From positions 7,972 to 71,971 of the forward strand of contig CAZIPE010000002.1 of NCBI GenBank assembly GCA_964541305.1: a DNA stretch of 64,000 nucleotides. The letters run 5' to 3'. The notes beneath the pieces are model-generated. The model did no database searches. It was given only the letters and a program-made list of their open reading frames with translations, and had not been told where the DNA came from. The number at the start of each line of letters is the position of its first letter. Positions within the stretch are counted from its first letter, which is position 1. Both the position numbers and the translations under genes were made by a program. Positions 1 through 64,000 of the stretch are shown here, one piece after another. This DNA comes from an uncultured Candidatus Saccharibacteria bacterium (GTDB lineage: Bacteria > Patescibacteriota > Saccharimonadia > Saccharimonadales > UBA7683).

Positions 1-1574
1 GAAACCTGGTTTTCTCTCGCTACACCAATTTTTACGCCTGGATTCAAAATAGTATGAGGATCAAAGATCTTTTTAACTGCTTCAAATAGCTTGTAGACTT
101 CGGGGCCATAGACTGAAGGCAAGTATGGTGCGCGCAGGCGTCCATCATTGTGCTCACCAGCAGTTGAGCCACCTAATTTAAGTACCATTTCGTAGTATTC
201 ATCCATAATTTTGAACACTTTCTGTCTATCACCTAGCTGACTTAAATCAAGGAACGGTTGTAAGTGAAGATTCGCATCACCCGCGTGACCCCATACTGCA
301 GCTTGCAGATTATATTTACTAAATATTCCGTAAATTCCTTTAATAAATTCGGGGAATTTTTCGTGCGGCACTACACCATCTTCAATAATTGGTAGGGCTT
401 TTTTAGTACCTTCGCTATGGGCAATAACAGCTGCCGCTGAGTGGCGTATTTTCCACAGCTCCTCGCGTTCATCATAGTCGGTGGTGACCTGAAAATCGGT
501 GGTGACTTTTTTCATAATTTTAGTCAACTTTTTTAGCTTTCGAGTCTGCATACCGCGACCAATATCATCAAATTCAACAAGTAAGAGAATCTCTGGAAAT
601 GGCGGCTCAAGCAAGCCCTTCAGCTGATTGGGGCTATGTTCTTCGATGAAGTCAAGCAGATGTTTATCTACCATCTCAAGCGCTGCCGGTTGCAGGCGCA
701 TAATATCTGAGATGACTGAACTTGCTTGATCAATTGTAGCAAAACCCGCTACCATTAAAGTTCGTTTCATATTATTTGGCGAAAGCTTGATGTGCGCCTC
801 ACTGATGACCGCCAATGTTCCTTGTGAGCCAACGAGGAGTGGCGTCAAATCAAAATTACCATTTTTTTGCTTCACTTCCATCAAATTGTAGCCAGCAGAA
901 TTCTTACTGACGTCTTTTTGAATTGACTGAATGAGCTCCCAATTATCTGAAATTAAGCCATCAAGATGACGGTAAATTTCGCCCTCAAATGTCGAGAGGC
1001 CTTTTTTATGGTTTAGTTCACGCTTAGAAAGCTTCCCCGTTTCAATTAGCTCACCGTTAGCCAACACTGCCTTCAGAGAATGCACAAAATTCTTGGTTGC
1101 ACCATATTTTACCGTTCGCTCTCCTGCTGCATTGTTTGCAATTGCACCGCCTACCGTTGAATAATCTATCGAGCTTGGATAGGGTGGCAAGAACAGTCCG
1201 TGCGTTTTGATAGTATCTTGGAAATTTCGATAGTTAATGCCCGGCTGAATACGTGCAATCTGCTTCTTTACGTCTAGTTCGAGTAGTTTATTCATATGGG
1301 CAGGGAAAACCAACATAATCCCATCACCTAATGCTGCACCGGCTTGGTCTGAGCCGGCACCGCGAGCTGTTATGCTTATTGGTTTACCTTTTTCTGCTAA
1401 TTGCCAGCAAAATCGGGCTACTTTTCTGATATCATCCGTAGTTCGTGGATAGATGACTAGCTGAGGCTGTACCTGAAAAACACTTCCATCGGTACTGAAA
1501 TAGTTTCGAACATTTGCCGCCGATGAAACCTCTCCCACAATATGTTCCCGTAAATAAGATGCTACTTTACTCAC
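1..1574 (-). CDS. FAD-binding oxidoreductase (GlcD / D-lactate dehydrogenase family); 3' end runs off the window
   Basis: Absent from the ORF track because there is no stop codon inside the window. My minus-strand translation reads MSKVASYLREHIVGEVSSAANVRNYFSTDGSVFQVQPQLVIYPRTTDDIRKV..ITARGAGSDQAG..LVGSQGTLAVISEAHIKL..LGGSTAGEHNDGRLRAPY..IFDPHTILNPG, which fits the FAD_binding_4 plus FAD-oxidase C-terminal pattern. GTG start at 1574 is preceded by GGAGG (1580-1584) with a 5-nt spacer. Confidence 0.8.
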   Translation of the reverse strand, partial: MSKVASYLREHIVGEVSSAANVRNYFSTDGSVFQVQPQLVIYPRTTDDIRKVARFCWQLAEKGKPISITARGAGSDQAGAALGDGIMLVFPAHMNKLLELDVKKQIARIQPGINYRNFQDTIKTHGLFLPPYPSSIDYSTVGGAIANNAAGERTVKYGATKNFVHSLKAVLANGELIETGKLSKRELNHKKGLSTFEGEIYRHLDGLISDNWELIQSIQKDVSKNSAGYNLMEVKQKNGNFDLTPLLVGSQGTLAVISEAHIKLSPNNMKRTLMVAGFATIDQASSVISDIMRLQPAALEMVDKHLLDFIEEHSPNQLKGLLEPPFPEILLLVEFDDIGRGMQTRKLKKLTKIMKKVTTDFQVTTDYDEREELWKIRHSAAAVIAHSEGTKKALPIIEDGVVPHEKFPEFIKGIYGIFSKYNLQAAVWGHAGDANLHLQPFLDLSQLGDRQKVFKIMDEYYEMVLKLGGSTAGEHNDGRLRAPYLPSVYGPEVYKLFEAVKKIFDPHTILNPGVKIGVARENQV

Positions 1575-1785
1575 TCCTACCTCCACATAGTGTAATCATA
1601 TGCACTATGATACCACACCCTGTGATCAATCTGGCAGTACATGATAGAATAGTCGAGATGTGCGCGAGTGGTGGTGCACAAGTGGCGGGCTTGCGTGAAA
1701 CGCAACCAGATGAAAAGTGTAGACGCCCGCGTCATGTATTGTCCGAAAAGACATTAAACTAGTGGCTACCTACAATTAATTACAA

Positions 1786-1872
1786 GCGCGAGTGGCGGAA
1801 TTGGTAGACGCGCTAGCTTCAGGAGCTAGTGAGAGCAATCTCGTGGAGGTTCAAGTCCTCTCCCGCGCACCA
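1786..1872 (+). tRNA. tRNA-Leu (anticodon CAG), class II long variable arm, encoded CCA
   Basis: Cloverleaf read by eye. Acceptor GCGCGAG/CCCGCGC has one A6-C67 mismatch. D arm is GCG-GAAUUGGUAGA-CGC. Anticodon stem CUAGC/GCUAG carries loop UUCAGGA. Variable arm is GAGAGCAAUCUC and T arm is GGAGG-UUCAAGU-CCUCU, followed by ACCA. A TACAAT box lies at 1771-1776. Confidence 0.9.
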
Positions 1873-1889
1873 TTTGTACATATCAAAGA

Positions 1890-3656
1890 TTACGGGGTCA
1901 TGCGGACCGGGCGAGTATTTACTGTCCATTCTTCAACATTGGTCAAATGTTCAGCTACGTTATTTACTGGGAAGACCTTAAAGCCATCGGCGTTCTGATT
2001 GTATGAATAGTTTATACGGGGTTGATACAAGGCAATGGCCGGTGCTGACTTTTGCCATTCATCTAAAAATGTCTGGTAGCGGGCAGTTCGAAGAACCGGG
2101 TTAAGGCGCGTACGGGCAACTTCCAGGCTGATATCAGCTCGAGCTGAGTTCCATTCTGAAAAGTTTAGACCACCCGCCTTTGCCTGTGATGAATGCCAGT
2201 AGGCATACACATCTGGGTCAGCACCGATATCTACGCCGTAGAGAAATATATCGTACGAATGAGCCAGTAGAGCATTCTGCTTAAGCTGTTCTTGACCGAG
2301 CAGTTGAATATTTAGCTTTACACCAAGAGGCTCGAATTGTTTTTGTAGTTCGCTTGCCATGGAACTATACTGATTGCTATCAGCTGTCACTAATTCAAGA
2401 TCAAGTGTCTGCTTCCCCTTTTTTCGGACCCCATCTTTTATCTTCCACCCTGCTTTATCAAGAATCTGTCCTGCTTGTTTTTTATTAGTCGCTTGCGAAT
2501 ATTTTGCATTAAAACCAAGTTGCCCAGGCAGTAACGGTGTTTTTAATGGCTGATAACGAGCACCAAATATATCGAGTACGGCAGTTCTATCGATTGCTAA
2601 AGTAAGTGCCCGGCGGACATCCGCATCATCTAGCGGGGCTTGTGTCGTCTTCATGAATGCAAATACTCCGCTCCTGGTTGGGATATTTTCGGTGCGGATT
2701 TTAGGATCGTCGCTCAGGCCTTCAACGGCAATATTATCGAGGTCGACGGCAGCTGTTATTTCGCGATTCTTTAAGGCTTTTACTAATTCTTCTTCTTCAG
2801 TAAATGCTGCGAGCGTGAATCTATCAACTTGAGTCTGAGGGCGAAAATAACGTTGATTGCTCACCATTTCAAGATTTTGCCCATTGTTTGTGGGCCGAAG
2901 CATCTTCATAACAAATGGTCCCGTTCCAACTGGAGCGTTATTGAATGCAGAGGTGCGTAGAAGTTCCACCTGAGTATCCTTGAGCAGATGACGAGGCAAG
3001 ATTGGCACAGTGAGACTATGAGGAAAAGGTGCGGTTGGTGCAGCCAGCTCAAATCGTACCGTTTGGTTATCTATGGCTTTTACATCTACACCCTGCCAAT
3101 TTGTGTATAGTGTCGAGCGAGCATCTGGATTCTGAATAGTTTTAATGGTAAATACGACATCCTGAGCAGTAAAAGGTTGACCGTCATGCCACGTAACGTC
3201 GTTCTTGAGCACCACATCATAGGTGCGATTATCTTTTTTTACGCCCCACTCTTTGGCTAGGTCGTTTTCAAGCTCACCCGACGTATCGTAGCGGAGTAGG
3301 CCGTTAAAAAGCAGGGCGCTTGCGGTACTATCAACGCTTCCACTTGCAAATAATGGGTTCAAGTTGTTAATTACACCACTAATCCCTTCGATGTATGTTC
3401 CACCATCCGTTGCTGTTTTGGTGTAGGTTTTTCGGTACAAGCCCCAAGCCCCTACACTTGTCGCCAGACTCACCCCAACGGCAAGCGCTAGCCATCCGAG
3501 GGTGAAACGGCGAATACCAACAATTCGATCTGATCGGCGAGTCAGATAACGACTCACATGCTTTGACCAAGATCCTTGAATATTAATAGCCTTATCGCCA
3601 ATATTTTTGGTGATATCGCCAGTCTTTTTCTTCAATTTCTTCTTTGAGCTAAACAT
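1890..3656 (-). CDS. ABC transporter substrate-binding protein, family 5 (peptide/nickel type), N-terminally membrane-anchored
   Basis: 588 aa. A basic N-terminus is followed by a TM helix (FTLGWLALAVGVSLATSVGAWGL) and then SBP_bac_5-like sequence (..LLRYD..G.L..DLA..W..S.D..TY...LR..V.WHDG.PFTA.DV.FT). No permease or ATPase partner is present in the window. Confidence 0.8.
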   Translation of the reverse strand: MFSSKKKLKKKTGDITKNIGDKAINIQGSWSKHVSRYLTRRSDRIVGIRRFTLGWLALAVGVSLATSVGAWGLYRKTYTKTATDGGTYIEGISGVINNLNPLFASGSVDSTASALLFNGLLRYDTSGELENDLAKEWGVKKDNRTYDVVLKNDVTWHDGQPFTAQDVVFTIKTIQNPDARSTLYTNWQGVDVKAIDNQTVRFELAAPTAPFPHSLTVPILPRHLLKDTQVELLRTSAFNNAPVGTGPFVMKMLRPTNNGQNLEMVSNQRYFRPQTQVDRFTLAAFTEEEELVKALKNREITAAVDLDNIAVEGLSDDPKIRTENIPTRSGVFAFMKTTQAPLDDADVRRALTLAIDRTAVLDIFGARYQPLKTPLLPGQLGFNAKYSQATNKKQAGQILDKAGWKIKDGVRKKGKQTLDLELVTADSNQYSSMASELQKQFEPLGVKLNIQLLGQEQLKQNALLAHSYDIFLYGVDIGADPDVYAYWHSSQAKAGGLNFSEWNSARADISLEVARTRLNPVLRTARYQTFLDEWQKSAPAIALYQPRINYSYNQNADGFKVFPVNNVAEHLTNVEEWTVNTRPVRMTP

Positions 3657-3673
3657 ACAAAGTAAAGAAGGAT

Positions 3674-3892
3674 TTATCCGCGAACAATTCCGAGCACTAG
3701 CGAGACAATAAAGACAACAGCTAATATAATCGTCACCTGGTGCATAGATTTGTCTACGCCCCGTCGCTCAGTAAATAGTTCGCCGGTTCCGCCAAAACCC
3801 GCACCCAGGCTTGCGCCCCGCGTTTGAAGCAAAATAAGAAGTGTCATAAGTACCGCGCTCACAATAGTAATAATTTGGAATATGTTGTTCAT
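3674..3892 (-). CDS. secG: preprotein translocase subunit SecG
   Basis: 72 aa with two TM helices and the typical LLQ..G.G.G..FGG motif (LLILLQTRGASLGAGFGGTGELF). Confidence 0.75.
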   Translation of the reverse strand: MNNIFQIITIVSAVLMTLLILLQTRGASLGAGFGGTGELFTERRGVDKSMHQVTIILAVVFIVSLVLGIVRG

Positions 3893-4272
3893 GTAGTCTC
3901 TTTCGTTCGCAAGTCGAATACTCGCGTTACTATATAGTTTATCAAGCCAATGACCACCCCGGCAAGTAGTGCGGTGAATAACCCCTTAATTTCGAACGGT
4001 TTGTAAACGATATCGACCAAATAAATCATCAGCGCATTTACCACAATTGAAAACAGTCCGAGCGTAATAAGGTAAGCCGGCAGGGCAAAAATGACAACTA
4101 TGGGCTTGACCACTGCGTTGATGAGGGCTAAAACTGTTGCGGCAATACATAACACCACCAGACTACTTTCGTAGGATATTTTCGGCAAAAACTGAGCAGC
4201 AATAAAGATACCTAGGGCATTAGCGCCAACGCGCACAAGCAACTGAGCAAACTGCTTTTTCATCTTATGCAA
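3889..4272 (-). CDS. DUF360 / phage-holin-family-4-like membrane protein
   Basis: 127 aa with 3-4 TM helices and YvlD-like sequence (NALGIFIAAQFLP..I...S......IAA.VLALINAVVKPIV..FALP). Overlaps the secG start by 4 nt. Confidence 0.6.
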   Translation of the reverse strand: MHKMKKQFAQLLVRVGANALGIFIAAQFLPKISYESSLVVLCIAATVLALINAVVKPIVVIFALPAYLITLGLFSIVVNALMIYLVDIVYKPFEIKGLFTALLAGVVIGLINYIVTRVFDLRTKETT

Positions 4273-4285
4273 TTATAGCATACGC

Positions 4286-5497
4286 TTATTCGTAGCTGAC
4301 GAATGCACTCAGATTGACGGCACCATTTTTGGTAACAAGAATATCATCTTCAATACGAATTCCCAGCGCTTCTTCGGCAATATATATACCTGGCTCAACT
4401 GTAATGACCATATTTTCTTGGATTGTCGTGTAATCGCATACATCATGCACATCAAGCCCTAAGCTGTGACTGACCGCATGTGGAAAATAGGCTCGTATGT
4501 TTTTACGGATATTTTCTTTGATTAAACCGAGTTTCATGAGCTCTTCACCCATTTTCTCGTCAACTCGAGTAACATAATCACGCCGGGAGAGGCCTGGCTT
4601 AATGAGTTGCAAGGCAAAAGCATGCACCTTCATTACGGCCCCATAAACTTCCTTTTGTCGTTTTGTTGGCGTGAAACTAAAAAAGGTGCGCGAGATGTCG
4701 GCGCTATATAAGTTCTGTTCTGCACCAACATCGAAAAGCACTGGCTCACCGGAGCCAATAGTCCGAGCGAGGTTGCTGGAGTGAAGAATACAGGTGTCCG
4801 CGCCACTTATTACTATCGGTGCAAAACCGTGCTCTACACCAGCACCTGCAAACACGTAATCGAGCTCTGCCTTAAGAGCGTAGCCCGCTGCACCCACTTT
4901 AATTTTCTGTCGGGCCTTCGTAATTCCTAGAGCAGTGATATCAATCGCCTGTTTAATCGCTTCAATTTCTACTGCTTGTTTAATTTGACGCAGGGAGGTG
5001 AGTTCTGATCTGATATCTACAATGCTAGATTTGCTATCATTACGTTTCAGTTTTTCAATGAAACGTCGGCGGTTCCCATTGGTGAAGAAGCTATCAGTAT
5101 GGGTTACTTTGGTGGGAGGTGACAAAATGGTGTGAATTCTTTTGCGACTCTTTTGCAAGTTCTTCAAATGAGCCCAACCCTCTCGATAATTCATGACTCT
5201 TCGCACTCCTGACACCTCTGTAATGCTGCGAGTATCTATGGATCCACCGAACACTTCTTCAGCATCAGTCTTTTTCGGCAAAATGATAAATTCGTCACTA
5301 TTTTCACCGTCCAAAACCAACAACAAATCTGGGTCAGTCAATCCCGTGAGATAATAGAAGTTACTATCTTGGCGAAACGGGTAGACGGTATCGCCACTTC
5401 TCTGCATAAATCCATTCGCCGTAACGACAATCAATCCATCGTCTACCAGTTTCTGTAGTCGCGTACGATTATTATTGAAGAAGTCTTGGTTGAACAT
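4286..5497 (-). CDS. pepP: Xaa-Pro aminopeptidase (peptidase M24B)
   Basis: 403 aa with the M24 metal-ligand blocks FDVGAE..YSADISRTF, HAVSHSLGLDVHD, EPGIY and IRIEDD. Confidence 0.85.
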   Translation of the reverse strand: MFNQDFFNNNRTRLQKLVDDGLIVVTANGFMQRSGDTVYPFRQDSNFYYLTGLTDPDLLLVLDGENSDEFIILPKKTDAEEVFGGSIDTRSITEVSGVRRVMNYREGWAHLKNLQKSRKRIHTILSPPTKVTHTDSFFTNGNRRRFIEKLKRNDSKSSIVDIRSELTSLRQIKQAVEIEAIKQAIDITALGITKARQKIKVGAAGYALKAELDYVFAGAGVEHGFAPIVISGADTCILHSSNLARTIGSGEPVLFDVGAEQNLYSADISRTFFSFTPTKRQKEVYGAVMKVHAFALQLIKPGLSRRDYVTRVDEKMGEELMKLGLIKENIRKNIRAYFPHAVSHSLGLDVHDVCDYTTIQENMVITVEPGIYIAEEALGIRIEDDILVTKNGAVNLSAFVSYE

Positions 5498-5512
5498 GTC
5501 GTATATTGTAAC

Positions 5513-6985
5513 TTACTTAAGATGTGCCTTGATGGTCTTTGCTTTAATTATTCCCACGAGGTTTGCTATATCGGAAACTGTAGCCGACTGAATAGCTGAG
5601 ACTGAACCAAATTCCTTAAGCAGTTTCTTTCGTGTTTTCGGCCCAACACTTGGAATATCATCAAGAACGCTTTTTGTTTGACCGGTACGTTTTAAGTGTG
5701 TGTGATAGCTGACGGCAAAGCGATGTGATTCATCTCGAATTCGCTGTAATAGTTTTGTAATATGATCGTCATTTTTCAGATTGATAACTATGAAATCATC
5801 GCTATCTTTAACCCAGGCACCCGCGTAAACTGCGTTAACGGCTACATTCGATCTCGACTTGTGTACAACAATTTCCTCCTCCCGCTTAGCGAGTCCAATG
5901 GTCGGAATGGCAATACCCACCTCTTCAAGCGCGCTGAGAGCTGAAGAAAGCTGTCCTTTTCCTCCATCAATTAAAATGAGGTCTGGTGTTGGCCAATCTT
6001 TGTGACGTCCTGAGAATCGACGTGCCATCGTCTCGTTCATATGAGCAAAGTCGTTATTCCCCGGGACCCTCATTTTAAATTTTCGGTAACTCGCTTTATC
6101 TGCCAAGCCATTGGTTGCAACAACCATACTTGCCACATTGTTCGTGCCTGACATATGACTGATATCGTAGCCTTCAATTCGCTTTGGAACAGCTGGCAAG
6201 CCGAGTAAATTCTTCAGACCTACTAGCGCTTCGTCTTTAGAAATATCCATAAATTCTTTATCCGAAAACACAATCTGTCTTTGTAATTCTTTCAGATTGC
6301 AGAGCTGATCCCGTGCCTGGCCGGCTTTTTCAAACTCTGAAGCTTTTGCAAACTGCTTCATTTCTTTTTCTATTTGTTTGACCACCTCATGTCGCTTTCC
6401 TCTCAGATAAAGAATGAGTTTCTTGAGTGATGCCTTGTATTCGTTTTCTGGTATTTTTTCTTCTTCAACTCCAGGACAGAGCCCAATATGATATTGCAAA
6501 CAGACGCGTTTTGGCATAACCGTATGGGTAGAATACGGAAATACTTTTCGCAAATACTTCATGGCCTTCTTGATTGCCCACCCATTGTAGTAGGGGCCGA
6601 AATACTGTGCGCCGTCATCAAGGGGTCCTCGCGTGAAACTTACCGCGGGATACTTCTCTTTCATAGGAATTCGTATGTACAGCTGGCTTTTGTCATCACG
6701 AAGTAAAATATTATACCGGGGTTTGTAGCGCTTTATCATTTCTGATTCTAAAAAGAGCGCGTCAAGCTCAGTCTCAACTGTTATCCAATCAACGTCAGCA
6801 ATTTCAGCCACAAGTGCTTCGGTTTTTGGGTCAAACGGTCGTGAAGTTTGAAAATACTGTCGCACCCTATTTTTAAGCACCGCCGCCTTCCCCACATAAA
6901 TCACTTCCCCACTTTTTGATTTATGAAAATAGACGCCCGCCTCATTTGGCAACGATTTTAACTTGTTTTCAAGATTAGTATTCAC
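5513..6985 (-). CDS. uvrC: excinuclease ABC subunit C (compact, 490 aa)
   Basis: Has an N-terminal GIY-YIG domain (GVYFHKSKSGEVIYVGKAAVLKNRVRQYF), a UVR-like helix (EFEKAGQARDQLCNLKEL), an endonuclease domain and a C-terminal HhH. GTG start is 6 nt downstream of TGaTAAGAT. Confidence 0.9.
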   Translation of the reverse strand: MNTNLENKLKSLPNEAGVYFHKSKSGEVIYVGKAAVLKNRVRQYFQTSRPFDPKTEALVAEIADVDWITVETELDALFLESEMIKRYKPRYNILLRDDKSQLYIRIPMKEKYPAVSFTRGPLDDGAQYFGPYYNGWAIKKAMKYLRKVFPYSTHTVMPKRVCLQYHIGLCPGVEEEKIPENEYKASLKKLILYLRGKRHEVVKQIEKEMKQFAKASEFEKAGQARDQLCNLKELQRQIVFSDKEFMDISKDEALVGLKNLLGLPAVPKRIEGYDISHMSGTNNVASMVVATNGLADKASYRKFKMRVPGNNDFAHMNETMARRFSGRHKDWPTPDLILIDGGKGQLSSALSALEEVGIAIPTIGLAKREEEIVVHKSRSNVAVNAVYAGAWVKDSDDFIVINLKNDDHITKLLQRIRDESHRFAVSYHTHLKRTGQTKSVLDDIPSVGPKTRKKLLKEFGSVSAIQSATVSDIANLVGIIKAKTIKAHLK

Positions 6986-6991
6986 CCCTAT

Positions 6992-7000
6992 ATCTTATCA
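6992..7000 (-). promoter_or_regulatory. extended -10 box TGaTAAGAT, 6 nt upstream of the uvrC GTG
   Basis: The reverse complement of 6992-7000 is TGATAAGAT. The same 11-mer core (forward tatcttatcag) recurs at 53591-53601, upstream of the NUDIX-rsmA unit. Confidence 0.5.
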
Positions 7001-7137
7001 GAATCTACCAACTACATCTTGTTGGAGCGCTTTGACTGGCAGAACATTGTTTGTGTGGTTAGAGTCAAAATCATGATTGGAAAATGTGAATACTGAGTAT
7101 TAATACGATATAATTCTAGTGTGTTTAGAGAAAAACT

Positions 7138-7782
7138 ATGATTTCGCCTGGCTATGAAGGCCCCCTGATCAATCCATTGTCTCGAGATGAAGGGATCAAC
7201 CTTACGGTTGATTTGAGAGCAGCGCACCAGGGAGATGACTATCACAATGCCGATGTATTTGGGAGAGTAATCCACTATGGCGGAGTAAACTATCTAGAAG
7301 CAGAGATGAATCATGATCCAAAAAGATTTGAAGCCAAAGTTGAAGATCGAGTACGTGAACTGAAAGAAATTATAGCACCCCACATCGGTAGATGGGCGGC
7401 AGCCAAGCATAATAGGCTTGGGGTAATGAGTGAGACTGGTTGGGAGCTTTGGGAAAATAATTACGCAAGCACGAGGGTGATGCATACGAGTGGCATAATT
7501 CTTGGAGTATCTGGAGTGGCGTTGGATAAATGTATGTATTTCGATTATGATCACCCTGGTAGAGTCGACGAAGCACGGGTAGCCTCATGGCGTGGAGGTG
7601 CTTATAAAATTGGTGTCATTTTAGACACTACTCACACCAAGCCGGCGTTCTGTTACGGTGTTGAAGCACCAGAAACAAATAGAATGCTCGTACCAATCCG
7701 TGGCCTACCTAGTCGGAGAAGTTTATTCAACGGGATATGGTCTTGGCAAATTAGCGGCATAGACAAACACAGAATAAACTAG
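7138..7782 (+). CDS. hypothetical protein (214 aa), no family recognised
   Basis: Long ORF with an in-frame TAG 9 nt upstream of the ATG. A TATAAT box lies about 25 nt upstream (near 7107-7112). I recognise no motif. Confidence 0.5.
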   Translation: MISPGYEGPLINPLSRDEGINLTVDLRAAHQGDDYHNADVFGRVIHYGGVNYLEAEMNHDPKRFEAKVEDRVRELKEIIAPHIGRWAAAKHNRLGVMSETGWELWENNYASTRVMHTSGIILGVSGVALDKCMYFDYDHPGRVDEARVASWRGGAYKIGVILDTTHTKPAFCYGVEAPETNRMLVPIRGLPSRRSLFNGIWSWQISGIDKHRIN

Positions 7783-7895
7783 TTTCCCTTACGTCTTATC
7801 AGTTCAGTTTTCATATAAAACAACGTCCATACAGGTTAACGGACCAGTATGATAAAACATTAATTAATTGTGTGGCATTGTTTATAAGGGCAGAA

Positions 7896-9059
7896 CTATG
7901 CTTTTTCTAGATGAGGCTTTCGAATGTGAGAGAGGAGCCAATATAACAAAGTAATGACGGCTATTACGGTTATGCCCCTTAGTGCAACAAAAATATTACT
8001 ATTCTTGATAACCCAACCAATGACCAGGCTTGCGGGGATGGATATGAAGGTACCGATGAACGAAAGAGTAGATAGTATTGATGCGCGAACGCTGGAGGGA
8101 GCTGCATCTTGAATTCGTGTTTGAATTTGATTAACTAACGCAGCTGCGGCTATTGCCTGTGCCATAAAAATCCCGATGCTAAACCTATTATCATCAATCA
8201 ATGACATGGCAATAAGCGGTGCAACCGTTAAGACAATCAGTAAATCTAGTTTCGCAATAAAACGATGTGCAATAAAACTACCGATAGCCCACGTGAACGC
8301 ATATATCGCCCATAAAACACCGAGTACTTCTGGCGAAGACATGTAGCGAAGAAAGTATAATTGGCCAAAGTCTTGTTTAAATATTTCTACTATCGTGAGA
8401 GACGAGAAAATTATAGTCAATATTAATATCTCGTTGGTCTTAACCATTTCTTTGACTACTCGCGGTAACTCTCTAAGAATTCTCTCTTTATTCTCAGGTT
8501 TGTAAACCTTCGGTTCATGTAAACTTAATAATATTATGATATTAAGTAAACACGAGACAATTGTTACATAAAAGGTAAATCTAAAATCGAGTGCGCTGGC
8601 TAGAAAACCACTAAAGATATTTGCCACCCCAGCCGATACGAGGAACAGTGCGTGGGCTCTTCCGAAAACTTTACTAAAATCTCCAGGTCGCCCCTCTTCT
8701 TTAAGACTGTCATAAATAACGGCCTGATAGGTGCCGCTGGTACATACTATGTAGAAACCATAGAAAACAGCACCTAATAGATACATTGATAAGTTATTGC
8801 TTGTTCCCAGTATAAATGAACTAGTAGCTAGAGATATTGCCGAAAGAATAAGGGTACCCTTGCGACTCCATTTATCTGCGAGTATTCCTGAGGGAATGTC
8901 GAAAATAAGTGTAATAATTAGTGTTAGCACGCTTACGAGTCCGATGCCAAAAGCATTGATACCGATACTCTGCATAAATAACTTCTCGATGCCGTACCAG
9001 AATACTAAACCCGTAAGTACGTGGCTGATGTATACTTTCTGCATCTGTGTAAGCGTCAT
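7896..9059 (-). CDS. MFS transporter
   Basis: 387 aa with about 11-12 TM helices. The loop 2-3 MFS signature is GILADKWSRKGTL. Confidence 0.8.
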   Translation of the reverse strand: MTLTQMQKVYISHVLTGLVFWYGIEKLFMQSIGINAFGIGLVSVLTLIITLIFDIPSGILADKWSRKGTLILSAISLATSSFILGTSNNLSMYLLGAVFYGFYIVCTSGTYQAVIYDSLKEEGRPGDFSKVFGRAHALFLVSAGVANIFSGFLASALDFRFTFYVTIVSCLLNIIILLSLHEPKVYKPENKERILRELPRVVKEMVKTNEILILTIIFSSLTIVEIFKQDFGQLYFLRYMSSPEVLGVLWAIYAFTWAIGSFIAHRFIAKLDLLIVLTVAPLIAMSLIDDNRFSIGIFMAQAIAAAALVNQIQTRIQDAAPSSVRASILSTLSFIGTFISIPASLVIGWVIKNSNIFVALRGITVIAVITLLYWLLSHIRKPHLEKA

Positions 9060-9211
9060 GATTGTCTCTAACTATATCAGTATCATCATTTCAGTTCGAA
9101 TCTAGATTATTCAAATCGTATCAAAACCATTGTTTAGTCAAAAATACAGATAAATATGTACATTCTTTGGTACAACATTGTTTCCGAGGTTAGAACATTA
9201 GTTACAAATCC

Positions 9212-9240
9212 TTGACATTATTATTCAATTTTGCTATAAT
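9212..9240 (+). promoter_or_regulatory. consensus sigma70-type promoter TTGACA-17-TATAAT driving ORF 9249
   Basis: TTGACA at 9212-9217, a 17-nt spacer, then TATAAT at 9235-9240. The ATG at 9249 is only 8 nt downstream, which implies a leaderless or near-leaderless mRNA. Confidence 0.7.
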
Positions 9241-9248
9241 ATGTTATT

Positions 9249-10091
9249 ATGTCGTTTTACGAAGATGAACCGCAACACCCGAGAGCACAAGACATTCAAC
9301 TCACCCAAGAGAATGAGGTGTTAAGAACTGAATTTCTTAAAGGAGTAGAAAGAGCTATAACAAGTGACTTTGCGCACACCTTTGAGGTTACAGATACATC
9401 AGATAGAAGTGGTTGGCTTGCTTTACCTGGCCCAAAATACTTGTCGCGAGCTGTAATTATGAAGCTTGATGGACTCAGCTCTGAACTTGCTGATGGGAAT
9501 GAAGGAAACGAAGTATTACCACCTCTATTTAATGTAGTGATTGAGGTATCTGGTCATCAACTTGATAAAGATAGGGCTACAGATATTACACCACAAGAAG
9601 CGGAGGACCTTGATTTCGTCTGGCCAGATGGCTTAAAGATAACCCTTATTGATCACACGTACTCAAATGTTTCAGCTTGGAGTTATTGCTGGCAGCCAGC
9701 TATGAGACCTGCTGAATTTGATTTTACTGGCTATAAAACAGGATTTGAAGTGAATATTGAAGATACGCCGAAGACTCCAGTTTTAGCTGCTATGGGCATT
9801 AAGATAGGTGGTTTAGATGGACTTGGAATAACCGAAGATGGCTTTGATCGATTGACCGACTTTCGCATTATTAATCAGATTCTTCAAAGCGGTAGTCCTG
9901 ATCTAGAAGGTACTCGAAAATTAGTGGAGATACTGCAGACTAGTGAAAGCGCTGAACTTCTAACTATTGAGCCCCGAGTTATTAGAAATAGCATGCCATA
10001 TTTTAAAAGGTTAATTGCAACTGCTATAGACACACCTAAATTCAGAGATATGCTTGCATGGCGTCAATATTGGGATCAAAAAACTGCCTAG
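9249..10091 (+). CDS. hypothetical acidic protein (280 aa), no family recognised
   Basis: Long ORF directly behind a perfect promoter. No TM segment or signal peptide is apparent. Confidence 0.55.
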   Translation: MSFYEDEPQHPRAQDIQLTQENEVLRTEFLKGVERAITSDFAHTFEVTDTSDRSGWLALPGPKYLSRAVIMKLDGLSSELADGNEGNEVLPPLFNVVIEVSGHQLDKDRATDITPQEAEDLDFVWPDGLKITLIDHTYSNVSAWSYCWQPAMRPAEFDFTGYKTGFEVNIEDTPKTPVLAAMGIKIGGLDGLGITEDGFDRLTDFRIINQILQSGSPDLEGTRKLVEILQTSESAELLTIEPRVIRNSMPYFKRLIATAIDTPKFRDMLAWRQYWDQKTA

Positions 10092-10245
10092 AATAGCTTG
10101 TAGGTCGTTCAAATCAGGTTGAGTATCCAAGTTTTACGAGGCTAGAACCGAAGTTCTCAACACATGTAATATTTATCCTGTGTAACAGTAATGTTACAGC
10201 ATCATTTGTGAGGTTAGGACTACAATTTAATTACCTGAAGATGTT

Positions 10246-10584
10246 CTATCTAGCCCAATATCCTACGTGATTGCGGATAAATGAATTCTTTCGTTCATCT
10301 TCTTCGGTGCGTCTTCTGATGACGTTATCTGAGCCAACCTGTATACCTTCTTCGTAACAATCGCGTAATCGCGGAGCCACTCTAAGCACCAGCCAGCCTA
10401 CCGCTTCATCAGAAACACCATCGAAGTCCGAAAGCGACCTAATCAAATCAATCATTTTTTCTACATCTAGAGCTATGTCCTTAGTACGTGTTTCTTCATA
10501 CACAGCCCTACTGGACTCACTCAGACCCTGAACCCACTGTTGTTTGGGTAGTTCTACAATTTCAGGGAATCTTTCATCTGCCAT
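10246..10584 (-). CDS. hypothetical protein (112 aa)
   Basis: ORF with an AAAGGA Shine-Dalgarno 5 nt upstream of the ATG. No family recognised. Confidence 0.45.
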   Translation of the reverse strand: MADERFPEIVELPKQQWVQGLSESSRAVYEETRTKDIALDVEKMIDLIRSLSDFDGVSDEAVGWLVLRVAPRLRDCYEEGIQVGSDNVIRRRTEEDERKNSFIRNHVGYWAR

Positions 10585-10651
10585 AATAATCCTTTTGATC
10601 TGCTACAGATTAGTGTAGAGATTCAGTATGATATTGCAAGCATAAGCAAAC

Positions 10652-10676
10652 AAAAAGACCTCTATTTTGAGAGGTC
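10652..10676 (-). terminator. rho-independent terminator downstream of the sortase gene
   Basis: The minus strand reads GACCTCT-caaaat-AGAGGTC followed by TTTTTG, 49 nt after the sortase stop codon. Confidence 0.6.
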
Positions 10677-10724
10677 ATTGTGCTTATGGTTTGGTACGGC
10701 ATTTGAGATCCGAAATAAAATTGA

Positions 10725-11969
10725 TTACTTAACAAGTTCGGCGCTTACCACGAGACGGTTATCGTAACTGTCAGATTGCCATTTTCCTGCACAGGTAATA
10801 ATTTCAAGACGGGAATCGTTACTTTTTTCAAAAATCTTCTGCATTGGCACCTTATCTTTAGCGTATTCTTTTTTTCGAGTCACTTTATAAGTGACGCTTT
10901 CACCTCTACCGTTTGTAGTAGTGATGAGGTCGCCATTTTTAAGATCGCCAAGTTTGTCGAAGACTCCGCCGTAACCGCCCGTGAAGTGACCGACCATTAC
11001 AGCAGGACCAGGCTTACCAGGGATGGCGCCTTTGTTATACCAACCAACAACACCATAGGCCTGGGGCACGGCAATTAAACCTTCCGAGGTAGTACCGAGT
11101 CCATCTACCTGAGCGTTTACACCAATAGAACTGATGACGAGACGAACGGGGTGAGAAGGATCGCGCGCCACACGGTCATTTGCACTCGATGACGGTTTAC
11201 CCTTGGGTGCAGTCTGGGCAACTGGCACCTCAACTTCAATGACTGGAGCACCAATAGGCTGGGCAATAACTGGTTGGGCATCGAGACGCGTCACAAAACC
11301 AAATACGGCAATCGCAAGAACCCCGCAAGTGAGTGCACTAGCGACGACTGTGCGAATATGGCTTGCAGATGAGGTATTGGCTGAAGTCATCTGTTCAGTA
11401 AGGGTTGGAGTGTAGAGAGCCTTAAGATTTGCTTCTAGGTGCTCGGATTGAGGGGGTGTGGAAGTTGGCTGTTGCTGAGGTTGAGCTTGAGGTAATTCAA
11501 CTGGTGACTTCTGAGCAACCTGCACGGGTGTATGATAGTTTTGCTGACGTTTAGTAATTGAATCAAGGTACGAAGCCTCGGGTTGTGATGTAGGTGCAAC
11601 GGGTTGCTGTTGAGCTGGTTGTACCGGTGCAACCTTAACTGATTGAGGGGCGACAGGTGCAACTCGCTGAACAGGAGTGGCAACAGGAGCTACGGCGCCA
11701 ACTGGTTGGACCTGTTGTACCGCTGGTTCAATAGGTGTGACGGTTTGTGGAATCGACTGAGGAATAGATGAGATGGAAGACGTAGGGTCCACAGCCTGTT
11801 GTTGCACCACTTCTGTTTCACTAATTCCTGCGCGTTTACGTGCGTAGGTATCTAGATGCACTTTGCGTACGTGAGTATGATCGCGTGAAGGTGTGCGACG
11901 TCGTCCTGGAGTGGTGGTAAAAGTGGTGTCCATTTTTTTGTATTTGTTTTTGATACCGTAACGAGTCAC
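10725..11969 (-). CDS. sortase (class E/F-like) with a long Pro/Gln/Val-rich N-terminal region and a TM anchor
   Basis: The C-terminal 150 aa form a sortase fold (VRLVISSIGVNAQVDGLG..VGWY..GPAVMVGH..LEIITCAG.., with catalytic H and a TC motif). A TM helix is present (VVASALTCGVLAIAVFGFV). The N-terminus has low-complexity VAPV/QQP repeats. The start is ambiguous between GTG 11969 and ATG 11933. Confidence 0.85.
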   Translation of the reverse strand: MTRYGIKNKYKKMDTTFTTTPGRRRTPSRDHTHVRKVHLDTYARKRAGISETEVVQQQAVDPTSSISSIPQSIPQTVTPIEPAVQQVQPVGAVAPVATPVQRVAPVAPQSVKVAPVQPAQQQPVAPTSQPEASYLDSITKRQQNYHTPVQVAQKSPVELPQAQPQQQPTSTPPQSEHLEANLKALYTPTLTEQMTSANTSSASHIRTVVASALTCGVLAIAVFGFVTRLDAQPVIAQPIGAPVIEVEVPVAQTAPKGKPSSSANDRVARDPSHPVRLVISSIGVNAQVDGLGTTSEGLIAVPQAYGVVGWYNKGAIPGKPGPAVMVGHFTGGYGGVFDKLGDLKNGDLITTTNGRGESVTYKVTRKKEYAKDKVPMQKIFEKSNDSRLEIITCAGKWQSDSYDNRLVVSAELVK

Positions 11970-12064
11970 ATTATGTGTTGATTCGTAGTTGTATCTATTG
12001 TTTTATGAGTTTTTTGATTTTATCTGTTACTCATTTTCAATTCTACTTGTGCTTACAAGGCGTG

Positions 12065-13456
12065 TCAAGCTTTATGTAGTTTTCTTCTCCAAATGATGGC
12101 TAGTGCAGCGGTGACGAAGACCATCACAAAAGCTATGGGCAGTATTTTATTGTTGTTACTAACACCGCTTTCAGGCGTGCCGGGGGTGAAGGTGATCTCA
12201 GCATCAGCAGGCAATTGCAGTCCCACTATAGCTGAAATGTTTGCGGGCTTGTTTACATAGGTGTTAGCCGTCTTTGAAGTGACTGATACGGTTAATGTAC
12301 AAGAAGTTTGACCTGCTGCACTATCTCCACTATAACTAACTTGTTTTTTATCCTGAGAAACCACTATCTCTCCATTTTGACACGTCGTCACGATATTTGG
12401 TTCATTAGCTACAACTAATGATGTTGGGAGGGTGTCGGTGAACGACCAACCAGCTTTTTCCAGCAAGTCGTTAGTATTAGTGACCGTAAATATCATTCGT
12501 GATGTACCGCCCGTTGGCACGACATCGGGAGAGAATGACTTATCTAATTTTGGTGATGCATCTGCAATCTGAATATTATCGAGCGCGTTATCATTGCCGT
12601 ATCCACCACCCTCTTCATTTATCATTCTAAGCCCTACGGAGGTATTGTTTGTTAATACCGCTCTATCGGTAAATATACGTGCGGCAAGCACTTCATTTGA
12701 AGATGTACTGCCAGAACCATTACTACCCAACGGTGGAGGTGTGAATGTTTCAGAATTGGGGTGGTTGCACACGTTAATCGGATCTTGATTAATACGGCGT
12801 GGCGTACCGCCATCAAGTAAGTAAAAGACGTGTTGGGCCTGGACGGTTCCATCGAACGTACAGTTCACTGATGCCGTATCTAGCTGTGAAATTACAAATC
12901 TTCTAATGCCGCCCGCTAGATCAACAGATCCTTCTGTCTCAAATTGCACCAGATCCGCACCTGGGTCGGCCCACAGGTTGCCATAATCAGTGTAAGCGGT
13001 CAGTGCTTTGTTTGTCGCAGGATCAGCTACGCCGTCCAATACTCCCATTGCATACGCCATTCGTCTTACCTGATCGTACGCACCAGTTAAATTTGTTCCG
13101 CTATTGGCGCCGCCATTTCCAACACTACAGTTACTGTTCGCAAACTCATTGTCAGGGGTGTTGAACGAAAGTACTTCGCCATTACAGTTTGTCAACCATG
13201 CCGCATTCGCAGTGTACGTCATGCTTTCGAGCCCATTATAATTAGTCAGTAACACAGGGCCAGTTGCAGAAGTATTTTGAAAATTCTCGGCATAAATAAC
13301 AGTTGGTGTCTCGGGTACATTAGGAGAACCCGGTGATGCATTGGCAGTGTTGTGCCTCGACAAAATACTCATAGTGAATACTGAAGTTACAATGACCAGG
13401 CCGAATAATATTTTAATACCGAAGTGCCTAAAACCACTTACTCTTAGTACGTGCAT
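12065..13456 (-). CDS. secreted surface protein with a DUF11-like domain and a C-terminal sorting-signal-like tail
   Basis: Start trimmed to ATG 13456 (AAGGA 6 nt upstream); the track's longer ORF overlaps trhO. Has a signal peptide or TM (ILFGLVIVTSVFTMSIL). The C-terminal part resembles a DUF11/prealbumin-like repeat (KSFSPDVVPTGGTSRMIFTVTNTN..FTDTLP). The tail is TPESG-VSNNNK-hydrophobic(ILPIAFVMVFVTAALAIIW)-RRKLHKA. Confidence 0.7.
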   Translation of the reverse strand: MHVLRVSGFRHFGIKILFGLVIVTSVFTMSILSRHNTANASPGSPNVPETPTVIYAENFQNTSATGPVLLTNYNGLESMTYTANAAWLTNCNGEVLSFNTPDNEFANSNCSVGNGGANSGTNLTGAYDQVRRMAYAMGVLDGVADPATNKALTAYTDYGNLWADPGADLVQFETEGSVDLAGGIRRFVISQLDTASVNCTFDGTVQAQHVFYLLDGGTPRRINQDPINVCNHPNSETFTPPPLGSNGSGSTSSNEVLAARIFTDRAVLTNNTSVGLRMINEEGGGYGNDNALDNIQIADASPKLDKSFSPDVVPTGGTSRMIFTVTNTNDLLEKAGWSFTDTLPTSLVVANEPNIVTTCQNGEIVVSQDKKQVSYSGDSAAGQTSCTLTVSVTSKTANTYVNKPANISAIVGLQLPADAEITFTPGTPESGVSNNNKILPIAFVMVFVTAALAIIWRRKLHKA

Positions 13457-13536
13457 GTACAGTCCTTTTGTTTTTATTGCGCGATTTATGTTTTTACTTG
13501 ATGCACTATAGAGTGTACACGCATTCGAACATAACA

Positions 13537-14433
13537 TCAAACTGGTAATGCTTGATGGGGGGCGCAATGAGTCTTGACCGTACAGTCCTGACAGACAAGA
13601 ATTAATTTATTACATGATGCATCGGCACAGTTTATAAATCTACTCGTCTTTGCGTTGCAATGTACACAATTACCTATATCTTTGGCTTGGGTTGAAAATG
13701 TATGATTCATACGACCATCGAAAATATAGAGCGATCCTTCCCACAGGCCTTTATCGCCATACTTTTCTCCGTATTTCACTATGCCACCATCTATCTGGTA
13801 GACCTCTTTGAAACCTCGGTTTTTCATTAAAACAGAGAGTATTTCACAACGAATACCACCCGTGCAATAGGTCACAATAGGTCGCTTCTTAATGGCATCG
13901 TATTTAGGATCTTCTAATTCTTTAAGAAAATCAGGTGTCGTTTCAACTTGTGGTATCAGAGCATCTTTAAATCTGCCTACCTGCGCTTCGTAGCTATTTC
14001 TGCCATCAAAAAAGATGACCTCATCACCCCGTTCCTCTATTAGTGCATGGAGTTGTTCAGGCTTGAGATGCACGCCACCACCTACAACGCCTTTTTCATC
14101 AACCTGTAACTCATCAGTGGCGTGGAAAGCCACAAGTTCCTCGCGTACTTTCACAGACAGCTTTGGAAATTCACTACCGTCTCCATCTGACCATTTATAC
14201 ATAATGTTTTTAAATAGTATCGAGCGATTCATTTCCCGCTTATACTCGCGCAGATTTTCAATCTTGCCACCAAGTGTTCCATTGATCCCGTGTGGTGAAA
14301 TAATGATTCGACCTTTAAGTTCAAGTCGTGTACATAACTCTCGTTGCCAGCGCATAGTGATACCTGGGTCATGTACTGGCACAAATTTGTAGTAAAGAAT
14401 TACCTTATTTTGTGGGTTATCAATCTTTTTCAT
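13537..14433 (-). CDS. trhO: rhodanese-domain tRNA uridine(34) hydroxylase (UPF0176/YceA family)
   Basis: Start trimmed to ATG 14433 (MKKIDNPQNKVILYYKF..). Shows the family pattern GRIIISPHGINGTLGG, a rhodanese active-site loop (YCTGGIRCE) and a C-terminal Cys cluster (CVHCN..C..C..C). Confidence 0.85.
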   Translation of the reverse strand: MKKIDNPQNKVILYYKFVPVHDPGITMRWQRELCTRLELKGRIIISPHGINGTLGGKIENLREYKREMNRSILFKNIMYKWSDGDGSEFPKLSVKVREELVAFHATDELQVDEKGVVGGGVHLKPEQLHALIEERGDEVIFFDGRNSYEAQVGRFKDALIPQVETTPDFLKELEDPKYDAIKKRPIVTYCTGGIRCEILSVLMKNRGFKEVYQIDGGIVKYGEKYGDKGLWEGSLYIFDGRMNHTFSTQAKDIGNCVHCNAKTSRFINCADASCNKLILVCQDCTVKTHCAPHQALPV

Positions 14434-14441
14434 CTTGAAAT

Positions 14442-14450
14442 ATTGTATCA
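14442..14450 (-). promoter_or_regulatory. extended -10 TGaTACAAT for trhO (8 nt upstream of the ATG)
   Basis: The reverse complement of 14442-14450 is TGATACAAT. The identical 9-mer occurs on the plus strand at 14481-14489 for the divergent ABC operon. Confidence 0.5.
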
Positions 14451-14480
14451 CACCCCTGTTTTGGAAGATATTGACAGTTA

Positions 14481-14489
14481 TGATACAAT
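14481..14489 (+). promoter_or_regulatory. extended -10 TGaTACAAT for the ABC exporter operon
   Basis: TGATACAAT at 14481-14489, with TTGGAA 17 nt upstream (14461-14466). This leaves a leader of about 154 nt before ATG 14650. Confidence 0.5.
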
Positions 14490-14649
14490 GTAACATTAGT
14501 AATATTAAACTAACGGAAAGGGCAGGAAAAACATGGTCTACACACAAACATACTCAACTGACGCTACTGCCCTTATGGCTGACTAGCCCCGCTTACAAAA
14601 CCTACAAAAAGTTACGACATTTTAACAAGAACGGCAGGAGGCCGTTACT

Positions 14650-16407
14650 ATGACAACTAATAAAGATATTATGAAACTATTCTGGCGCGAAGCGTACCAT
14701 TCACCACGGCACCTTATTTTTGTACTTATAAATATTCCGATTACCGTAACCGTTGGTGCATTCCTCGGACCCTACTGCATTTCACTCATTCTAGGGAACA
14801 TCCAAACTGGTAAAGTGGCTTTTGATTACAACGCCTGGCTTATTGTAGGGTTTGCCTTAACTCAACTCTATGGTGAATTCATTGGATGGCGCCTCAACTT
14901 GTACGCCGTATGGAATCTTGAAACAAAGGCTCAGCGCGACCTTAATCAAAAGGTTTTCGGTCACCTTTCTCGCCAATCTACCAACTTTCACGCAAATCGT
15001 TTTGGTGGATCACTTGTTTCTCAAACAAATAAGCTGATAGGTGGATTTGAGCGTTTTTGGGATACTATTTTCTTCCAACTACTCCCCGCTGCAACCAGCA
15101 TTCTAGCCGCAACTATCATTCTCTCATTTGTATTTTGGCAATACGCACTATTTCTATTTATTTTATCGATTGTAATGATTATAGCCATCTACTTTGGTTC
15201 ACGTTATTTAGTTGCTTCAAACAAGGCGGAAGCTCAGGCTGGCACAAAACTTACTGGAAGTTTAGCTGATGCAATGACAAACATATTGGCCATTAAAAGT
15301 CACAGTAGCGAAAGTGCGGAGTTAAAGCATTACAGCAAGCTGGCGAATAACGTACGAGAAAAGTCACTTATTAATATGTGGGGTTTCTTGAAGGTAAGTA
15401 GCGTCTATGCGACACTTACAAGCTTACTTAATATTTCCGCAGTTGTCGGGGCGTTGTGGGCGGCAAATAGTGGCTTCATCGGGCTTTCTACCATCTATCT
15501 TTGCGTTACCTATTCATTCACAGTTGCTCGGCAAATATGGGAAATGAATAATATTATGCGAAACTACAACCGCGTTATGGGCGATGCTTTCGATATGGTT
15601 GAAATACTGAGTATCTCACCGGAGATTAAAGACCCTTCCTCTCCCGAAAAGTCTCGCATTAGCCGAGGGTCTATTGAGTTTAAAAACGTCACCTTTACCC
15701 ATAATGAAAATAATGACCCGTTGTTCAAGGGATTTGATGTGCGTATCAAGCAGGGCGAGAAGATTGGTCTCGTCGGGCACTCGGGGTCAGGCAAGACAAG
15801 TCTGACAAAGCTCCTTTTGCGTTTTTCAGATATTCAAGAGGGTACTATATCTATCGATGGGCAGGATATTACGACTATCACCCAAAATGACCTTCGATCT
15901 CATATCGCATATGTGCCTCAAGAGCCTATGCTCTTCCACCGATCGCTTGAGGAGAATATTTCCTACGGTAATCCAGGAGCTTCCCAACAAGAAGTGGAAG
16001 GTGTGGCCAAGCTAGCAAATGCTCACGAGTTCATCATGAAACTCCCTCAAAAATACAAAACCCTCGTGGGCGAACGGGGCGTAAAGTTATCAGGCGGTCA
16101 AAGACAGCGCGTAGCTATTGCCCGTGCGATGATTAAGAACGCTCCGATTCTTATACTAGACGAGGCTACTTCAGCCCTAGATTCTGAGAGTGAAAGTCTC
16201 ATACAAGAAGCGTTATGGCGCTTAATGCAAAACCGCACCGCAATTGTTATTGCTCACCGCCTTTCCACCATTCAAAAGATGGACCGCATTATAGTCCTAG
16301 ACGAAGGTAAAATTGTAGAACAAGGTACCCACAAAGAGTTGATCCGCTTAAATGGAAACTACGCGAAACTATGGGCTCATCAATCTGGAGGATTTCTAGA
16401 TGACTGA
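14650..16407 (+). CDS. ABC transporter permease/ATP-binding protein (type I exporter half-transporter)
   Basis: 585 aa. An N-terminal 6-TM domain is followed by an NBD with Walker A (GHSGSGKTS), signature (LSGGQRQR), Walker B (ILILDEATSALD) and H-loop (AHRLS). AGGAGG precedes the ATG. Confidence 0.9.
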   Translation: MTTNKDIMKLFWREAYHSPRHLIFVLINIPITVTVGAFLGPYCISLILGNIQTGKVAFDYNAWLIVGFALTQLYGEFIGWRLNLYAVWNLETKAQRDLNQKVFGHLSRQSTNFHANRFGGSLVSQTNKLIGGFERFWDTIFFQLLPAATSILAATIILSFVFWQYALFLFILSIVMIIAIYFGSRYLVASNKAEAQAGTKLTGSLADAMTNILAIKSHSSESAELKHYSKLANNVREKSLINMWGFLKVSSVYATLTSLLNISAVVGALWAANSGFIGLSTIYLCVTYSFTVARQIWEMNNIMRNYNRVMGDAFDMVEILSISPEIKDPSSPEKSRISRGSIEFKNVTFTHNENNDPLFKGFDVRIKQGEKIGLVGHSGSGKTSLTKLLLRFSDIQEGTISIDGQDITTITQNDLRSHIAYVPQEPMLFHRSLEENISYGNPGASQQEVEGVAKLANAHEFIMKLPQKYKTLVGERGVKLSGGQRQRVAIARAMIKNAPILILDEATSALDSESESLIQEALWRLMQNRTAIVIAHRLSTIQKMDRIIVLDEGKIVEQGTHKELIRLNGNYAKLWAHQSGGFLDD

Positions 16408-18214
16408 GATAGCAGAAAATTCAACGCTTTCTGTAAAAAGACGTCTTAGTTTAAGTTTTCGGATGCTTAAACAGGCGTGGATATTACGACCGGTCGCCAT
16501 GCTACTTTACTTTGCTGGAGCATTTCTTGAAATTGCAAGTTCAATCGTAGCAATATACGCTACCGCTCGCCTGGGTGGATTACTTGCCAACTTTGCTACT
16601 GGTGGTAGCACCTCGGGTATCTGGCAGTGGCTCTGGGTGGATATAATTAGCGGCATGTTTATTGGGTTTGGTTTCCTGCTAATGAGCTATTCGAAACGAA
16701 TGCTTTACTTTGCCTTTGTGCGATGGTCTACGACTTCATTTCAGCGCGCACTGTGCACCATAGACCTACCTGCCTATTATGATGATTCTATCCGCAACCA
16801 AATCAATAAGGTATCTGGCGCATACACATGGCAACTACCCAACCTCAACGGATCAAACTTAGATCTAATATATGGCATATTGCGATTTATAGCCATTACA
16901 CTCGTTGTCTCTCAAATTACGTGGTGGATAGTCCCACTTATTGGTATATTTTTGATACCAACCCTTTTGGGCGAGAGTCGTATGGCAAAATTGCAATGGT
17001 TCGTATGGGACGAGAAAGGGGATCAACGGCATATATTCTGGGGGCTTGATTGGATTATCCGAAACGCCAAAGGTCAGATGGAACTACGTAGTTCACAGGC
17101 GACCAATTACGTTCTCAATAAAATATATCGTATGAATACCGATTTTTATAGCGAGCAAGAAAAGCGATATAAGCATGCTAACAAGTTACTCATCCCCACG
17201 AAAATATCTGAAAGCATTGGGACGGCAATTGGTGCTGTTGTTGTATTGCGACAATTTTTAAGTGGCACCATAGCATTGGAAAGGTACTTCTTCCTTTCAG
17301 GGGCGCTCATACGCGTAGGCGGCGCTCTTAATAGCATTTTCGGGACCCTCTCGCAGATGCAGGAATCATTATTATTCGCCGATAGCTACTTTAGTCTTAT
17401 GGAAGATAGCCCAAAGATCAGTGACGCAAAGAACGCCACTCAGCTATCTACTCGTAAAGCTCCCGACATAGTTTTTGAGAATGTCAGTTTTACCTACCCC
17501 AAACAATCTAATCCAATTTTCAAAGACTTAAACCTTACCATATCTTCCGGCGAGCACGTAGCTCTAGTTGGCGAGAATGGTGCCGGCAAAAGCACACTGA
17601 TTAAGCTCTTACTACGCTTCTATAAGCCCGATAGCGGACGAATATTAATCAATGATATTGATTTGCAATCGTTACAAATTGAATCTTGGTATGAGCAAAT
17701 AGCCACACTTTTTCAAACATTTAATGAGTATCCTTTGCCTATTAAAGAAAATATACAAATTGGAAGATCTACAAAAAAACCTGATGCCACATTACTTCAA
17801 AGAGCTGCGAAGTTTGGTGGCGTAGATACAATGGTTAATAATTACACACATGGATGGGATACGGTGTTAGACAGTAGCTTTAAAAAGGGCGTTGAACCAA
17901 GTGGCGGTCAATGGCAAAGAGTTGCCCTGTCTCGTGCATTCTATCGACAGGCGAATGTATTGATACTTGATGAACCAACTTCAGCAATTGATGCGAAAGC
18001 AGAATATACCATTTTTAACAATATCTTTGAACATTATAAGAATAAGACGGCTCTCATTGTAAGCCACAGATTTAGCACCGTAAGACGTGCCGATAGAATC
18101 ATTGTCTTAGATGAAGGCGCCATTATCGAACAAGGAACACACAAAGAACTCATTCGGAAAAAAGGCTTATACGAGAGTATGTTCACTAAACAGGCTGAGG
18201 GCTACAGAGACTAG
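16400..18214 (+). CDS. ABC transporter permease/ATP-binding protein (second half-transporter, probable heterodimer partner)
   Basis: 604 aa with Walker A (GENGAGKST), a degenerate signature (PSGGQWQR), Walker B (VLILDEPTSAID) and SHRFS. It overlaps the upstream gene by 8 nt and has a GGAGG SD. Confidence 0.9.
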   Translation: MTEIAENSTLSVKRRLSLSFRMLKQAWILRPVAMLLYFAGAFLEIASSIVAIYATARLGGLLANFATGGSTSGIWQWLWVDIISGMFIGFGFLLMSYSKRMLYFAFVRWSTTSFQRALCTIDLPAYYDDSIRNQINKVSGAYTWQLPNLNGSNLDLIYGILRFIAITLVVSQITWWIVPLIGIFLIPTLLGESRMAKLQWFVWDEKGDQRHIFWGLDWIIRNAKGQMELRSSQATNYVLNKIYRMNTDFYSEQEKRYKHANKLLIPTKISESIGTAIGAVVVLRQFLSGTIALERYFFLSGALIRVGGALNSIFGTLSQMQESLLFADSYFSLMEDSPKISDAKNATQLSTRKAPDIVFENVSFTYPKQSNPIFKDLNLTISSGEHVALVGENGAGKSTLIKLLLRFYKPDSGRILINDIDLQSLQIESWYEQIATLFQTFNEYPLPIKENIQIGRSTKKPDATLLQRAAKFGGVDTMVNNYTHGWDTVLDSSFKKGVEPSGGQWQRVALSRAFYRQANVLILDEPTSAIDAKAEYTIFNNIFEHYKNKTALIVSHRFSTVRRADRIIVLDEGAIIEQGTHKELIRKKGLYESMFTKQAEGYRD

Positions 18215-18927
18215 TCAGACTTATCTGATTTTTCTTCGTCGGATTTTTCGCCCTCTTCAGCGGTGCCATGTTCAGATGGAACTTCACCTTCAGCACCCTC
18301 AGCTGGGGCTTCTTCTTCAGGCTCTTCTTCAACAGTCTGGTCTTTAACCAGGACAATTGGTTGAGAAAGGAATTCTTCGCGTTTCTCTTCATCGTCACCA
18401 ATGGCAAGCAATTCGACAAGTTCAACACCTTCAGGAAGCTTAAGATCACCAATGTTAATACGATCATCAATCTCAACCAGATTCTCACCAGAAATTTCGA
18501 TTGATTCAGGAAGACTGCGCGGCAACGCCCGAACTTCAACTGATTCAAGCGTGTGAAGAAGCACAAGACGGTTGTTTTCTGCAGGAATCTCACCTGTAAT
18601 GTGAATTGGAATTTCTGCATCTACCACCTCATTTTGGTTCAAGGCCTGGAAGACCACGTGCTGCACTAAAGGCTTGAGAGGTACAAATTCAATTTCTTTA
18701 ATGAGGGCAAGTGACTTTGCACCACCAACAGTAAGATCAATTGGCTGACTCTTCCCAGCGTGCGAATATGCTTTGAGCATAGCAGGTCCATCAATAGTAA
18801 TATGTATTGATTCTTTGCCATGTTCTTGCACAATTGCAGGCACTTTACCTGATTCGCGTATTTTTGCAGCGGCATTCTTGCCAACGGCTTCTCGTTTTTC
18901 AGCTTCTAACTGTATATCCTGACTCAT
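18211..18927 (-). CDS. rplY: 50S ribosomal protein L25 / general stress protein Ctc, with an acidic C-terminal tail
   Basis: 238 aa. The N-terminus is L25/Ctc-like (LEAEKREAVGKNAAAKIRESGKVPAIV..G...I.I). The last ~55 aa are rich in Glu, Asp and Ser. Confidence 0.85.
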   Translation of the reverse strand: MSQDIQLEAEKREAVGKNAAAKIRESGKVPAIVQEHGKESIHITIDGPAMLKAYSHAGKSQPIDLTVGGAKSLALIKEIEFVPLKPLVQHVVFQALNQNEVVDAEIPIHITGEIPAENNRLVLLHTLESVEVRALPRSLPESIEISGENLVEIDDRINIGDLKLPEGVELVELLAIGDDEEKREEFLSQPIVLVKDQTVEEEPEEEAPAEGAEGEVPSEHGTAEEGEKSDEEKSDKSD

Positions 18928-19015
18928 CTGTTGTAATTTCTCCTCAACTATTTTTCGTTAGTTTCCATTGTAACAGATATGCGCTTTAACTGAAAACTTG
19001 CTACAATAGATGAAG

Positions 19016-19681
19016 ATGATTAGCCTCTCACCTGAAAAAATTGTACGCGCGGGAATCTTTTTAGTTGCTGGTATTATTTTTGCAGAAAGCGGGCTACTAA
19101 TTGGCTTCTTTCTACCTGGTGATAGCCTCCTGTTTACTGCTGGATTCTTGGCAAGTCAAGATATCGTAAATGTTCATGTGCTTGCCGCAGTGTGTTTTAT
19201 TGCAGCCGTCGCGGGTGATAGCGTGGGCTATCATTTTGGTCACAGCGTTGGCCCAAAGTTGCTCAAAAAACCTGACGGCAAGATATTTAAAAAGCAATAT
19301 ATTGCAGAGGCGGAAGCCTTTTACGAAAAACATGGTAAAAAGACTATTATTATTGCTCGCTTTGTGCCAATTGTTCGGACATTTGCGCCAATTGTGGCCG
19401 GCATCGGAAAAATGCACTACAGAACCTTCCTGGCCTACAATGTCATCGGTGGTGCACTATGGACCCTTGGACTCACCTATGCAGGTTACTTCTTAGGACG
19501 CTCTGTTCCATGGGCGAAGGACTATCTAGAGCTCGTCATACTTGGGGTGATATTCTTGAGTCTTGTACCGAGTATTGTTCATGTTCTCAGTAAGGCTGAG
19601 CATCGTCAAAAACTGAAAGATTTACCTAAGGTTTCTCTCCGAAGAATTCGACAGATTATTAAACGAGCTGAAAAAGACTAG
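19016..19681 (+). CDS. DedA family (VTT domain) membrane protein
   Basis: Carries the DedA motif [16 protein letters not shown].. and RF.P..R. The track starts at ATG 19010. I prefer ATG 19016, which lies 8 nt after TGcTACAAT (19002-19007). Confidence 0.8.
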
Positions 19682-22488
19682 AGCACTTCTTTTAGATAGT
19701 TTCCGGTAAATGATTCTTTTACTTTTACTACTTCTTTTGGCGTACCTTCAGCAATAATTTGCCCGCCACCGTCACCACCTTCCGGACCCATATCAATAAT
19801 ATGATCGGCAGATTTTATAACATCAAGATTATGCTCGATGATCACCATTGAGTTGCCTGAATCGACTAACTTAGCCAGAACCGAAAGTAGCTTTTCTACA
19901 TCAGCAGCATGAAGACCGGTCGTCGGCTCATCAAGAATGTAGAGGGTCCGACCCGTTGGACGACGCGAAAGTTCGCTGGCAAGTTTAATGCGCTGAGCCT
20001 CACCACCCGACAGGGTCGTAGCTGGCTGTCCAAGATGGATGTAGCCCAATCCTACGTCATGCAATGTCTGCAATTTTCGTGCAATTGAAGGCTGATTCTC
20101 GAAAAAGTCTACTGCTTGATCAATCGTCATCGAAAGAACATCAGAAATATTCTTTCCTTTGTAGGTTATCTCGAGCGCTTCGCGGTTATATCGTTTACCC
20201 TTACAGATTTCGCAGGTGACATAGACATCGGGTAAAAAGTGCATTTCAATTTTTATAATGCCATCACCCTGGCAGTTTTCACAGCGCCCACCCTTAACAT
20301 TAAAACTAAACCGTCCCGGTTTGTAACCGCGAATATTAGCCTCGGGTGTACCAGAGAATAATTCACGAATTGGTGTGAATACTCCCGTGTAGGTAGCGGG
20401 GTTTGAGCGTGGAGTGCGACCAATTGGTGATTGATCTATAATTATGACCTTATCAAGATGTTCGATACCTTCGATGCTATCGTGCCTGCCTGGAACTTCG
20501 TGGGCACGGTGTAAGCGGGCTTGAAGCTCTTTTGCCAAAATGTCATTTATGAGTGATGATTTGCCTGAACCCGACACACCACTGACAACTACAAGCTTTC
20601 CAAGTGGGATAGTGACATCAATATTCTGTAAGTTATTTTCTGCCGCGCCTTTTACGACGATTTTTTTACCACTGCCTTTTCGATAGCTCTTTGGGGGTGC
20701 AATAACACGAGTACCACTCAAAAACTGGCCCGTAATGCTGTCTTTATTCTTTGCCACTGCACTGGGTGTGCCCGAGGCAATAACCTTACCGCCGTGCACA
20801 CCCGCACCTGGACCAATATCAATTAACCAATCTGCTGAACGGATTGTATCTTCGTCGTGCTCAACAACAATAACAGTATTATCGAGGTCACGAAGATGCT
20901 TAAGGGTTGCAATCAGGCGGTCGTTGTCTCGTTGATGAAGCCCGATAGATGGTTCATCGAGCACATATAACACCCCTGTTAAACCCGAGCCAATTTGAGT
21001 CGCCAGGCGAATGCGCTGTGCCTCACCGCCTGATAGTGTAGCCGCACTTCGGCTAAGGTTTAAATAATTCAGACCAACATTATTTAAAAACTTCAGTCGA
21101 GAATGAATCTCTTTGGCAACCTGGCTGACAATGTGTAGCTCAGCTTCAGAAAACGCTATCTTATCAAACCATTCAAGTGCTTTGACTACTGAAAAATCAG
21201 TTATATCTCTAATTGAAGCACCGTGGACTGTTACTGCAAGCACTTCTGGCTTTAACCGAGCCCCACTGCAGGTGTGGCAGGGGCGCTCACGCATAAATCG
21301 TTCAATGTCACGACGCATGAAGTCACTTTCAGTCTCCTTCCAACGACGTTCAAGATTTGGAATAACCCCCTCATAAGTGGTTTCAAAACTACGCCCCTGA
21401 CTTAAAGTGACGTTATATTTTTGGTCACCTGTTCCGTAGAGCACTTTTTCGATATCCACATCCTTCAACTCAGCTGTTGGTACATGCAAATTGAAGCCAT
21501 ACTTTTCGGCAACCGCCTGCATCTTCTTCATATACCACGCGTCTGCATTTACTCTGTTGAATGGTCGAATAGCACCTTCGGCAATGGTAAGATTACCATT
21601 TGGTATAACGAGTTCAGGATCCACCTCTAATCGCGAACCCAGACCTGTGCACGTTGGGCAGGCACCTTGAGGGGCGTTAAAACTAAACAATCGTGGCTCA
21701 AGTTCAGGAAGGGCAAGTTCGGGGTGATCAGGACAAGCGTAACGCTGAGACAGCAAGCTATCTTCATTGGTATCGGCGTTATGAATAATTAGTGATTCTT
21801 TGCCGAGTTCCAGCGCCTGCTCTATAGATTGAGTCAACCGACCCTGATGCGCGTCATCATTAGTAATACGATCAACTACAATTTCAATGGTATGCTTATA
21901 TTTTTTGTCTAGTTCAGGCCATTCATCAAGTGAATAAATAACACCATCTACACGAGCGCGCGCAAATCCACTGCGCTGATACTCGGCTGGAATATGTTCA
22001 AACTGCCCTTTTTTAGCGTTCACTATTGGAGCAAGTACTAATAGGCGGGCACCCTTCGGGAGTGAAAGCACCTCATCAACAATTGCCTGAGGAGTTAAGC
22101 GCTTAATTTCGTTTCCATCAATCGGGCAATGCGGTACACCGATACGGGCATAGAGCAATCGAAGGTAGTCGTATATTTCAGTGACCGTTGCAACAGTTGA
22201 GCGTGGGTTTCTTGAGGTAGACTTCTGATCAATTGATATCGCAGGTGAAAGCCCGTCTATCTGATCAACATCTGGCTTTTCCATAAGACCAAGGAACTGA
22301 CGAGCATATGAAGATAGTGATTCGACGTACCGGCGCTGGCCTTCTGCATAAATAGTATCAAATGCCAAAGAAGACTTTCCCGAACCCGAAAGCCCGGTAA
22401 TTACCACTAGTTTACCTCGCGGAATATCGAGATCTATGTTTTTTAAATTATGCTCGCGCGCTCCACGAACCGAAATAACCTCAGCCAT
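19678..22488 (-). CDS. uvrA: excinuclease ABC subunit A
   Basis: 936 aa with two ABC ATPase modules ([28 protein letters not shown], two LSGGEAQR signatures) and zinc-finger Cys clusters. Confidence 0.95.
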
Positions 22489-22504
22489 AAGATACCATTA
22501 TACC

Positions 22505-23164
22505 TCAAAGTACATCTGTTTGTGCAGTCTTTGGATAAAAATCAAGACTGCCTAGACTTATTGTGGCGCCCTTTTCGAGCACCTCACTAGTCGCATCAAT
22601 CACTCTGCTTTTTTCAAGTCTTGTCATTGGGTGGTCGCTTTCACCTAGCGTTATATGCGGGCTAAAGCCATCACTTCTCAGGGCACCCTTCAAGCCAATG
22701 CTTGCCATAGCTTTCATAGTATTTCTCACCTCCTGCCTCAAATCCTCACTGTCCACGGCCATGACCAAAGCCCTGCCGTGTTTAATAACTCTAGGTTCAA
22801 CAAATTGCACTTCAAGTCCTTCAGCTAGTGTTTGTTGAATCTGACTCTTTACTTGTGCCTGGGCCTTTCCGTATTCGTAGCCCACAATTAATCCTCTCGC
22901 CAATTGACTGTCGAGTTGTCGTTTTCTCATGATCGTAAGCTGTAGCTTTGTTCTTGGGTGAACGAGTTCTGCTAAATTATCATCGTCAATAAGCAAGTCA
23001 TAGAACCTATCTCGTATACCAATATCATCTTGATAACTCACCCACCTTCTGATGCCAAACGGCTCCGGCTTACCTGCTTGAACTGCCCTTCTGAGCTCTT
23101 GATTTGCGGCAAGACGATTGTGTTGTGGTCTCCTCGTACCTTGTCTATTTTTGCGTGAACTCAT
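22505..23164 (-). CDS. hypothetical protein; possibly a degenerate 2H-phosphoesterase-like fold
   Basis: 219 aa with a basic N-terminus and a single H-x-T-x motif (SPHITLGE) near the C-terminus. The expected first motif position reads LQLTIM and lacks the His. AAGAGGA SD. Lies 16 nt upstream of uvrA. Confidence 0.45.
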
Positions 23165-23230
23165 AATGTATTAATCCTCTTACTGCCCATGGTACAACAA
23201 ATAGCTGAGTTGTCTAGTATAATAAGTTGT

Positions 23231-23662
23231 ATGAAGGATAGAGCATATAGGTGGTGGAAGAATAAACCTTGGAGCCTGCGCAAGCCACTGGTTTTTGCGG
23301 TGGGTATTTTACTGATTATTATCGCTCCATTCATCGGGTTCATTCCGGGACCTGGTGGGATTCTTGTGTTTCTGCTCGGTATAGCTGTGTTGGCAAGTGA
23401 GTTTGACTGGGCACTTTCGCTCAAAGCGTTCTTTTTGAAAACTGTGCCGGCGGAAGTAAAAAAACGATGGAGACCAACTCAAAACTGGGAATATACTTTT
23501 GATATCACCACTGGCTGTCTACTCACTTCCTCTGTTATTTTTGGCTACTATGACTACTGGCTTCTTGCTGTATACTGTGGAATTCTCGGCACGTTACTTT
23601 TCATTTTCAACCGTAGCCGACTCGACCGTCTTAAATTGTATTTTGCAAAGCGAAAGAACTAG
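23231..23662 (+). CDS. PGPGW-motif small membrane protein
   Basis: Motif IPGPGGILVFLLGIAVLASEFDWA. Start trimmed to ATG 23231, which is 7 nt after TATAAT (23218-23223). Confidence 0.6.
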   Translation: MKDRAYRWWKNKPWSLRKPLVFAVGILLIIIAPFIGFIPGPGGILVFLLGIAVLASEFDWALSLKAFFLKTVPAEVKKRWRPTQNWEYTFDITTGCLLTSSVIFGYYDYWLLAVYCGILGTLLFIFNRSRLDRLKLYFAKRKN

Positions 23663-23678
23663 CGTAAAGTTATCTGGT

Positions 23679-24509
23679 ATGAAAATTGCTATTCAAGGTC
23701 AAGCGGGCTCATTTCATGCCATTGCGGCAAAAAGTCTTTTTGGCACAGAAGTTGAGCTAATATACTGCGACACATTTAAATCTGTGTTCGCATCACTTGA
23801 TGCTGGCAAGGCAACGCATGCAATTGTGGCTATTGAAAACTCGCTTTATGGCTCAATCAACGAGGTGTACGATCTACTTCTTGCACACCAGTTTTCAATC
23901 ACCGGTGAAGTATATGAACAAATTGGACTTCACCTCTTTGGGCTAAAAGGATCGACAGCTTCAGACATAACTGATATCTACTCACAAGCCCCTGCCCTTG
24001 CCGAAGCAGAAGACTATCTAGAAACCCACTTAAAGCAAGCAACCCGTCATGAATATTTTGATACTGCCGCTGCCGCCCAGTATGTGGCAGATGAAAAAAA
24101 TATACATAACGCTGCAGTAGCGAGTAATGAAGCGGGGGAACTCAGTTCGCTTCACCTACTAGCCAGCAACATCGAAACACACCATCATAATTACACACGC
24201 TTTATTGCCCTTTCAAAAAATGATGCCGTAGACGCGCAGGGCAACAAAACATCTATTACCTTTCGCACACAAGACAAGGCTGGATCACTTTACGACGCAC
24301 TCGGAGTATTTGCAAAGCGAAAAATCAACCTTACAAAACTGGAGAGTCGTCCGATTATCGGTAATGCATGGCGCTACATGTACTACGTTGATTTTTCTGC
24401 CGGCATCAATGAAGCACATGTTCAAAAAGCACTCGAGGAACTCGAATCTCATGCTACACACATACGAATTCTTGGCTCGTACCCCGCTGGCAATACACTA
24501 ATCGCCTAG
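23679..24509 (+). CDS. pheA: prephenate dehydratase with a C-terminal ACT domain
   Basis: Start trimmed to ATG 23679 (MKIAIQGQAGSFH..). Shows the PDT motifs IENSLYGSI and NYTRFIAL, and an ACT region with the ESRP motif (LTKLESRPI). Confidence 0.85.
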   Translation: MKIAIQGQAGSFHAIAAKSLFGTEVELIYCDTFKSVFASLDAGKATHAIVAIENSLYGSINEVYDLLLAHQFSITGEVYEQIGLHLFGLKGSTASDITDIYSQAPALAEAEDYLETHLKQATRHEYFDTAAAAQYVADEKNIHNAAVASNEAGELSSLHLLASNIETHHHNYTRFIALSKNDAVDAQGNKTSITFRTQDKAGSLYDALGVFAKRKINLTKLESRPIIGNAWRYMYYVDFSAGINEAHVQKALEELESHATHIRILGSYPAGNTLIA

Positions 24510-24622
24510 TATTTTTGCATTGTCGAAAATAACACAACATATTTGTGTAATTTGCTATTGTCACGCCTTTTGATATAGCGGTATGATAAAGACAGATTAA
24601 CAAATGAGTGGAGTGCGAGACC

Positions 24623-24970
24623 GTGAAAAAGAAAATGTTATTTTGGGCAGTAGTTTGTGGGATCATCGTTACTCTGCTTGTTGTCGAAAATCCACTACAA
24701 ATGTTTTTCAATTTCGTTATTGCTGGCATAGTGCCAGGGATCAATATTTCGCTTGGTTTCGTGCCTTCAATTGGCGTCATACTTGCCCTGCTATGGCTGA
24801 TGAAACGGTGGCTGCGAGATATTCGCTATCAGATGATGCGCCGTACTGCACTTGAAATGAATGCTGAAAAAGTAAAGAACGAGCTACAGAACGCTCAGCA
24901 GAAAGAAAGTAAAGAACGGCGACAATCAGTCATTGCCGCGCGAGCACTCAAACGGGCCAACAATTTGTAA
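24623..24970 (+). CDS. small membrane protein with a charged coiled-coil tail (hypothetical)
   Basis: Two TM helices are followed by a Lys/Glu/Gln-rich tail. The start is uncertain: GTG 24608, GTG 24623 (GGAG 9 nt upstream) or ATG 24635. Confidence 0.45.
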   Translation: MKKKMLFWAVVCGIIVTLLVVENPLQMFFNFVIAGIVPGINISLGFVPSIGVILALLWLMKRWLRDIRYQMMRRTALEMNAEKVKNELQNAQQKESKERRQSVIAARALKRANNL

Positions 24971-24975
24971 CTACC

Positions 24976-26406
24976 CTAATCTTCGATTGGCATAATACTC
25001 TCGCCGTAGAGCTGAAGCTCTTGCAATAAGAATTGGGCATTGTCATCAGCTTGCTTCGATGCTGAAAGTTCGCCGAGACGCTCAGCAAACTGTTGTAAAC
25101 TCAGTTGTCCACTTATGCCGTTCACAATTCTCTGCGTGCGATATTTTTCCCAGAGCTCGCGCTCACCAGAATTTATAGATTTTGGAAAGTTACGAACTTT
25201 GTAGCGAACCAGTAGCTTTTCTAATCGTTCATCATGAAATTCTGGTGTGTAATCAGCAAGCTGATTTTGTTCCAACGCCCGCACCACCCGCATTTCGTTA
25301 CGATCTTTATCTCCAATGAAGCCATTGTACAGTTGGAAGTCTGGATCATCATACCTCTCGTACCCTTCGCGCTTGGCGCTGTCGCGTTTTTCAAACAAGC
25401 TATGTATTCGCTGTGCAAAACCCTTAAGTTGGGTGAGGTTTTTGTAATTAGCTTCAATTGTCGCCATTTGAAGATGTAAACGTTTCTGGCTATCTTCATC
25501 GAGTACGCCTAGTGGAGCAATAGCGGGGCAGGCATTTGGTTTGAGTGATTTAATTGGCAAAAGCTCGGTTTCTTCATTGCGCGTAAACAACATTTCGCTC
25601 AGTTCTTCATCTGGAAGCGAGGCAAGGTTGGTGGGGTCAATTCTCAAATCGTATACGAGCACTGCACCATGGGCACCAGGTGCAATAGGCAGTACTGCAG
25701 TTGTCTTTTGCCAGTTGTTTGAATACCGACCCGATGTGTACAGCAAAGGCTTTGGATCATCCAACTGCACCATGTGCGCAACGGCTTTTTTGCTACGCAC
25801 GCTTAATAGATACTCGAATATTTTAGGTTGCTTTTCTTTAAGTAATTTCGCCACTTCAATAGTGGCGTACACATCACTCAAGGCGTCGTGAGCATTGTGG
25901 TGGTCAAGCTTATTGAGCTTTGTGAGTAGTTCTAATCTGTTGGTTGGTTGTTTTTTTTCATCAAAGGGCCACTCAATCCCGTCTGGTCGAAGGGCACGGA
26001 TCATACGCACCACATCAAGCAAATCCCAGCGCGATCTCCCGTTCGCCCACTGCCACTCATACGGATCGAAAAAATTACGCCACAGGCTCATGCGCATGAA
26101 TTCATCATCGAACCGAATACTATTGAATCCAAGTATCGTAGTGTCGGGCTGTAGCACGTCATCATGAAAAAGCTTGAGAAACTCAGCCTCAGTGTAGCCT
26201 TCTTCCAGTGTTTTTTGAGGTGTGATGCCGGTGATAAGGATTGCATCAGGATCAGGCAGGACCTCGTCCGTTAGCTTAACAAGCCAGTTTTGAGGTTCAC
26301 CAATCGGCTTAAAGTTTTCATCTGTCCGTTGCCCAGCGAACTGCATAATCCGCTGAGCTCGTGCATTAATGCCAGACGTTTCTAAATCGTAAAAGTAAAA
26401 AGTCAC
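24976..26406 (-). CDS. sbcB: exodeoxyribonuclease I
   Basis: 476 aa with DEDDh ExoI motifs (FYFYDLETSG, GFNSIRFDDEF, HNAHDALSDV) and a SH3-like/helical C-terminal region. GTG start. Confidence 0.85.
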   Translation of the reverse strand: MTFYFYDLETSGINARAQRIMQFAGQRTDENFKPIGEPQNWLVKLTDEVLPDPDAILITGITPQKTLEEGYTEAEFLKLFHDDVLQPDTTILGFNSIRFDDEFMRMSLWRNFFDPYEWQWANGRSRWDLLDVVRMIRALRPDGIEWPFDEKKQPTNRLELLTKLNKLDHHNAHDALSDVYATIEVAKLLKEKQPKIFEYLLSVRSKKAVAHMVQLDDPKPLLYTSGRYSNNWQKTTAVLPIAPGAHGAVLVYDLRIDPTNLASLPDEELSEMLFTRNEETELLPIKSLKPNACPAIAPLGVLDEDSQKRLHLQMATIEANYKNLTQLKGFAQRIHSLFEKRDSAKREGYERYDDPDFQLYNGFIGDKDRNEMRVVRALEQNQLADYTPEFHDERLEKLLVRYKVRNFPKSINSGERELWEKYRTQRIVNGISGQLSLQQFAERLGELSASKQADDNAQFLLQELQLYGESIMPIED

Positions 26407-26437
26407 TTAATCAGTATCGAGTATCTTGCGTGAAGTA

Positions 26438-26845
26438 TCAAGCAACAACAGAAAGCGCTAACTCATCAGACAGCAGTAGCTGGTCTGCTATGCCTTTTAG
26501 CAAATTTCTTCTGTGGCCAAAATATATTATTCGAGCTTCATCATCACTATACCAATTCTGTTCACACATCTCCTCTAGATGTGCTTCGTGTTCACTTTCA
26601 AGTCCAAGAAGATAGTCCCTTACTCTTGCTTCCGTTATATCTTCGACTGACTCAGTTTCGGTTCGTCCTACCCGAAGTTCAGTGTGCATGTTTTTAAGTG
26701 TGTCACATAAAGCCCGAAAAACGTCTGGAGCCATGCCGTTTTCAAATGCTTGGTTGATGGTCTCAGTCGCGACTACAATATCGGCTTGAAAATTTTCTCC
26801 GAGAATGTTTTCAGCTTGTGACACTTCAAGTAAAGACGTTACCAC
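26438..26845 (-). CDS. hypothetical acidic protein (135 aa)
   Basis: ORF only. GTG start. No family recognised. Confidence 0.4.
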   Translation of the reverse strand: MVTSLLEVSQAENILGENFQADIVVATETINQAFENGMAPDVFRALCDTLKNMHTELRVGRTETESVEDITEARVRDYLLGLESEHEAHLEEMCEQNWYSDDEARIIYFGHRRNLLKGIADQLLLSDELALSVVA

Positions 26846-26926
26846 TGTTTTTTTCTTTCTTTAACTATTGGAACCTATATTTTGACTGTACTCCGCTATT
26901 TTAAGGTGTCAATAAATTGTTGTAAT

Positions 26927-27520
26927 TTAAACTTTTTTGAGAGACTCTGGCACGGGCTCATCGAACTTCATGGATAATTCCAGGGCCTCGAAGGCGCTCG
27001 GATCTATTCCATAATGCTCAGCGTACACCGGCGTCACCCCGCCAAAACAGGCATCTTCCCATTTGAGATTTAGTTGTAGGGCAAGTTCTTTTACTTCACT
27101 TTCTGATCTACCTTCAATTTCAATAAATGGCGGAACCCACGGCCACTCATCAAGCATTATCTCTACATCATTAAGTTCCCATAATTCACGCTTGGATTCC
27201 TGTTCACCTTTAACTTCTAGCCCGATAGATACCAAAAACTTTTTGGCAGAACCGTAATTATCAACCTTAACCGCTTGTTCGTATGTTTCACCCAATACGT
27301 CATCTTGTACTTGCTTTAACATAAGCTCTATTGAGCCATCAAGCTCTTCGCGCAACCGAACCCAAGCACGTCGGTCTTGCAAGCGACGATCCGGAAAATC
27401 GTAGACTGTACGATGTATGAGCATACTCTTGTGCTTACACTCTGCTCCAAGTTGTTTTAGCTTGTTGCGAACTACCTCGTGATCTACATTCAAGAATTTT
27501 GCTTCAATTTCTTTTTCCAC
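26927..27520 (-). CDS. CYTH-domain protein (triphosphate tunnel metalloenzyme / class IV adenylate cyclase family)
   Basis: N-terminal ExExK signature (EIEAKF), size of about 190 aa, and alternating charged beta-strand pattern. GTG start with AAGGAG 8 nt upstream. Confidence 0.75.
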   Translation of the reverse strand: MEKEIEAKFLNVDHEVVRNKLKQLGAECKHKSMLIHRTVYDFPDRRLQDRRAWVRLREELDGSIELMLKQVQDDVLGETYEQAVKVDNYGSAKKFLVSIGLEVKGEQESKRELWELNDVEIMLDEWPWVPPFIEIEGRSESEVKELALQLNLKWEDACFGGVTPVYAEHYGIDPSAFEALELSMKFDEPVPESLKKV

Positions 27521-27547
27521 TACGATTGCTCCTTTTCGTGCGCTTCC

Positions 27548-28882
<1,335 letters not shown>

Positions 28883-28898
28883 TCAGCCTCACTACAAC

Positions 28899-29177
28899 TT
28901 ACGGAAAAACATCTGGGAAGTTGACGTTGAACCAGGCAATCAACGTCTTCTTTACTGAAATACCTGTAGATTTTATAAGCAGCAGACTTACTGCGCTTAT
29001 GAGCGAGGGTATGATAAGAATCGGTATATCATCAGTTCGAATTCCACCAAGACCCACCAAAATGAACCCGACTACAAGCAAGAAGGTTGTTGAAAAATAG
29101 AAGATTGTTGGAACTACAAACAGAATTAAACTATTACGAGTTGTTTTTTGTTTTGATTTCTTTTTGGTTTTGCCCAT
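28899..29177 (-). CDS. small membrane protein (hypothetical, 92 aa)
   Basis: Lys-rich N-terminus followed by three hydrophobic helices. GAGGA SD 7 nt upstream. Confidence 0.4.
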   Translation of the reverse strand: MGKTKKKSKQKTTRNSLILFVVPTIFYFSTTFLLVVGFILVGLGGIRTDDIPILIIPSLISAVSLLLIKSTGISVKKTLIAWFNVNFPDVFP

Positions 29178-29201
29178 GCGCCCATCCTCAATTGGTTTAT
29201 T

Positions 29202-30404
29202 TTAGTGTATGAAGTTATACGATCGAGCTTCGCTTGCCGAAAGAGTTCGGCTTGAAACCACGTTCCAGCCTGCATAGTTCATTTCACTGACCACTACACT
29301 ACCATCTGAGTTTACTCGTTCAACGTAGCCTACGTGTCCGTAACCACCCCAACCACCACTTGTTTGGAACACGTCACCTGCACGCGGGTTGTTGTCTACA
29401 CCGAATCCTGAAATACGGGCGAGTGCTGCCCAGGTAGTTGCGTTACCCCAGTTACTACCAACAGGACGGCCAGATGCTGCACGCTTATTGAACGCATAGT
29501 AGGTACAATAACCGTAGGCATATTTATTGCCACTAAATTGGACGCCCCCATCGCCGAATGCAAAGCTTGAACTGGCGCTTGAGCTCGAGGTGTAGGACGT
29601 AGATGAACTCGACGGTGCAGCAACACTTGGCTTAATACCGCCAGGGATAATTATTTGACGACCAGGCTTAAGACTTTTTAGCTCAACGTCATTAAAGGCA
29701 GTAATCTGTTCGGCAGTTGTTTTGAATTCGCTTGCAAGACTTTTGACCGTATCACCTGATTGCACTGTGTAAAGAACACCTGAAACAGGTAGTATGGTGA
29801 GCTTGCTTCCAGGAGTAAGATCGTCGGTAGCGAGATTATTTGCCCAACGAATTGTATCTGCACTAATGCCGTATTGCCGGGCAAGTGAGGCAAGTGTGTC
29901 ACCCTTCTCAACTGTAATTTTCTTAATACTTGCAATGGATGTGTCGTTCGACACCACTAATTGCGGTTTTTCAACCACTGCGGTAGTCGCTTCTTCCGTT
30001 TTGGCGGCAATCTTAACCTGTGCATCAAGAGTATCAGCACGGTTGGTTGCATTTGAAGTAATTAACAGATTAGCCTCTTGAGCGGCATTCGCAGCAACCT
30101 CTGCGGCAACCACCTCATCAACAGGTTGAGCTTCGGGGGCTTGAAGGGGGTTTTCTAAACGGGCTTGCGGTGCCACATATTGAGTACTTCCAGATACGCG
30201 ACCCACTAATTGTGAGGCACCTATGCCGATAAGTAGCACTGCAAGAATCGAAAATTTAATATTTCGGCTCGCATGAGAGCGATACCGTTCAGTCGATTGC
30301 TTGACTTGAGAAACTAATTTTTTACTTGCGTCTGATGAGACGCGTACTACTGAGGTAACACGATTGTTACTAATAGTAGCTCCTTGTCCATGATGGACTC
30401 GCAT
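29202..30404 (-). CDS. membrane-anchored LysM (x2) + CHAP-domain peptidoglycan hydrolase
   Basis: TM helix ([18 protein letters not shown]). Two LysM repeats ([29 protein letters not shown]; [27 protein letters not shown]). CHAP domain with a catalytic Cys context (GYCTYYAF..) and His (GHVGYVERV). The start is uncertain between TTG 30500 (track) and ATG 30404. Confidence 0.8.
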
Positions 30405-30576
30405 CAGTGTACTATGTCTTGCTCTACCCTGGGGCAGAAAGAGATACGTCGACCTTATTATTAAATAATATCTCGCTTTGGTGTGTATCTCGTACGACAA
30501 TTCTTCTGATGGTCAACCTCGCTCCGCTCACCCTTCATCAATGCTTGACAAAGAAACATTGAGATTGACGTATATA

Positions 30577-30605
30577 ATTTTATCAACAATGGAAGGTGGT
30601 GTCAA
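30577..30605 (-). promoter_or_regulatory. promoter TTGACA-17-TAAAAT for the LysM-CHAP gene
   Basis: The minus strand reads TTGACA ccaccttccattgttga TAAAAT. This leaves a leader of about 70 nt (to TTG 30500) or about 166 nt (to ATG 30404). Confidence 0.6.
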
Positions 30606-30641
30606 TGGAAGAATCGGCTAAACTTTCCACATCTGTTATTA

Positions 30642-31829
30642 CTACAGATTACACAGTTTTTTACAATGTTGTGCGGTTAGTGCCTCGTGCTCTTCAAGTG
30701 TGTTAGAAAAATAGGTTACCCCGTCATCTCCTGCGACGAAAAAATTGTAGGTTCCCGGTGCCGGATTGGCAACTGCTTCGAGCGCCGTTAGGTTAAAGTT
30801 GGCAATGGCAGATGGCGGTAACCCAGTATATTTACGGGTATTGTAGAGTGAATCGATGTCGGGGGTAGCTGGCTTGCCAGTTTCAGCCGCTGCGTACATA
30901 AAGGTAACGTCCGATCCAAGCTGTTTGTCTTCTTTGAAGCGTTTTAAGAATACCTGAGCCACTTTTTGTTGAGTAGGATAATCTGACACCTCTTTTTGCA
31001 CGATTGAGGCTAAAATGATGCCTTGTTCGAGAGTGAGCCCTTGTTTCTTGAGACCCGCCTTAATGGAGGGGCTAATTCTATCTTCAAACGTATCGAGCAT
31101 GAGTTCCAGCAGTTGTTCTGCGGTGTTACCGGGTTCAACTTTATATGTTTCTGGGAAGAAGTACCCCTCGAGACGTTGATTCGAAGGCACATTTGTAAGT
31201 AATGGATGGTTACGTACTGCGGTGATTGCACTGTCAATTTCTGGCTGAGTGTAGCCGATATCAATAAGTTTCTGCTTAATTTCCGTCAGTCGCAGACCTG
31301 GTGCAATAAGCAGGTTAGTACTCGAAACTTTGCCCTCCTTTAATATTTGAGCAATTTCTGGTGTAGAGTTTTTGCTAGTAAGTCGGTAGGTGCCCGCTTG
31401 CAAACCTGATATTCCATTGAACTGCAGGTGCCATAAAAAGGCGGTGGCACTTTTAATAACCTGTTTTTCCTCTAGGGTCTCAGCTATTAACTGCGTGCTT
31501 GCACCACTTGCGATTGGCACAATATGATATACATCATCAGCTGTGCGTGGAGAAAGTTGCATCTTATACCAGCTAAACAGTGCAATGAAAGTGACCAACA
31601 CTATAACAACAAGAGAAATGATAGCGTACCTGAGTATGTGGTAATTCTTCTTTGGTTTTGGGGGCTCATCTACGCTGGCTATTTCGGGAGATGATGGCGG
31701 GGTTGGTGGTGGCGTGACCTGCTGTGGAGGCTGTTGCGCAGGAGATGCAACAGAATTGAGTGGTTGCGGTGGTGGTAACACGGGAGTCTGTGGTGGCTGT
31801 TCTGGTTGTTGCAAAGGATCTTCAGGCAT
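30642..31829 (-). CDS. mltG: endolytic murein transglycosylase MltG (YceG family) with a Pro-rich N-terminus
   Basis: 395 aa. The N-terminus is Pro/Gln-rich, followed by a TM helix and YceG-like blocks (EGYFFPETY, ILASIVQKE, YNTRKYTGLPPSAIANF). Confidence 0.85.
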   Translation of the reverse strand: MPEDPLQQPEQPPQTPVLPPPQPLNSVASPAQQPPQQVTPPPTPPSSPEIASVDEPPKPKKNYHILRYAIISLVVIVLVTFIALFSWYKMQLSPRTADDVYHIVPIASGASTQLIAETLEEKQVIKSATAFLWHLQFNGISGLQAGTYRLTSKNSTPEIAQILKEGKVSSTNLLIAPGLRLTEIKQKLIDIGYTQPEIDSAITAVRNHPLLTNVPSNQRLEGYFFPETYKVEPGNTAEQLLELMLDTFEDRISPSIKAGLKKQGLTLEQGIILASIVQKEVSDYPTQQKVAQVFLKRFKEDKQLGSDVTFMYAAAETGKPATPDIDSLYNTRKYTGLPPSAIANFNLTALEAVANPAPGTYNFFVAGDDGVTYFSNTLEEHEALTAQHCKKLCNL

Positions 31830-32245
31830 CAGGCGTGCTCCTTCACATAATCTTCTAAGATGAATGTTGCCGCCAAAGAATCAATATCAGCCTTTTCGTA
31901 GCTTTTACCACGAGATTCAAGTTCTTCTTCGGCCTTCACTGAGGTGAGCGATTCGTCTTGCCAGGCAAGGGTGGTCGTATCGGGAAGATGTAGTGCGTGA
32001 ACCGTTTCTTCTACTACTTTTGTTTGCACAGTTGGATCACCAGATTGATTGCGGGGATATCCGATAACAATAGTTGTAATCTGGTATTGATTAATTAGGT
32101 CGGTAATTGTCTCAGCAAGTTGATCGTTATTTTGCAGTGTCGTAACTGGGCGTGCAAAAAAAGTGGGGACTTCAGCAAGAGCCACCCCAACGCGCTTTTC
32201 ACCAACATCAAGTGAAAGCAAATTACCCTGCACTGTTTTCATCAA
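31829..32245 (-). CDS. ruvX: Holliday junction resolvase-like nuclease RuvX (YqgF)
   Basis: 138 aa with LLSLDVGEKRVGVA at the N-terminus and a DERLTS-like block (DESLTSV). Its stop overlaps the mltG start (TGATG). Confidence 0.85.
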   Translation of the reverse strand: MMKTVQGNLLSLDVGEKRVGVALAEVPTFFARPVTTLQNNDQLAETITDLINQYQITTIVIGYPRNQSGDPTVQTKVVEETVHALHLPDTTTLAWQDESLTSVKAEEELESRGKSYEKADIDSLAATFILEDYVKEHA

Positions 32246-33884
32246 CCTTTAATTCTATTTCGATCTTACTTGCACCCGGTGCTTTGCGTGCCCAGAAGGG
32301 TGTGAGGTTAATATCAGTACTCTTAACCCCTGGCAGGCTCTGAACATAGGATCGTATCTCACCAATCTTCTTGCCTGATACTTCTTGTTTGAGCTGTTCG
32401 ATATCAAACTTAGGACCATACTGACCGAGTGCACTCACTTTATAGACTGCCGTCTTACCGCTTACTTTAACTTTTTCAAACTGTGCATCTTTAACCCCAT
32501 CATCATACACTTGTTGCTGATCTTTATTGTCCATTTTAGTAGTAATGAATGCCTCGTTGGCAGCTTTTAAATCTGCTTCTTTAACACCCAACATAGTATA
32601 GGTTGCCTGCGCTGTAAGCTTGCCCTCGTTCGCTTCTTGGCCAACGGCTGGCTCACTCGTTGTCTGCCCAATGCTTGCGGTGAATGAATCACCGAGCACT
32701 TTAACTCCTTCGCCAAAACCCTTTTCAAGCTCGGTCTTTATATCTGCATTATCCTTCTTTGCAAGTTCAGCTTTAGCCTTATCAACATCAGCTTGAGAAA
32801 CTACTTTCACCACCTTAGATACGCCACCAGACATTTGTCCACCAGTACCTGTTACAGCACCGTAGCCATTTACCGTATATGTTGTTGGTCCAAGGTTATA
32901 CTGATCTCCATTCTTCTGAGCCTTCACCGTACTCGATCCAACAAAAGAGCATCCGTCATCAAAATTTGGGGTTGTGAGACTTACTGTTTGCTGTGTAATA
33001 AAGGTAAGCCCCTGCGCACTTACGCCCGTACCTGCGGGCACTTGAGTTGGTCCGTCTCCCACATCCGAACAAGCAATAGACAGAGTCATGCTACCCGATG
33101 CTTTTGAACCAAGGTCTTTTTCTCCTGTGGCTGTAAAGCTTTGAGTAACTGTCTTGCTCTCTTCTTGGACTTCGGCTCGGAAAGTATACGAGGCGGGATC
33201 TGATGTGCCACTGTCAGTAATGTTCGCTTCATAGGCAATTTCGACTGGGGTTGTTTCAGCACGAATGACAATGGTTGCTTTTGAGCGACCAAAAATGAAC
33301 AGGAGCGCAAACAGTACTAACGCAGTTATACCTGCAACTATGAGCATCTTCTTTTTGAAGGAATTAAAGTTCGGGACCTTCTTTTCTTTCTTCTTCTTGC
33401 CTTTGCTCGCTTTAGAATCGTTGGAATCGTCTCGTAGTTCGCCGTCGTTATCTAAATCTGAGGCTAAATCTTCACCGTTTATCTGAAGTTCATCTTCATC
33501 GCGTGCAGCCGCGGCGGCAGCAGCTCCTAATGCAGCTGGGGCAGCGAGCTCATTAACCGCATCAGTTACTTCAACAGAGTCATCCTCGGGCTCGGTTACT
33601 TCATCTGGCGTGGGAATATAGGGCTTAGACTGTAGATTCTTGGCAACATAGAGACCCAATCCACCAGCAAGTGCGAGGAGTGCATTGTTATTCGAGACAA
33701 TGACCGATTGCTTCTTGGCAGAGGTAGATGCTCGTTTGAGCAACTTGAGATTCACCGTACTCTGAAAAACAGTACTACCCTTTGGTGGTACGAGCGCAAT
33801 AATTTTTTCTTTACTATTCTTGAGCTTATCAATGACTGCAGTGATATCATCTTCAACATCAATGTAGATTACATCTTTTTTCAT
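32223..33884 (-). CDS. bitopic membrane protein of unknown function (553 aa) immediately downstream of ftsA
   Basis: Has a small N-terminal cytoplasmic domain (MKKDVIYIDVEDDITAVIDKLKNSKEKIIALVPPKGS..), an acidic/Lys-rich linker, one TM helix (MLIVAGITALVLFALLFIFG) and an extracytoplasmic domain of about 350 aa. Confidence 0.55.
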   Translation of the reverse strand: MKKDVIYIDVEDDITAVIDKLKNSKEKIIALVPPKGSTVFQSTVNLKLLKRASTSAKKQSVIVSNNNALLALAGGLGLYVAKNLQSKPYIPTPDEVTEPEDDSVEVTDAVNELAAPAALGAAAAAAARDEDELQINGEDLASDLDNDGELRDDSNDSKASKGKKKKEKKVPNFNSFKKKMLIVAGITALVLFALLFIFGRSKATIVIRAETTPVEIAYEANITDSGTSDPASYTFRAEVQEESKTVTQSFTATGEKDLGSKASGSMTLSIACSDVGDGPTQVPAGTGVSAQGLTFITQQTVSLTTPNFDDGCSFVGSSTVKAQKNGDQYNLGPTTYTVNGYGAVTGTGGQMSGGVSKVVKVVSQADVDKAKAELAKKDNADIKTELEKGFGEGVKVLGDSFTASIGQTTSEPAVGQEANEGKLTAQATYTMLGVKEADLKAANEAFITTKMDNKDQQQVYDDGVKDAQFEKVKVSGKTAVYKVSALGQYGPKFDIEQLKQEVSGKKIGEIRSYVQSLPGVKSTDINLTPFWARKAPGASKIEIELKVDENSAG

Positions 33885-33899
33885 TTGAGTGGTGTGCCC

Positions 33900-35183
33900 T
33901 TAAACGCTGAGGATCTTATTAAACTTTTCTTTAAGGCGATTCGTGCGACCCTCGCTTCCTAATATGGTATCATATCCGACCCGTAATAACCCTAATGCTG
34001 TAATCAGGGTATGATCTGTTACTTTTTCTGTCTTATCTGTTATATCGGCTACTTCATCTGGCGTAATCAGCTCGATGCTGGGTCGTTTGGTAAATGGCAG
34101 TTCTTTATACCAATCATCTTCTTTTAGCGCGCTCACGAGAGGCTTCAGACTCGCACCGCCACCACAGAGCAGGATTCGTTTTGGTAAGTGATCTAAGCCG
34201 GTGAACTCACTCAGAGCAAGTTCCACGCCATCAAGCCAGACCTCAAGAGTTTTTTCAATTGCTTTGAGCGCTCCTTCTTTTTGACTCTTTTTAAGTTCGT
34301 CGCTATCTAAATTAAGTTTTATCTTCTCTGCCTGAGCAAAATTAACATCGAGCTCGTTGCTGATAGTGTTAGTAAAGGCTCGCCCGCCAATACCAAACAT
34401 GCGCGTACCTTGCACACCACCATCATCTACTACGGCAATATCGGTCGTACCACCACCAACATCAATCAAGATTGCAGTGAACGTGCTGGAGGCATCATTG
34501 CCAATTAAACTTCGTGAAACTGCGAATGGCTCAGCCGCAACGGCGATCAAATCGAGATCCAGTTGCGTTGCTACACGCTCAAGTGCCCCAATATGAACCA
34601 TTGGTGCAAATGCGGTGTAGAGTTGCATGATAATTTCTTTGCCCTGAAAACCAATTGGGTTACTGATTTTGTAGGTATCAATGTGGATGGAAACGATAGC
34701 GCTATTGACCAGTTTGACTTCAACATCTTTTTTCCCAGTTTCAAGTTCAAGTTGTTTTTGAGCACGCTCCAGCATTCTATCTTGTGCTCTGTCGATTATT
34801 AGTTCAATCTCAGTAGCGTCTAAAGGCTTTTCAGGGTTCGGACGACGATATTTAATGGTTGTTGTGAGCCCCTTCACTAATTCGCCGGCAATTCCTACGA
34901 TCGCCTGACGAGGGCTTGCTCCCGCCATATTTTCGGCTTTTGTAAGTGCTTTTTCGCAGTTTGCTACCACCCCTGCTATATCTGAAACAGCTCCTGACTG
35001 CATATCACTTAGCGCTTGTCGGGCACGCCCAACGCCAACAACTTCAAGTTCATCATCATTTACTTTTGCAATAACCGCTTTTACAAATTCAGTCCCCACA
35101 TCAAGACCGACGATAAGTTGATCTGCTGATTTTTTCGGCAACTTATCTTTGACATGAGCAAGTTGTTTAATTTTATTAAGCAT
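33900..35183 (-). CDS. ftsA: cell division protein FtsA (actin-like ATPase)
   Basis: 427 aa with actin-fold phosphate motifs (VGLDVGTEFVKA, IDVGGGTTDIAV, LCGGGASL) and a C-terminal amphipathic helix (RLKEKFNKILSV). The ATG is 8 nt after TGgTATAAT. Confidence 0.8.
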   Translation of the reverse strand: MLNKIKQLAHVKDKLPKKSADQLIVGLDVGTEFVKAVIAKVNDDELEVVGVGRARQALSDMQSGAVSDIAGVVANCEKALTKAENMAGASPRQAIVGIAGELVKGLTTTIKYRRPNPEKPLDATEIELIIDRAQDRMLERAQKQLELETGKKDVEVKLVNSAIVSIHIDTYKISNPIGFQGKEIIMQLYTAFAPMVHIGALERVATQLDLDLIAVAAEPFAVSRSLIGNDASSTFTAILIDVGGGTTDIAVVDDGGVQGTRMFGIGGRAFTNTISNELDVNFAQAEKIKLNLDSDELKKSQKEGALKAIEKTLEVWLDGVELALSEFTGLDHLPKRILLCGGGASLKPLVSALKEDDWYKELPFTKRPSIELITPDEVADITDKTEKVTDHTLITALGLLRVGYDTILGSEGRTNRLKEKFNKILSV

Positions 35184-35214
35184 TACCTCTAATTATACCA
35201 TATCGGAGGTAGAT

Positions 35215-35583
35215 CTATATCTGGTCGCGTGAGCGCGTGCAGAATATAAAACTAATCCTAGATCCAGCCAACATAGTCTGTATTTCTTCTGACGGAATCG
35301 TTGGACTTGTAAGGGCAAGGTGGCCAATAACTGCTTCTCTTTCTGAGATAGCGACATCATTGTCTCGAGAATATTCATTTATTGCCTTGGGTACCAAGCT
35401 TCTTAGCACCAACTCATCGTGCGACACATTTCCCGGACTAGTTTCAAGCCATGTAATTTCAAGGCCATTTTTTTTCATAACTAAGCTACCCAGTAGAGAA
35501 ACCTGAGATAATCCCGCTTCTTGACACTTCGCTTCAAGCACAGTTTCAAAATCTTTTTCAGTATTTAGTGTATTCATAGTCAT
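35215..35583 (-). CDS. hypothetical protein (about 122 aa)
   Basis: ORF only. ATG 35583 is preferred over the track's GTG 35589. Confidence 0.4.
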   Translation of the reverse strand: MTMNTLNTEKDFETVLEAKCQEAGLSQVSLLGSLVMKKNGLEITWLETSPGNVSHDELVLRSLVPKAINEYSRDNDVAISEREAVIGHLALTSPTIPSEEIQTMLAGSRISFIFCTRSRDQI

Positions 35584-35627
35584 ATGCACCTATTGGTGGC
35601 AGTGAACGAGTATACACTAGGGGTGAA

Positions 35628-37514
35628 CTATTGCAAGATGGCTTTTATACGACGAATGCCAGCAGATGAGGCTTCTTCTTTGATGATCTTGAATTTCTTG
35701 CCGTCTTCGAAAAGTTGAAGAGTGTGATCGACATGAGGACCGCCACAGATTTCGAAACTGAACGGCTTAGTCTCAGTATCAGCTATCATCTTATATACTT
35801 TTACAGATTCACCATATCTATCACCAAATTGACCGAGCGCGCCAAGAGGGCCTGTAGCCTCTTTGGTAGGATATTCAGCCCAACTTACTTTAAGGTCTTT
35901 GGCGATTTGTTCGTTGACAATCTTTTCAACTTCGTCCAATTGCTCACGCGTTACTTTTTCAGGGTGAGAAAAATCAAATCTGAGTCGTTCTTCGGTAATG
36001 TTCGATCCTCGCTGAACAACATGATCACCAAGCACGTCGCGAAGCGCTTGGTACATCAGATGTGTAGCGGTATGATATTTTTTGTGAATCATTTGCTGAC
36101 CACCAAGTCCGCCCTTAAACGTTCCTTTACTGGCAGTTTGCGATCGCTCGCGTTGTTCTTTCATTAACTCATCAAATTCATCTTTCCAGTTTTCTGAGAC
36201 ATTCACCTCTTGCTTAAATGCTTCTTCAACCGAAAGTTCTAATGGAAAACCGTACGTATCGTAGAGCGTAAAAACTTCTTTGCCGGTTAGTCCGTCTTTA
36301 GTCAGTTTTTCAAACTCACGTATACCCTTTCGTAATGTCTGTCGGAAAACTTTTTCTTCTCGCACCAGAATATCAATCACTTCTTGCTTCTTCTGGGAAA
36401 CTTCAGGATAGTCTTGCTCATATAAACCAGTGATAACGGGTACTATTTCTTCACAGAAATTTTGTTCCACACCGAGCTCAAAGGCGAAGCGAATTGCCCG
36501 ACGCATCAATCGACGCATAACGTAACCCTGTTCTTTGTTGCTTGGTTTGACACCATCTACGGCTAAGAACGTTGCAGCACGCAGATGGTCGGCTATTACG
36601 CGCATAGCGTTGGTATGATTGGCGTATTGTTTACCAGAAATCTGTTCTAACTTTTCAACGATTGGCCACATCAGCGATATCTTGAACACATCTGGTGAAT
36701 CAATAGCTGCTGCAGCAATTCGCTCCAGACCTCCGCCGAAGTCGACATTGGGTGCAGACAGTGGCTCAAACCCCTTTTCAGTACGTTTGTATTGCATAAA
36801 TACTTGATTACCAATTTCAATGAAACGGCCAGAATCACTCGCAGGGTGCGCCTCACCGTATCCATCGGCATGATTCTGCTTACCAAAGTCGTAAAATACT
36901 TCGCTATCAGGACCACATGGGTCACCAATTGGTGTCTTCTCAAGTCCACCTCCGCGAGACCACCAGTTTTCACCGTCATCATAGAAAAATATTCTCTCAC
37001 CTGCGTTAATACCACGCTTATCACCGTCTTCTTGTGAGCCTATTTCAGCAATCTTGGCATCAATTCCTCTTTCTTTAAACAGATTTTGCCATATTTGAGC
37101 AGCTTCGTCGTCCCGCGGTATACCCGCTTTTTCATCGCCAATAAAACACGTGACATATATTTTTTTAGGGTCAAGGCCAACCACGTCAACCAAAAATGTG
37201 AAGAACCACTTGATCTGCTCTTCTTTAAAATAATCACCCATACTCCAGTTACCAAGCATTTCAAAGAAAGTAGTGTGACGATTATCACCGACATCTTCAA
37301 TATCCATAGAACGCAGACATGTCTGAGAATTCACAAGACGCTTACCTTGAGGGTGTTCCTCACCCAGAAGATACGGTATCAGCGGCTGCATCCCGGAACC
37401 AGTAAATAGGGTAGTGGGGTCATTGTATGGCACTAAAAGTGCCCGAGGAATCATCTCGTGCCCACTTTTCTTGAAGAATTCTAAATACTTTCGTCTAATT
37501 TCTTGTGCATTCAT
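35628..37514 (-). CDS. alaS: alanine--tRNA ligase, short form (628 aa) lacking the C-Ala domain
   Basis: The N-terminal class II catalytic core begins MNAQEIRRKYLEFFK..GH...PRA.LVP..DPT.LFT.SGM. The editing-domain metal motifs HTATHLMYQAL and CGGPHV are present. The protein ends about 40 aa after the editing domain. Confidence 0.9.
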   Translation of the reverse strand: MNAQEIRRKYLEFFKKSGHEMIPRALLVPYNDPTTLFTGSGMQPLIPYLLGEEHPQGKRLVNSQTCLRSMDIEDVGDNRHTTFFEMLGNWSMGDYFKEEQIKWFFTFLVDVVGLDPKKIYVTCFIGDEKAGIPRDDEAAQIWQNLFKERGIDAKIAEIGSQEDGDKRGINAGERIFFYDDGENWWSRGGGLEKTPIGDPCGPDSEVFYDFGKQNHADGYGEAHPASDSGRFIEIGNQVFMQYKRTEKGFEPLSAPNVDFGGGLERIAAAAIDSPDVFKISLMWPIVEKLEQISGKQYANHTNAMRVIADHLRAATFLAVDGVKPSNKEQGYVMRRLMRRAIRFAFELGVEQNFCEEIVPVITGLYEQDYPEVSQKKQEVIDILVREEKVFRQTLRKGIREFEKLTKDGLTGKEVFTLYDTYGFPLELSVEEAFKQEVNVSENWKDEFDELMKEQRERSQTASKGTFKGGLGGQQMIHKKYHTATHLMYQALRDVLGDHVVQRGSNITEERLRFDFSHPEKVTREQLDEVEKIVNEQIAKDLKVSWAEYPTKEATGPLGALGQFGDRYGESVKVYKMIADTETKPFSFEICGGPHVDHTLQLFEDGKKFKIIKEEASSAGIRRIKAILQ

Positions 37515-37546
37515 TTTAGTTATTATAACAGATATAGGTCACTTGA

Positions 37547-37987
37547 CTAATCTACGATGGCTTCAGCAACAATACGAGCAGTGTCGCCCTGTAATTCATC
37601 ATTAAACCCAGCCCTAGCACGTATCACTAAGCAGGGTAAGGTGCCCGCGACAAGACCATTGCAAGCATCGGGCCTCATGGGAGAGGGGTTATCGTAGATA
37701 CTACATGTATTTTTAAGACTTAAATGCCCGCAGTCTGCAACAAGTTTGAAGAACCCATAGCCAGCTGGAATTTGAAATGCCTAATCCTTTTCTGAAAGTT
37801 TTATTGGTTCAGAATCTTCATCGCGAGGTTCAACCAATGTTTTTGTTCTGATCTTCAAAAGGTTACTACCTGCTTCGGCCCTGTTCATGAATATACCCGT
37901 ACCAATTCTGCAGCACGCGCCGTTGCAATCATTAACACAATCTAGGTCGAGCAATATATTTGGCCCTTTGTTTTTTCTCTTTGTCAT
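37547..37987 (-). pseudogene. YkgJ-family (CxxCxxCC / UPF0153) Cys-cluster protein interrupted by an in-frame TAG at 37781-37783
   Basis: The upstream part (37784-37987) encodes MTKRKNKGPNILLDLDCVNDCNGACCRIG..KLSEKD. A TAG follows, and the same frame stays open for 78 more codons (AFQIPAGYGFFKLVADCGHLSLKNTCSIYDNPSPMRPDACNG..AIVD, stop 37547-37549). The two halves carry the N- and C-terminal Cys signatures of one family. The ATG overlaps the mnmA stop (ATGA). Confidence 0.6.
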
Positions 37988-39039
37988 ATTATTATTCCCC
38001 CACCCAGACATACTTCACCTTCATAAAAAACCGCCGATTGACCTGGGGTTAACGCACGAATATCATCGTTCAAAGATACTTTTAATTGTTCGTTTATTGG
38101 TTCTATAGAACATGCCGTTAATGGAGCTCTGTGCCGTGTGCGAACGTATAGTTGAGAATCGGTAGCTGGAAGTTGGTTGTTGGAGTTAATCCAATGTACA
38201 TCTGATACTACAAACTCATTTTGCCAGAGCTTACTGTCGTTCAAATCGGTCGTGACGTACACCTCGTTCTTCTTCATATCTTTACCAACAACGTAATAGG
38301 GCATGCCACCACCCACATCTAGCCCGTGTCGTTGACCAATCGTATAGAAAATTGCTCCGTCATGTTGGCCAATAACCTTGCACGATTCTTTTTCTATGAT
38401 TTTACCTGGTTCTGTTTGTACGAAGTTTTTCAGAAAATCCTTAATCCCAATCTGCCCGACAAAGCAGATGCCCACTGAATCCTTCTTTTGGGCGGTGACT
38501 AAACCGAGTTCTTTGGCTCTCTTGCGCACATCAGGTTTCAGCATGTCTCCCAACGGGAAGAGCGTTCTTGAAAGCGCCGCTTTTGTTACTCGATACAAAA
38601 AATAAGTCTGGTCTTTGTTATCATCAGTTGCTTTAAGCAACTTTCCGTCCTGTACTTTTGCATAATGACCAGTGGCAATAAGATCTGCACCATCTTCGAG
38701 TGCTGTTTGTAAAAACAACTTAAACTTCACTTCTTGATTGCACATAATGTCAGGGTTGGGAGTGCGACCGGCTTGAAATTCTTCAATCATATAGTCGACG
38801 ACTTTGTGCTTATATTCCTTTTGAAAGTCATAAATTTTAAATGGAATACCGAGTTGAACCGCGACGCGCTTAGCATCCGCTAAATCTTCTCGCCACGGGC
38901 ACTTGAATCCCGGAAGGTCACGAGCCCAGTTTTTCATAAACACACCGGTAACATCGTAGCCTTGCTCAATCAGCAGGGCAGCCGTAACAGAGCTATCGAC
39001 TCCTCCGCTCATCCCGACATATACTTTTTGCTGCGCCAT
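37984..39039 (-). CDS. mnmA: tRNA 2-thiouridine(34) synthase MnmA
   Basis: 351 aa with a PP-loop (VGMSGGVDSSV), catalytic Cys contexts (NPDIMCN, DSVGICF) and typical length. Confidence 0.95.
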   Translation of the reverse strand: MAQQKVYVGMSGGVDSSVTAALLIEQGYDVTGVFMKNWARDLPGFKCPWREDLADAKRVAVQLGIPFKIYDFQKEYKHKVVDYMIEEFQAGRTPNPDIMCNQEVKFKLFLQTALEDGADLIATGHYAKVQDGKLLKATDDNKDQTYFLYRVTKAALSRTLFPLGDMLKPDVRKRAKELGLVTAQKKDSVGICFVGQIGIKDFLKNFVQTEPGKIIEKESCKVIGQHDGAIFYTIGQRHGLDVGGGMPYYVVGKDMKKNEVYVTTDLNDSKLWQNEFVVSDVHWINSNNQLPATDSQLYVRTRHRAPLTACSIEPINEQLKVSLNDDIRALTPGQSAVFYEGEVCLGGGIII

Positions 39040-39590
39040 CAGAGAATGTTCTTGGCTACTTCACCTATAGTAATCCACCAGCCATAGGGAGTGAGCCACC
39101 AGGTTTTCGGATTCCAGTTTTTATCATCTGCTGGTGCGTTGATTACTACCACATTTGGTAAAACAGCTTGAAGTTCTTTGTTGGCCCTTTTTTGATGATA
39201 TTCACTGGTTACAAGTATTATCTTCTTACTATCGGCCAGGTACGTCTTTACACCACTGGCGTTTTCTTTTGTGTCACGCGAATTTTCATCAATCCGTATG
39301 GCATCAGCGGGCACACCTTTTTGTATGGCGAGTTCCTGCATAACAAGCGCGTTACTCGGACTGTTTGGATCTTTGGCTGCGCCTGAAAAAACCAGTAATG
39401 GCGCGTAACCTTCGGAGTAGAGTGCAATGGCTTTTAAGGCGCGTGCCGTTGTGTCACCACCGCTCACCGCCACAATAGCATCGGCTTTTTCAAGCGGGTC
39501 TTTAGCTTGCAGAAATTGTGTCACACCAAAAATAGAGCCACCTACAACGACGATTATGAATACAAGAACTGCAATAAGTTTGCCCATCAT
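39039..39590 (-). CDS. DUF218 (YdcF/ElyC/SanA family) membrane-anchored protein
   Basis: N-terminal TM helix followed by the DUF218 pattern (DAIVAVSGGD..R...A..LY..G.AP.L.FSG...........GVP...I..E..S.DT.ENA; ILVTSEYH..RA). Confidence 0.7.
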   Translation of the reverse strand: MMGKLIAVLVFIIVVVGGSIFGVTQFLQAKDPLEKADAIVAVSGGDTTARALKAIALYSEGYAPLLVFSGAAKDPNSPSNALVMQELAIQKGVPADAIRIDENSRDTKENASGVKTYLADSKKIILVTSEYHQKRANKELQAVLPNVVVINAPADDKNWNPKTWWLTPYGWWITIGEVAKNIL

Positions 39591-39594
39591 TCTA

Positions 39595-40755
39595 TTATAC
39601 CAAGTGTGCATGTAGCTTTAATATACGAGACAAAATTTCGCTGGCGCGCGCAATTTCAGCTTTGGTAGTGTTCCGACCCAGCGTTACGCGCAGTGACGAA
39701 TTGGCCTCGTTAATAGATAGCCCACACGCACGCAGTACATGGCTCGGCTCATCGTTACTGGCCGTACATGCGCTCCCAGTGGCGACCATCACACCAGCCT
39801 CATCAAGCTCCATCACCAAGCGTTCACCGTCCACCCCAGCAATAGCGATATTAAGATTATTGGGCAGACGCATAGTGGGGTGACCGTTCAACGTGATTCC
39901 TGTGTGTTTTTGCGAAAGCATCGCAAGTAACTCATCCCGCATGAGTGTGAGTCGATCCGACTCCACTTTGCGGTCTTGTTGAACTTTTTGCAACATCGTC
40001 GCAAATGAGTGAATCGCCCCTACATTCTCAGTTCCGCTCCTCAAACCATCTTCCTGACCGCCACCTTTTATAAGGCTACTTAGTTCGGTGCCTGAACGTA
40101 CGTACACACAACCACTTTGCTTCATAGCATAGATCTTCCCGCCGTTTAATGTCATCAAATCAACTTTTGATCGTGAAACGTGCAAATCAAGATAATTTGC
40201 CGCCTGGCAGGCATCCGTATGTAAGTATATCGGCATCTGATTGCCTTGTTTCTCCCGCTCAGCACGTATCGTTTCAATAAGTGCCGAGATACGTCTGATG
40301 GGCTGTATGGTGCCAATTTCATTGTTGGCGTACATGACACTCACCAGAGCCGTGTTATCTGTTATAAGATCACCCAGTGCGCTAACATCGACTATACCGC
40401 TTGGATCTACAGGAATGTGTTTTACACGGTACACGCTTGCTGGCTCAAGGACTGATTCATGTTCAATGCTTGAAACGAGCACTTCACCGTCAGGATGTTG
40501 TCTCATTATTCCTTGTATGGCCAGATTATTGGCTTCTGTGCCACCAGCAGTAAATATGATCTCTTGCTCTTTTGCACCTAGTATCTGAGCCACGCTTGAA
40601 CGAGCACGGTCGACCGCTTTTCTCACTTCACGTGCCGACTGGTAGATGGCGGAAGGATTATAAAATACATCCTGTAAATAAGGTTGCATCGCTTCAATAG
40701 CCTCATCGGCCATCGGCGTTGCAGCCGCATAATCAAGATATAGTGGGGTGTCCAT
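39595..40755 (-). CDS. cysteine desulfurase (NifS/IscS-like, class V aminotransferase)
   Basis: 386 aa beginning LYLDYAAATP, with HTDACQA, a PLP-Lys region (SRSKVDLMTLNGGKIYA) and an active-site loop (ATGSACTAS). Confidence 0.9.
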   Translation of the reverse strand: MDTPLYLDYAAATPMADEAIEAMQPYLQDVFYNPSAIYQSAREVRKAVDRARSSVAQILGAKEQEIIFTAGGTEANNLAIQGIMRQHPDGEVLVSSIEHESVLEPASVYRVKHIPVDPSGIVDVSALGDLITDNTALVSVMYANNEIGTIQPIRRISALIETIRAEREKQGNQMPIYLHTDACQAANYLDLHVSRSKVDLMTLNGGKIYAMKQSGCVYVRSGTELSSLIKGGGQEDGLRSGTENVGAIHSFATMLQKVQQDRKVESDRLTLMRDELLAMLSQKHTGITLNGHPTMRLPNNLNIAIAGVDGERLVMELDEAGVMVATGSACTASNDEPSHVLRACGLSINEANSSLRVTLGRNTTKAEIARASEILSRILKLHAHLV

Positions 40756-40772
40756 GGCTTCTATTGTAGCAA

Positions 40773-41192
40773 CTAAACAGTGGCAACCTGCTGGCCATAG
40801 ACATGACGCGCAACTTCTTTATGATACAACCGTACTGCCGCATCAAATCGCCTTAACTCTTCGCCCGTAAGCTGTTTGTATTGCCCACCATTTACTTGCT
40901 TCAAGATACCACTCGGGTCAACCTCGTAGTTCACAATGAACTGTTGCATTACACCCTTTTTATCACGCCACTGTTCGTGCCAAATCCAAGTATGCTCATC
41001 TAAACAAAAGAATTCTCTCTCGTGACCACTAGGCACCGGACCAAGAATGCGCGATCCCACCGCCGCTTCGCGGGCAATATATTCTTTCTCTTTTTTAACT
41101 CGTAGCTGATCTAAACTAAGGGCCGGTACGACGAGCCCCATGGCACGAGTGGCTTTTGTGCCAAATAGTACTTCTGAAAACTTACGAAGCAT
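40773..41192 (-). CDS. hypothetical protein (139 aa)
   Basis: ORF whose start overlaps the upstream stop by 1 nt (TAATG). No family recognised. Confidence 0.45.
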   Translation of the reverse strand: MLRKFSEVLFGTKATRAMGLVVPALSLDQLRVKKEKEYIAREAAVGSRILGPVPSGHEREFFCLDEHTWIWHEQWRDKKGVMQQFIVNYEVDPSGILKQVNGGQYKQLTGEELRRFDAAVRLYHKEVARHVYGQQVATV

Positions 41193-41530
41193 TAGTTCTG
41201 ACTCCGCATTTCATGATTGATCTCTTCGTGCCGTAGACGTACCGTTTCAGAAGCGACTTGAGAGGCTAAATCGGCAACAGATTGTGGAGTAATAATAACT
41301 TCACCCTCGTGTGATATACCCACAAGAGGCTCACCACGACTTTGATCTGAAAGCGCAACACCTGAAGTGGCATCTTGTACAAGTCCACGCAGGTATTCGG
41401 GTTTAAAATCAATTGACCGGCCAAGCTGTTCAGGAGAAACGACACCTTCAACTGTAACTTCGGGATTAAAACTATATTCCGAATAGTTTTCGGGCATTGG
41501 CTGTAGTCTGTCTTGCTGTGTCTGTGACAT
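41192..41530 (-). CDS. hypothetical protein (101-112 aa)
   Basis: ORF overlapping the tatD 3' end by 26-59 nt, depending on the start (ATG 41530 or ATG 41497). No family recognised. Confidence 0.4.
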   Translation of the reverse strand: MSQTQQDRLQPMPENYSEYSFNPEVTVEGVVSPEQLGRSIDFKPEYLRGLVQDATSGVALSDQSRGEPLVGISHEGEVIITPQSVADLASQVASETVRLRHEEINHEMRSQN

Positions 41531-42263
41531 CTTCTCCTCTTAACTCCGCCAGGTATTGTGTGATATATATCACATTTTCCGGCGTGTTGATATTACCACG
41601 CTTGGGCTTTGGTGTCAAGAAGGGTGAGTCAGTTTCTACAACAATTTTTTCAAGCGGTATCTCTTTAAACAAATCTACCTGCCACTGGTGGCTGGTAAAG
41701 GTAGCGATGCCGTTAATACCGATTAGTAAGCCTCTCTCTAGGGCTTTTTCCAAATGTTCTGGTCTGTCGGTAAAACTATGTAGCACTCCTCGCACCTTAT
41801 ACTTATCGTAAATCGGCCAAAAATCGTTAAATGCTTCTCGAACATGGAAGCTTACTGGTAAATTATGTTTTTGAGCAATTTCAAGCTGACCCTCAAGTAG
41901 CTTTGTTTGTTTTTCCAACAGCCGACCACGGTCATTATAGTAAAAATCGAAGCCACACTCGCCTATGGCGACCACTTTTGTATCTGATGCAAGTTGATCG
42001 AGCTCTTTAAGGTGTTCTTCCATCTCGGCACCAGAAAGTTTTGATGCCTCATGGGGGTGAATTCCGACACTAGCCCAGTAGTTTTTTGGATTATCGTGAG
42101 CACACACAGTAGCCCGCTTACTATCCTCAAGACTCGTTCCTATTCCTATCATCTTTGTCACGCCCAACTGTACAGACGAAGCAATAACAGAGTAGGCTTG
42201 CTTAGCGCTGAAAAACTCAGGATCATGCAGGTGGCAGTGGGTATCAATAAATTCCATACTCAT
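41472..42263 (-). CDS. tatD: TatD-family metal-dependent hydrolase/DNase
   Basis: 263 aa with FIDTHCHL, GECGFDFYY, SFHVREA, GVLHSFT and ETDSPFLTP motifs. Confidence 0.9.
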   Translation of the reverse strand: MSMEFIDTHCHLHDPEFFSAKQAYSVIASSVQLGVTKMIGIGTSLEDSKRATVCAHDNPKNYWASVGIHPHEASKLSGAEMEEHLKELDQLASDTKVVAIGECGFDFYYNDRGRLLEKQTKLLEGQLEIAQKHNLPVSFHVREAFNDFWPIYDKYKVRGVLHSFTDRPEHLEKALERGLLIGINGIATFTSHQWQVDLFKEIPLEKIVVETDSPFLTPKPKRGNINTPENVIYITQYLAELRGEDVTDTARQTTANARKLFGI

Positions 42264-42328
42264 AGTTTCTTACAGATGAGCTTAAACAGCAAACCAAATC
42301 TGCTCGTTTTTAGCGTACAATAAAAGCT

Positions 42329-42862
42329 ATGTTTAACTGGCTCTCACAGATGATGATAGTAACCTCAATGGTCATTCCCTACGCTACCTCTACTTCAACG
42401 AAATTTGAAAGCTTGCCAATTAAGCCAACTCAAGATCAAATTGAATGCAGAACTCAGTCGTGGGAAAAAGAAAATCTCACTACTGTTACCAGCGCCCAGG
42501 TAGACAAAAAACTTGCACCGTACATTGAAAAGCTTATAGCTGATGCACGGCTCAGTGGTAATAATTTTCTAATTAACTCGGGCTATCGAACCTGTGCCTT
42601 GCAAGCAAGCCTACGCGTCTCTTCTTGTGGCGGAAATGATAACTACAACAAAAACCTTAAGCCAGCAGACCTCTGTTCTCCGCCAACCGAACCCGCTGGC
42701 CGAAGTCTGCACAATGACGGTCTCGCAGTAGACTTTGCCTGCCAAGGGTACGGCGTTTTGGAGTACTCCCCCTGCTACAGCTGGTTACAAAAAAATGCCT
42801 ACAAATACCAACTTATTAATCGCCCTGGCGAACCTTGGCACTGGTCCACCACTGGTAGGTAA
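42329..42862 (+). CDS. M15B (VanY-like) D-alanyl-D-alanine carboxypeptidase family protein
   Basis: Has an N-terminal signal/TM, SGYRT, the zinc-ligand motif SLHNDGLAVDF, and EPWHW. The ATG is 7 nt after TACAAT (42316-42321). Confidence 0.75.
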   Translation: MFNWLSQMMIVTSMVIPYATSTSTKFESLPIKPTQDQIECRTQSWEKENLTTVTSAQVDKKLAPYIEKLIADARLSGNNFLINSGYRTCALQASLRVSSCGGNDNYNKNLKPADLCSPPTEPAGRSLHNDGLAVDFACQGYGVLEYSPCYSWLQKNAYKYQLINRPGEPWHWSTTGR

Positions 42863-42865
42863 GAT

Positions 42866-44308
42866 TTATTTGGTTTCAATGCGAGGGAAGAGAACGCCTG
42901 AGTAGTTTTTGACGTAGCCTTCTTTGAATATCTTTTTGATAACAGCACTTGAGGTAGGAAGAAACGGCTCAAGTAGTTCGGCTATCTGTAATATGTCACC
43001 AACGCACGACGCTAATACTTCGCGAAGATGAGCATCATCTTCTTCTTTAGCTAGTTGCCACGGTTTTTCTTGCTCAATAAACTGGTTGAGTCCCCGTATG
43101 AGTGTCCATACCCACTCAAGCGCTCTGTCAAACTGACAGTTTTCGACTGCCTCGTGGAAGGGGCCCGTATCATGATCGGGCGTAGGATACTCACCTACCA
43201 CTCCCTGCTGATATCTATTAATCATACTGGCTACGCGCTGTACGGCATTACCAAGTTCGTTAGCTAATTCTCCGTGATAGACCGCCTCGAAGCGCTCCCA
43301 GGTGAAATCACCATCCTCGTAACTTGGCACATGTCGCAGAAAGTAATAACGAAACGCGTCAGCGCCATAGGTTTTTACAATATCCTCGGTTGTCACCACA
43401 TTACCAAGTGTCTTGCTCATTTTTTGACCACCTGATGTCACGTGACCATGCACAAATAATGTTTTAAGAAGTGGTAATTTAGCGCTCAACAGCATTGCCG
43501 GGTAGATTGCCGCATGAAAACGCAGATTATCTTTACCGACAATTTGTACATCAGTCGGCCAAAACGCTTTGAAGTCCTCACCATCAGGGTAACCAAGTAA
43601 GGTTATGTAGTTCATTAAGGCTTCAAACCATACATACATCACCTGAGTTGTGTCACCTGGAACAGGGATGCCCCACTGTAAGGTCTTTTTTGGTCGAGAG
43701 ATACTAATATCATCTAGGCCGCCTTTGATAGTGTTGAGAATCTCGTTCTTACGCGTTTCAGGAATAACTCTAAACTCACCTGTGCTTATGAGCTTCTCTA
43801 GTTGTTTTTGATACCTACTCAGCTTGAAGAAATAGTTTTCTTCCTCAAGTTTTTCGTACTTTCGATTATGGTCAGGGCACACGCCCTTATTAGCTTTGAC
43901 CTCTGTTTCAGTTTTGTATTCTTCACAACCCACACAGTACCAACCACTGTATTTAGATTTATAGATGTCATCGCCCATCTGCTTCCATAGCAACTGAGAC
44001 GCTTTAATATGCTGTTTGGAATTTGTGCGTGCAAAGTGCGTAAATTCGGAACCGATACGTGTATGCATATCTTTTATTTTTGGAATAATAGTTTCGATGA
44101 AGTCTTCGGGCTTTAACTTTGCTTCATCTGCCTTTTCAACTATTTTTGTGCCATGCTCATCCGCACCAGCGCTATATGCGACGTTGAAGCCCTTTTGTTT
44201 ATAATAACGAGCTAAAGCATCGGCATAGAGTGGATCAAATGCGTTGCCAATGTGTGGTGCACCACTGGCGTATGGTATAGATGTAGTGATATAAAAGTTT
44301 TTTTTCAT
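42866..44308 (-). CDS. metG: methionine--tRNA ligase (short form, 480 aa)
   Basis: HIGH-type motif (PHIGNAF), KMSKS (QKMSKTLGN), and a zinc knuckle (CVGCEEY..CPDH). Confidence 0.95.
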   Translation of the reverse strand: MKKNFYITTSIPYASGAPHIGNAFDPLYADALARYYKQKGFNVAYSAGADEHGTKIVEKADEAKLKPEDFIETIIPKIKDMHTRIGSEFTHFARTNSKQHIKASQLLWKQMGDDIYKSKYSGWYCVGCEEYKTETEVKANKGVCPDHNRKYEKLEEENYFFKLSRYQKQLEKLISTGEFRVIPETRKNEILNTIKGGLDDISISRPKKTLQWGIPVPGDTTQVMYVWFEALMNYITLLGYPDGEDFKAFWPTDVQIVGKDNLRFHAAIYPAMLLSAKLPLLKTLFVHGHVTSGGQKMSKTLGNVVTTEDIVKTYGADAFRYYFLRHVPSYEDGDFTWERFEAVYHGELANELGNAVQRVASMINRYQQGVVGEYPTPDHDTGPFHEAVENCQFDRALEWVWTLIRGLNQFIEQEKPWQLAKEEDDAHLREVLASCVGDILQIAELLEPFLPTSSAVIKKIFKEGYVKNYSGVLFPRIETK

Positions 44309-44414
44309 AGTAGTTCTCGTTTATGTAAAGTTAGCAAAATGGTAAAAAGATATAGTAGCCCACTAGGGCATTATCATGGCAGTAGAGATAGTTCTTATTT
44401 GCTGAATCATGGCT

Positions 44415-45170
44415 CTATGATACCACATCTGTTAATGAGGCAAGGGTAATCATTCTGCCACTGTGTGCACCTTCTCTGCGATGAGAGAAAAACCGACTGT
44501 CTTCTTTGGTGCATATATTCACATCATCAATACGGGATACTCCCGACTGTCTCAGCTGGTCGATAACCATTTGTTTTAGATCAACGAGATATTTATCTCC
44601 CTTCTTAGAAAGGTAACTGGAGTCGAATATATCTTTTGCCTCTTCCCCAAACTCAAAGCAGTCTCGGCAAATCATCGGACCAAGTCCCGCAATCAGCTCT
44701 CTCGCACCTGATGCTGTATCAACCTCATTTATTACTTTTTTTATAATGCCCCCGCTTATTGTGTGCCAACTTCCGTGAATGGTAGCAACAATTCGGCTAT
44801 TTTTATCTGCCAGTATGATGGATGCACAATCAGCCGTTGTTTGTGAAAGTACCAGATCTTGATTGGTAGTATGGACCGCATCGAAACCTTCGAACTCGCC
44901 CTCGGTGGTTGCATGTAAAATGTTGGTTTTGAACTCATGGATGATATGCGCCAGCTTTGGCTTGCTACCAGAATCTAGACCTGGTAATAAGACTTTTAGC
45001 GCACGCGTGCGATTTTCATCAACATTGTGATCCAAGTCGCCACTCCCCTTCTTGCCATTGAGTGATTCAAATAAGACTTTTGATACTCCACCGTAGCGCA
45101 TAAACCAACCGTGTGCTACGCCTACTTCATTCAACAATGCTGAACTGACAAATTGAACATCATTTTTCAT
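44415..45170 (-). CDS. pgeF: peptidoglycan editing factor PgeF (YfiH/laccase-domain protein)
   Basis: 251 aa with GVAHGWFMRYGGVS, DAVHT and TADCASIIL, plus a HGSWH and C..C metal-site pattern. Confidence 0.85.
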   Translation of the reverse strand: MKNDVQFVSSALLNEVGVAHGWFMRYGGVSKVLFESLNGKKGSGDLDHNVDENRTRALKVLLPGLDSGSKPKLAHIIHEFKTNILHATTEGEFEGFDAVHTTNQDLVLSQTTADCASIILADKNSRIVATIHGSWHTISGGIIKKVINEVDTASGARELIAGLGPMICRDCFEFGEEAKDIFDSSYLSKKGDKYLVDLKQMVIDQLRQSGVSRIDDVNICTKEDSRFFSHRREGAHSGRMITLASLTDVVS

Positions 45171-46425
45171 CTATATAATCCTGGCATAAACGCTCAAAAA
45201 TGGCATTCGTCCAGCCAAACCCAGACTGAGAAGGGTACAGTCCTTCAATAGGTTCTTTTTCAGGATCAACTACGTTATATTTTTCTAAAAATACCCCGTG
45301 CAGTTTGAACCAATCAAGATTAGTTTTAAGCCACTTTTGTGCAATTCTGTTTGCTTCTGCGTGATAGCCGTATCTTTCCAGCCCTTCAATAACAAATAAA
45401 TGAAGGGGCGCCCAGCCATTCGGATTCGCCCACTGTACAGGTGTTTTTTGAGGCAAGACAGCCTTAAAAGCCGGGTCTTCAGTTGCTGCAAGTCCGCCCT
45501 TAAACTCAAACCGACTCAGGTTTTTAACAAGTTCGCTCGCCTGCTTCTTGCTCGCGAGCCCCGCCCACATCGTAGTGTAGGCCGCCAGTGATGAGACCGA
45601 GCCACGACCTTGCTTTTTATAGTTATAGTCAAAGAAATTACCCTGTCTTTCGCTCCACATCAACTTATTGATTGCCCGCTTTCTGTTTTCGGCATGATGC
45701 AACCACTCTTTTTCTTCCGCAGGTTTGTTGAGTAAGGCGGCGGCCCGTGCGAAATCTGTTTCGTATTTGTATAAATACACATTTAAATCTATTGGCAGAA
45801 AATCCATACACTTGCGATTGAATCGTGTGGTCATATCCCAACCGCTCTCTGCCTCCGCCATATCGTGTAGATGATTTAGGTCGTAATAGCGACTCAAACC
45901 CTTATAGACCATGTGATTGTGTGGTTTCTGTGTACCCATCCAAACATTTTTATATTCTTTTTTGGCATGATTTATTGCCTGCTCGAACCATCGCTTATCA
46001 AGGCTGTAGGCTTCGTAGACATCGAAGATAAAACTCGTTAGTAGTGGGGGTTGAGAGTGCGCTAACAGATAGGTTTTATTGGCATTTGGCACCATGCCGT
46101 ACTGTTGAATCAGAAAGAAAAGATTGTCGAGTATGCCCACCACAAAATCTCTTTTGCTCGGATCTTTCAGCATCCCTTGAACCATAAAGTAACTATCCCA
46201 GTAGTACATTTCATCAAATGTGAAGGTTGAATCTGGTTCGTAAGCGGGTACTAGATACGGATGCGGCAAGCCGATTAGCGTGTCTTTATTGGTGGTATTC
46301 GTGCGCTTCAAGTGAGCCCAAAACGTTTCGATGTAGTGGCGCGCTTCTTTGACATCATCAACCCTCAAAGAAATCTCTTTGTGGAACAGTCTACGAAATA
46401 ACGAATTCTTTGTTTTACGTATCAT
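45160..46425 (-). CDS. alpha,alpha-trehalase (GH37-like)
   Basis: Carries trehalase-signature-like blocks FDEMYYWDSYF, SQPPLL, AESGWD and QWANPNGWAPL. Overlaps the pgeF start by 11 nt. Confidence 0.8.
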   Translation of the reverse strand: MIRKTKNSLFRRLFHKEISLRVDDVKEARHYIETFWAHLKRTNTTNKDTLIGLPHPYLVPAYEPDSTFTFDEMYYWDSYFMVQGMLKDPSKRDFVVGILDNLFFLIQQYGMVPNANKTYLLAHSQPPLLTSFIFDVYEAYSLDKRWFEQAINHAKKEYKNVWMGTQKPHNHMVYKGLSRYYDLNHLHDMAEAESGWDMTTRFNRKCMDFLPIDLNVYLYKYETDFARAAALLNKPAEEKEWLHHAENRKRAINKLMWSERQGNFFDYNYKKQGRGSVSSLAAYTTMWAGLASKKQASELVKNLSRFEFKGGLAATEDPAFKAVLPQKTPVQWANPNGWAPLHLFVIEGLERYGYHAEANRIAQKWLKTNLDWFKLHGVFLEKYNVVDPEKEPIEGLYPSQSGFGWTNAIFERLCQDYIDEK

Positions 46426-46457
46426 CAGCTACTAGCTTATCAAGCTGAGGGGTGTGG

Positions 46458-47675
46458 TCAATAGCGATGTTGTTCTTGAACAAAGGTAAGTGCGTGACCC
46501 GTTTTGCCAGCTCGTCCAGCACGACCAACACGGTGCGTATAGTCGTCGTATGTTTGTGGAATCGAGTAGTTAATCACATGCGTGACATCAGCAACGTCAA
46601 TACCGCGCGCAGCAACATCTGTGGCTACCAAGATATCGACATCGTTGTCCTTAAAACGGCGCAGGGCTCGTTGGCGTTGGCCTTGGTTTTTACCACCGTG
46701 AATCGCATCGGTAGCAAATCCGCGACTGATAAGTTCTTGAGAGAGTTTTTCAACGCTACGCTGAGTTTCATCAAAAACAATAACTTTTTTCACTTCTTCT
46801 TTGAGTAGTGCATCATGAAGATGATCAATTTTATCACCAGGGTTCTTGTACTTGATAACATCTTGATGAACGTTATCGCTTGTCGCACCAGTCTTGACTG
46901 AAATATGAACTGGCTCGTGAGAGAACGTCTGAATGAGGTCTTTCACCTTGGCGTCAAGTGTTGCTGAAAAGAACAGTGATTGACGAGTCTGTGCAGTGCT
47001 GCCTAAAATGTGGCGCACATCGTTCACAAAGCCCATGTCGAGCATTCTGTCTACTTCGTCAAGCACAATCTTGTTGAAACCATCAAGTCGCAAGGTGCGT
47101 CGTTCAATATGGTCTTTAATACGACCAGGTGTACCAATAACGAGCTGTGGGCGACCTCGAAGATCTCGCAACTGCAAACCGTAGCTTGAGCCACCAATGA
47201 GTAGTGCGCTGTAAATTTTGGCACCCTTAGCAATTTCGTTGAACTCAACTTGAATCTGCTGAGCAAGCTCACGAGTTGGGGCGATGATGAGTGCTTTATC
47301 GTTTCTGTTTGCCATCAGATCATTAATGATTGGCACGGCAAACGCAGCAGTTTTACCTGTTCCGGTGTTGGCAATCCCGATAATATCTTTACCTTCCAAA
47401 ATAGCCGGAATGGCTTGATCTTGAATAGGTGAAGGCGTAACATACCCCTTCACTTTTAGGTTGTCTTTAATGAGTTCGTTAATCGCAAAATCTGCAAAGA
47501 CATGCTTTGCCGAGTACTGCTCAACATCTTGCTGTTTAGCCGCTTGAACAAACTTAGCAGGATCTATATATTGACCTCTCCCACGATTAGTTCGCGGTTT
47601 AGAGTTGTTAGTTCGGCGGCTGTTGTATCCACCACCGTAAGACGTGCGCTTCTTGGCGCCAGAATAATAGGGCAT
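46458..47675 (-). CDS. DEAD-box ATP-dependent RNA helicase with a basic N-terminal tail
   Basis: Q-motif (F..F.....PSPIQ), Walker A (ANTGTGKTAAF), a DEVD variant of the DEAD box (VLDEVDRML), SAT, and HRVGRAGRAG. Confidence 0.9.
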   Translation of the reverse strand: MPYYSGAKKRTSYGGGYNSRRTNNSKPRTNRGRGQYIDPAKFVQAAKQQDVEQYSAKHVFADFAINELIKDNLKVKGYVTPSPIQDQAIPAILEGKDIIGIANTGTGKTAAFAVPIINDLMANRNDKALIIAPTRELAQQIQVEFNEIAKGAKIYSALLIGGSSYGLQLRDLRGRPQLVIGTPGRIKDHIERRTLRLDGFNKIVLDEVDRMLDMGFVNDVRHILGSTAQTRQSLFFSATLDAKVKDLIQTFSHEPVHISVKTGATSDNVHQDVIKYKNPGDKIDHLHDALLKEEVKKVIVFDETQRSVEKLSQELISRGFATDAIHGGKNQGQRQRALRRFKDNDVDILVATDVAARGIDVADVTHVINYSIPQTYDDYTHRVGRAGRAGKTGHALTFVQEQHRY

Positions 47676-47972
47676 AAAAAATGAATCCTTCTTTGTATTA
47701 TTTAGTTATTACTTGGTCGTTTTTGAATTTTTCAAAAGACCTTGATTGTCTCATAGAGCCAAAAGTAATATCTAAATAACTACGGATCCATTAAACAATT
47801 ACGTTAATATTAGCACCCCTGTAGAGAAAAGTCAAGCGTAAGTGGTTTAGTAGACCTAGTGCGAAAAAATTAGCGCCTTCTCATGATAAAACAAAGGCAG
47901 TAGAAGACACATCTCATATTGAACAGTCACACGTGTACTCGACTAAATAATCGACCCATAACGTGAAGATTA

Positions 47973-48001
47973 TTGACAATATATATTTGTTGTGTTATCA
48001 T
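47973..48001 (+). promoter_or_regulatory. promoter TTGACA-17-(TGt)TATCAT upstream of the small Cys-containing ORF
   Basis: TTGACA at 47973-47978, a 17-nt spacer, then TATCAT at 47996-48001 with an upstream TG. The ORF track translated this TTGACA as a TTG start. Confidence 0.6.
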
Positions 48002-48038
48002 AAATAAGATTAATAGAATGTGGAGATATTGGAGTCTT

Positions 48039-48368
48039 ATGTTTAATACTGGGAAGACACGTAAAAATTTTGAGCAATGCCCAAACCGCACCACGGATGG
48101 TGGGACAAGTAATAATACTAAGTTTGTTCTGCGCTGTGCCGCCTACCCTAGTGGACTAGAGACACCTGTATCTCTATCTGGGATGTCGTATTCCGAGAAT
48201 CGCAAGAACGTCGCTATGATGGCTGGCTGTTTAGCATGTCCGTATTCAAAAACTCCTCTTGAAAGAACTCAAGGCCTGGGAGTATCAAGCCAAGGTGATC
48301 CGGTGGAAGTGACAATTTTTCTGCGTCCAGAAGATACTGCAGGGTCTCCTGTAAATCATCTAGACTAG
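48039..48368 (+). CDS. hypothetical small protein (109 aa, four Cys including CLAC)
   Basis: GGAG at 48031-48034, 4 nt before ATG 48039; an in-frame ATG at 48018 is an alternative start. Looks GC-richer than the AT-rich flanks by eye. No family recognised. Confidence 0.4.
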   Translation: MFNTGKTRKNFEQCPNRTTDGGTSNNTKFVLRCAAYPSGLETPVSLSGMSYSENRKNVAMMAGCLACPYSKTPLERTQGLGVSSQGDPVEVTIFLRPEDTAGSPVNHLD

Positions 48369-48555
48369 CGAAAAGCAAAAGAAGTCTGCCTGCCTACTAA
48401 AATACACTCCCCACCGGGCCGTCTTTGCCGTGTTCGGTAGATTTAGAGAGAAAAAAATGACTGCCTCATCACTAAAATATCGGGAACAGTAGGTGGATTA
48501 ATTGTATGTTAAGTAGAATAGACACAGGATTAGCTACATACCAGAAGAGTAGTTT

Positions 48556-49128
48556 TCATGTAGCACTTCTCTGCTTTAAATATGTAGCAAGCAATGTCTG
48601 CATCTGAGTCTCATTCGGGTCTACTATGTCATTCTCTAAATTATAGAGTTGATGCACTTTAATCGCTTCCATCTGATCAATAAGATCTATCTCAGTCTTG
48701 TTTAGACGATTAACACAGGTTCTGAAGTCAAATATGTAGTCACTAGAAAAAACCTTAGCAAAAAGATGCTTCGCTCTTGAAAGGTGAAATTTACTCGTAA
48801 CAAGTATTATCGAATGCCAGTTATGAGAATCCACTATTTCTTTACAAAATAGAGCATTTTCATACGTATTTTTTGATTTTGATTCAGTTATTATTGCTTC
48901 TTCACGAATACCAATAGTTAGAGCGTAGTCCTTCATCGACTCAGCCTCTGATTTGTGGGGCTTATAGTGATGTAGGTGCGATACGTCTCCTGAAAATATA
49001 ACTACATCAGACTCCCGAGAAGTAAGAGTGTCCGCCGCCAACTGCACACGACTCTTGCCTTCATTGGGCAACAAACCGTCTTCAGTCACGTCAAACCCCA
49101 GGACAACAACTACATCAAATTTTTTCAT
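48556..49128 (-). CDS. DUF218 (YdcF family) protein, second copy, no TM anchor
   Basis: 190 aa with the DUF218 pattern (VVVLGFDV..DG.L.....R...A.......DVVIFSG; ILVTSKFHLSRA). Confidence 0.65.
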   Translation of the reverse strand: MKKFDVVVVLGFDVTEDGLLPNEGKSRVQLAADTLTSRESDVVIFSGDVSHLHHYKPHKSEAESMKDYALTIGIREEAIITESKSKNTYENALFCKEIVDSHNWHSIILVTSKFHLSRAKHLFAKVFSSDYIFDFRTCVNRLNKTEIDLIDQMEAIKVHQLYNLENDIVDPNETQMQTLLATYLKQRSAT

Positions 49129-49290
49129 ATCTGAGTCTCAGTATATCATTCAAAAAAATTGATTGGGTGACGAATTTGTGCGAAAAAAGTGGCACCACAT
49201 ACTTATAGAACAGATGAGACGGAGAGATTTGCTTTATGTTGAATACAACCGTCACAAGAAAGGCTTTATACCCTAAGAGTGATGTACTTG

Positions 49291-50019
49291 CTATAGCTCT
49301 GGCTCAATTACGCCGTACAGAGAGTTGGGTTGCTCACGGAAGTATGCCCAGACAGTATCTCCATAACTATAATGCCACCATTCATTGTAGTCTGGTGCAA
49401 AACCAGCCTGCAACATCGCTTCAAGTAAAATCATCCTGCTTGCATATTGCTGGTTAGTTATCTTGTTCGAATGTAGGACTGCACTATTAGTATTGGTGTT
49501 AACTGGGCAACCAAAATCAACAAGTTTGTTTAGCGCGGTATCGAACATATCTACATCGACTGCAGCACCGCAGCAATGGGGAGGTAGTGTCACGTTTGGA
49601 TCGCTAACATACGTTCGTGCGAACCCTACCGCCTCTTCATAAAGTGCACCAGGGTGTTCTTTTACATACTTATCTACCATTTGCTGAAACTCTGCTTGCT
49701 GAACTGTCAGTGGTCGATGACCTGCTCTCAGCACTAGAATAAAGTGATGGGGAAGATGGCTTACTGCTTCATTTAACCTTTTAACCACTTCTTCTCGTAA
49801 ATATATTGTGTTGTACTCTGGGTTTTGTTTAATATACTGCCTATAAAGTGGACCCTCTAATATATCTGTTTGTGTTTTCCAAATTGGATCTAGTTTTAAT
49901 CTAGATTTTTCGGTCACTTGTACTAGTGGGCTGAGTAAATTACTGCAACTTAAATTTTCTGGATCCAGTTCGAATGATGTTTTTGTTCTATCTACTAATT
50001 GTTGTAACGTAAGCGACAT
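49291..50019 (-). CDS. M15D (VanX/DdpX-like) D-Ala-D-Ala dipeptidase family protein
   Basis: 242 aa with RAGHRPLTVQ, the zinc-site block HCCGAAVDVDM and NEWWHYSYGD. The ATG is 7 nt after TATACT (50027-50032). Confidence 0.7.
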   Translation of the reverse strand: MSLTLQQLVDRTKTSFELDPENLSCSNLLSPLVQVTEKSRLKLDPIWKTQTDILEGPLYRQYIKQNPEYNTIYLREEVVKRLNEAVSHLPHHFILVLRAGHRPLTVQQAEFQQMVDKYVKEHPGALYEEAVGFARTYVSDPNVTLPPHCCGAAVDVDMFDTALNKLVDFGCPVNTNTNSAVLHSNKITNQQYASRMILLEAMLQAGFAPDYNEWWHYSYGDTVWAYFREQPNSLYGVIEPEL

Positions 50020-50062
50020 TTACCATAGTATAAAGGAGTACTGATTAATTAGCGATCCCGCT

Positions 50063-50091
50063 AAAAAACAAAAAGCACTCTTCAAAGTGCT
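50063..50091 (-). terminator. rho-independent terminator of ssrA
   Basis: The minus strand reads AGCACT-ttgaag-AGTGCT followed by TTTTTGTTTTTT, starting 27 nt after the tmRNA CCA end. Confidence 0.65.
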
Positions 50092-50117
50092 TAATGGTTT
50101 ACCATGAGCTTGTCGAA

Positions 50118-50511
50118 TGGTGGAGATGCCGAGTACTGCCCTCGGGTCCGAAAAGTAACCATCTGCTCATCTACGTGCGTAGTTTATCCTGAAATTTTAC
50201 AAACCTTACTTATAGAGGAAAAACAAAAACAAAGAAGATTTGTTATCAGTAAAATGTCGAATGTTTCGCTGATAAACCGAAACAAACCGAGCCAAATAAT
50301 ATGACACCGGAAACCGCACTATTTGACATCATGCGACCGGTGGCGTACCTAAATTAGGCAACTTGCATAGCAAACGTGTTAACGCGGAAAGCGTTAGCAA
50401 CAGATGCTACGACTTGTTTAATTGTTTTTGCAATTAAAATGTGAATTACGTTCACGTTCGACACGCCAAGCAGATTGTTAAAGTCTCTTCGTCTAAAGCT
50501 ATGTCATCCCC
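50118..50511 (-). ncRNA. ssrA: transfer-messenger RNA (tmRNA, 394 nt)
   Basis: The 5' end GGGGAUGACAUAGCUUUAGACG pairs with the 3' end CAUCUCC-ACCA to form an acceptor stem containing a G3-U wobble. The 3' end UUUUCGGAC-CCGAG-GGCAGUA-CUCGG-CAUCUCCACCA parallels the E. coli tmRNA 3' end (UUUCGGAC-stem-loop-stem-..CUCCACCA). An internal tag frame reads GUA GCA UCU GUU GCU AAC GCU UUC CGC GUU AAC ACG UUU GCU AUG CAA GUU GCC UAA (..ANAFRVNTFAMQVA*), with the stop at 50354-50356. Confidence 0.85.
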
Positions 50512-50579
50512 TCGTCAACACAGTGGAGCTTGACTACTCCATATTTATATTATAGCACATTTTATTACTATTTTCTACA

Positions 50580-51875
50580 TTAGTGAATTGAGATTGCCGC
50601 TTCTTCTTTTTTCAAAACGTTTTGTGGTGGTTTGTAGAATAGTACAAATACCAACCAGCCGACAAATATAAGCGCTGAGCCAACAATAACTGGCATATTT
50701 ATTCCCATGGTAGCCACGTAGCCGGCAATGATTGCTGGTATCGCCTGAGCTAGCGCCTGAACGCTCGCTTCTATACCTAGTACTTCTCCTTGATTCTCTG
50801 GACCAGCTGTAAGGCTTACCAGGGCTGAAACATTGGCCATAACGAGACCATTAAATATCGCTATAAGTGGTGCGAACAATAACAACTGTGTGGTATTGGA
50901 TGGAATAAGTTGCAGCATCAACGCTATAGACATACCAAGAAAAGCTACACGAAGTATCTGATGATTTTTGTAACGCTTGGCAAGTAGTGGCGTCAGGATC
51001 CCTTGTGTCAACGCAATCCATATACCAATATAGGCAAAGAAGTCCCCAACGTTATTTACTTTGAAACCAAGTTTTTGAATCAGGAGAATCTGGAAGAAGG
51101 TCGTAAAAAAGGTGAAACCTCCCCAAAAAAGGAACTCCGAAGTGAAAATAACGCGAAGTGCTGGTGACGTTGCGGCATGCTGAATATTTGCGAGTGATTT
51201 ACTCCACGCAACCTTCAGCTTACTATTAATGTGTTTGTGCGTTTCAGGCAAAATGATGAGCAGTAAAATAACATTAATGAAGCTCAATATAGCAGTAAAC
51301 CAAAAAGGTGTCGCTGAACTGAACCAACTTGGGGTGTCAAATAACCCGAAGAAACTGGTATCTGGAGCAGCTAAGCGTGCCCCGATGTACGGGCCAAAGA
51401 CAAAGCCGATACCAAACGCTGCACCAATCAGGCCAAAGTTTTTTGTACGATGCTCGGGTGGCGATACGTCGGCGATTGTTGCGCGGGCTACGCTGATATT
51501 TCCACCAGTAACACCGTCTAGCGCCCGTGCTGCAAAAAGAAGCGGTATGTTTTTAGTGATAATGCCAATTGCAAATAATATATAGCCTACACCGGTTCCA
51601 AAGAGGCTAAAGCCGAGTACTGGCCTTCTACCATAACGATCAGAAAGTTGGCCAAGTATTGGCGTAGCAAGAAACTGCATAAGCGGATAGATTGCGGTGA
51701 GCCAGCCCAGCAGAATTAATGAGGTGTTCATAGAATAGCCAGCGGGCTGGAATATCGTATACACCAGCTGGGGGATAACAGGAATAAGAATACCCACACC
51801 CAGAACGTCTAAGAACACTGTAAACAAAATAATTGGCAAGGCACGGCTTTCAAGGTTTATCTTTTTCTTTGCCAC
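50580..51875 (-). CDS. MFS transporter (drug:H+ antiporter / Tet-like)
   Basis: 431 aa with 12 TM helices and the motif [16 protein letters not shown] start with AAGGA 7 nt upstream. Confidence 0.85.
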
Positions 51876-51991
51876 TTTTTTGTCCTTTTCGTTATGTAAT
51901 ACTTAAGTGATTACTTAAAGTATAGCTTGTTTAGGTTAGTGTTTCAAATAGACATTTTTTATAAGTAATTACATCTGTTATAGTATGCCCT

Positions 51992-52339
51992 ATGAACGAG
52001 ATCGCGAACAAAGAACCAATAGATTATACGCATGTTATTGGTCGGCTTGGAGAAAAATCAATATTTAGTGTCGTAGTACAACACGGTGCGAGTGACCATA
52101 CATACAAACTCGCCAAGCTTTCTTCCACAGGGTTCACGGTAAGGGAAGTTAACGGACTTAAGTGTAGTGATGAGCCCCTCATGTTGACGGATATAGATGA
52201 AGAAACTGGAAATGCACTTTTTATTCAAGGTGAACTACTTCGATTCAACAGACATGGAAATCCGCATGAAGTTATTCCTTTAGGATTCCTAACTAGCCTT
52301 GTTGTGGTGCGCAAAACCACCCTGCGAAAACGTAGTTGA
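51992..52339 (+). CDS. hypothetical protein (115 aa)
   Basis: The ATG is 7 nt after TGtTATAGT (51979-51984). The 3' end overlaps the convergent rsmA by 51 nt. No family recognised. Confidence 0.4.
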   Translation: MNEIANKEPIDYTHVIGRLGEKSIFSVVVQHGASDHTYKLAKLSSTGFTVREVNGLKCSDEPLMLTDIDEETGNALFIQGELLRFNRHGNPHEVIPLGFLTSLVVVRKTTLRKRS

Positions 52340-53092
52340 TAATTCATGCCAGTCTTCAAGCGTAAGTTCTTGCGCGCGAGCGTCGGGTGATATTTTGGCT
52401 TCTTGTAGCCATATATCTACCTGCTCTTTGGAAAGATGTAACGAACCGCTCAAACTTGAGCGCAACTTCTTTCTTTTTTCTGAAAAGCCAGCTTTGACAA
52501 TCCTGAAGAACAATTCAGTTTCAACATCGGGGAATAATGGTTTGGCGTATGGAAGTATTTGAATAATTTGGCTATCAACTTTAGGTGGCGGAGTAAAGAG
52601 ACGAGCCGGGACTTCTTCTTTTAGCTCAGCTGATCCGTAGTACTGCACACTGACACTAAGTATGCTCATCTGACCAGGTCCGGCAACAATCCGCTGAGCT
52701 ACCTCTTTTTGAACAAGCAAGGTGATATTTGATGGCCGATTTGAGCTTTCTAGCAATTTTCTCAGTAGGTTCGAGGTAAGGTAATAAGGAATATTAGCAA
52801 TTACTTTATAGCCTTCTGGCAATCGAGAAAGATCAAAGTCTAAAATACTCTCGTGAACTACTTCAAGGTTATCTGCCCTAACTCTTCCTGCAAGTTCAGA
52901 CACGAGCATATCGTCAAGCTCAACGGCAACGACTTTCTGGGCTTTTTCGCACAGTTTCTTCGTAAGTGTTCCAAGCCCAGGACCCACTTCAAGCACTACA
53001 TCTTCAGAATTTACTTCACCCGCAGACATCATTGCCTCAAGGCTTGCTTCATCATGTAGCCAATGTTGACCCAGCGATTTTTTAGGAGGCAC
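52289..53092 (-). CDS. rsmA: 16S rRNA (adenine1518/1519-N6)-dimethyltransferase RsmA/KsgA
   Basis: Shows KKSLGQHWL, the SAM-binding motif VLEVGPGLGTLT and NIPYYLTS. Start trimmed to GTG 53092 (GGAG 7 nt upstream). The track's ATG 53206 would overlap the NUDIX gene by 125 nt. Confidence 0.85.
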   Translation of the reverse strand: MPPKKSLGQHWLHDEASLEAMMSAGEVNSEDVVLEVGPGLGTLTKKLCEKAQKVVAVELDDMLVSELAGRVRADNLEVVHESILDFDLSRLPEGYKVIANIPYYLTSNLLRKLLESSNRPSNITLLVQKEVAQRIVAGPGQMSILSVSVQYYGSAELKEEVPARLFTPPPKVDSQIIQILPYAKPLFPDVETELFFRIVKAGFSEKRKKLRSSLSGSLHLSKEQVDIWLQEAKISPDARAQELTLEDWHELSTTFSQGGFAHHNKAS

Positions 53093-53585
53093 GAGTGAGC
53101 TCCAGAAATTTTTCGAGACGTGTAATAAACTCGTCTTCACCCTTCGGGTTTGGTGAACCCAGCAACTCCTTAGCTTTCTCGACTGAAACCCACACTTTTT
53201 CATCATGCTCAGAATCTATGGTATCGAGATCGCGTTTCCATTGTGCAGCAAAATAATGTGTAGTTTTTTGATTAGGCACTTGATATTTTGGTAACAGAAA
53301 GGAGCGAATATGCGCACCGAGATAGGTGGTAATTTCTGACTCACAACCCGCCTCTTCCTCTGTTTCACGCTTCGCCGCCTGATCAATTCGTTCGGTCAGA
53401 TCTACGTGTCCTTTAGGCAAATTGTAGGTGTCTTCATCTGTCATGTTATAGGAGTGGTTAGGTGTGCGCTTGAGCAGTAAAACCTGAATTTGACCATCAA
53501 CTTCTCGATACACCACGCACCCTGCGCTTATAGCGTAAGGCCAGTTCTTACTGGCGCGATATTCGTTAGAATCATACAGTTGCAT
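53082..53585 (-). CDS. NUDIX hydrolase
   Basis: 167 aa with a Nudix box GHVDLTERIDQAAKRETEEEAG. The ATG is 6 nt after TGaTAAGAT (53592-53600). Confidence 0.8.
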   Translation of the reverse strand: MQLYDSNEYRASKNWPYAISAGCVVYREVDGQIQVLLLKRTPNHSYNMTDEDTYNLPKGHVDLTERIDQAAKRETEEEAGCESEITTYLGAHIRSFLLPKYQVPNQKTTHYFAAQWKRDLDTIDSEHDEKVWVSVEKAKELLGSPNPKGEDEFITRLEKFLELTRAS

Positions 53586-53602
53586 ACGTCTATCTTATCA
53601 GA

Positions 53603-54721
53603 TTAGCGATAGATATCCTGGAGCCCTAGAGAGATACTACACGATGGCCATGGCTGCCAGCCTCGCGCTTTGTAGGTTTCCCATGCTTTTTGGTCTTGAA
53701 CGGCAGGCGGTGCTGCGGCAGCATTTGGATAGCCTCTGTAATTTCCCCATGTGCCGAGGTCGTATTGATACGCCCCATAATAGCCATTACCCGTATTGCT
53801 CGTGTAAGAGCCCTCGCAACTCCTTAGTCGAGCCAGTGCTGAAGCGAAATCACCACTAAATTCAATGTTCTTAGCTCCCACTACCACAACTTGTTTTACT
53901 GGCTCCTTTGTAATCACCTCTTTTAGAGATTTCTTTTTGTACTCTTTGCCGTTACGAATAGTGATTTGATAAGTCACAAGTTTTCGGCCGTTCACCCCTT
54001 CTTTCTTTACTAGGCGGTAACTTACTGGCTGGTTAACGTCTTGAATTTGTTCTTCTGGAAATTTAATATCTTCTTCAACCGTCTTCACCTCTTTGCCGAT
54101 TCTGGCAATACTCACTTTCATGCCACTGGTTATTTTTGTTTGTAGCGGTACATTGAGTTCATCTTCTTTTTCGAGTGTAATATTTTTACTCAAAAGTAAA
54201 TCCGAAACCGACACTTCACGCGTACGAAGTTTTGATGAAACACCGTAGAGTTCAAAGGTTATTTCTTTGGAGCGCTTTATAACAAGTTTCGTTCCTGGAG
54301 CTCCCTCTAGCGTTTCATCGGATCGTTGATAGACAAAGCCATCCTCTGGCGCCGGCTTAAAGCCTGCCATTTCGGCAATCGCCCGTGGTGTTCGTTCGGC
54401 GGTAGTAATGGTATATATGTTAGGCTCATCAACCACGGTAATGGGACGAGCGCGGTAGATATTTACCTTAAAATCGTTGGTGGTGATCGGACTGTCGGCC
54501 GTCGGTTCAGTTTTATCGTGCTCATACAGCGTAATGCCGCTCGCCTCAAGCGCTTCACCAACTGTTGCACTGGCGCTGGCAATTGTTTTATGTTCGCCGT
54601 CCACAAATATATCAAGAGTATGTGTACCGTCTGCTCGTACATCAGGAGTGCGAACATGAAAAAATAGCGCAAAAACGCTTAGTACAACCACAATTCCACC
54701 AAACAATATTCTTTTATTCAT
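53603..54721 (-). CDS. RpfB-like protein: DUF348 repeats + G5 domain + C-terminal Rpf/transglycosylase-like domain
   Basis: 372 aa. After a signal/TM come repeated ubiquitin-like DUF348 segments (VGEALEASGITLYEHDK; VSDLLLSKNITLEKEDE), a G5-like segment (..VKKEGVNGRKLVTYQITIRNGKE..) and a C-terminus resembling the Rpf catalytic domain (CEGSYTSNTGNGYYGAYQYDLGTWGNY). Confidence 0.8.
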   Translation of the reverse strand: MNKRILFGGIVVVLSVFALFFHVRTPDVRADGTHTLDIFVDGEHKTIASASATVGEALEASGITLYEHDKTEPTADSPITTNDFKVNIYRARPITVVDEPNIYTITTAERTPRAIAEMAGFKPAPEDGFVYQRSDETLEGAPGTKLVIKRSKEITFELYGVSSKLRTREVSVSDLLLSKNITLEKEDELNVPLQTKITSGMKVSIARIGKEVKTVEEDIKFPEEQIQDVNQPVSYRLVKKEGVNGRKLVTYQITIRNGKEYKKKSLKEVITKEPVKQVVVVGAKNIEFSGDFASALARLRSCEGSYTSNTGNGYYGAYQYDLGTWGNYRGYPNAAAAPPAVQDQKAWETYKARGWQPWPSCSISLGLQDIYR

Positions 54722-54764
54722 GTAATTATTACGCTAGGTACATACACACTAACGTATGTGTGTA

Positions 54765-55241
54765 TTATACCATGCGGGAGATACCAGAAAGCTCCAGCCC
54801 GACATCCACAGTCTCGCTTCTAACTTTCGGTAGTTGATCAATCTTCCACCATTTTACATCCATAATTTCATACGGTCGTGTAACCCGAACTGTACTAATT
54901 TTTGAAACAGGCGCATCAAAAAATTCAAGATTTGCACGTGGCCACTTTTTACCAGCTGGTAATTTTCGAATACCGATACTTTTCATATCTTTCGTGCTAA
55001 TAACAAGAGAGGTTTCTTCAAGTAACTCTCGGGCTGCAGCAAGAACTGATTCTTCGCCTTTATGCACACCGCCGCCCGGCAAACTCCATTTTTGTGAGCC
55101 GAAAGATGACCTAATGAGCAGTATCTCATGTTTGGCATGGACCACCACTCGCACTCGCTCAGAATTATGAAGCAATAACCCAGAAAGTGGCTGTGTAACA
55201 AAGTGTGCTGTGCGAAATAATTTTTGTGTCACTATATTCAT
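54765..55241 (-). CDS. NUDIX hydrolase (second copy)
   Basis: 158 aa with a Nudix box GGGVHKGEESVLAAARELLEETS. Confidence 0.75.
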   Translation of the reverse strand: MNIVTQKLFRTAHFVTQPLSGLLLHNSERVRVVVHAKHEILLIRSSFGSQKWSLPGGGVHKGEESVLAAARELLEETSLVISTKDMKSIGIRKLPAGKKWPRANLEFFDAPVSKISTVRVTRPYEIMDVKWWKIDQLPKVRSETVDVGLELSGISRMV

Positions 55242-57382
55242 GAGAGCAACTCGAGTGGTGCAAAGCTTGCATTAAGTTTTTTTACCCCTTTGCCAGAAAA
55301 GGCAATTGAGAGCATTTCACCATCAACACCAACAATGGTACCCACCCCAAATAATTGATGTCTCACCTTGGCACCAACTGATGCTTGTATTTGAGGTACG
55401 TGGCTAAAATCTTCAGTAAAATCCGGTTGGGCTTCGGGGAGTCCGAAAGCTGATTGCTGAACGGGTGGCTGTTTTAAAATTGAGCTATCGATATCACTTA
55501 AGAAGCGCGAAGGCGGATTGTGTTGAGAAGAGCCGTATAGCATACGTGACGTTGAATAGTACATAAATAGTTCTTCACGGGCGCGCGTCATGCCAACATA
55601 GCACAGACGTCGCTCTTCTTCCATTTCACTCGGCTCAAACAACGCCCGCGAATGTGGGAAGATTGATTCTTCCATTCCTGTTAAAAAGACGACGGGAAAC
55701 TCGAGGCCCTTAGCGGCGTGAAGTGTCATCAAGGTAACCGCACCCGACGATTGATCGAGTCCGTCAAGATCGGAGATGAGTGCCACTTCTTCCAAGAAGC
55801 CATCAAGCCCGACGTCGTCGTATTCACGAGCCACCGATGAAAGCTCCTTTACGTTTTCGATTCTCTCAGCTGACTGAGGTGATTCGTCGTCTAGGTGTTG
55901 CAAAAATTCAGTTCGCTTAACCACCGCGTCAATAAATTGACTCGGTCGATACTCATCTTTCATCACACGAATATCATTGATAAGATTTCCGAGTTCAATA
56001 AGACCCTTAAGGGGCTTGCCTGAGACACCCTGACATTCTGCCACTCGCCCAAGCGCTTCAGCCAATGTTAGTTCGTTCGTATCCATCCAGTCAAAAAAGT
56101 TTTGCAAGCTTTTGGCGCCAACACCCCTAGTGGGTACATTTACGATTCTTAGAAAACTCGTTTGGTCATTTGGCTGGTAGGCAAGGCGAATATAGGCCAG
56201 AATATCTTTTATCTCTTTACGATCATAAAAACGAACACCTCCTACAACTTTATAGGGCACACCATAACGAATAAATGATTCTTCCAAACTTCGACTCTGG
56301 GCATTAGTCCGGTATAGCACTGCAAAATCTTGAAAGCTACGGGCTCGAATATCAACTTGAGATTTTATTCGCCTGACAATACTTTCACCCTCTTGTGATT
56401 CACTGCTGACTTGAATAATCTGAACGGGATTTCCTGGACCTGCCTTTGTCCAAAGTTCTTTATCGCTACGTTGTTCATTTTTAGTTATAACCAGATGTGC
56501 CGCATCAAGTATATTTTTGGTGCTTCGGTAGTTTTCTTCTAGCTTTACAATTTTTGCATTAGGAAAGTCTGTTTCAAAATTAAGAATGTTCCTGAAATCA
56601 GCACCTCTCCAACTGTAAATCGACTGCCAGTCATCACCTACCACGCACAAGTTTTGCGCGTCACTTAGTAGTAACTTTATAAGCTTATACTGTGCCCCAT
56701 TAGTATCTTGGTACTCATCTACCATGATATATTTAAACTGTTTTTGCCACTTTTCTCGCAGTTCTTCGTTATTTTTTAGCATATCGACCGTTCGGCCAAT
56801 GAGATCGTCGAAATCTAATGCACCTGCTTCACGAAGTGCTTTTTCGTACTCAGGATATATCGCGGCGGCAGCTTTTTGTTGCGGCAACGTTGCGCTGGCA
56901 AGGTATTCACTCGGACCTACAAGTTCGTTCTTAGCGCCACTAATCAGCCCTGCGAGGGTTCGTGGTTTAAATTCTTTATCATTTATATGTTGTTTTTTAG
57001 CTACCTGCTTAATAAGACTTTGTCGATCTGATTCGTCAAAGATAACAAAGTTTCTAGGAATACCAACCGCCTCGCCATCTTGACGTAACAGCCGTACACA
57101 AATGGAGTGAAAGGTGCCCATGAAAGGCATAAAGCTACGATTTTGATGATCTTGACCGACAAGTTCCGCTACGCGTTCTCTCATTTCTTTAGCGGCTTTG
57201 TTGGTGAAGGTTACTGAAAGTATCTCATATGGACTGACACCATTTTGAATCAGGTAGGCTATGCGGTGGGTCAGTGTTTTGGTTTTTCCACTACCCGCAC
57301 CAGCTAAAATAAGTAGTGGTCCATCTTGCCAACACACTGCTTCAGCTTGGTTTTTGTTTAACCCGTTTAGGAGATCATTCAC
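55238..57382 (-). CDS. pcrA: ATP-dependent DNA helicase UvrD/PcrA
   Basis: 714 aa with SF1 motifs AGAGSGKT, TFTNKAA, VDEYQDTN, YRS, TLHAAKGLEF and YVGMTRA. The GTG start is 7 nt after TGcTATACT. Confidence 0.95.
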   Translation of the reverse strand: MNDLLNGLNKNQAEAVCWQDGPLLILAGAGSGKTKTLTHRIAYLIQNGVSPYEILSVTFTNKAAKEMRERVAELVGQDHQNRSFMPFMGTFHSICVRLLRQDGEAVGIPRNFVIFDESDRQSLIKQVAKKQHINDKEFKPRTLAGLISGAKNELVGPSEYLASATLPQQKAAAAIYPEYEKALREAGALDFDDLIGRTVDMLKNNEELREKWQKQFKYIMVDEYQDTNGAQYKLIKLLLSDAQNLCVVGDDWQSIYSWRGADFRNILNFETDFPNAKIVKLEENYRSTKNILDAAHLVITKNEQRSDKELWTKAGPGNPVQIIQVSSESQEGESIVRRIKSQVDIRARSFQDFAVLYRTNAQSRSLEESFIRYGVPYKVVGGVRFYDRKEIKDILAYIRLAYQPNDQTSFLRIVNVPTRGVGAKSLQNFFDWMDTNELTLAEALGRVAECQGVSGKPLKGLIELGNLINDIRVMKDEYRPSQFIDAVVKRTEFLQHLDDESPQSAERIENVKELSSVAREYDDVGLDGFLEEVALISDLDGLDQSSGAVTLMTLHAAKGLEFPVVFLTGMEESIFPHSRALFEPSEMEEERRLCYVGMTRAREELFMYYSTSRMLYGSSQHNPPSRFLSDIDSSILKQPPVQQSAFGLPEAQPDFTEDFSHVPQIQASVGAKVRHQLFGVGTIVGVDGEMLSIAFSGKGVKKLNASFAPLELLS

Positions 57383-57409
57383 TCGGACCAGTATAGCAAA
57401 TAAGTATGC

Positions 57410-58150
57410 TTACGTGGGCAGTTGACTGGTTAATGTGAGGAAGATAAGTCCACACATCAAGAGCAGTAAAAATGCCACCACAATATACAGCCAGGTATAC
57501 GATTTCTGCACCTTTGAAGGTGGAGGTAGTTCGCTATGATAGTCATTAACATCAAATATGTCTGCTTTTTGAGCAGTAATAAGCTCTGTTTCGTTAGCTT
57601 GTGTCGGCACATCTTCTTCCGCCTTTGTGGATGAGATTAAGGTATCAACAGGTGTATACGATATTTTTTCTGGTAACGGTGGTTCTGGTTTTTCATGCTC
57701 ATCTTGTGCGATGCTCTCGAGCTGACTGTTTTCACTACTCATCGGTGAAGAACTTCCTTCTGTGACAACTTCCTGACTCGGTTTTATCACCGACGCCATA
57801 TCAGAACTAACTAACTGCGGTAATTCAACAGCATGTGCATTTTCTGGCTTTTCGTTATAGCTATAGCCCGCTTTTTGCGGGAGTAGCTCTTGAGCTTCAT
57901 CAACTGGTTTCGCCTCAAGCTGTTTCATTCTCGAGGCACTGTGCCCAACAATATCTAAACTAGAACCTCTGCTGTGCGGAATAATTCTTCTTTGCGGAAG
58001 CTCAGGCTTGGGTTTTGGCTGCTCCATTATCGGCGCCTGTAATAACTCATCGGTTTGCTTACCGAGCTCGCTCATGGCACTTTCAATAGCCTGCTCATCA
58101 TGCTGCTGCGGAGGATTGTGTGAAGATTTCGTCAGATTGCCAAAAATCAT
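57410..58150 (-). CDS. hypothetical tail-anchored membrane protein (246 aa, disordered Pro/Glu/Gln/Ser-rich)
   Basis: Low-complexity sequence with a single C-terminal TM helix (WLYIVVAFLLLLMCGLIFLTL). The start overlaps the tpiA stop (ATGA). Confidence 0.45.
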   Translation of the reverse strand: MIFGNLTKSSHNPPQQHDEQAIESAMSELGKQTDELLQAPIMEQPKPKPELPQRRIIPHSRGSSLDIVGHSASRMKQLEAKPVDEAQELLPQKAGYSYNEKPENAHAVELPQLVSSDMASVIKPSQEVVTEGSSSPMSSENSQLESIAQDEHEKPEPPLPEKISYTPVDTLISSTKAEEDVPTQANETELITAQKADIFDVNDYHSELPPPSKVQKSYTWLYIVVAFLLLLMCGLIFLTLTSQLPT

Positions 58151-58974
58151 ATTTGTTTTCCTTTGGCAATTTGATTCTCAGATTTTCTCAACTTAGCTAC
58201 GTTTGATGCATTCTCAATTATTGGCTTAAACGTATGTAGATTCAGACTTGCACCGCCGGCGAGTAATCCATTAATTCCATCGATGCTCAAAAAGGCATTC
58301 ACCAGGTCGGCAGATACACTAGCGCCATATAAAATTCGTACTTTTTCTGCTGTACGAGCACCATACAGCTCGGCAATATTATGCCGGATCACTCGCTGGG
58401 CAACCTCAACATCTTCAGGAGTCGCTGTAGGATGATTGACAAAATCCTTTCCATTACTGATAGCCCAGACAGGTTCGTAGGCAATGACAATTTTCTTCAC
58501 TTCCTCAGAAGTGAGCTGGGAGAGGCCGAGGGTAATTTGATGATGCAATACTTGATTTGTTTGATGATGTGTCCGCTCCAGTAACGTTTCGCCCACACAT
58601 AACACAGGAGTAATGCCTGATCGAAATGCCGCCGCAACTTTTTGCATCACATCTGCGTCTCTTTCGCCAAACACATGTCGACGTTCTGAATGACCGACAA
58701 GTACATATTTTGCGACTCCTCGAAGCATTGGCATGCTCACTTCGCCAGTGTACGCACCCTCGTCCTTCCAAAATGCGTTCTGAGCGGCAACGGCAATATC
58801 TGACTTTTTGAGAATTTCAGCAACTCTCACCAGCGCAAGCGCATGCGGAGCTACAACTACTTCTACATCCTTATGCTGTGGTAACTTACTAAGCTTACCT
58901 GCAAAATTAGCAGCTTCTTTTACAGTGAAGTTCATCTTCCAGTTACCGAGAATCAATATCTTACTACCACCCAT
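58147..58974 (-). CDS. tpiA: triose-phosphate isomerase
   Basis: 275 aa with GNWKMN, VGHSERR, AYEPVWAI and GGASL motifs. Confidence 0.95.
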   Translation of the reverse strand: MGGSKILILGNWKMNFTVKEAANFAGKLSKLPQHKDVEVVVAPHALALVRVAEILKKSDIAVAAQNAFWKDEGAYTGEVSMPMLRGVAKYVLVGHSERRHVFGERDADVMQKVAAAFRSGITPVLCVGETLLERTHHQTNQVLHHQITLGLSQLTSEEVKKIVIAYEPVWAISNGKDFVNHPTATPEDVEVAQRVIRHNIAELYGARTAEKVRILYGASVSADLVNAFLSIDGINGLLAGGASLNLHTFKPIIENASNVAKLRKSENQIAKGKQI

Positions 58975-59002
58975 AATTCATACCCACCTTTTATACTTAT
59001 GG

Positions 59003-61509
59003 TTATTGTAGCATAAAACGGCGATACCACAGAGTCAGACTACCAATGGTGATAATAGTAATGCTCAAGCCCATGAAGAGTAGTATTGAATGGCCAGAAT
59101 CGGCTAAATCATTTTCGTTACCACTTTCTGTCGTAGCCACCCCATCATTAGACAATGGATATACCGCAGTAGCAAGATTATTCGGAGTATTTTGGAGGGC
59201 GCCCAAGTAAGAGAGGATGTCTCCAGAGCCAAATGCGGCGTAAAGATCGAGTACCTCAGGGTCTCCTACTATAGACATCGCAATTGCATGGATTGCAAAA
59301 GACAGATCAGAATCTGGACTAACTTCGATGTTCATACTTAGAGGGACAGATGAGCCAGATTCAAGTACCGTGTCTGAGCCCGTAAACCAGCATGCGACTA
59401 GTCCAAGAGATGTGTCTGTACTATAACTAAACATTGCTGCAGCAGGAGCTGCTACATAAAGACAGTTAAGGTCGGGATTACCTACATCAAAAAAATACGA
59501 CCCTGGGAATGGACCGTCAGAGATATAGCCAGATGGATTAATTAGGTCGTCTGGAACAAGGACAGTTAGCAGGGAGGTTCCAACTAAAGTATTTGAGAAG
59601 CCACTTAGCTCAGCATCATCTGGGCCATTATTGGTAAGGATATCTGGTAAGATAGGCTTGCTCCTGTAGCTACATCCTGAGGATTGTTAAGGGTGATACT
59701 GGCAGATATGTCTACTAGAGCGGGTGCTTCACCGCCAAATGCACTTGTGGCACCAAAACCACTGGGGGTAGAGACGTCTATTTCTGTAGTGGTCATAGCT
59801 AGGTTAGATACTCCTGTTATCCCAGTTAGAGTGTGCGAGAAGGATTGTTCTCCTGCACCCGTAGAAGTAATATTCTGGAAACCTAGGAAGGTTTCTCCTT
59901 CGCCATATCCAGAAAGATCCGAGGTGGTGTTTGAATAGAATTCTATTCGGTAGTCTCCTGCTGGTGCATCTAGAAGATAATCTACAGTTGTGTCTCCGGA
60001 TGCTTCTTGGATGTTGGTGTATGTAGGGTAGTTAAGGTGGTCGTTAGCTCCGGTGTCTAAGTCCAGGGGATCGTTGAATGGAGAATTTGTATCTAGTGCT
60101 ATACCAACTAGTTGATTATTATAGATTGAGTTTCTTAATATTGAAACTTTTACTTCTGAGGGTGCCACTTTTGCGATGTTCACACCATATCCACTTGATC
60201 CTTGAGAGTTAGCAATTATATTTTCTTCACCCTGATTAACTCCCCCAATCAGTCCCGATGAATCCTGAATATTTACAGCCGTAGCATCATTTGGAGCTTC
60301 TGTTACACCATCCACAAAAGTACCTATGTAGTTACCCTGGATAGAAAAGTTGTCAGATAGGATGAAGCTAACCCCATAATCAGTATTATTAGCAATTATG
60401 TTTCGAGCGCCCTCTGCTGAGCCACCGATAAGCACATTTGAACTCTCCGAAGTCCCTATCCCAGGTCCATTATTTGGCACCGAAACCATTCCAGTGTAGT
60501 CAGTACCTATGTAGTTACCCTGAACAATAAGACCGTCTGCTATATGTGGTGCAAGACCGAAGTTATTATTTCCAGAAATAATATTAATTGCGCTAGGATC
60601 TGTGCCACCTACAAGCACATCGTCTGCAAAATCGATAGAAAAAGCCCCCGAACCGCCAGTTTTTGCATTAGGTATGGCTGTAGTTCCATCCTTACCAACA
60701 CCAACATAATTACCTTGTATAATCCAACCGTGGGCAGGATACCCAGCAGCAGGGCCTCCTCCACTACTATTTCCTGAAATAATGTTTCGATCTTCTGGGT
60801 CAAGACCACCAACTAAAACATTTATCCCGTTATTATCATCATCACACTTACAGCCATTAAGACCAATACTATTTGGCTCCGCACTCATACCATCAGGGCT
60901 GGTTCCAATAAAGTTACCTTGTACCTGTAGCCCGCTATTCTTAAAGCTCTGTATTGCCCTGCCCTCAGTAAAGTCATTTATAATAAGTCCTTTGATACTG
61001 CTATTATCACTACCGTCGTCGAAGACAATTCCCTCAGGAACGTAACCATTACTGTCATCAATACCTGAACCATCCACCTCCACAAGCAAAAGCGCATTTA
61101 TTGGGTTTGGAGCAGGCGCAGTGTTTACTGCTGCGCCCGGTTGGCTATATCCATTAATATGCACCTGCGACGTTATCCGCGGAAGTTCTTGACTTAAAAT
61201 AATTCTATAACCATCCTGGGCACCATTGGTAAAATCAGCGATTTCAGAAATATCGAATTCGATAGTTGAGGTGTCGGCATTAAAATTAGCTTCTTGTATT
61301 GCAGCACGTAGCGTACAGTTACCCGAGCCATCGTCACACTCACCGTTGCCAATGTTACTGTCGGAGCTGTCTAGGGTGGAATCTACGGTAATACCGTCGC
61401 TAAAGTCGATATCGGCGGCTTGAGTCGCTGACGTGTTAATCCCAATAATCGTAATAGCAAAAAGTACTGCTGTCGGCAGAAGGAACTGTAGCCTTTTTAT
61501 CTTTTTCAT
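59003..61509 (-). pseudogene. large surface protein (signal peptide, beta-helix-type repeats, DUF11-like domain, C-terminal sorting-signal-like tail) split by a 1-nt frameshift near 59620-59645
   Basis: ORF A (59605-61509) ends ..ASLSYQISLPIMAQMMLS*. In the -1 frame the sequence continues (ISL)TNNGPDDAELSGFSNTLVGTS.. with no stop down to 59003, restoring the canonical DUF11 motif Y-x-I-x-L-T-N-N-G-P-x-D-A. The tail is LADSG-HS-hydrophobic(ILLFMGLSITIITIGSLTLWY)-RRFMLQ. ORF A has repeated NIISGN and (I/V)QGNY(I/V)G segments and a CTLRAAIQEAN motif. ATG 61509 has GAGGA 7 nt upstream. Confidence 0.7.
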
Positions 61510-61589
61510 CAAAAATCCTCTTGGTTTTTATTCAAGCGGAATTATTGTGGTGTTACTGAGGTACAGTATAGCGTGTTTTAGAGGTAAGC

Positions 61590-62807
61590 TCAAGCATCAA
61601 GCAAGGCTTCGACACCAGGGAGCTTCATACCGCTCAGCAATTCGAGGCTCGCGCCGCCGCCAGTTGAAATATGGCTAAAATGCGCCTTTGGATGTTTCGC
61701 CTGCCAACCAAGTACAAAATCTGCTGTATCACCACCACCTATGATGCTCTCGAGCGAGGGATACTGGTCTGATAAACAGGTCGCAACTGCCTCTGAACTT
61801 TTGGCAAACTGTGGATTCTCTGCGTAACCAATAGGTCCGTTCCATATAACTGTGCCTGCACTTTTAAGATGTTCACAGAAGGAACGAATAGTTTCTGGCC
61901 CAACATCAAGGATGTTGTCATCTCCCCCAATATCCTCAAACGCGATCTCGCGTCGCTGTGCTGTCACACTCACCTCTTTTGCAACTGCAATGTCTGTGGG
62001 CAAAATAAGCTGGTGGGGCTTTGCACGTTTAAGTATCTTTTTCACTTCAGACTCTTGATCGGGCTCATACATACTTTTACCAATATCGTGGCCAGTAAAT
62101 TTCAAAAACGTGTTAGCAAGTGCTCCACCCACTAAAATAGTGTCGGCCTCATTTAAAAAACGCTCAATCAGAGGCAACTTATCGGCAATCTTTGCTCCAC
62201 CAATAACTGCAACGAGGGGCTTGTTCGGATGTGCAATGGCCTTGCTGAGTGACGTCACTTCTTTTTCTAGCAACAAGCCAGCGAGTGCAGGTTTTAAGTG
62301 AGAAATACCCTCTGTGCTCGCATGTGCTCGATGAACAACACCAAAACCATCTTGCACGATATAGTCGGGATTAGTTGCCTCAATAAGTTCTTTGGCAAAC
62401 TGAGGATCATTTTTTTCCTCACCCGGATGAAAACGAACATTCTCAAGTAACAACACGCGCGATGATTGATGCTTCTTTAACGCCTGCTTCGCGCCATCCC
62501 CCACGCAGTTGTGTATAAATTCAATCGAATGACCGAGTAGCTCTTGTAATCTCTCGCCAATAGGTTCAAGACTTTCTTTTTTTGAAACCCTCCATTCTGG
62601 ACGACCAAGATGTGCAAGAATAACTACCTCACACTGACGCTTGAGAAGATATTGAATTGTCGGAACCGCTGATTGAATACGAAAGTCGCTATCAATCTCA
62701 CCCTTCTCGTTTAGTGGTACGTTGAAATCTGCACGCAGTAAGATACGTTTGCTGTGAATATCAACATTTTTTATAGTGCGTTTCGGAAAATGATAGCTGC
62801 TACTCAT
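61590..62807 (-). CDS. pgk: phosphoglycerate kinase
   Basis: 405 aa with RADFNVP, GGAKIADK and STGGGASLE motifs. It starts 2 nt after the pyk stop. Confidence 0.95.
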   Translation of the reverse strand: MSSSYHFPKRTIKNVDIHSKRILLRADFNVPLNEKGEIDSDFRIQSAVPTIQYLLKRQCEVVILAHLGRPEWRVSKKESLEPIGERLQELLGHSIEFIHNCVGDGAKQALKKHQSSRVLLLENVRFHPGEEKNDPQFAKELIEATNPDYIVQDGFGVVHRAHASTEGISHLKPALAGLLLEKEVTSLSKAIAHPNKPLVAVIGGAKIADKLPLIERFLNEADTILVGGALANTFLKFTGHDIGKSMYEPDQESEVKKILKRAKPHQLILPTDIAVAKEVSVTAQRREIAFEDIGGDDNILDVGPETIRSFCEHLKSAGTVIWNGPIGYAENPQFAKSSEAVATCLSDQYPSLESIIGGGDTADFVLGWQAKHPKAHFSHISTGGGASLELLSGMKLPGVEALLDA

Positions 62808-62809
62808 AC

Positions 62810-64000
62810 CTACTTTAATACACGCACCTTAATAGTGTCTGTTGCTCCCATTACCCCCGCATACCTACCCGATGCAGTAACAATTTTGTCACCCTTTTCT
62901 AGCACTTTATTTTCGAGCAGCCAGTCGGTCAGGCGTGTGGCTGCAAATTTATCCGTAGGTCGTACAAAAGAGATTGATCCGTACAATAATGCTAATTGCT
63001 GGGCAGTCCTGTTATTTGGGGTGACAACTAGCAGTGGAAGGTTCGACCGCCATCTGCTTATTGAAAAGGCTGTTTTACCAGATTCTGTTTCCGCAACAAT
63101 CGCCGAGGCTTCAACTTTTTTTGCCAGTTCAATGATGACCGAGGCGACTGCTTCTGTAACACTGAATTCATCATCATCACTAAAATACGCTTTTATGTGA
63201 CTATTTTCCTGAGTGTAGAGGATAATTCTTTGCATCATCGCGACAGCTTCAATTGGGTATCTACCATTGGCAGTTTCGTCTGAGAGCATAACAGCATCGG
63301 CGCCGACAATAACGGCTGTTGCCACATCAGAGACTTCTGCGCGAGTCGGTTCGGGCTCTTCCATCATTGATGCCATCATTTGTGTTGCGACAATACTTAT
63401 TTTTTCATGTTTAATACACAAGCCAATAATATTACGCTGTAAGACCGGCACACTTTCTGGCATCGTCTCAACTGCCAGATCGCCCCGGGCAATCATAATG
63501 CCGTCACTCTCCTTGACGATTTCTTCAATATTGTCTATAGCTAGTTGAGTCTCAACTTTTGTGATAATTTTTGCATCAGACCCAAGGTTATGTAGCAACC
63601 TCCTGAGCTCTTTAATATCATCCGCTGATTGCACAAAACTTAGCGCGACCCAATCAATGTCTTCATCAGCCCCAAATACGATATCTTGACGATCTTTCTT
63701 GGTGATAATGTCACCGCTTAAATTAGTATCCGGCAAATTAATACCTTTTCGCTTGGTCAAAATACCATCATTTTCAAGTCTGATGGAAATAGTTTTTCCA
63801 CGAATACTCGTAATGATCGCCTTGACCTTGCCGTCATACATGAAGATTCGATCACCACGCTTCACTTTCTTAGAAAGGTCGTACTGTATAGGTATTGGAC
63901 CACCCAGTGTATGTACGGCACCGTACTCCAATTGCATTTCTTGACCCTTAACCGCTTCGATTATTCCATCGAAATCACCCAGCCGAATTTTTGGTCCTTG
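62810..64000 (-). CDS. pyk: pyruvate kinase; 5' end runs off the window
   Basis: The track ORF starts at an internal Met. The frame stays open to the window edge and reads ..QGPKIRLGDFDGIIEAVKGQEMQLEYG.., followed by the PK blocks VALSFVQSADD, KVETQLAIDNIEEI, IMIARGDLAVE, ATQMM.SM and MLSDETANG. Confidence 0.9.
   Translation of the reverse strand, partial: QGPKIRLGDFDGIIEAVKGQEMQLEYGAVHTLGGPIPIQYDLSKKVKRGDRIFMYDGKVKAIITSIRGKTISIRLENDGILTKRKGINLPDTNLSGDIITKKDRQDIVFGADEDIDWVALSFVQSADDIKELRRLLHNLGSDAKIITKVETQLAIDNIEEIVKESDGIMIARGDLAVETMPESVPVLQRNIIGLCIKHEKISIVATQMMASMMEEPEPTRAEVSDVATAVIVGADAVMLSDETANGRYPIEAVAMMQRIILYTQENSHIKAYFSDDDEFSVTEAVASVIIELAKKVEASAIVAETESGKTAFSISRWRSNLPLLVVTPNNRTAQQLALLYGSISFVRPTDKFAATRLTDWLLENKVLEKGDKIVTASGRYAGVMGATDTIKVRVLK

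What the first reader, a model, noticed from the sequence alone, without database searches (positions are those of the whole stretch)
6986..57395. Recurrent architecture: extended -10 box 6-9 nt upstream of the start codon in at least 14 genes (leaderless mRNAs)
Seen in sequence, listed as -10 box / start codon.

Plus strand:
- TATAAT 9235-9240 / ATG 9249
- TGcTACAAT (box 19002-19007) / ATG 19016
- TATAAT 23218-23223 / ATG 23231
- TACAAT 42316-42321 / ATG 42329
- TGtTATAGT (box 51979-51984) / ATG 51992

Minus strand:
- TGaTAAGAT 6992-7000 / GTG 6985 (uvrC)
- TGaTACAAT 14442-14450 / ATG 14433 (trhO)
- TATAAT 22497-22502 / ATG 22488 (uvrA)
- TATAAT 28853-28858 / ATG 28843 (obg)
- TGgTATAAT 35192-35200 / ATG 35183 (ftsA)
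- TGaTAAGCT 46434-46442 / ATG 46425 (trehalase)
- TATACT 50027-50032 / ATG 50019
- TGaTAAGAT 53592-53600 / ATG 53585 (NUDIX)
- TGcTATACT 57390-57398 / GTG 57382 (uvrD)

None of these genes has a usable SD. Genes internal to operons, or with longer leaders, do have one (AGGAGG before 14650, GGAGG before 16400, AAGGA before 13456, AAGGAG before 27520, GAGGA before 61509).

Established knowledge: transcription starts about 7 nt after the -10 hexamer, so these mRNAs would begin at or within 1-2 nt of the start codon.

Inference: first genes of transcription units in this organism are predominantly leaderless. This also helps choose start codons where the ORF track over-extends. uvrC and the NUDIX-rsmA unit share an identical 11-nt core (CTGATAAGATA).
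Basis: partly seen in the sequence, partly recalled or inferred. Interest (0 to 1): 0.55.

Follow-up and report, generated by a model that had tools for sequence, protein, structure and literature searches.

The report
Leaderless-type promoters in a Saccharibacteria genome
About a third of the genes in this piece of a Saccharibacteria (TM7) genome carry a promoter -10 box only 6-9 bases before their start codon, so their mRNAs should begin at or next to the start codon; this "leaderless mRNA" strategy is well known in other bacteria, but I found no description of it for this group.

Summary
All 14 box/start-codon pairs are at the stated coordinates, and I found 6-8 more.

- **Position and specificity:** Strict -10 hexamers peak sharply 6-9 nt upstream of gene starts. 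There were 12 genes against 1.3±1.1 in dinucleotide shuffles, and 0.7% at internal in-frame ATG/GTG. The signal is specific to TATAAT rather than to AT-richness.
- **Promoter type:** 15 of 22 boxes carry the TGn extension, against 8% of such hexamers elsewhere. There is no -35 signal.
- **Organism:** The window is from a Saccharibacteria (TM7/Patescibacteria) genome.
- **Conservation:** The architecture is present in about 66 of 80 Saccharibacteria obg loci, often fused to an upstream terminator hairpin. It is present in 19 of 28 Saccharibacteria-like uvrA loci, against 3 of 52 in other lineages.
- **Start codons:** Independent gene calls and family-profile N-termini agree with the start codons.
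- **Other genes:** Overlapping or internal genes use Shine-Dalgarno sites.

The best explanation (confidence 0.8) is extended -10 promoters producing leaderless mRNAs, or mRNAs with a 0-3 nt leader. This is the known "group C" architecture of Actinobacteria and Deinococcus, here in a lineage for which I found no published description.

"Predominantly" is somewhat overstated: about half of the unambiguous first genes and about a third of all genes fit. No TSS data exist to prove it.

The parts
4261..4280 (-). TGcTATAAT (hexamer 4272-4277), gap 8, ATG 4263; holin-superfamily-IV membrane protein.
   Evidence: Pfam; independent gene call starts at 4263
5495..5510 (-). TACAAT 5505-5510, gap 7, ATG 5497; aminopeptidase P. 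Lies in a 15-nt gap after uvrC.
   Evidence: Pfam; gene call of 403 aa
6983..7000 (-). TGaTAAGAT (weak hexamer 6992-6997), gap 6, GTG 6985; uvrC.
   Evidence: NCBIfam residue 5 aligns to profile position 1; gene call of 490 aa
9212..9251 (+). Perfect TTGACA (9212-9217)-17 nt-TGcTATAAT (9235-9240), gap 8, ATG 9249; 280-aa protein with no family match.
   Evidence: gene call of 280 aa
14431..14450 (-). TGaTACAAT (14442-14447), gap 8, ATG 14433; trhO.
   Evidence: NCBIfam; gene call starts at 14433
18999..19018 (+). TGcTACAAT (19002-19007), gap 8, ATG 19016; DedA family. The upstream ATG 19010 lies only 2 nt after the box.
   Evidence: NCBIfam
22486..22502 (-). TATAAT 22497-22502, gap 8, ATG 22488; uvrA. 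Lies in a 16-nt gap after the upstream gene.
   Evidence: conserved in 19/28 Saccharibacteria-like loci; NCBIfam; gene call
23218..23233 (+). TATAAT 23218-23223, gap 7, ATG 23231; PGPGW membrane protein of 143 aa.
   Evidence: Pfam; gene call of 143 aa
28841..28858 (-). TATAAT 28853-28858, gap 9, ATG 28843; obg.
   Evidence: conserved in about 66/80 Saccharibacteria obg loci
32240..32257 (-). Tentative: TAGAAT 32252-32257, gap 9, ATG 32242; ruvX. The box lies inside the overlapping upstream gene.
   Evidence: gene call of 137 aa
35181..35200 (-). TGgTATAAT (35192-35197), gap 8, ATG 35183; ftsA/PilM-like.
   Evidence: NCBIfam; gene call of 427 aa
37512..37530 (-). TGtTATAAT (37522-37527), gap 7, ATG 37514; alanyl-tRNA synthetase (628 aa).
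   Evidence: Pfam; gene call
39585..39602 (-). TGgTATAAT (39594-39599), gap 6, ATG 39587; DUF218. The box contains the TAA stop codon of the upstream gene. The independent gene caller chose ATG 39590, which is 3 nt after the box.
40753..40771 (-). TGcTACAAT (40763-40768), gap 7, ATG 40755; class-V aminotransferase.
   Evidence: Pfam; gene call
42316..42331 (+). TACAAT 42316-42321, gap 7, ATG 42329; VanY-type carboxypeptidase.
   Evidence: Pfam; gene call of 177 aa
46423..46461 (-). TTGACC (46456-46461)-16 nt-TGaTAAGCT (weak hexamer 46434-46439), gap 8, ATG 46425; trehalase.
   Evidence: NCBIfam; gene call of 421 aa
50017..50032 (-). TATACT 50027-50032, gap 7, ATG 50019; M15/VanX-like dipeptidase.
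   Evidence: gene call of 242 aa
51976..51994 (+). TGtTATAGT (51979-51984), gap 7, ATG 51992; 115-aa protein.
   Evidence: gene call of 115 aa
53583..53600 (-). TGaTAAGAT (weak hexamer 53592-53597), gap 6, ATG 53585; NUDIX hydrolase, followed by SD-led rsmA (ATG 53029).
   Evidence: gene calls of 167 aa and 246 aa
57380..57398 (-). TGcTATACT (57390-57395), gap 7, GTG 57382; pcrA/uvrD helicase.
   Evidence: NCBIfam residue 4 aligns to profile position 1; gene call of 714 aa
9057..9079 (-). Variant with a longer gap: TGaTATAGT (9071-9076), gap 11, ATG 9059; MFS transporter. Predicted leader about 3-5 nt.
   Evidence: Pfam; gene call
49126..49148 (-). Variant with a longer gap: TGaTATACT (49140-49145), gap 11, ATG 49128; second DUF218 gene.
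   Evidence: Pfam; gene call
50549..50557 (-). TGcTATAAT in front of the tmRNA gene (50511-50118), about 31 nt before the mature 5' end. Shows the same box in front of an untranslated gene.

Best explanation
These are genuine housekeeping-sigma (sigma-70/SigA type) promoters of the extended -10 class (TnTGnTATAAT), mostly without a -35 element. Each is placed so that RNA polymerase starts 7-9 nt downstream of the hexamer. That is at the A/G of the start codon or 1-3 nt before it.

The resulting mRNAs have no Shine-Dalgarno sequence and are translated by the leaderless route, in which the ribosome plus initiator tRNA binds a 5'-terminal AUG/GUG. Genes that overlap or closely follow another gene in an operon use ordinary SD sites instead.

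The arrangement is a lineage-wide trait of Saccharibacteria, not a peculiarity of this window.

Shown here: motif, register, enrichment, conservation and start-codon assignment.

Inferred: the exact transcription start and the translation mechanism.
For: 1. Position and specificity:
- Strict -10 hexamers peak at gaps 6-9 before gene starts (13/56 genes, p = 3e-8).
- Twelve genes were observed against 1.28 +/- 1.12 in shuffles, and 0.7% at internal in-frame ATG/GTG.
- Thirteen of 17 exact TAYAAT-N6-9-ATG matches are at gene starts.
- Same-composition hexamers are not enriched.

2. Polymerase-specific features:
- TG sits at -15/-14 in 15/22 boxes, against 36/446 strict hexamers elsewhere.
- There is a perfect 12/12 consensus promoter with TG 8 nt before ATG 9249.
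- The weak trehalase hexamer is compensated by TTGACC plus TG.
- The identical TGcTATAAT precedes the tmRNA gene, and TACAAT precedes tRNA-Leu. Neither gene is translated.

3. Conservation:
- About 66/80 Saccharibacteria obg loci keep TATAAT/TATACT 6-10 nt before the conserved MFVD start.
- In 37 of these, a covarying RNA hairpin with a T-tract ends 4-9 nt before the hexamer, and exactly 5 nt before it in 28. A non-read-through obg transcript must therefore start between the hairpin and the ATG.
- For uvrA, 19/28 Saccharibacteria-like loci have the box, against 3/52 in other lineages, which mostly have SD (Fisher p = 6e-9).
- Non-obg and non-uvrA genes in relatives show the same peak. Genes of other lineages run through the same pipeline show none.

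4. Start codons are independently supported by family-profile N-termini and by gene calls on independent assemblies.

5. A dual system is present:
- SD 4-mers peak at spacing 8-10 before other genes.
- Operons run box-first then SD: obg then CYTH, NUDIX then rsmA, trhO then the next gene.
- This is the pattern GeneMarkS-2 defines as group C, with the Pribnow box 6-8 nt from the start (PMC6028130).
Against: - No transcription-start data are available for this organism. In the only Saccharibacteria TSS set I found cited (188 RNA-seq TSS of N. lyticus), the -10-to-TSS distance was reported as unusually variable, and leaderless mRNAs were not discussed (PMC12641261).
- The modal gaps (7-8 nt here, 9-10 nt at uvrA in relatives) are 1-3 nt longer than the E. 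coli optimum of 6. Many transcripts may therefore carry a 1-4 nt leader.
- Three hexamers are weak.
- Many boxes lie in 13-32 nt gaps between co-directional genes with no terminator. Read-through transcripts would carry the same start codons internally, so some other initiation route (re-initiation or scanning) may also act.
- About 15 genes show neither signal.
Confidence: 0.8

Rival explanations
1. The motif is real and positioned, but it acts in the RNA as a non-Shine-Dalgarno translation signal. Examples would be an AU-rich S1-binding or unstructured element on leadered or polycistronic mRNAs, as in GeneMarkS-2 'group B' genomes such as Bacteroidetes.
For: - Many boxes lie in short gaps between co-directional genes with no terminator. 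Polycistronic RNAs carrying the motif upstream of the start codon must therefore exist.
- The region is A/T-rich and C-poor.
Against: - The signal is specific to TATAAT/TACAAT/TATACT with invariant T1, A2 and T6, not to AU-richness.
- It carries TG exactly one base upstream.
- One site has a perfect -35.
- The same box precedes tmRNA and tRNA genes.
- In relatives it directly follows a terminator hairpin.
- Overlapping or internal genes use SD, not this motif. That fails the group-B criterion of one motif before all genes (PMC6028130).
Confidence: 0.06
2. The boxes are true promoters, but transcription starts further from the start codon than assumed, or the true start codons lie downstream. 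The mRNAs would then have short conventional leaders (more than 5 nt) rather than being leaderless.
For: - Gaps reach 9-13 nt at uvrA in relatives and 11 nt at two window genes.
- The window also has clear short-leader cases: TATAAT 23 nt before ATG 7138, and TACAAT about 29 nt before ATG 58974 with an AAGGTGG.
Against: - For the 20 core sites the first in-frame start codon downstream of the box matches family-profile N-termini and independent gene calls.
- With gaps of 6-9 nt, no known polymerase geometry leaves more than about 3 nt of leader.
- No SD fits in the interval.
Confidence: 0.1
3. Chance or artefact: AT-rich intergenic sequence, stop codons embedded in TATAAT/TATAGT that bound ORFs, or start-codon choice biased by the reader.
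For: - The window is only 44% GC.
- TAA inside TATAAT is in frame with the start at gap 8, so it can define the ORF boundary.
- TACAAT-N6-9-ATG is not over-represented by raw count (6 against 3.6).
Against: - Shuffle, internal-ATG and permutation controls all reject it.
- The peak is as strong at gap 7 as at gap 8, and it includes stop-free hexamers (TACAAT, TATACT).
- The same ORF pipeline gives no peak in other lineages.
- Orthologous conservation across 60-77% identical proteins cannot arise by chance.
Confidence: 0.02

Closest known systems
Leaderless transcription units of Actinobacteria and Deinococcus-Thermus (GeneMarkS-2 'group C'; M. tuberculosis, M. smegmatis, D. deserti)
   Same: - A Pribnow-type TANNNT box lies 6-8 nt from the start codon of first genes, with no SD there and SD at internal genes.
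- A quarter to a half of transcription units are affected.
- GUG is tolerated as well as AUG.
(PMC6028130; PMC3898074, PMC4633059 and PMC3160421, listed.)
   Different: - The lineage is Saccharibacteria/Patescibacteria, 44% GC and about a 1-Mb genome. I found no paper describing the trait in this group.
- The hexamer is close to full TATAAT, with a frequent TGn extension, rather than a bare TANNNT.
- The modal gap is 7-8 rather than 6-7.
- Boxes commonly sit in 13-32 nt gaps between co-directional genes, or are fused to the upstream terminator.
Extended -10 (TGn) promoters of E. coli and Gram-positive bacteria (the -16 'TRTG' region)
   Same: - TG lies one base upstream of the hexamer, and T two bases further up (T at -5 relative to the hexamer in 59-76% of sites).
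- No -35 is required.

   Different: - Here this class appears to be the default for start-codon-adjacent promoters.
- The sigma factor contact was not tested.
Phage lambda cI mRNA from PRM (the textbook leaderless mRNA)
   Same: Transcription starts at the A of the AUG, and there is no SD (PMC10491246, listed).
   Different: That is a single regulated phage gene. Here the arrangement is a genome-wide default for housekeeping genes.
Non-SD ribosome-binding motifs of Bacteroidetes/FCB ('group B')
   Same: An A/T-rich motif lies a short distance upstream of start codons that lack SD.
   Different: Group B has one motif before all genes, including internal ones, and it cannot be a promoter. Here internal genes use SD, and the motif has promoter-specific features.

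Membership tests
Leaderless-mRNA architecture (GeneMarkS-2 group C) | A -10 (Pribnow) box with a sharp positional preference about 6-10 nt upstream of start codons | tested here: met
   Peak at gaps 6-9. Shuffle and internal-ATG controls. Pattern counts.
Leaderless-mRNA architecture (GeneMarkS-2 group C) | No SD at those genes, while other (internal or overlapping) genes in the same genome have SD | tested here: met
   No SD at any of the 22 sites. About 20 other genes have GGAG/GAGG/AGGA at spacing 4-12, and SD 4-mers peak at 8-10. The absence of SD at the box sites is partly forced, because the hexamer occupies the SD position.
Leaderless-mRNA architecture (GeneMarkS-2 group C) | Mapped transcription start within 0-5 nt of the start codon | not testable with these tools
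   There are no RNA 5'-end data. The start is inferred from the 7-9 nt distance rule only.
Leaderless-mRNA architecture (GeneMarkS-2 group C) | The start codon assignment is correct (AUG/GUG at the predicted 5' end) | tested here: met
   Profile N-termini: uvrC 5->1, uvrA 2->3, pcrA 4->1, AlaRS 5->1, aminopeptidase 7->1. Independent gene calls agree at 19 of 20 sites checked. There are 20 ATG and 2 GTG starts.
Leaderless-mRNA architecture (GeneMarkS-2 group C) | Conservation of the arrangement in orthologous loci of related genomes | tested here: met
   obg in about 66/80 loci. uvrA in 19/28, against 3/52 in other lineages.
Extended -10 promoter class | TG dinucleotide at -15/-14 (one base upstream of the hexamer) | tested here: met
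   15/22 curated sites. 8/15 at starts against 36/446 elsewhere, Fisher p = 1.4e-5. G is 70% at that column across 116 sites.
Extended -10 promoter class | The -35 element is dispensable or absent | tested here: met
   Best -35 match averages 2.77/6, against 2.48 at random positions. There is no information content at -35 columns. The generic -35/-10 scan is not enriched (50 against 40.8 +/- 7.7).
Non-SD RBS genomes (group B, Bacteroidetes-like) | The same upstream motif precedes all genes, including internal operon genes | tested here: not met
   Overlapping or internal genes carry SD and lack the TATAAT motif.
Intrinsic terminator (hairpin upstream of obg in relatives) | GC-rich stem-loop followed by a T-tract downstream of a co-directional gene, with RNA-level pairing | tested here: met
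   Found in 37/66 loci. The stem is 7-11 bp and the tail is TTTG. Compensatory changes occur at outer stem pairs, and U.G wobbles are present on this strand only. The upstream gene is a CHAP hydrolase. Termination activity itself was not tested.

The most novel reading that the evidence does not exclude
Saccharibacteria as a whole, and possibly other Patescibacteria, express roughly a third of their genes from a minimal ~20-bp 'TGnTATAAT-N7-8-ATG' module.

The module can be slotted into 13-32 nt gaps between co-directional genes, can overlap the previous stop codon, or can be fused to the previous terminator. Expression would then be organised largely gene by gene through leaderless mRNAs rather than through SD-led operons.

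This would be a trait so far unreported for the candidate phyla radiation. It is shared with their actinobacterial hosts and with Terrabacteria lineages such as Actinobacteria and Deinococcus.
Probability: 0.5. Interest if true: 0.5.

Novelty: new member of a known kind. Interest (0 to 1): 0.4.

Why it matters
- **Gene starts:** It gives a simple, testable rule for gene starts in Saccharibacteria genomes. Most of these are metagenome-assembled and are annotated by tools without a leaderless model. Here it resolves trhO (14433, not 14547), DedA (19016, not 19010), the holin-like gene (4263) and PGPGW (23231).
- **Genetic tools:** It tells people who now engineer Saccharibacteria what a minimal native promoter looks like, and that no ribosome-binding site is needed behind it.
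- **Wider context:** It adds a deep-branching, ultrasmall, ribosome-reduced lineage to the list of bacteria that rely heavily on leaderless translation. That is relevant to how this mechanism is distributed and maintained.
- **Limits:** It does not reveal a new mechanism.

Tried and rejected
- **Generic -35/-10 scan:** Not enriched overall, so classical two-hexamer promoters are not the signal. Only the site at 9212-9240 stands out.
- **-35 element at the sites:** None found.
- **AT-richness:** Rejected by the permutation-hexamer control.
- **ORF-boundary artefact (TAA inside TATAAT):** Considered and rejected. Gap 7 is as frequent as gap 8, stop-free hexamers behave the same, and other lineages give no peak with the same pipeline.
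- **Shared 11-mer CTGATAAGATA as a regulatory site:** Two copies only, within a constrained frame. Not pursued.
- **Literature searches** for leaderless plus Saccharibacteria, TM7, Patescibacteria or CPR, and for anti-SD in CPR:
  - Only incidental citations turned up.
  - The TM7x transcriptome preprint contains no mention of TSS, UTR or promoter.
  - Supplements of PMC6028130 and PMC12641261 are not held. I could therefore check neither the GeneMarkS-2 group assignment of Saccharibacteria nor the TM7x TSS list.
- **RNAalifold on the obg hairpin:** It mis-registered two inner pairs. The covariation cited comes from the outer pairs only.
- **Two DNA-search runs:** They failed on pattern syntax.

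Full report
**What is in the sequence**

The window is 41-46% GC.

Eleven of the hexamers match TATAAT in at least 5 of 6 positions, including T1, A2 and T6. Three are weak (TAAGAT at uvrC and NUDIX, TAAGCT at trehalase), but all three carry a TGn extension. The trehalase box also has TTGACC at a 16-nt spacing.

- uvrC, trhO, uvrA, an FtsA/PilM-like protein, trehalase, a NUDIX hydrolase and a PcrA/UvrD helicase.
- The remaining genes are a DedA protein, a VanY peptidase, an M15 dipeptidase, a PGPGW membrane protein and two proteins with no family match.

**Is it more than chance?**

I called ORFs mechanically (longest ORF, greedy non-overlap), so that start codons were not chosen with promoters in mind.

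- A strict -10 hexamer lies at gap 6-9 in 13 of 56 genes, against 10 hits spread over the other 37 gap positions (binomial p = 3e-8).
- With a -10 weight matrix, 12 genes score at least 6 bits at gap 5-10. In 2000 dinucleotide-preserving shuffles of the upstream 60 nt the count is 1.28 ± 1.12, with a maximum of 6.
- At internal in-frame ATG/GTG codons the rate is 3/448.
- A start-agnostic count over every ATG/GTG that opens at least 100 codons shows the same spike at gaps 7-8.
- The signal is not AT-richness. Exact TATAAT is 31-fold enriched per position at gaps 6-10 relative to gaps 14-40. The other 19 arrangements of three A and three T are not enriched, apart from one-base shifts of TATAAT.
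- With the pattern tool, TATAAT-N6-9-ATG occurs 11 times against 3.1 ± 1.75 expected.
- Of the 17 exact TATAAT/TACAAT-N6-9-ATG matches, 13 sit at gene starts and one is the tmRNA promoter.

I considered one possible artefact: the TAA inside TATAAT is in frame with the start at gap 8, so it could define ORF boundaries. This does not explain the data. Gap 7 is as frequent as gap 8, stop-free hexamers (TACAAT, TATACT) behave the same way, and the same pipeline gives no peak on genes from other lineages.

Screening the first 80 codons of every ORF and curating the result adds several sites:
- ATG 4263 (TGcTATAAT, gap 8)
- ATG 5497 (TACAAT, gap 7)
- ATG 37514 (TGtTATAAT, gap 7; AlaRS)
- ATG 39587 (TGgTATAAT, gap 6)
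- ATG 40755 (TGcTACAAT, gap 7)
- a tentative TAGAAT before ruvX (32242)
- two gap-11 variants (9059 and 49128)

That makes 20-22 of about 60 genes. About 20 further genes have a GGAG/GAGG/AGGA at spacing 4-12, and about 15 have neither signal. SD 4-mers peak at spacing 8-10.

Several units run "box first, then SD": obg then CYTH, NUDIX then rsmA, trhO then the next gene.

**Promoter-specific features**

- Fifteen of the 22 boxes have TG one base upstream. For strict hexamers elsewhere in the window the figure is 36/446 (8/15 against 36/446 in the unbiased set, Fisher p = 1.4e-5).
- Across 116 such sites in the window and its relatives, the column two bases before the hexamer is 70% G and the next one up is 68% T. 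A further T lies two bases beyond that.
- There is no -35 signal. The best -35 match averages 2.77/6, against 2.48 at random positions. A generic -35/-10 scan is not enriched (50 against 40.8 ± 7.7).
- That scan's top hit is nonetheless a perfect TTGACA-17-TGcTATAAT ending 8 nt before ATG 9249.
- The same TGcTATAAT precedes the tmRNA gene, about 31 nt before the mature end. A TACAAT precedes tRNA-Leu.
- The box is therefore this organism's general promoter element, not a translation signal.

**Whose genome, and is the arrangement conserved?**

The Obg protein finds its best relatives, up to 77% identical, only among Candidatus Saccharibacteria (TM7, Patescibacteria/CPR) genomes.

*obg.* In the 80 obg loci fetched, about 66 have TATAAT/TATACT 5-11 nt before the conserved MFVD start, with a mode of 8.
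- In 37 of them a 7-11 bp GC-rich hairpin with a T-tract ends 4-9 nt before the hexamer, and exactly 5 nt before it in 28.
- The hairpin follows a co-directional LysM/CHAP hydrolase gene.
- It shows compensatory changes in its outer pairs, and U·G wobbles that pair only on this strand. It is therefore an RNA-level, terminator-like element.
- Its TTTG tail supplies the TG of the extended -10.
- Any obg transcript that is not read-through must begin in the roughly 20 nt between the hairpin and the ATG.

*uvrA.* A scan of metagenome contigs gave a natural contrast.
- Of 28 Saccharibacteria-like loci (66-76% identity), 19 have a strict -10 at 8-13 nt (mode 9-10) and 6 have switched to an SD-led short leader.
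- Of 52 loci from other lineages (59-62% identity), 3 have such a box. All three are at 68-70% GC, a composition typical of actinobacteria, a group known for leaderless mRNAs.
- Thirty-three of those 52 have SD only (Fisher p = 6e-9).

*Neighbouring genes.* In both sets of Saccharibacteria loci the neighbours show the same positional peak: 31 of 91 hits at gaps 6-10 (p = 5e-8), and a peak at gaps 6-7.

**Are the start codons right?**

- Family profiles align to within a few residues of the proposed N-termini:
  - uvrC 5→1
  - uvrA 2→3
  - PcrA 4→1
  - trhO 11→1
  - AlaRS 5→1
  - aminopeptidase P 7→1
  - aminotransferase 6→2
- The window's proteins are found on independently assembled contigs (Logan assemblies of SRR14932662, SRR14932695 and others).
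- The gene calls on those contigs start at 4263, 5497, 6985, 9249, 14433, 22488, 23231, 28843, 32242, 35183, 37514, 40755, 42329, 46425, 50019, 51992, 53585 and 57382, and also at 9059 and 49128.
- The one disagreement is the DUF218 gene. It is called at ATG 39590, which lies only 3 nt after the box, whereas ATG 39587 lies 6 nt after it.

**How it most likely works**

*Shown.* A TnTGnTATAAT element sits at a fixed short distance from start codons that have no SD. It is conserved across a class of bacteria and is absent in front of overlapping genes.

*Established knowledge.* Extended -10 promoters need no -35. RNA polymerase starts 7-9 nt after the hexamer and prefers a purine preceded by a pyrimidine. 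A 5'-terminal AUG is sufficient for initiation on leaderless mRNAs. In M. tuberculosis the Pribnow box lies 6-8 nt from leaderless starts (PMC6028130).

*Inferred.* With gaps of 6-9 nt, transcripts begin at the A/G of the start codon or 1-3 nt before it, and are translated by the leaderless route.

The base before the start codon is T in 64% of these sites against 36% in other genes. That figure is dominated by obg.

Because 8 of 12 co-directional gaps of 13-32 nt carry a box and have no room for a terminator, these genes probably exist both on their own leaderless RNA and on read-through RNA. How they are translated from read-through RNA is open.

- Of 16 genes with a divergent upstream neighbour (unambiguous first genes), 7 have the box at 6-9 nt, 1 has it at 11 nt, 5-6 are SD-led and the rest are unclear. 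"About half" is fairer than "predominantly".
- The boxes are also not confined to first genes.
- The shared CTGATAAGATA is real but is only a two-copy match inside a constrained frame.

**Comparison with what is known**

This is the architecture that GeneMarkS-2 calls group C. It has been mapped experimentally in mycobacteria, Corynebacterium, Streptomyces and Deinococcus (PMC6028130; PMC3898074, PMC4633059 and PMC3160421, listed).

I found no paper linking leaderless mRNAs to Saccharibacteria, TM7, Patescibacteria or the CPR in about 8 million full texts:
- The TM7x transcriptome preprint does not mention TSS, UTR or promoters.
- A 2025 promoter survey used 188 RNA-seq-derived TM7x TSS and only remarked on a variable -10-to-TSS distance (PMC12641261).
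- A CPR ribosome study reports loss of the anti-SD only in a Parcubacteria subgroup. This fits the continued use of SD in this window (PMC9297842).
- The Saccharibacteria genetics paper borrowed whole tuf and rpsJ upstream regions as promoters (PMC10633639).

I could not check the GeneMarkS-2 supplementary tables, so the software may already classify these genomes as group C.

**Verdict**

The mechanism is of a known kind, found in a lineage where it appears not to have been described.

- Confidence in the leaderless or near-leaderless reading: 0.8.
- Interest: 0.4. It is useful for annotating and engineering CPR bacteria and mildly informative for the distribution of leaderless translation, but a specialist would not find it very surprising.

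Noticed in passing
window 1771-1786 (+): tRNA-Leu (1786-1872) has a TACAAT box at 1771-1776, only 9 nt before its mature 5' end. The precursor would therefore carry almost no 5' leader. This is a single case, and its relevance to RNase P processing is unknown.
   Followed up: partly
window 50511-50557 (-): The tmRNA gene (50118-50511) is preceded by TGcTATAAT (50549-50557). The predicted precursor leader is about 31 nt and contains a GGAG...CTCC hairpin.
   Followed up: partly
L009-L077, about 45 nt upstream of obg (e.g. L016:2956-2992): A hairpin conserved in sequence (aTCGCCTCTGTyAAa.CAGGGGCGAt) follows the LysM/CHAP hydrolase gene. It ends exactly 5 nt before the obg -10 box in 28 genomes. 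Its TTTG tail doubles as the TG of the extended -10. Its loop, CTGTCA, lies 18 nt from the hexamer and could double as a -35. Compensatory changes occur in the outer stem.
   Followed up: partly
window 39594-39599 (-): The TAA stop codon of the class-V aminotransferase gene (39595-39597) lies inside the TATAAT box of the next gene (DUF218). Two ATGs follow, at 3 nt and 6 nt; the gene caller chose the first and the promoter geometry favours the second.
   Followed up: partly
L081-L108, upstream of uvrA: Within Saccharibacteria-like genomes uvrA alternates between a start-codon-adjacent -10 box (19/28) and an SD-led short leader with the -10 about 30 nt upstream (6/28). The box-type loci share CGGTT or CGACTT just before the ATG, and a CTAGAAAA/CTGGAAAA motif about 18 nt upstream of the box.
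   Followed up: partly
window 28899-29177 (-): A 92-aa SD-led membrane-protein gene lies between the LysM/CHAP hydrolase gene and obg. In most relatives the hydrolase gene is followed directly by the terminator-promoter junction. In this genome the obg box has no hairpin upstream.
   Followed up: no
window 35628-37514 (-) and 5513-6985 (-): AlaRS is only 628 aa and ends right after the second additional domain. UvrC is only 490 aa, and its profile match skips roughly profile positions 234-358. Both are shortened versions of normally larger proteins.
   Followed up: no
window 7092-7140 (+) and 58975-59010 (-): These are short-leader promoters rather than leaderless ones. A TATAAT lies 23 nt before ATG 7138 with no SD. 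A TACAAT lies about 29 nt before ATG 58974 with an AAGGTGG SD-like element.
   Followed up: no
window 39039-39587 (-) and 48556-49128 (-): There are two DUF218 paralogues, each preceded by a TG-extended -10 box (gaps 6 and 11).
   Followed up: no

Follow-up and report, generated by a model that had tools for sequence, protein, structure and literature searches.

A one-piece tmRNA gene with a GGCAGUA T-loop in a Saccharibacteria genome

The segment 50118–50511 on the minus strand of the window, that is, the whole 64,000-nt stretch of DNA analysed here, is in all likelihood the functional ssrA gene of a bacterium belonging to the Saccharibacteria (Saccharimonadales-like, Patescibacteria), encoding a standard one-piece tmRNA whose alternative elbow is typical of the lineage. 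A covariance-model search of the window with Rfam RF00023 gave a match of 99.2 bits (E = 1.5e-37), far above the gathering score of 47. The match covers model positions 1–374 of 374 without truncation and coincides exactly with 50118–50511 (−), the coordinates at which the first-pass annotation had proposed a tmRNA; the proposal is thus borne out. The gene is 394 nt long with the CCA encoded, and the same ends were returned by ARAGORN after the first two bases of the T-loop had been changed to UU. In DNA letters, the minus strand from 50511 to 50118 starts with GGGGATGACATAGCTTTAGACG and ends with TTTTCGGAC-CCGAG-GGCAGTA-CTCGG-CATCTCC-ACCA; as RNA, the 5′ end is GGGGAUGACAUAGCUUUAGACG and the 3′ end is UUUUCGGAC-CCGAG-GGCAGUA-CUCGG-CAUCUCC-ACCA.

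The two termini pair in a tRNA-Ala-like manner. The 5′ strand GGGGAUG (50505–50511, −) and its partner CAUCUCC (50122–50128) form an acceptor stem of 7 bp, in which G3 contributes to the G3–U70 identity pair for alanyl-tRNA synthetase (AlaRS). The 3′ strand continues into the discriminator A and the CCA end (50118–50128 in total, −), as read from the sequence, the RF00023 match, and the alignment of homologues. The T-arm, CCGAG-N7-CUCGG, is composed of a 5-bp stem (5′ strand, 50141–50145; 3′ strand, 50129–50133; both −, the latter from the sequence and the homologue alignment) and a 7-nt loop. The RF00023 alignment also displays a long helix 2, a reduced D-loop, and four pseudoknot regions. 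A 5′ acceptor strand is found only upstream of the T-arm, at a distance of 358 nt, and not downstream of it, which means that the gene does not have the circularly permuted form. At this locus only RF00023 reached its gathering score, and RF01849, the alpha type, did not. The ends, the 7-bp acceptor stem with G3–U, the T-arm, the in-frame ..ANAFRVNTFAMQVA-UAA, and the terminator, all of which the first-pass annotation had pointed out, agree with our reading of the sequence.

The secondary structure was examined with an alignment (A1) of 21 one-piece GGCRGUA tmRNAs. RNAalifold on A1 recovered the acceptor stem, helix 2a–d, the main stems of PK1, PK2, and PK4, and the T-arm, and found compensatory changes in 33 of the 51 pairs across the 21 homologues. 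An explicit count over the same homologues showed that 94.4% of the cells are paired, versus 32–46% when the 3′ partners were slid by 1–3 columns; changes on both sides occurred in 34 of the 51 pairs, versus 10–17 in the slid controls. None of the 500 shuffles matched any observed measure. The G–U pair of the acceptor stem is invariant in all 21 homologues, and pair 5–68 covaries between C–G and A–U. Helices H2b–d and the main stems of PK1, PK2, and PK4 have four to eight compensatory pairs each, the pseudoknots being counted by these main stems. The main stems, placed by the RF00023 alignment on the minus strand, are UGAA/UUCA for PK1 (50442–50454; 4/4 pairs compensatory in the 21 homologues), CACCGGUCGC/GUUUCCGGUG for PK2 (50305–50342; 8/9 pairs), and the stem at 50182–50224 for PK4 (7/8 pairs). 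The T-stem is paired in 100% of the 21 homologues, with four of its five pairs covarying. The acceptor stem, the T-arm, and the pseudoknot stems, for which a check of conservation or covariation had been suggested, are therefore both conserved and covarying in the Saccharibacteria homologues.

The tag is predicted to be 25 residues long and to start from the upstream GCA at 50429–50431 (−). This codon, nt 81–83 of the tmRNA with UUUAAUU before it, was assigned by the consensus alignment to RF00023, which places resumption with high posterior probability at the GCA of UUAAUUGCAAAA, and by ARAGORN, which began the tag at nt 81 once the T-loop had been swapped. The frame at 50354–50431 (−) reads AKTIKQVVASVANAFRVNTFAMQVA (50431–50357) followed by UAA (nt 156–158 of the tmRNA; 50356–50354). 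The UUUAAUU-GCA context is common to the window gene and to three other collected tmRNAs (L295, L347, and L406). Among the matches listed, the closest tmRNA is that of Ca. Saccharibacteria UBA7683 (L295), which is 79.5% identical; its tag, AKTIKQVVASAANTFANAFRVNVAVPQAA, shares its first ten residues, AKTIKQVVAS, with AKTIKQVVASVANAFRVNTFAMQVA. An inner GUA or GCA had previously been suggested as the resume codon; the RF00023 alignment, ARAGORN, and the conservation in L295 all indicate the upstream GCA instead. The tags of the Saccharibacteria type range from 12 to 35 aa and end in QVA, QAA, LAA, IAA, ALA, AFA, AYA, VTA, or ARV, and several contain an ANAFR motif. The QVA end, which had been regarded as unusual, stands out against E. 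coli but, like the length of 25 residues, lies within the range of the clade, where one other tag of the Saccharibacteria type ends in the same way.

An intrinsic-terminator-like hairpin, AAGCACUU-UGAA-GAGUGCUU followed by UUUGUUUUUU, is located at 50063–50092 (−) and consists of an 8-bp stem and a T-run; the hairpin proper (50092–50073) lies 26 nt past the CCA. Upstream, a promoter-like site recognized by its match to the consensus, TAGAAA-17-TGnTATAAT (50549–50577, −; 10/12 consensus matches with an extended −10), is situated ~38 nt before the mature 5′ end of the tmRNA, and the intervening leader would be removed by RNase P. The 66-aa ORF antisense to the tmRNA (50104–50304, +) is a mechanical reading frame and not a gene, as the first-pass annotation had supposed. 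Four independent contigs (L001–L004) encode an identical M15 neighbour and a tmRNA with identical ends and T-arm, and the gene callers called nothing across the tmRNA on any of them; the strand opposite to the ORF is a covarying structured RNA. The nearest non-self homologues of the M15 dipeptidase neighbour are only about 60% identical among the matches listed, and the only organism-named homologue listed is from a Candidatus Saccharimonadales bacterium (P0025, 49% identity). Relatives do not share the synteny around the tmRNA: the M15 homologues were found in unrelated contexts, a ribosomal protein cluster or a Mur ligase region, with no tmRNA-sized gap. The tmRNA homologues were therefore gathered by DNA patterns. 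An integrated genomic island was also considered and was rejected, as the window contains no second tmRNA 3′ end at up to three mismatches. No SmpB domain was found in the scanned 120–242 aa ORFs of the window, and an Rfam search at E ≤ 1 of the ORF-poor stretch 47685–48555 returned only meaningless eukaryotic matches.

ARAGORN reported a tRNA-Leu alone in the whole window and no tmRNA. In order to locate the reason, ARAGORN 1.2.41 was run on native and edited versions of the tmRNA region. The native region gave no genes. When only G54G55 was replaced with UU (loop UUCAGUA), a tmRNA with the RF00023 ends and the tag AKTIKQVVASVANAFRVNTFAMQVA* was reported, whereas UGCAGUA, GUCAGUA, or repair of the D-loop alone did not rescue the window gene. 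The fact that the two-base swap restores detection shows that G54G55 is the reason why the gene was missed, and the lack of a tmRNA call at the locus, where an ARAGORN check had been proposed, is explained by the T-loop. The same behaviour was observed with the collected sequences. ARAGORN recovered 0/22 and 2/87 of the non-canonical one-piece tmRNAs (the set of 87 includes two UGCAAUA genes, one of which, L398, was confirmed as an ARAGORN match), in comparison with 42/47 and 14/15 of the canonical one-piece tmRNAs. Two-piece GGCRGUA tmRNAs were recovered in 116 of 135 cases and were reported as permuted. Evidently, ARAGORN tolerates GGCRGUA only in its permuted mode.

The T-loop, GGCAGUA (50134–50140, −; positions 54–60, with G54, G55, C56, A57, and G58), differs from the canonical U54-U55-C56-R57-A58 loop and retains only C56 and R57. 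Its distribution was investigated by three pattern scans. A complete scan of IMG/VR with a tmRNA 3′-end pattern requiring a non-T at loop position 54 yielded 60 loci, with GGCAGTA at 47 and GGCGGTA at five, on six different compensating T-stems. The same non-T54 pattern applied to 185,579 species genomes gave at least 120 matches; in about 108 of the 120 listed the T-stem is paired throughout, and most of these carry GGCAGUA or GGCGGUA. The named one-piece GGCRGUA matches listed all belong to Candidatus Saccharibacteria/Nanosynbacter (19 species genomes), and the named two-piece matches listed, with the exception of a 647-nt contig titled Nanopelagicaceae, belong to alphaproteobacteria; in the two-piece genes the 5′ acceptor strand lies 3–160 nt downstream of the CCA. 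One Berkelbacteria genome among the matches listed has a one-piece gene with a different loop, CGCACUU. The third scan, of metagenomes, fixed the T-stem (CCGRR/YYCGG) and the acceptor (CAKCUCC) and left the seven loop bases free. It gave at least 120 matches, and the 120 listed comprise GGCAGTA (87), GGCGGTA (6), and GGCAGTG/T (5), making 98 of GGCRGUN, together with TGCAATA (2), canonical TTC (17), and CTC-type loops (3). GGCRGUA is accordingly the lineage-typical loop in Saccharibacteria, among the matches listed, and the usual loop of alphaproteobacterial two-piece tmRNAs. In the literature, GG replaces U341/U342 in the mitochondrial tmRNA of Reclinomonas (R. americana), and Caulobacter tmRNA has a G at the U342 position (PMC1168896, 2005).

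The departure from the U54–U55 consensus, together with the rejection of the gene by ARAGORN, might be taken to mean that the gene is a decaying, non-functional tmRNA (a pseudogene) whose aberrant T-loop reflects damage and not design. We consider this highly improbable. The same heptamer is present in dozens of Saccharibacteria tmRNAs and in well over a hundred alphaproteobacterial ones, where it sits on T-stems that differ by compensatory changes, and the helices of the molecule covary among the homologues. The gene itself spans its full length, its tag frame is unbroken, and the resume context, the terminator, and the promoter-like site are all in place; the same 5′ end, length, and T-arm recur on the four independent contigs. 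The presence of the loop in the alphaproteobacterial two-piece tmRNAs indicates that it is a proven, workable design. The first-pass annotation was thus right that GGCAGUA departs from the UUCRANY consensus, but the loop is not peculiar to this gene, being found in both Saccharibacteria and alphaproteobacteria. Since accepted alphaproteobacterial members carry a GGCAGUA-type loop, UUCRANY should be regarded as a consensus rather than a strict definition.

The collected sequences also provided insight into the anatomy of the elbow. Among the unique sequences, positions 54 and 58 are G,G in 235, U,A in 80, A,U in three, C,C in two, and C,A and C,U in one each; neither G,A nor U,G was found. Since these two mixed combinations do not occur, we infer that a G54–G58 pair replaces the U54–A58 pair of the T-loop motif. 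Two otherwise Saccharibacteria-type tmRNAs (L398 and L427) have a UGCAAUA loop, in keeping with a maintained 54–58 pair. m5U and pseudouridine are normal in tmRNA T-loops (PMC3968760). With U54 and U55 absent, m5U54 and pseudouridine 55 presumably cannot form here. An ordinary T-arm, GGUUCAAGUCC, is present in the tRNA-Leu of the window, and the deviation is thus specific to the tmRNA.

The D-loop region, A8-CAUAGCUUUAGACG (50490–50504, −), has G13–C14 where most tmRNAs have G13–G14, and keeps the conserved GAC. Counted over unique sequences, the D-loop dinucleotide in one-piece tmRNAs is GC (89), GU (4), or GG (2) with a GGC loop, GC (2) with a UGC loop, and GG (49) or GC (1) with the canonical UUC loop. 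A GC or GU D-loop therefore accompanies a GGC or UGC T-loop in 95 of 97 one-piece cases and a GG D-loop accompanies the canonical loop in 49 of 50, although these co-occurrences, like that of positions 54 and 58, run across lineages and represent few independent events. The two-piece, mostly alphaproteobacterial tmRNAs with a GGC loop have GG (55), GU (6), GA (3), or GC (2). In alphaproteobacteria the same T-loop occurs together with a G–G D-loop, so this T-loop does not by itself require the D-loop change; the switch from G–G to G–C/U is specific to Saccharibacteria. A contact of C14 or U14 with G55, beside G13–C56, is possible.

Taken together, these patterns allow a tentative interpretation, which we regard as possible rather than probable. 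GGCRGUA may constitute a discrete, modification-free elbow with separate origins in the alphaproteobacterial/mitochondrial lineage and in Saccharibacteria, U54–A58 having changed to G54–G58 and U55 to G55. The change of G14 to C or U, in Saccharibacteria only, would perhaps create a new contact with G55, and changes in SmpB would be expected. The identity of the heptamer (GGCAGUA/GGCGGUA) in the two groups could instead reflect horizontal transfer of the alphaproteobacterial tRNA-like domain into Saccharibacteria, and two one-piece genes on large IMG/VR contigs (L035 and L053) indeed combine an alphaproteobacteria-like D-loop, AUAGGUUCGAC, with GGCGGUA. Such a transfer seems unlikely to us, because the Saccharibacteria genes are one-piece and of the PK1–PK4 type, match RF00023 and not the permuted model, have a G–C D-loop as opposed to the alphaproteobacterial G–G, and show no special similarity in the remainder of the molecule. 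Moreover, seven nucleotides of loop are too few for a phylogenetic signal. No mention of the one-piece occurrence in CPR bacteria, the failure of ARAGORN on such genes, the 54/58 covariation, or the coupling to the D-loop was found in the literature searched; searches on the tmRNA of Saccharibacteria, CPR, or TM7 found no discussion of tmRNA or its T-loop, and a search for the heptamer returned only unrelated primer and miRNA matches. For 6765 Patescibacteria genomes, the 2025 tmRNA database gives 5252 standard tmRNAs (PMC11915505, supplement), so that the tmRNAs of the clade are already catalogued.

The window also encodes an AlaRS of 628 aa (35628–37514, −), which is not part of the tmRNA gene and is described here as context. 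It has the catalytic and tRNA-recognition part, with tRNA-synt_2c at residues 5–490, and a tRNA_SAD motif (571–623). No C-Ala/DHHA1 domain was detected after tRNA_SAD in a Pfam search even at E ≤ 5, and the PDB sequence matches cover the catalytic part only. The previous remark that this AlaRS lacks C-Ala is correct, the protein ending just after tRNA_SAD. A hidden C-Ala in the 124-aa ORF downstream of the AlaRS gene was ruled out, since this ORF had no Pfam match at E ≤ 5. The C-Ala domain contacts the tRNA elbow, and an AlaRS that stops right after tRNA_SAD raises the idea, at which the first-pass annotation had hinted, that the variant T-loop co-evolved with the shortened enzyme. We find this improbable: alphaproteobacteria use the same T-loop, their AlaRS being probably full length with C-Ala, and the tRNA-Leu in the window keeps a canonical T-loop. 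The window has no tRNA-Ala that could be compared. In summary, no support was found for a link between the loss of C-Ala and the T-loop.

The established trans-translation pathway suggests how the molecule would function. Transcription would start from the promoter about 40 nt upstream, and RNase P would trim the resulting precursor. The tmRNA would then be charged with alanine by the AlaRS of the window, bound by SmpB and EF-Tu, and enter stalled ribosomes, where it would add A-KTIKQVVASVANAFRVNTFAMQVA to the nascent chain. In the elbow, G54 and G58 would take the place of U54–A58, and a G that of U55, with C56 and R57 kept and a G13–C14 (or U14) D-loop coupled to them. The gene is an ordinary further member of the known tmRNA family, with a biologically routine role in ribosome rescue, and the only practical effect of the T-loop here is that the gene goes uncalled by ARAGORN.

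This effect matters for annotation. Pipelines that rely on ARAGORN will report Saccharibacteria genomes without ssrA or allow antisense ORFs to be called in its place, and a missed ssrA can feed false claims of the loss of trans-translation in CPR bacteria; covariance models such as Rfam RF00023 detect Saccharibacteria tmRNAs easily. In addition, the 54/58 covariation and the D-loop switch amount to a natural experiment on the requirements that SmpB, EF-Tu, AlaRS, and the ribosome place on the elbow. If m5U54 and pseudouridine 55 are absent as presumed, two large lineages would have tmRNAs that can dispense with them.

In comparison with known systems, the window gene is of the E. coli SsrA/RF00023 type in its G3–U70 acceptor stem, its ACCA end, and the UUUCGGAC that precedes a 5-bp T-stem with a 7-nt loop, and it shares helix 2, the four pseudoknot regions, a GCA resume codon, and a UAA-ended tag with standard one-piece tmRNAs. 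The 5′ segment of E. coli tmRNA has 22 nt up to GACG, the same length as in the window gene, with a D-loop of G13-G14...C18 where the window gene has G13-C14...A18. The window gene is unlike the standard type in its T-loop (GGCAGUA versus UUCRANY), and unlike E. coli in its predicted tag (25 residues with a QVA end versus 10 residues with an LAA end). The T-loop is instead that of the alphaproteobacterial and jakobid mitochondrial two-piece tmRNAs (RF01849, alpha_tmRNA), in which the identical heptamer, GGCAGUA/GGCGGUA, is found; the alphaproteobacterial two-piece tmRNAs also have UUUCGGAC before the T-stem, the G3–U acceptor, and ACCA. The shared GGCRGUA heptamer does not confer membership in RF01849, whose genes are circularly permuted with a G–G D-loop, whereas the window gene comes in one piece and keeps the full architecture. 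The alphaproteobacterial two-piece tmRNAs have been described with fewer pseudoknots (PMC3968760).

The closest resemblance is to the tmRNAs of Saccharibacteria, represented by UBA7683 (L295), Nanosynbacter (L217), and UBA2866 (L246), which are likewise one-piece with GGCRGUA. These tmRNAs and the window gene have in common the D-loop AGCUU(U)[AC]GACG and long tags rich in Ala, Val, and Phe. With 394 nt, the window gene falls between the Nanosynbacter type (351–373 nt) and the type of L347 and L406 (421 nt), and its own features relative to the other Saccharibacteria are the T-stem CCGAG/CUCGG and the C-terminus of the tag, ..TFAMQVA.

The tmRNAs of the Nanosynbacter type yielded no tag in ARAGORN, even when the first two T-loop nucleotides were replaced by UU, the change with which the program reports the window tmRNA. 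In the tmRNA of the Nanosynbacter contig L217 (1905-2255, plus strand), no GCN codon is found where L208 and the UBA2866 contig L246, when aligned with it, have their resume codon GCU, and it is likewise absent from the aligned position in L250, L282, L290, and other loci of this type. The frame reads UGA|AAA AGU GAA GAA AAU ... GCC UAA. The lack of both a tag call and an aligned GCN led us to presume that the resume codon of these tmRNAs may be a codon other than that of alanine.

Non-canonical T-loops were also found elsewhere. The tmRNA of a Berkelbacteria MAG (L245, 3409-3730, minus strand) carries CGCACUU, and CUCAAUA, CUCACUG, and CUCAUUA occur in those of three metagenome contigs (L352, L401, and L419); all four have G-A, not G-G, in the D-loop. 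The variety of tmRNA T-loops looks broader than the textbook consensus.

In the window, the terminator/hairpin scan found a short hairpin (GGAGUAGUCAAGCUCC in the minus-strand reading) at 50523-50542, within the predicted tmRNA leader, flanked by a promoter-like site on one side and the mature 5' end on the other. The scan recorded it solely as a terminator-like site, on the plus strand. The hairpin may be a structural element of the leader, or it may end transcription of the upstream MFS gene.

Two genes of the D-Ala-D-Ala peptidase type are present in the window, VanY (42329-42862, plus strand) and M15 (49291-50019, minus strand). Of two 190-aa ORFs on the minus strand, that at 39039-39611 matches DUF218 directly, and that at 48556-49128 matches in position the 190-aa DUF218 product called on L001-L003, contigs sharing the locus. 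Between the latter and the DEAD-box helicase gene lies an ORF-poor stretch of ~870 nt (47685-48555) with no noteworthy Rfam match at E ≤ 1. Its sole ORF (131 aa, TTG start) is on the plus strand; on the locus-sharing contigs, gene callers place a 109-116-aa product of no Pfam family there. Directly 3' of the AlaRS gene lacking C-Ala, a 124-aa ORF (35215-35589, minus strand) is roughly the size of that domain but matches no Pfam family with a cut-off as loose as E ≤ 5.

One-piece tmRNA-like genes were found on two IMG/VR contigs of 155-164 kb from a single sample (3300045988): L035 (1568-1935, minus strand) and L053 (5985-6352, plus strand). They could be tmRNAs of huge phages or misbinned cellular DNA, and their ARAGORN tag call looks spurious. 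Their tRNA-like domain, with the D-loop AUAGGUUCGAC and the T-loop GGCGGUA, resembles that of alphaproteobacteria.
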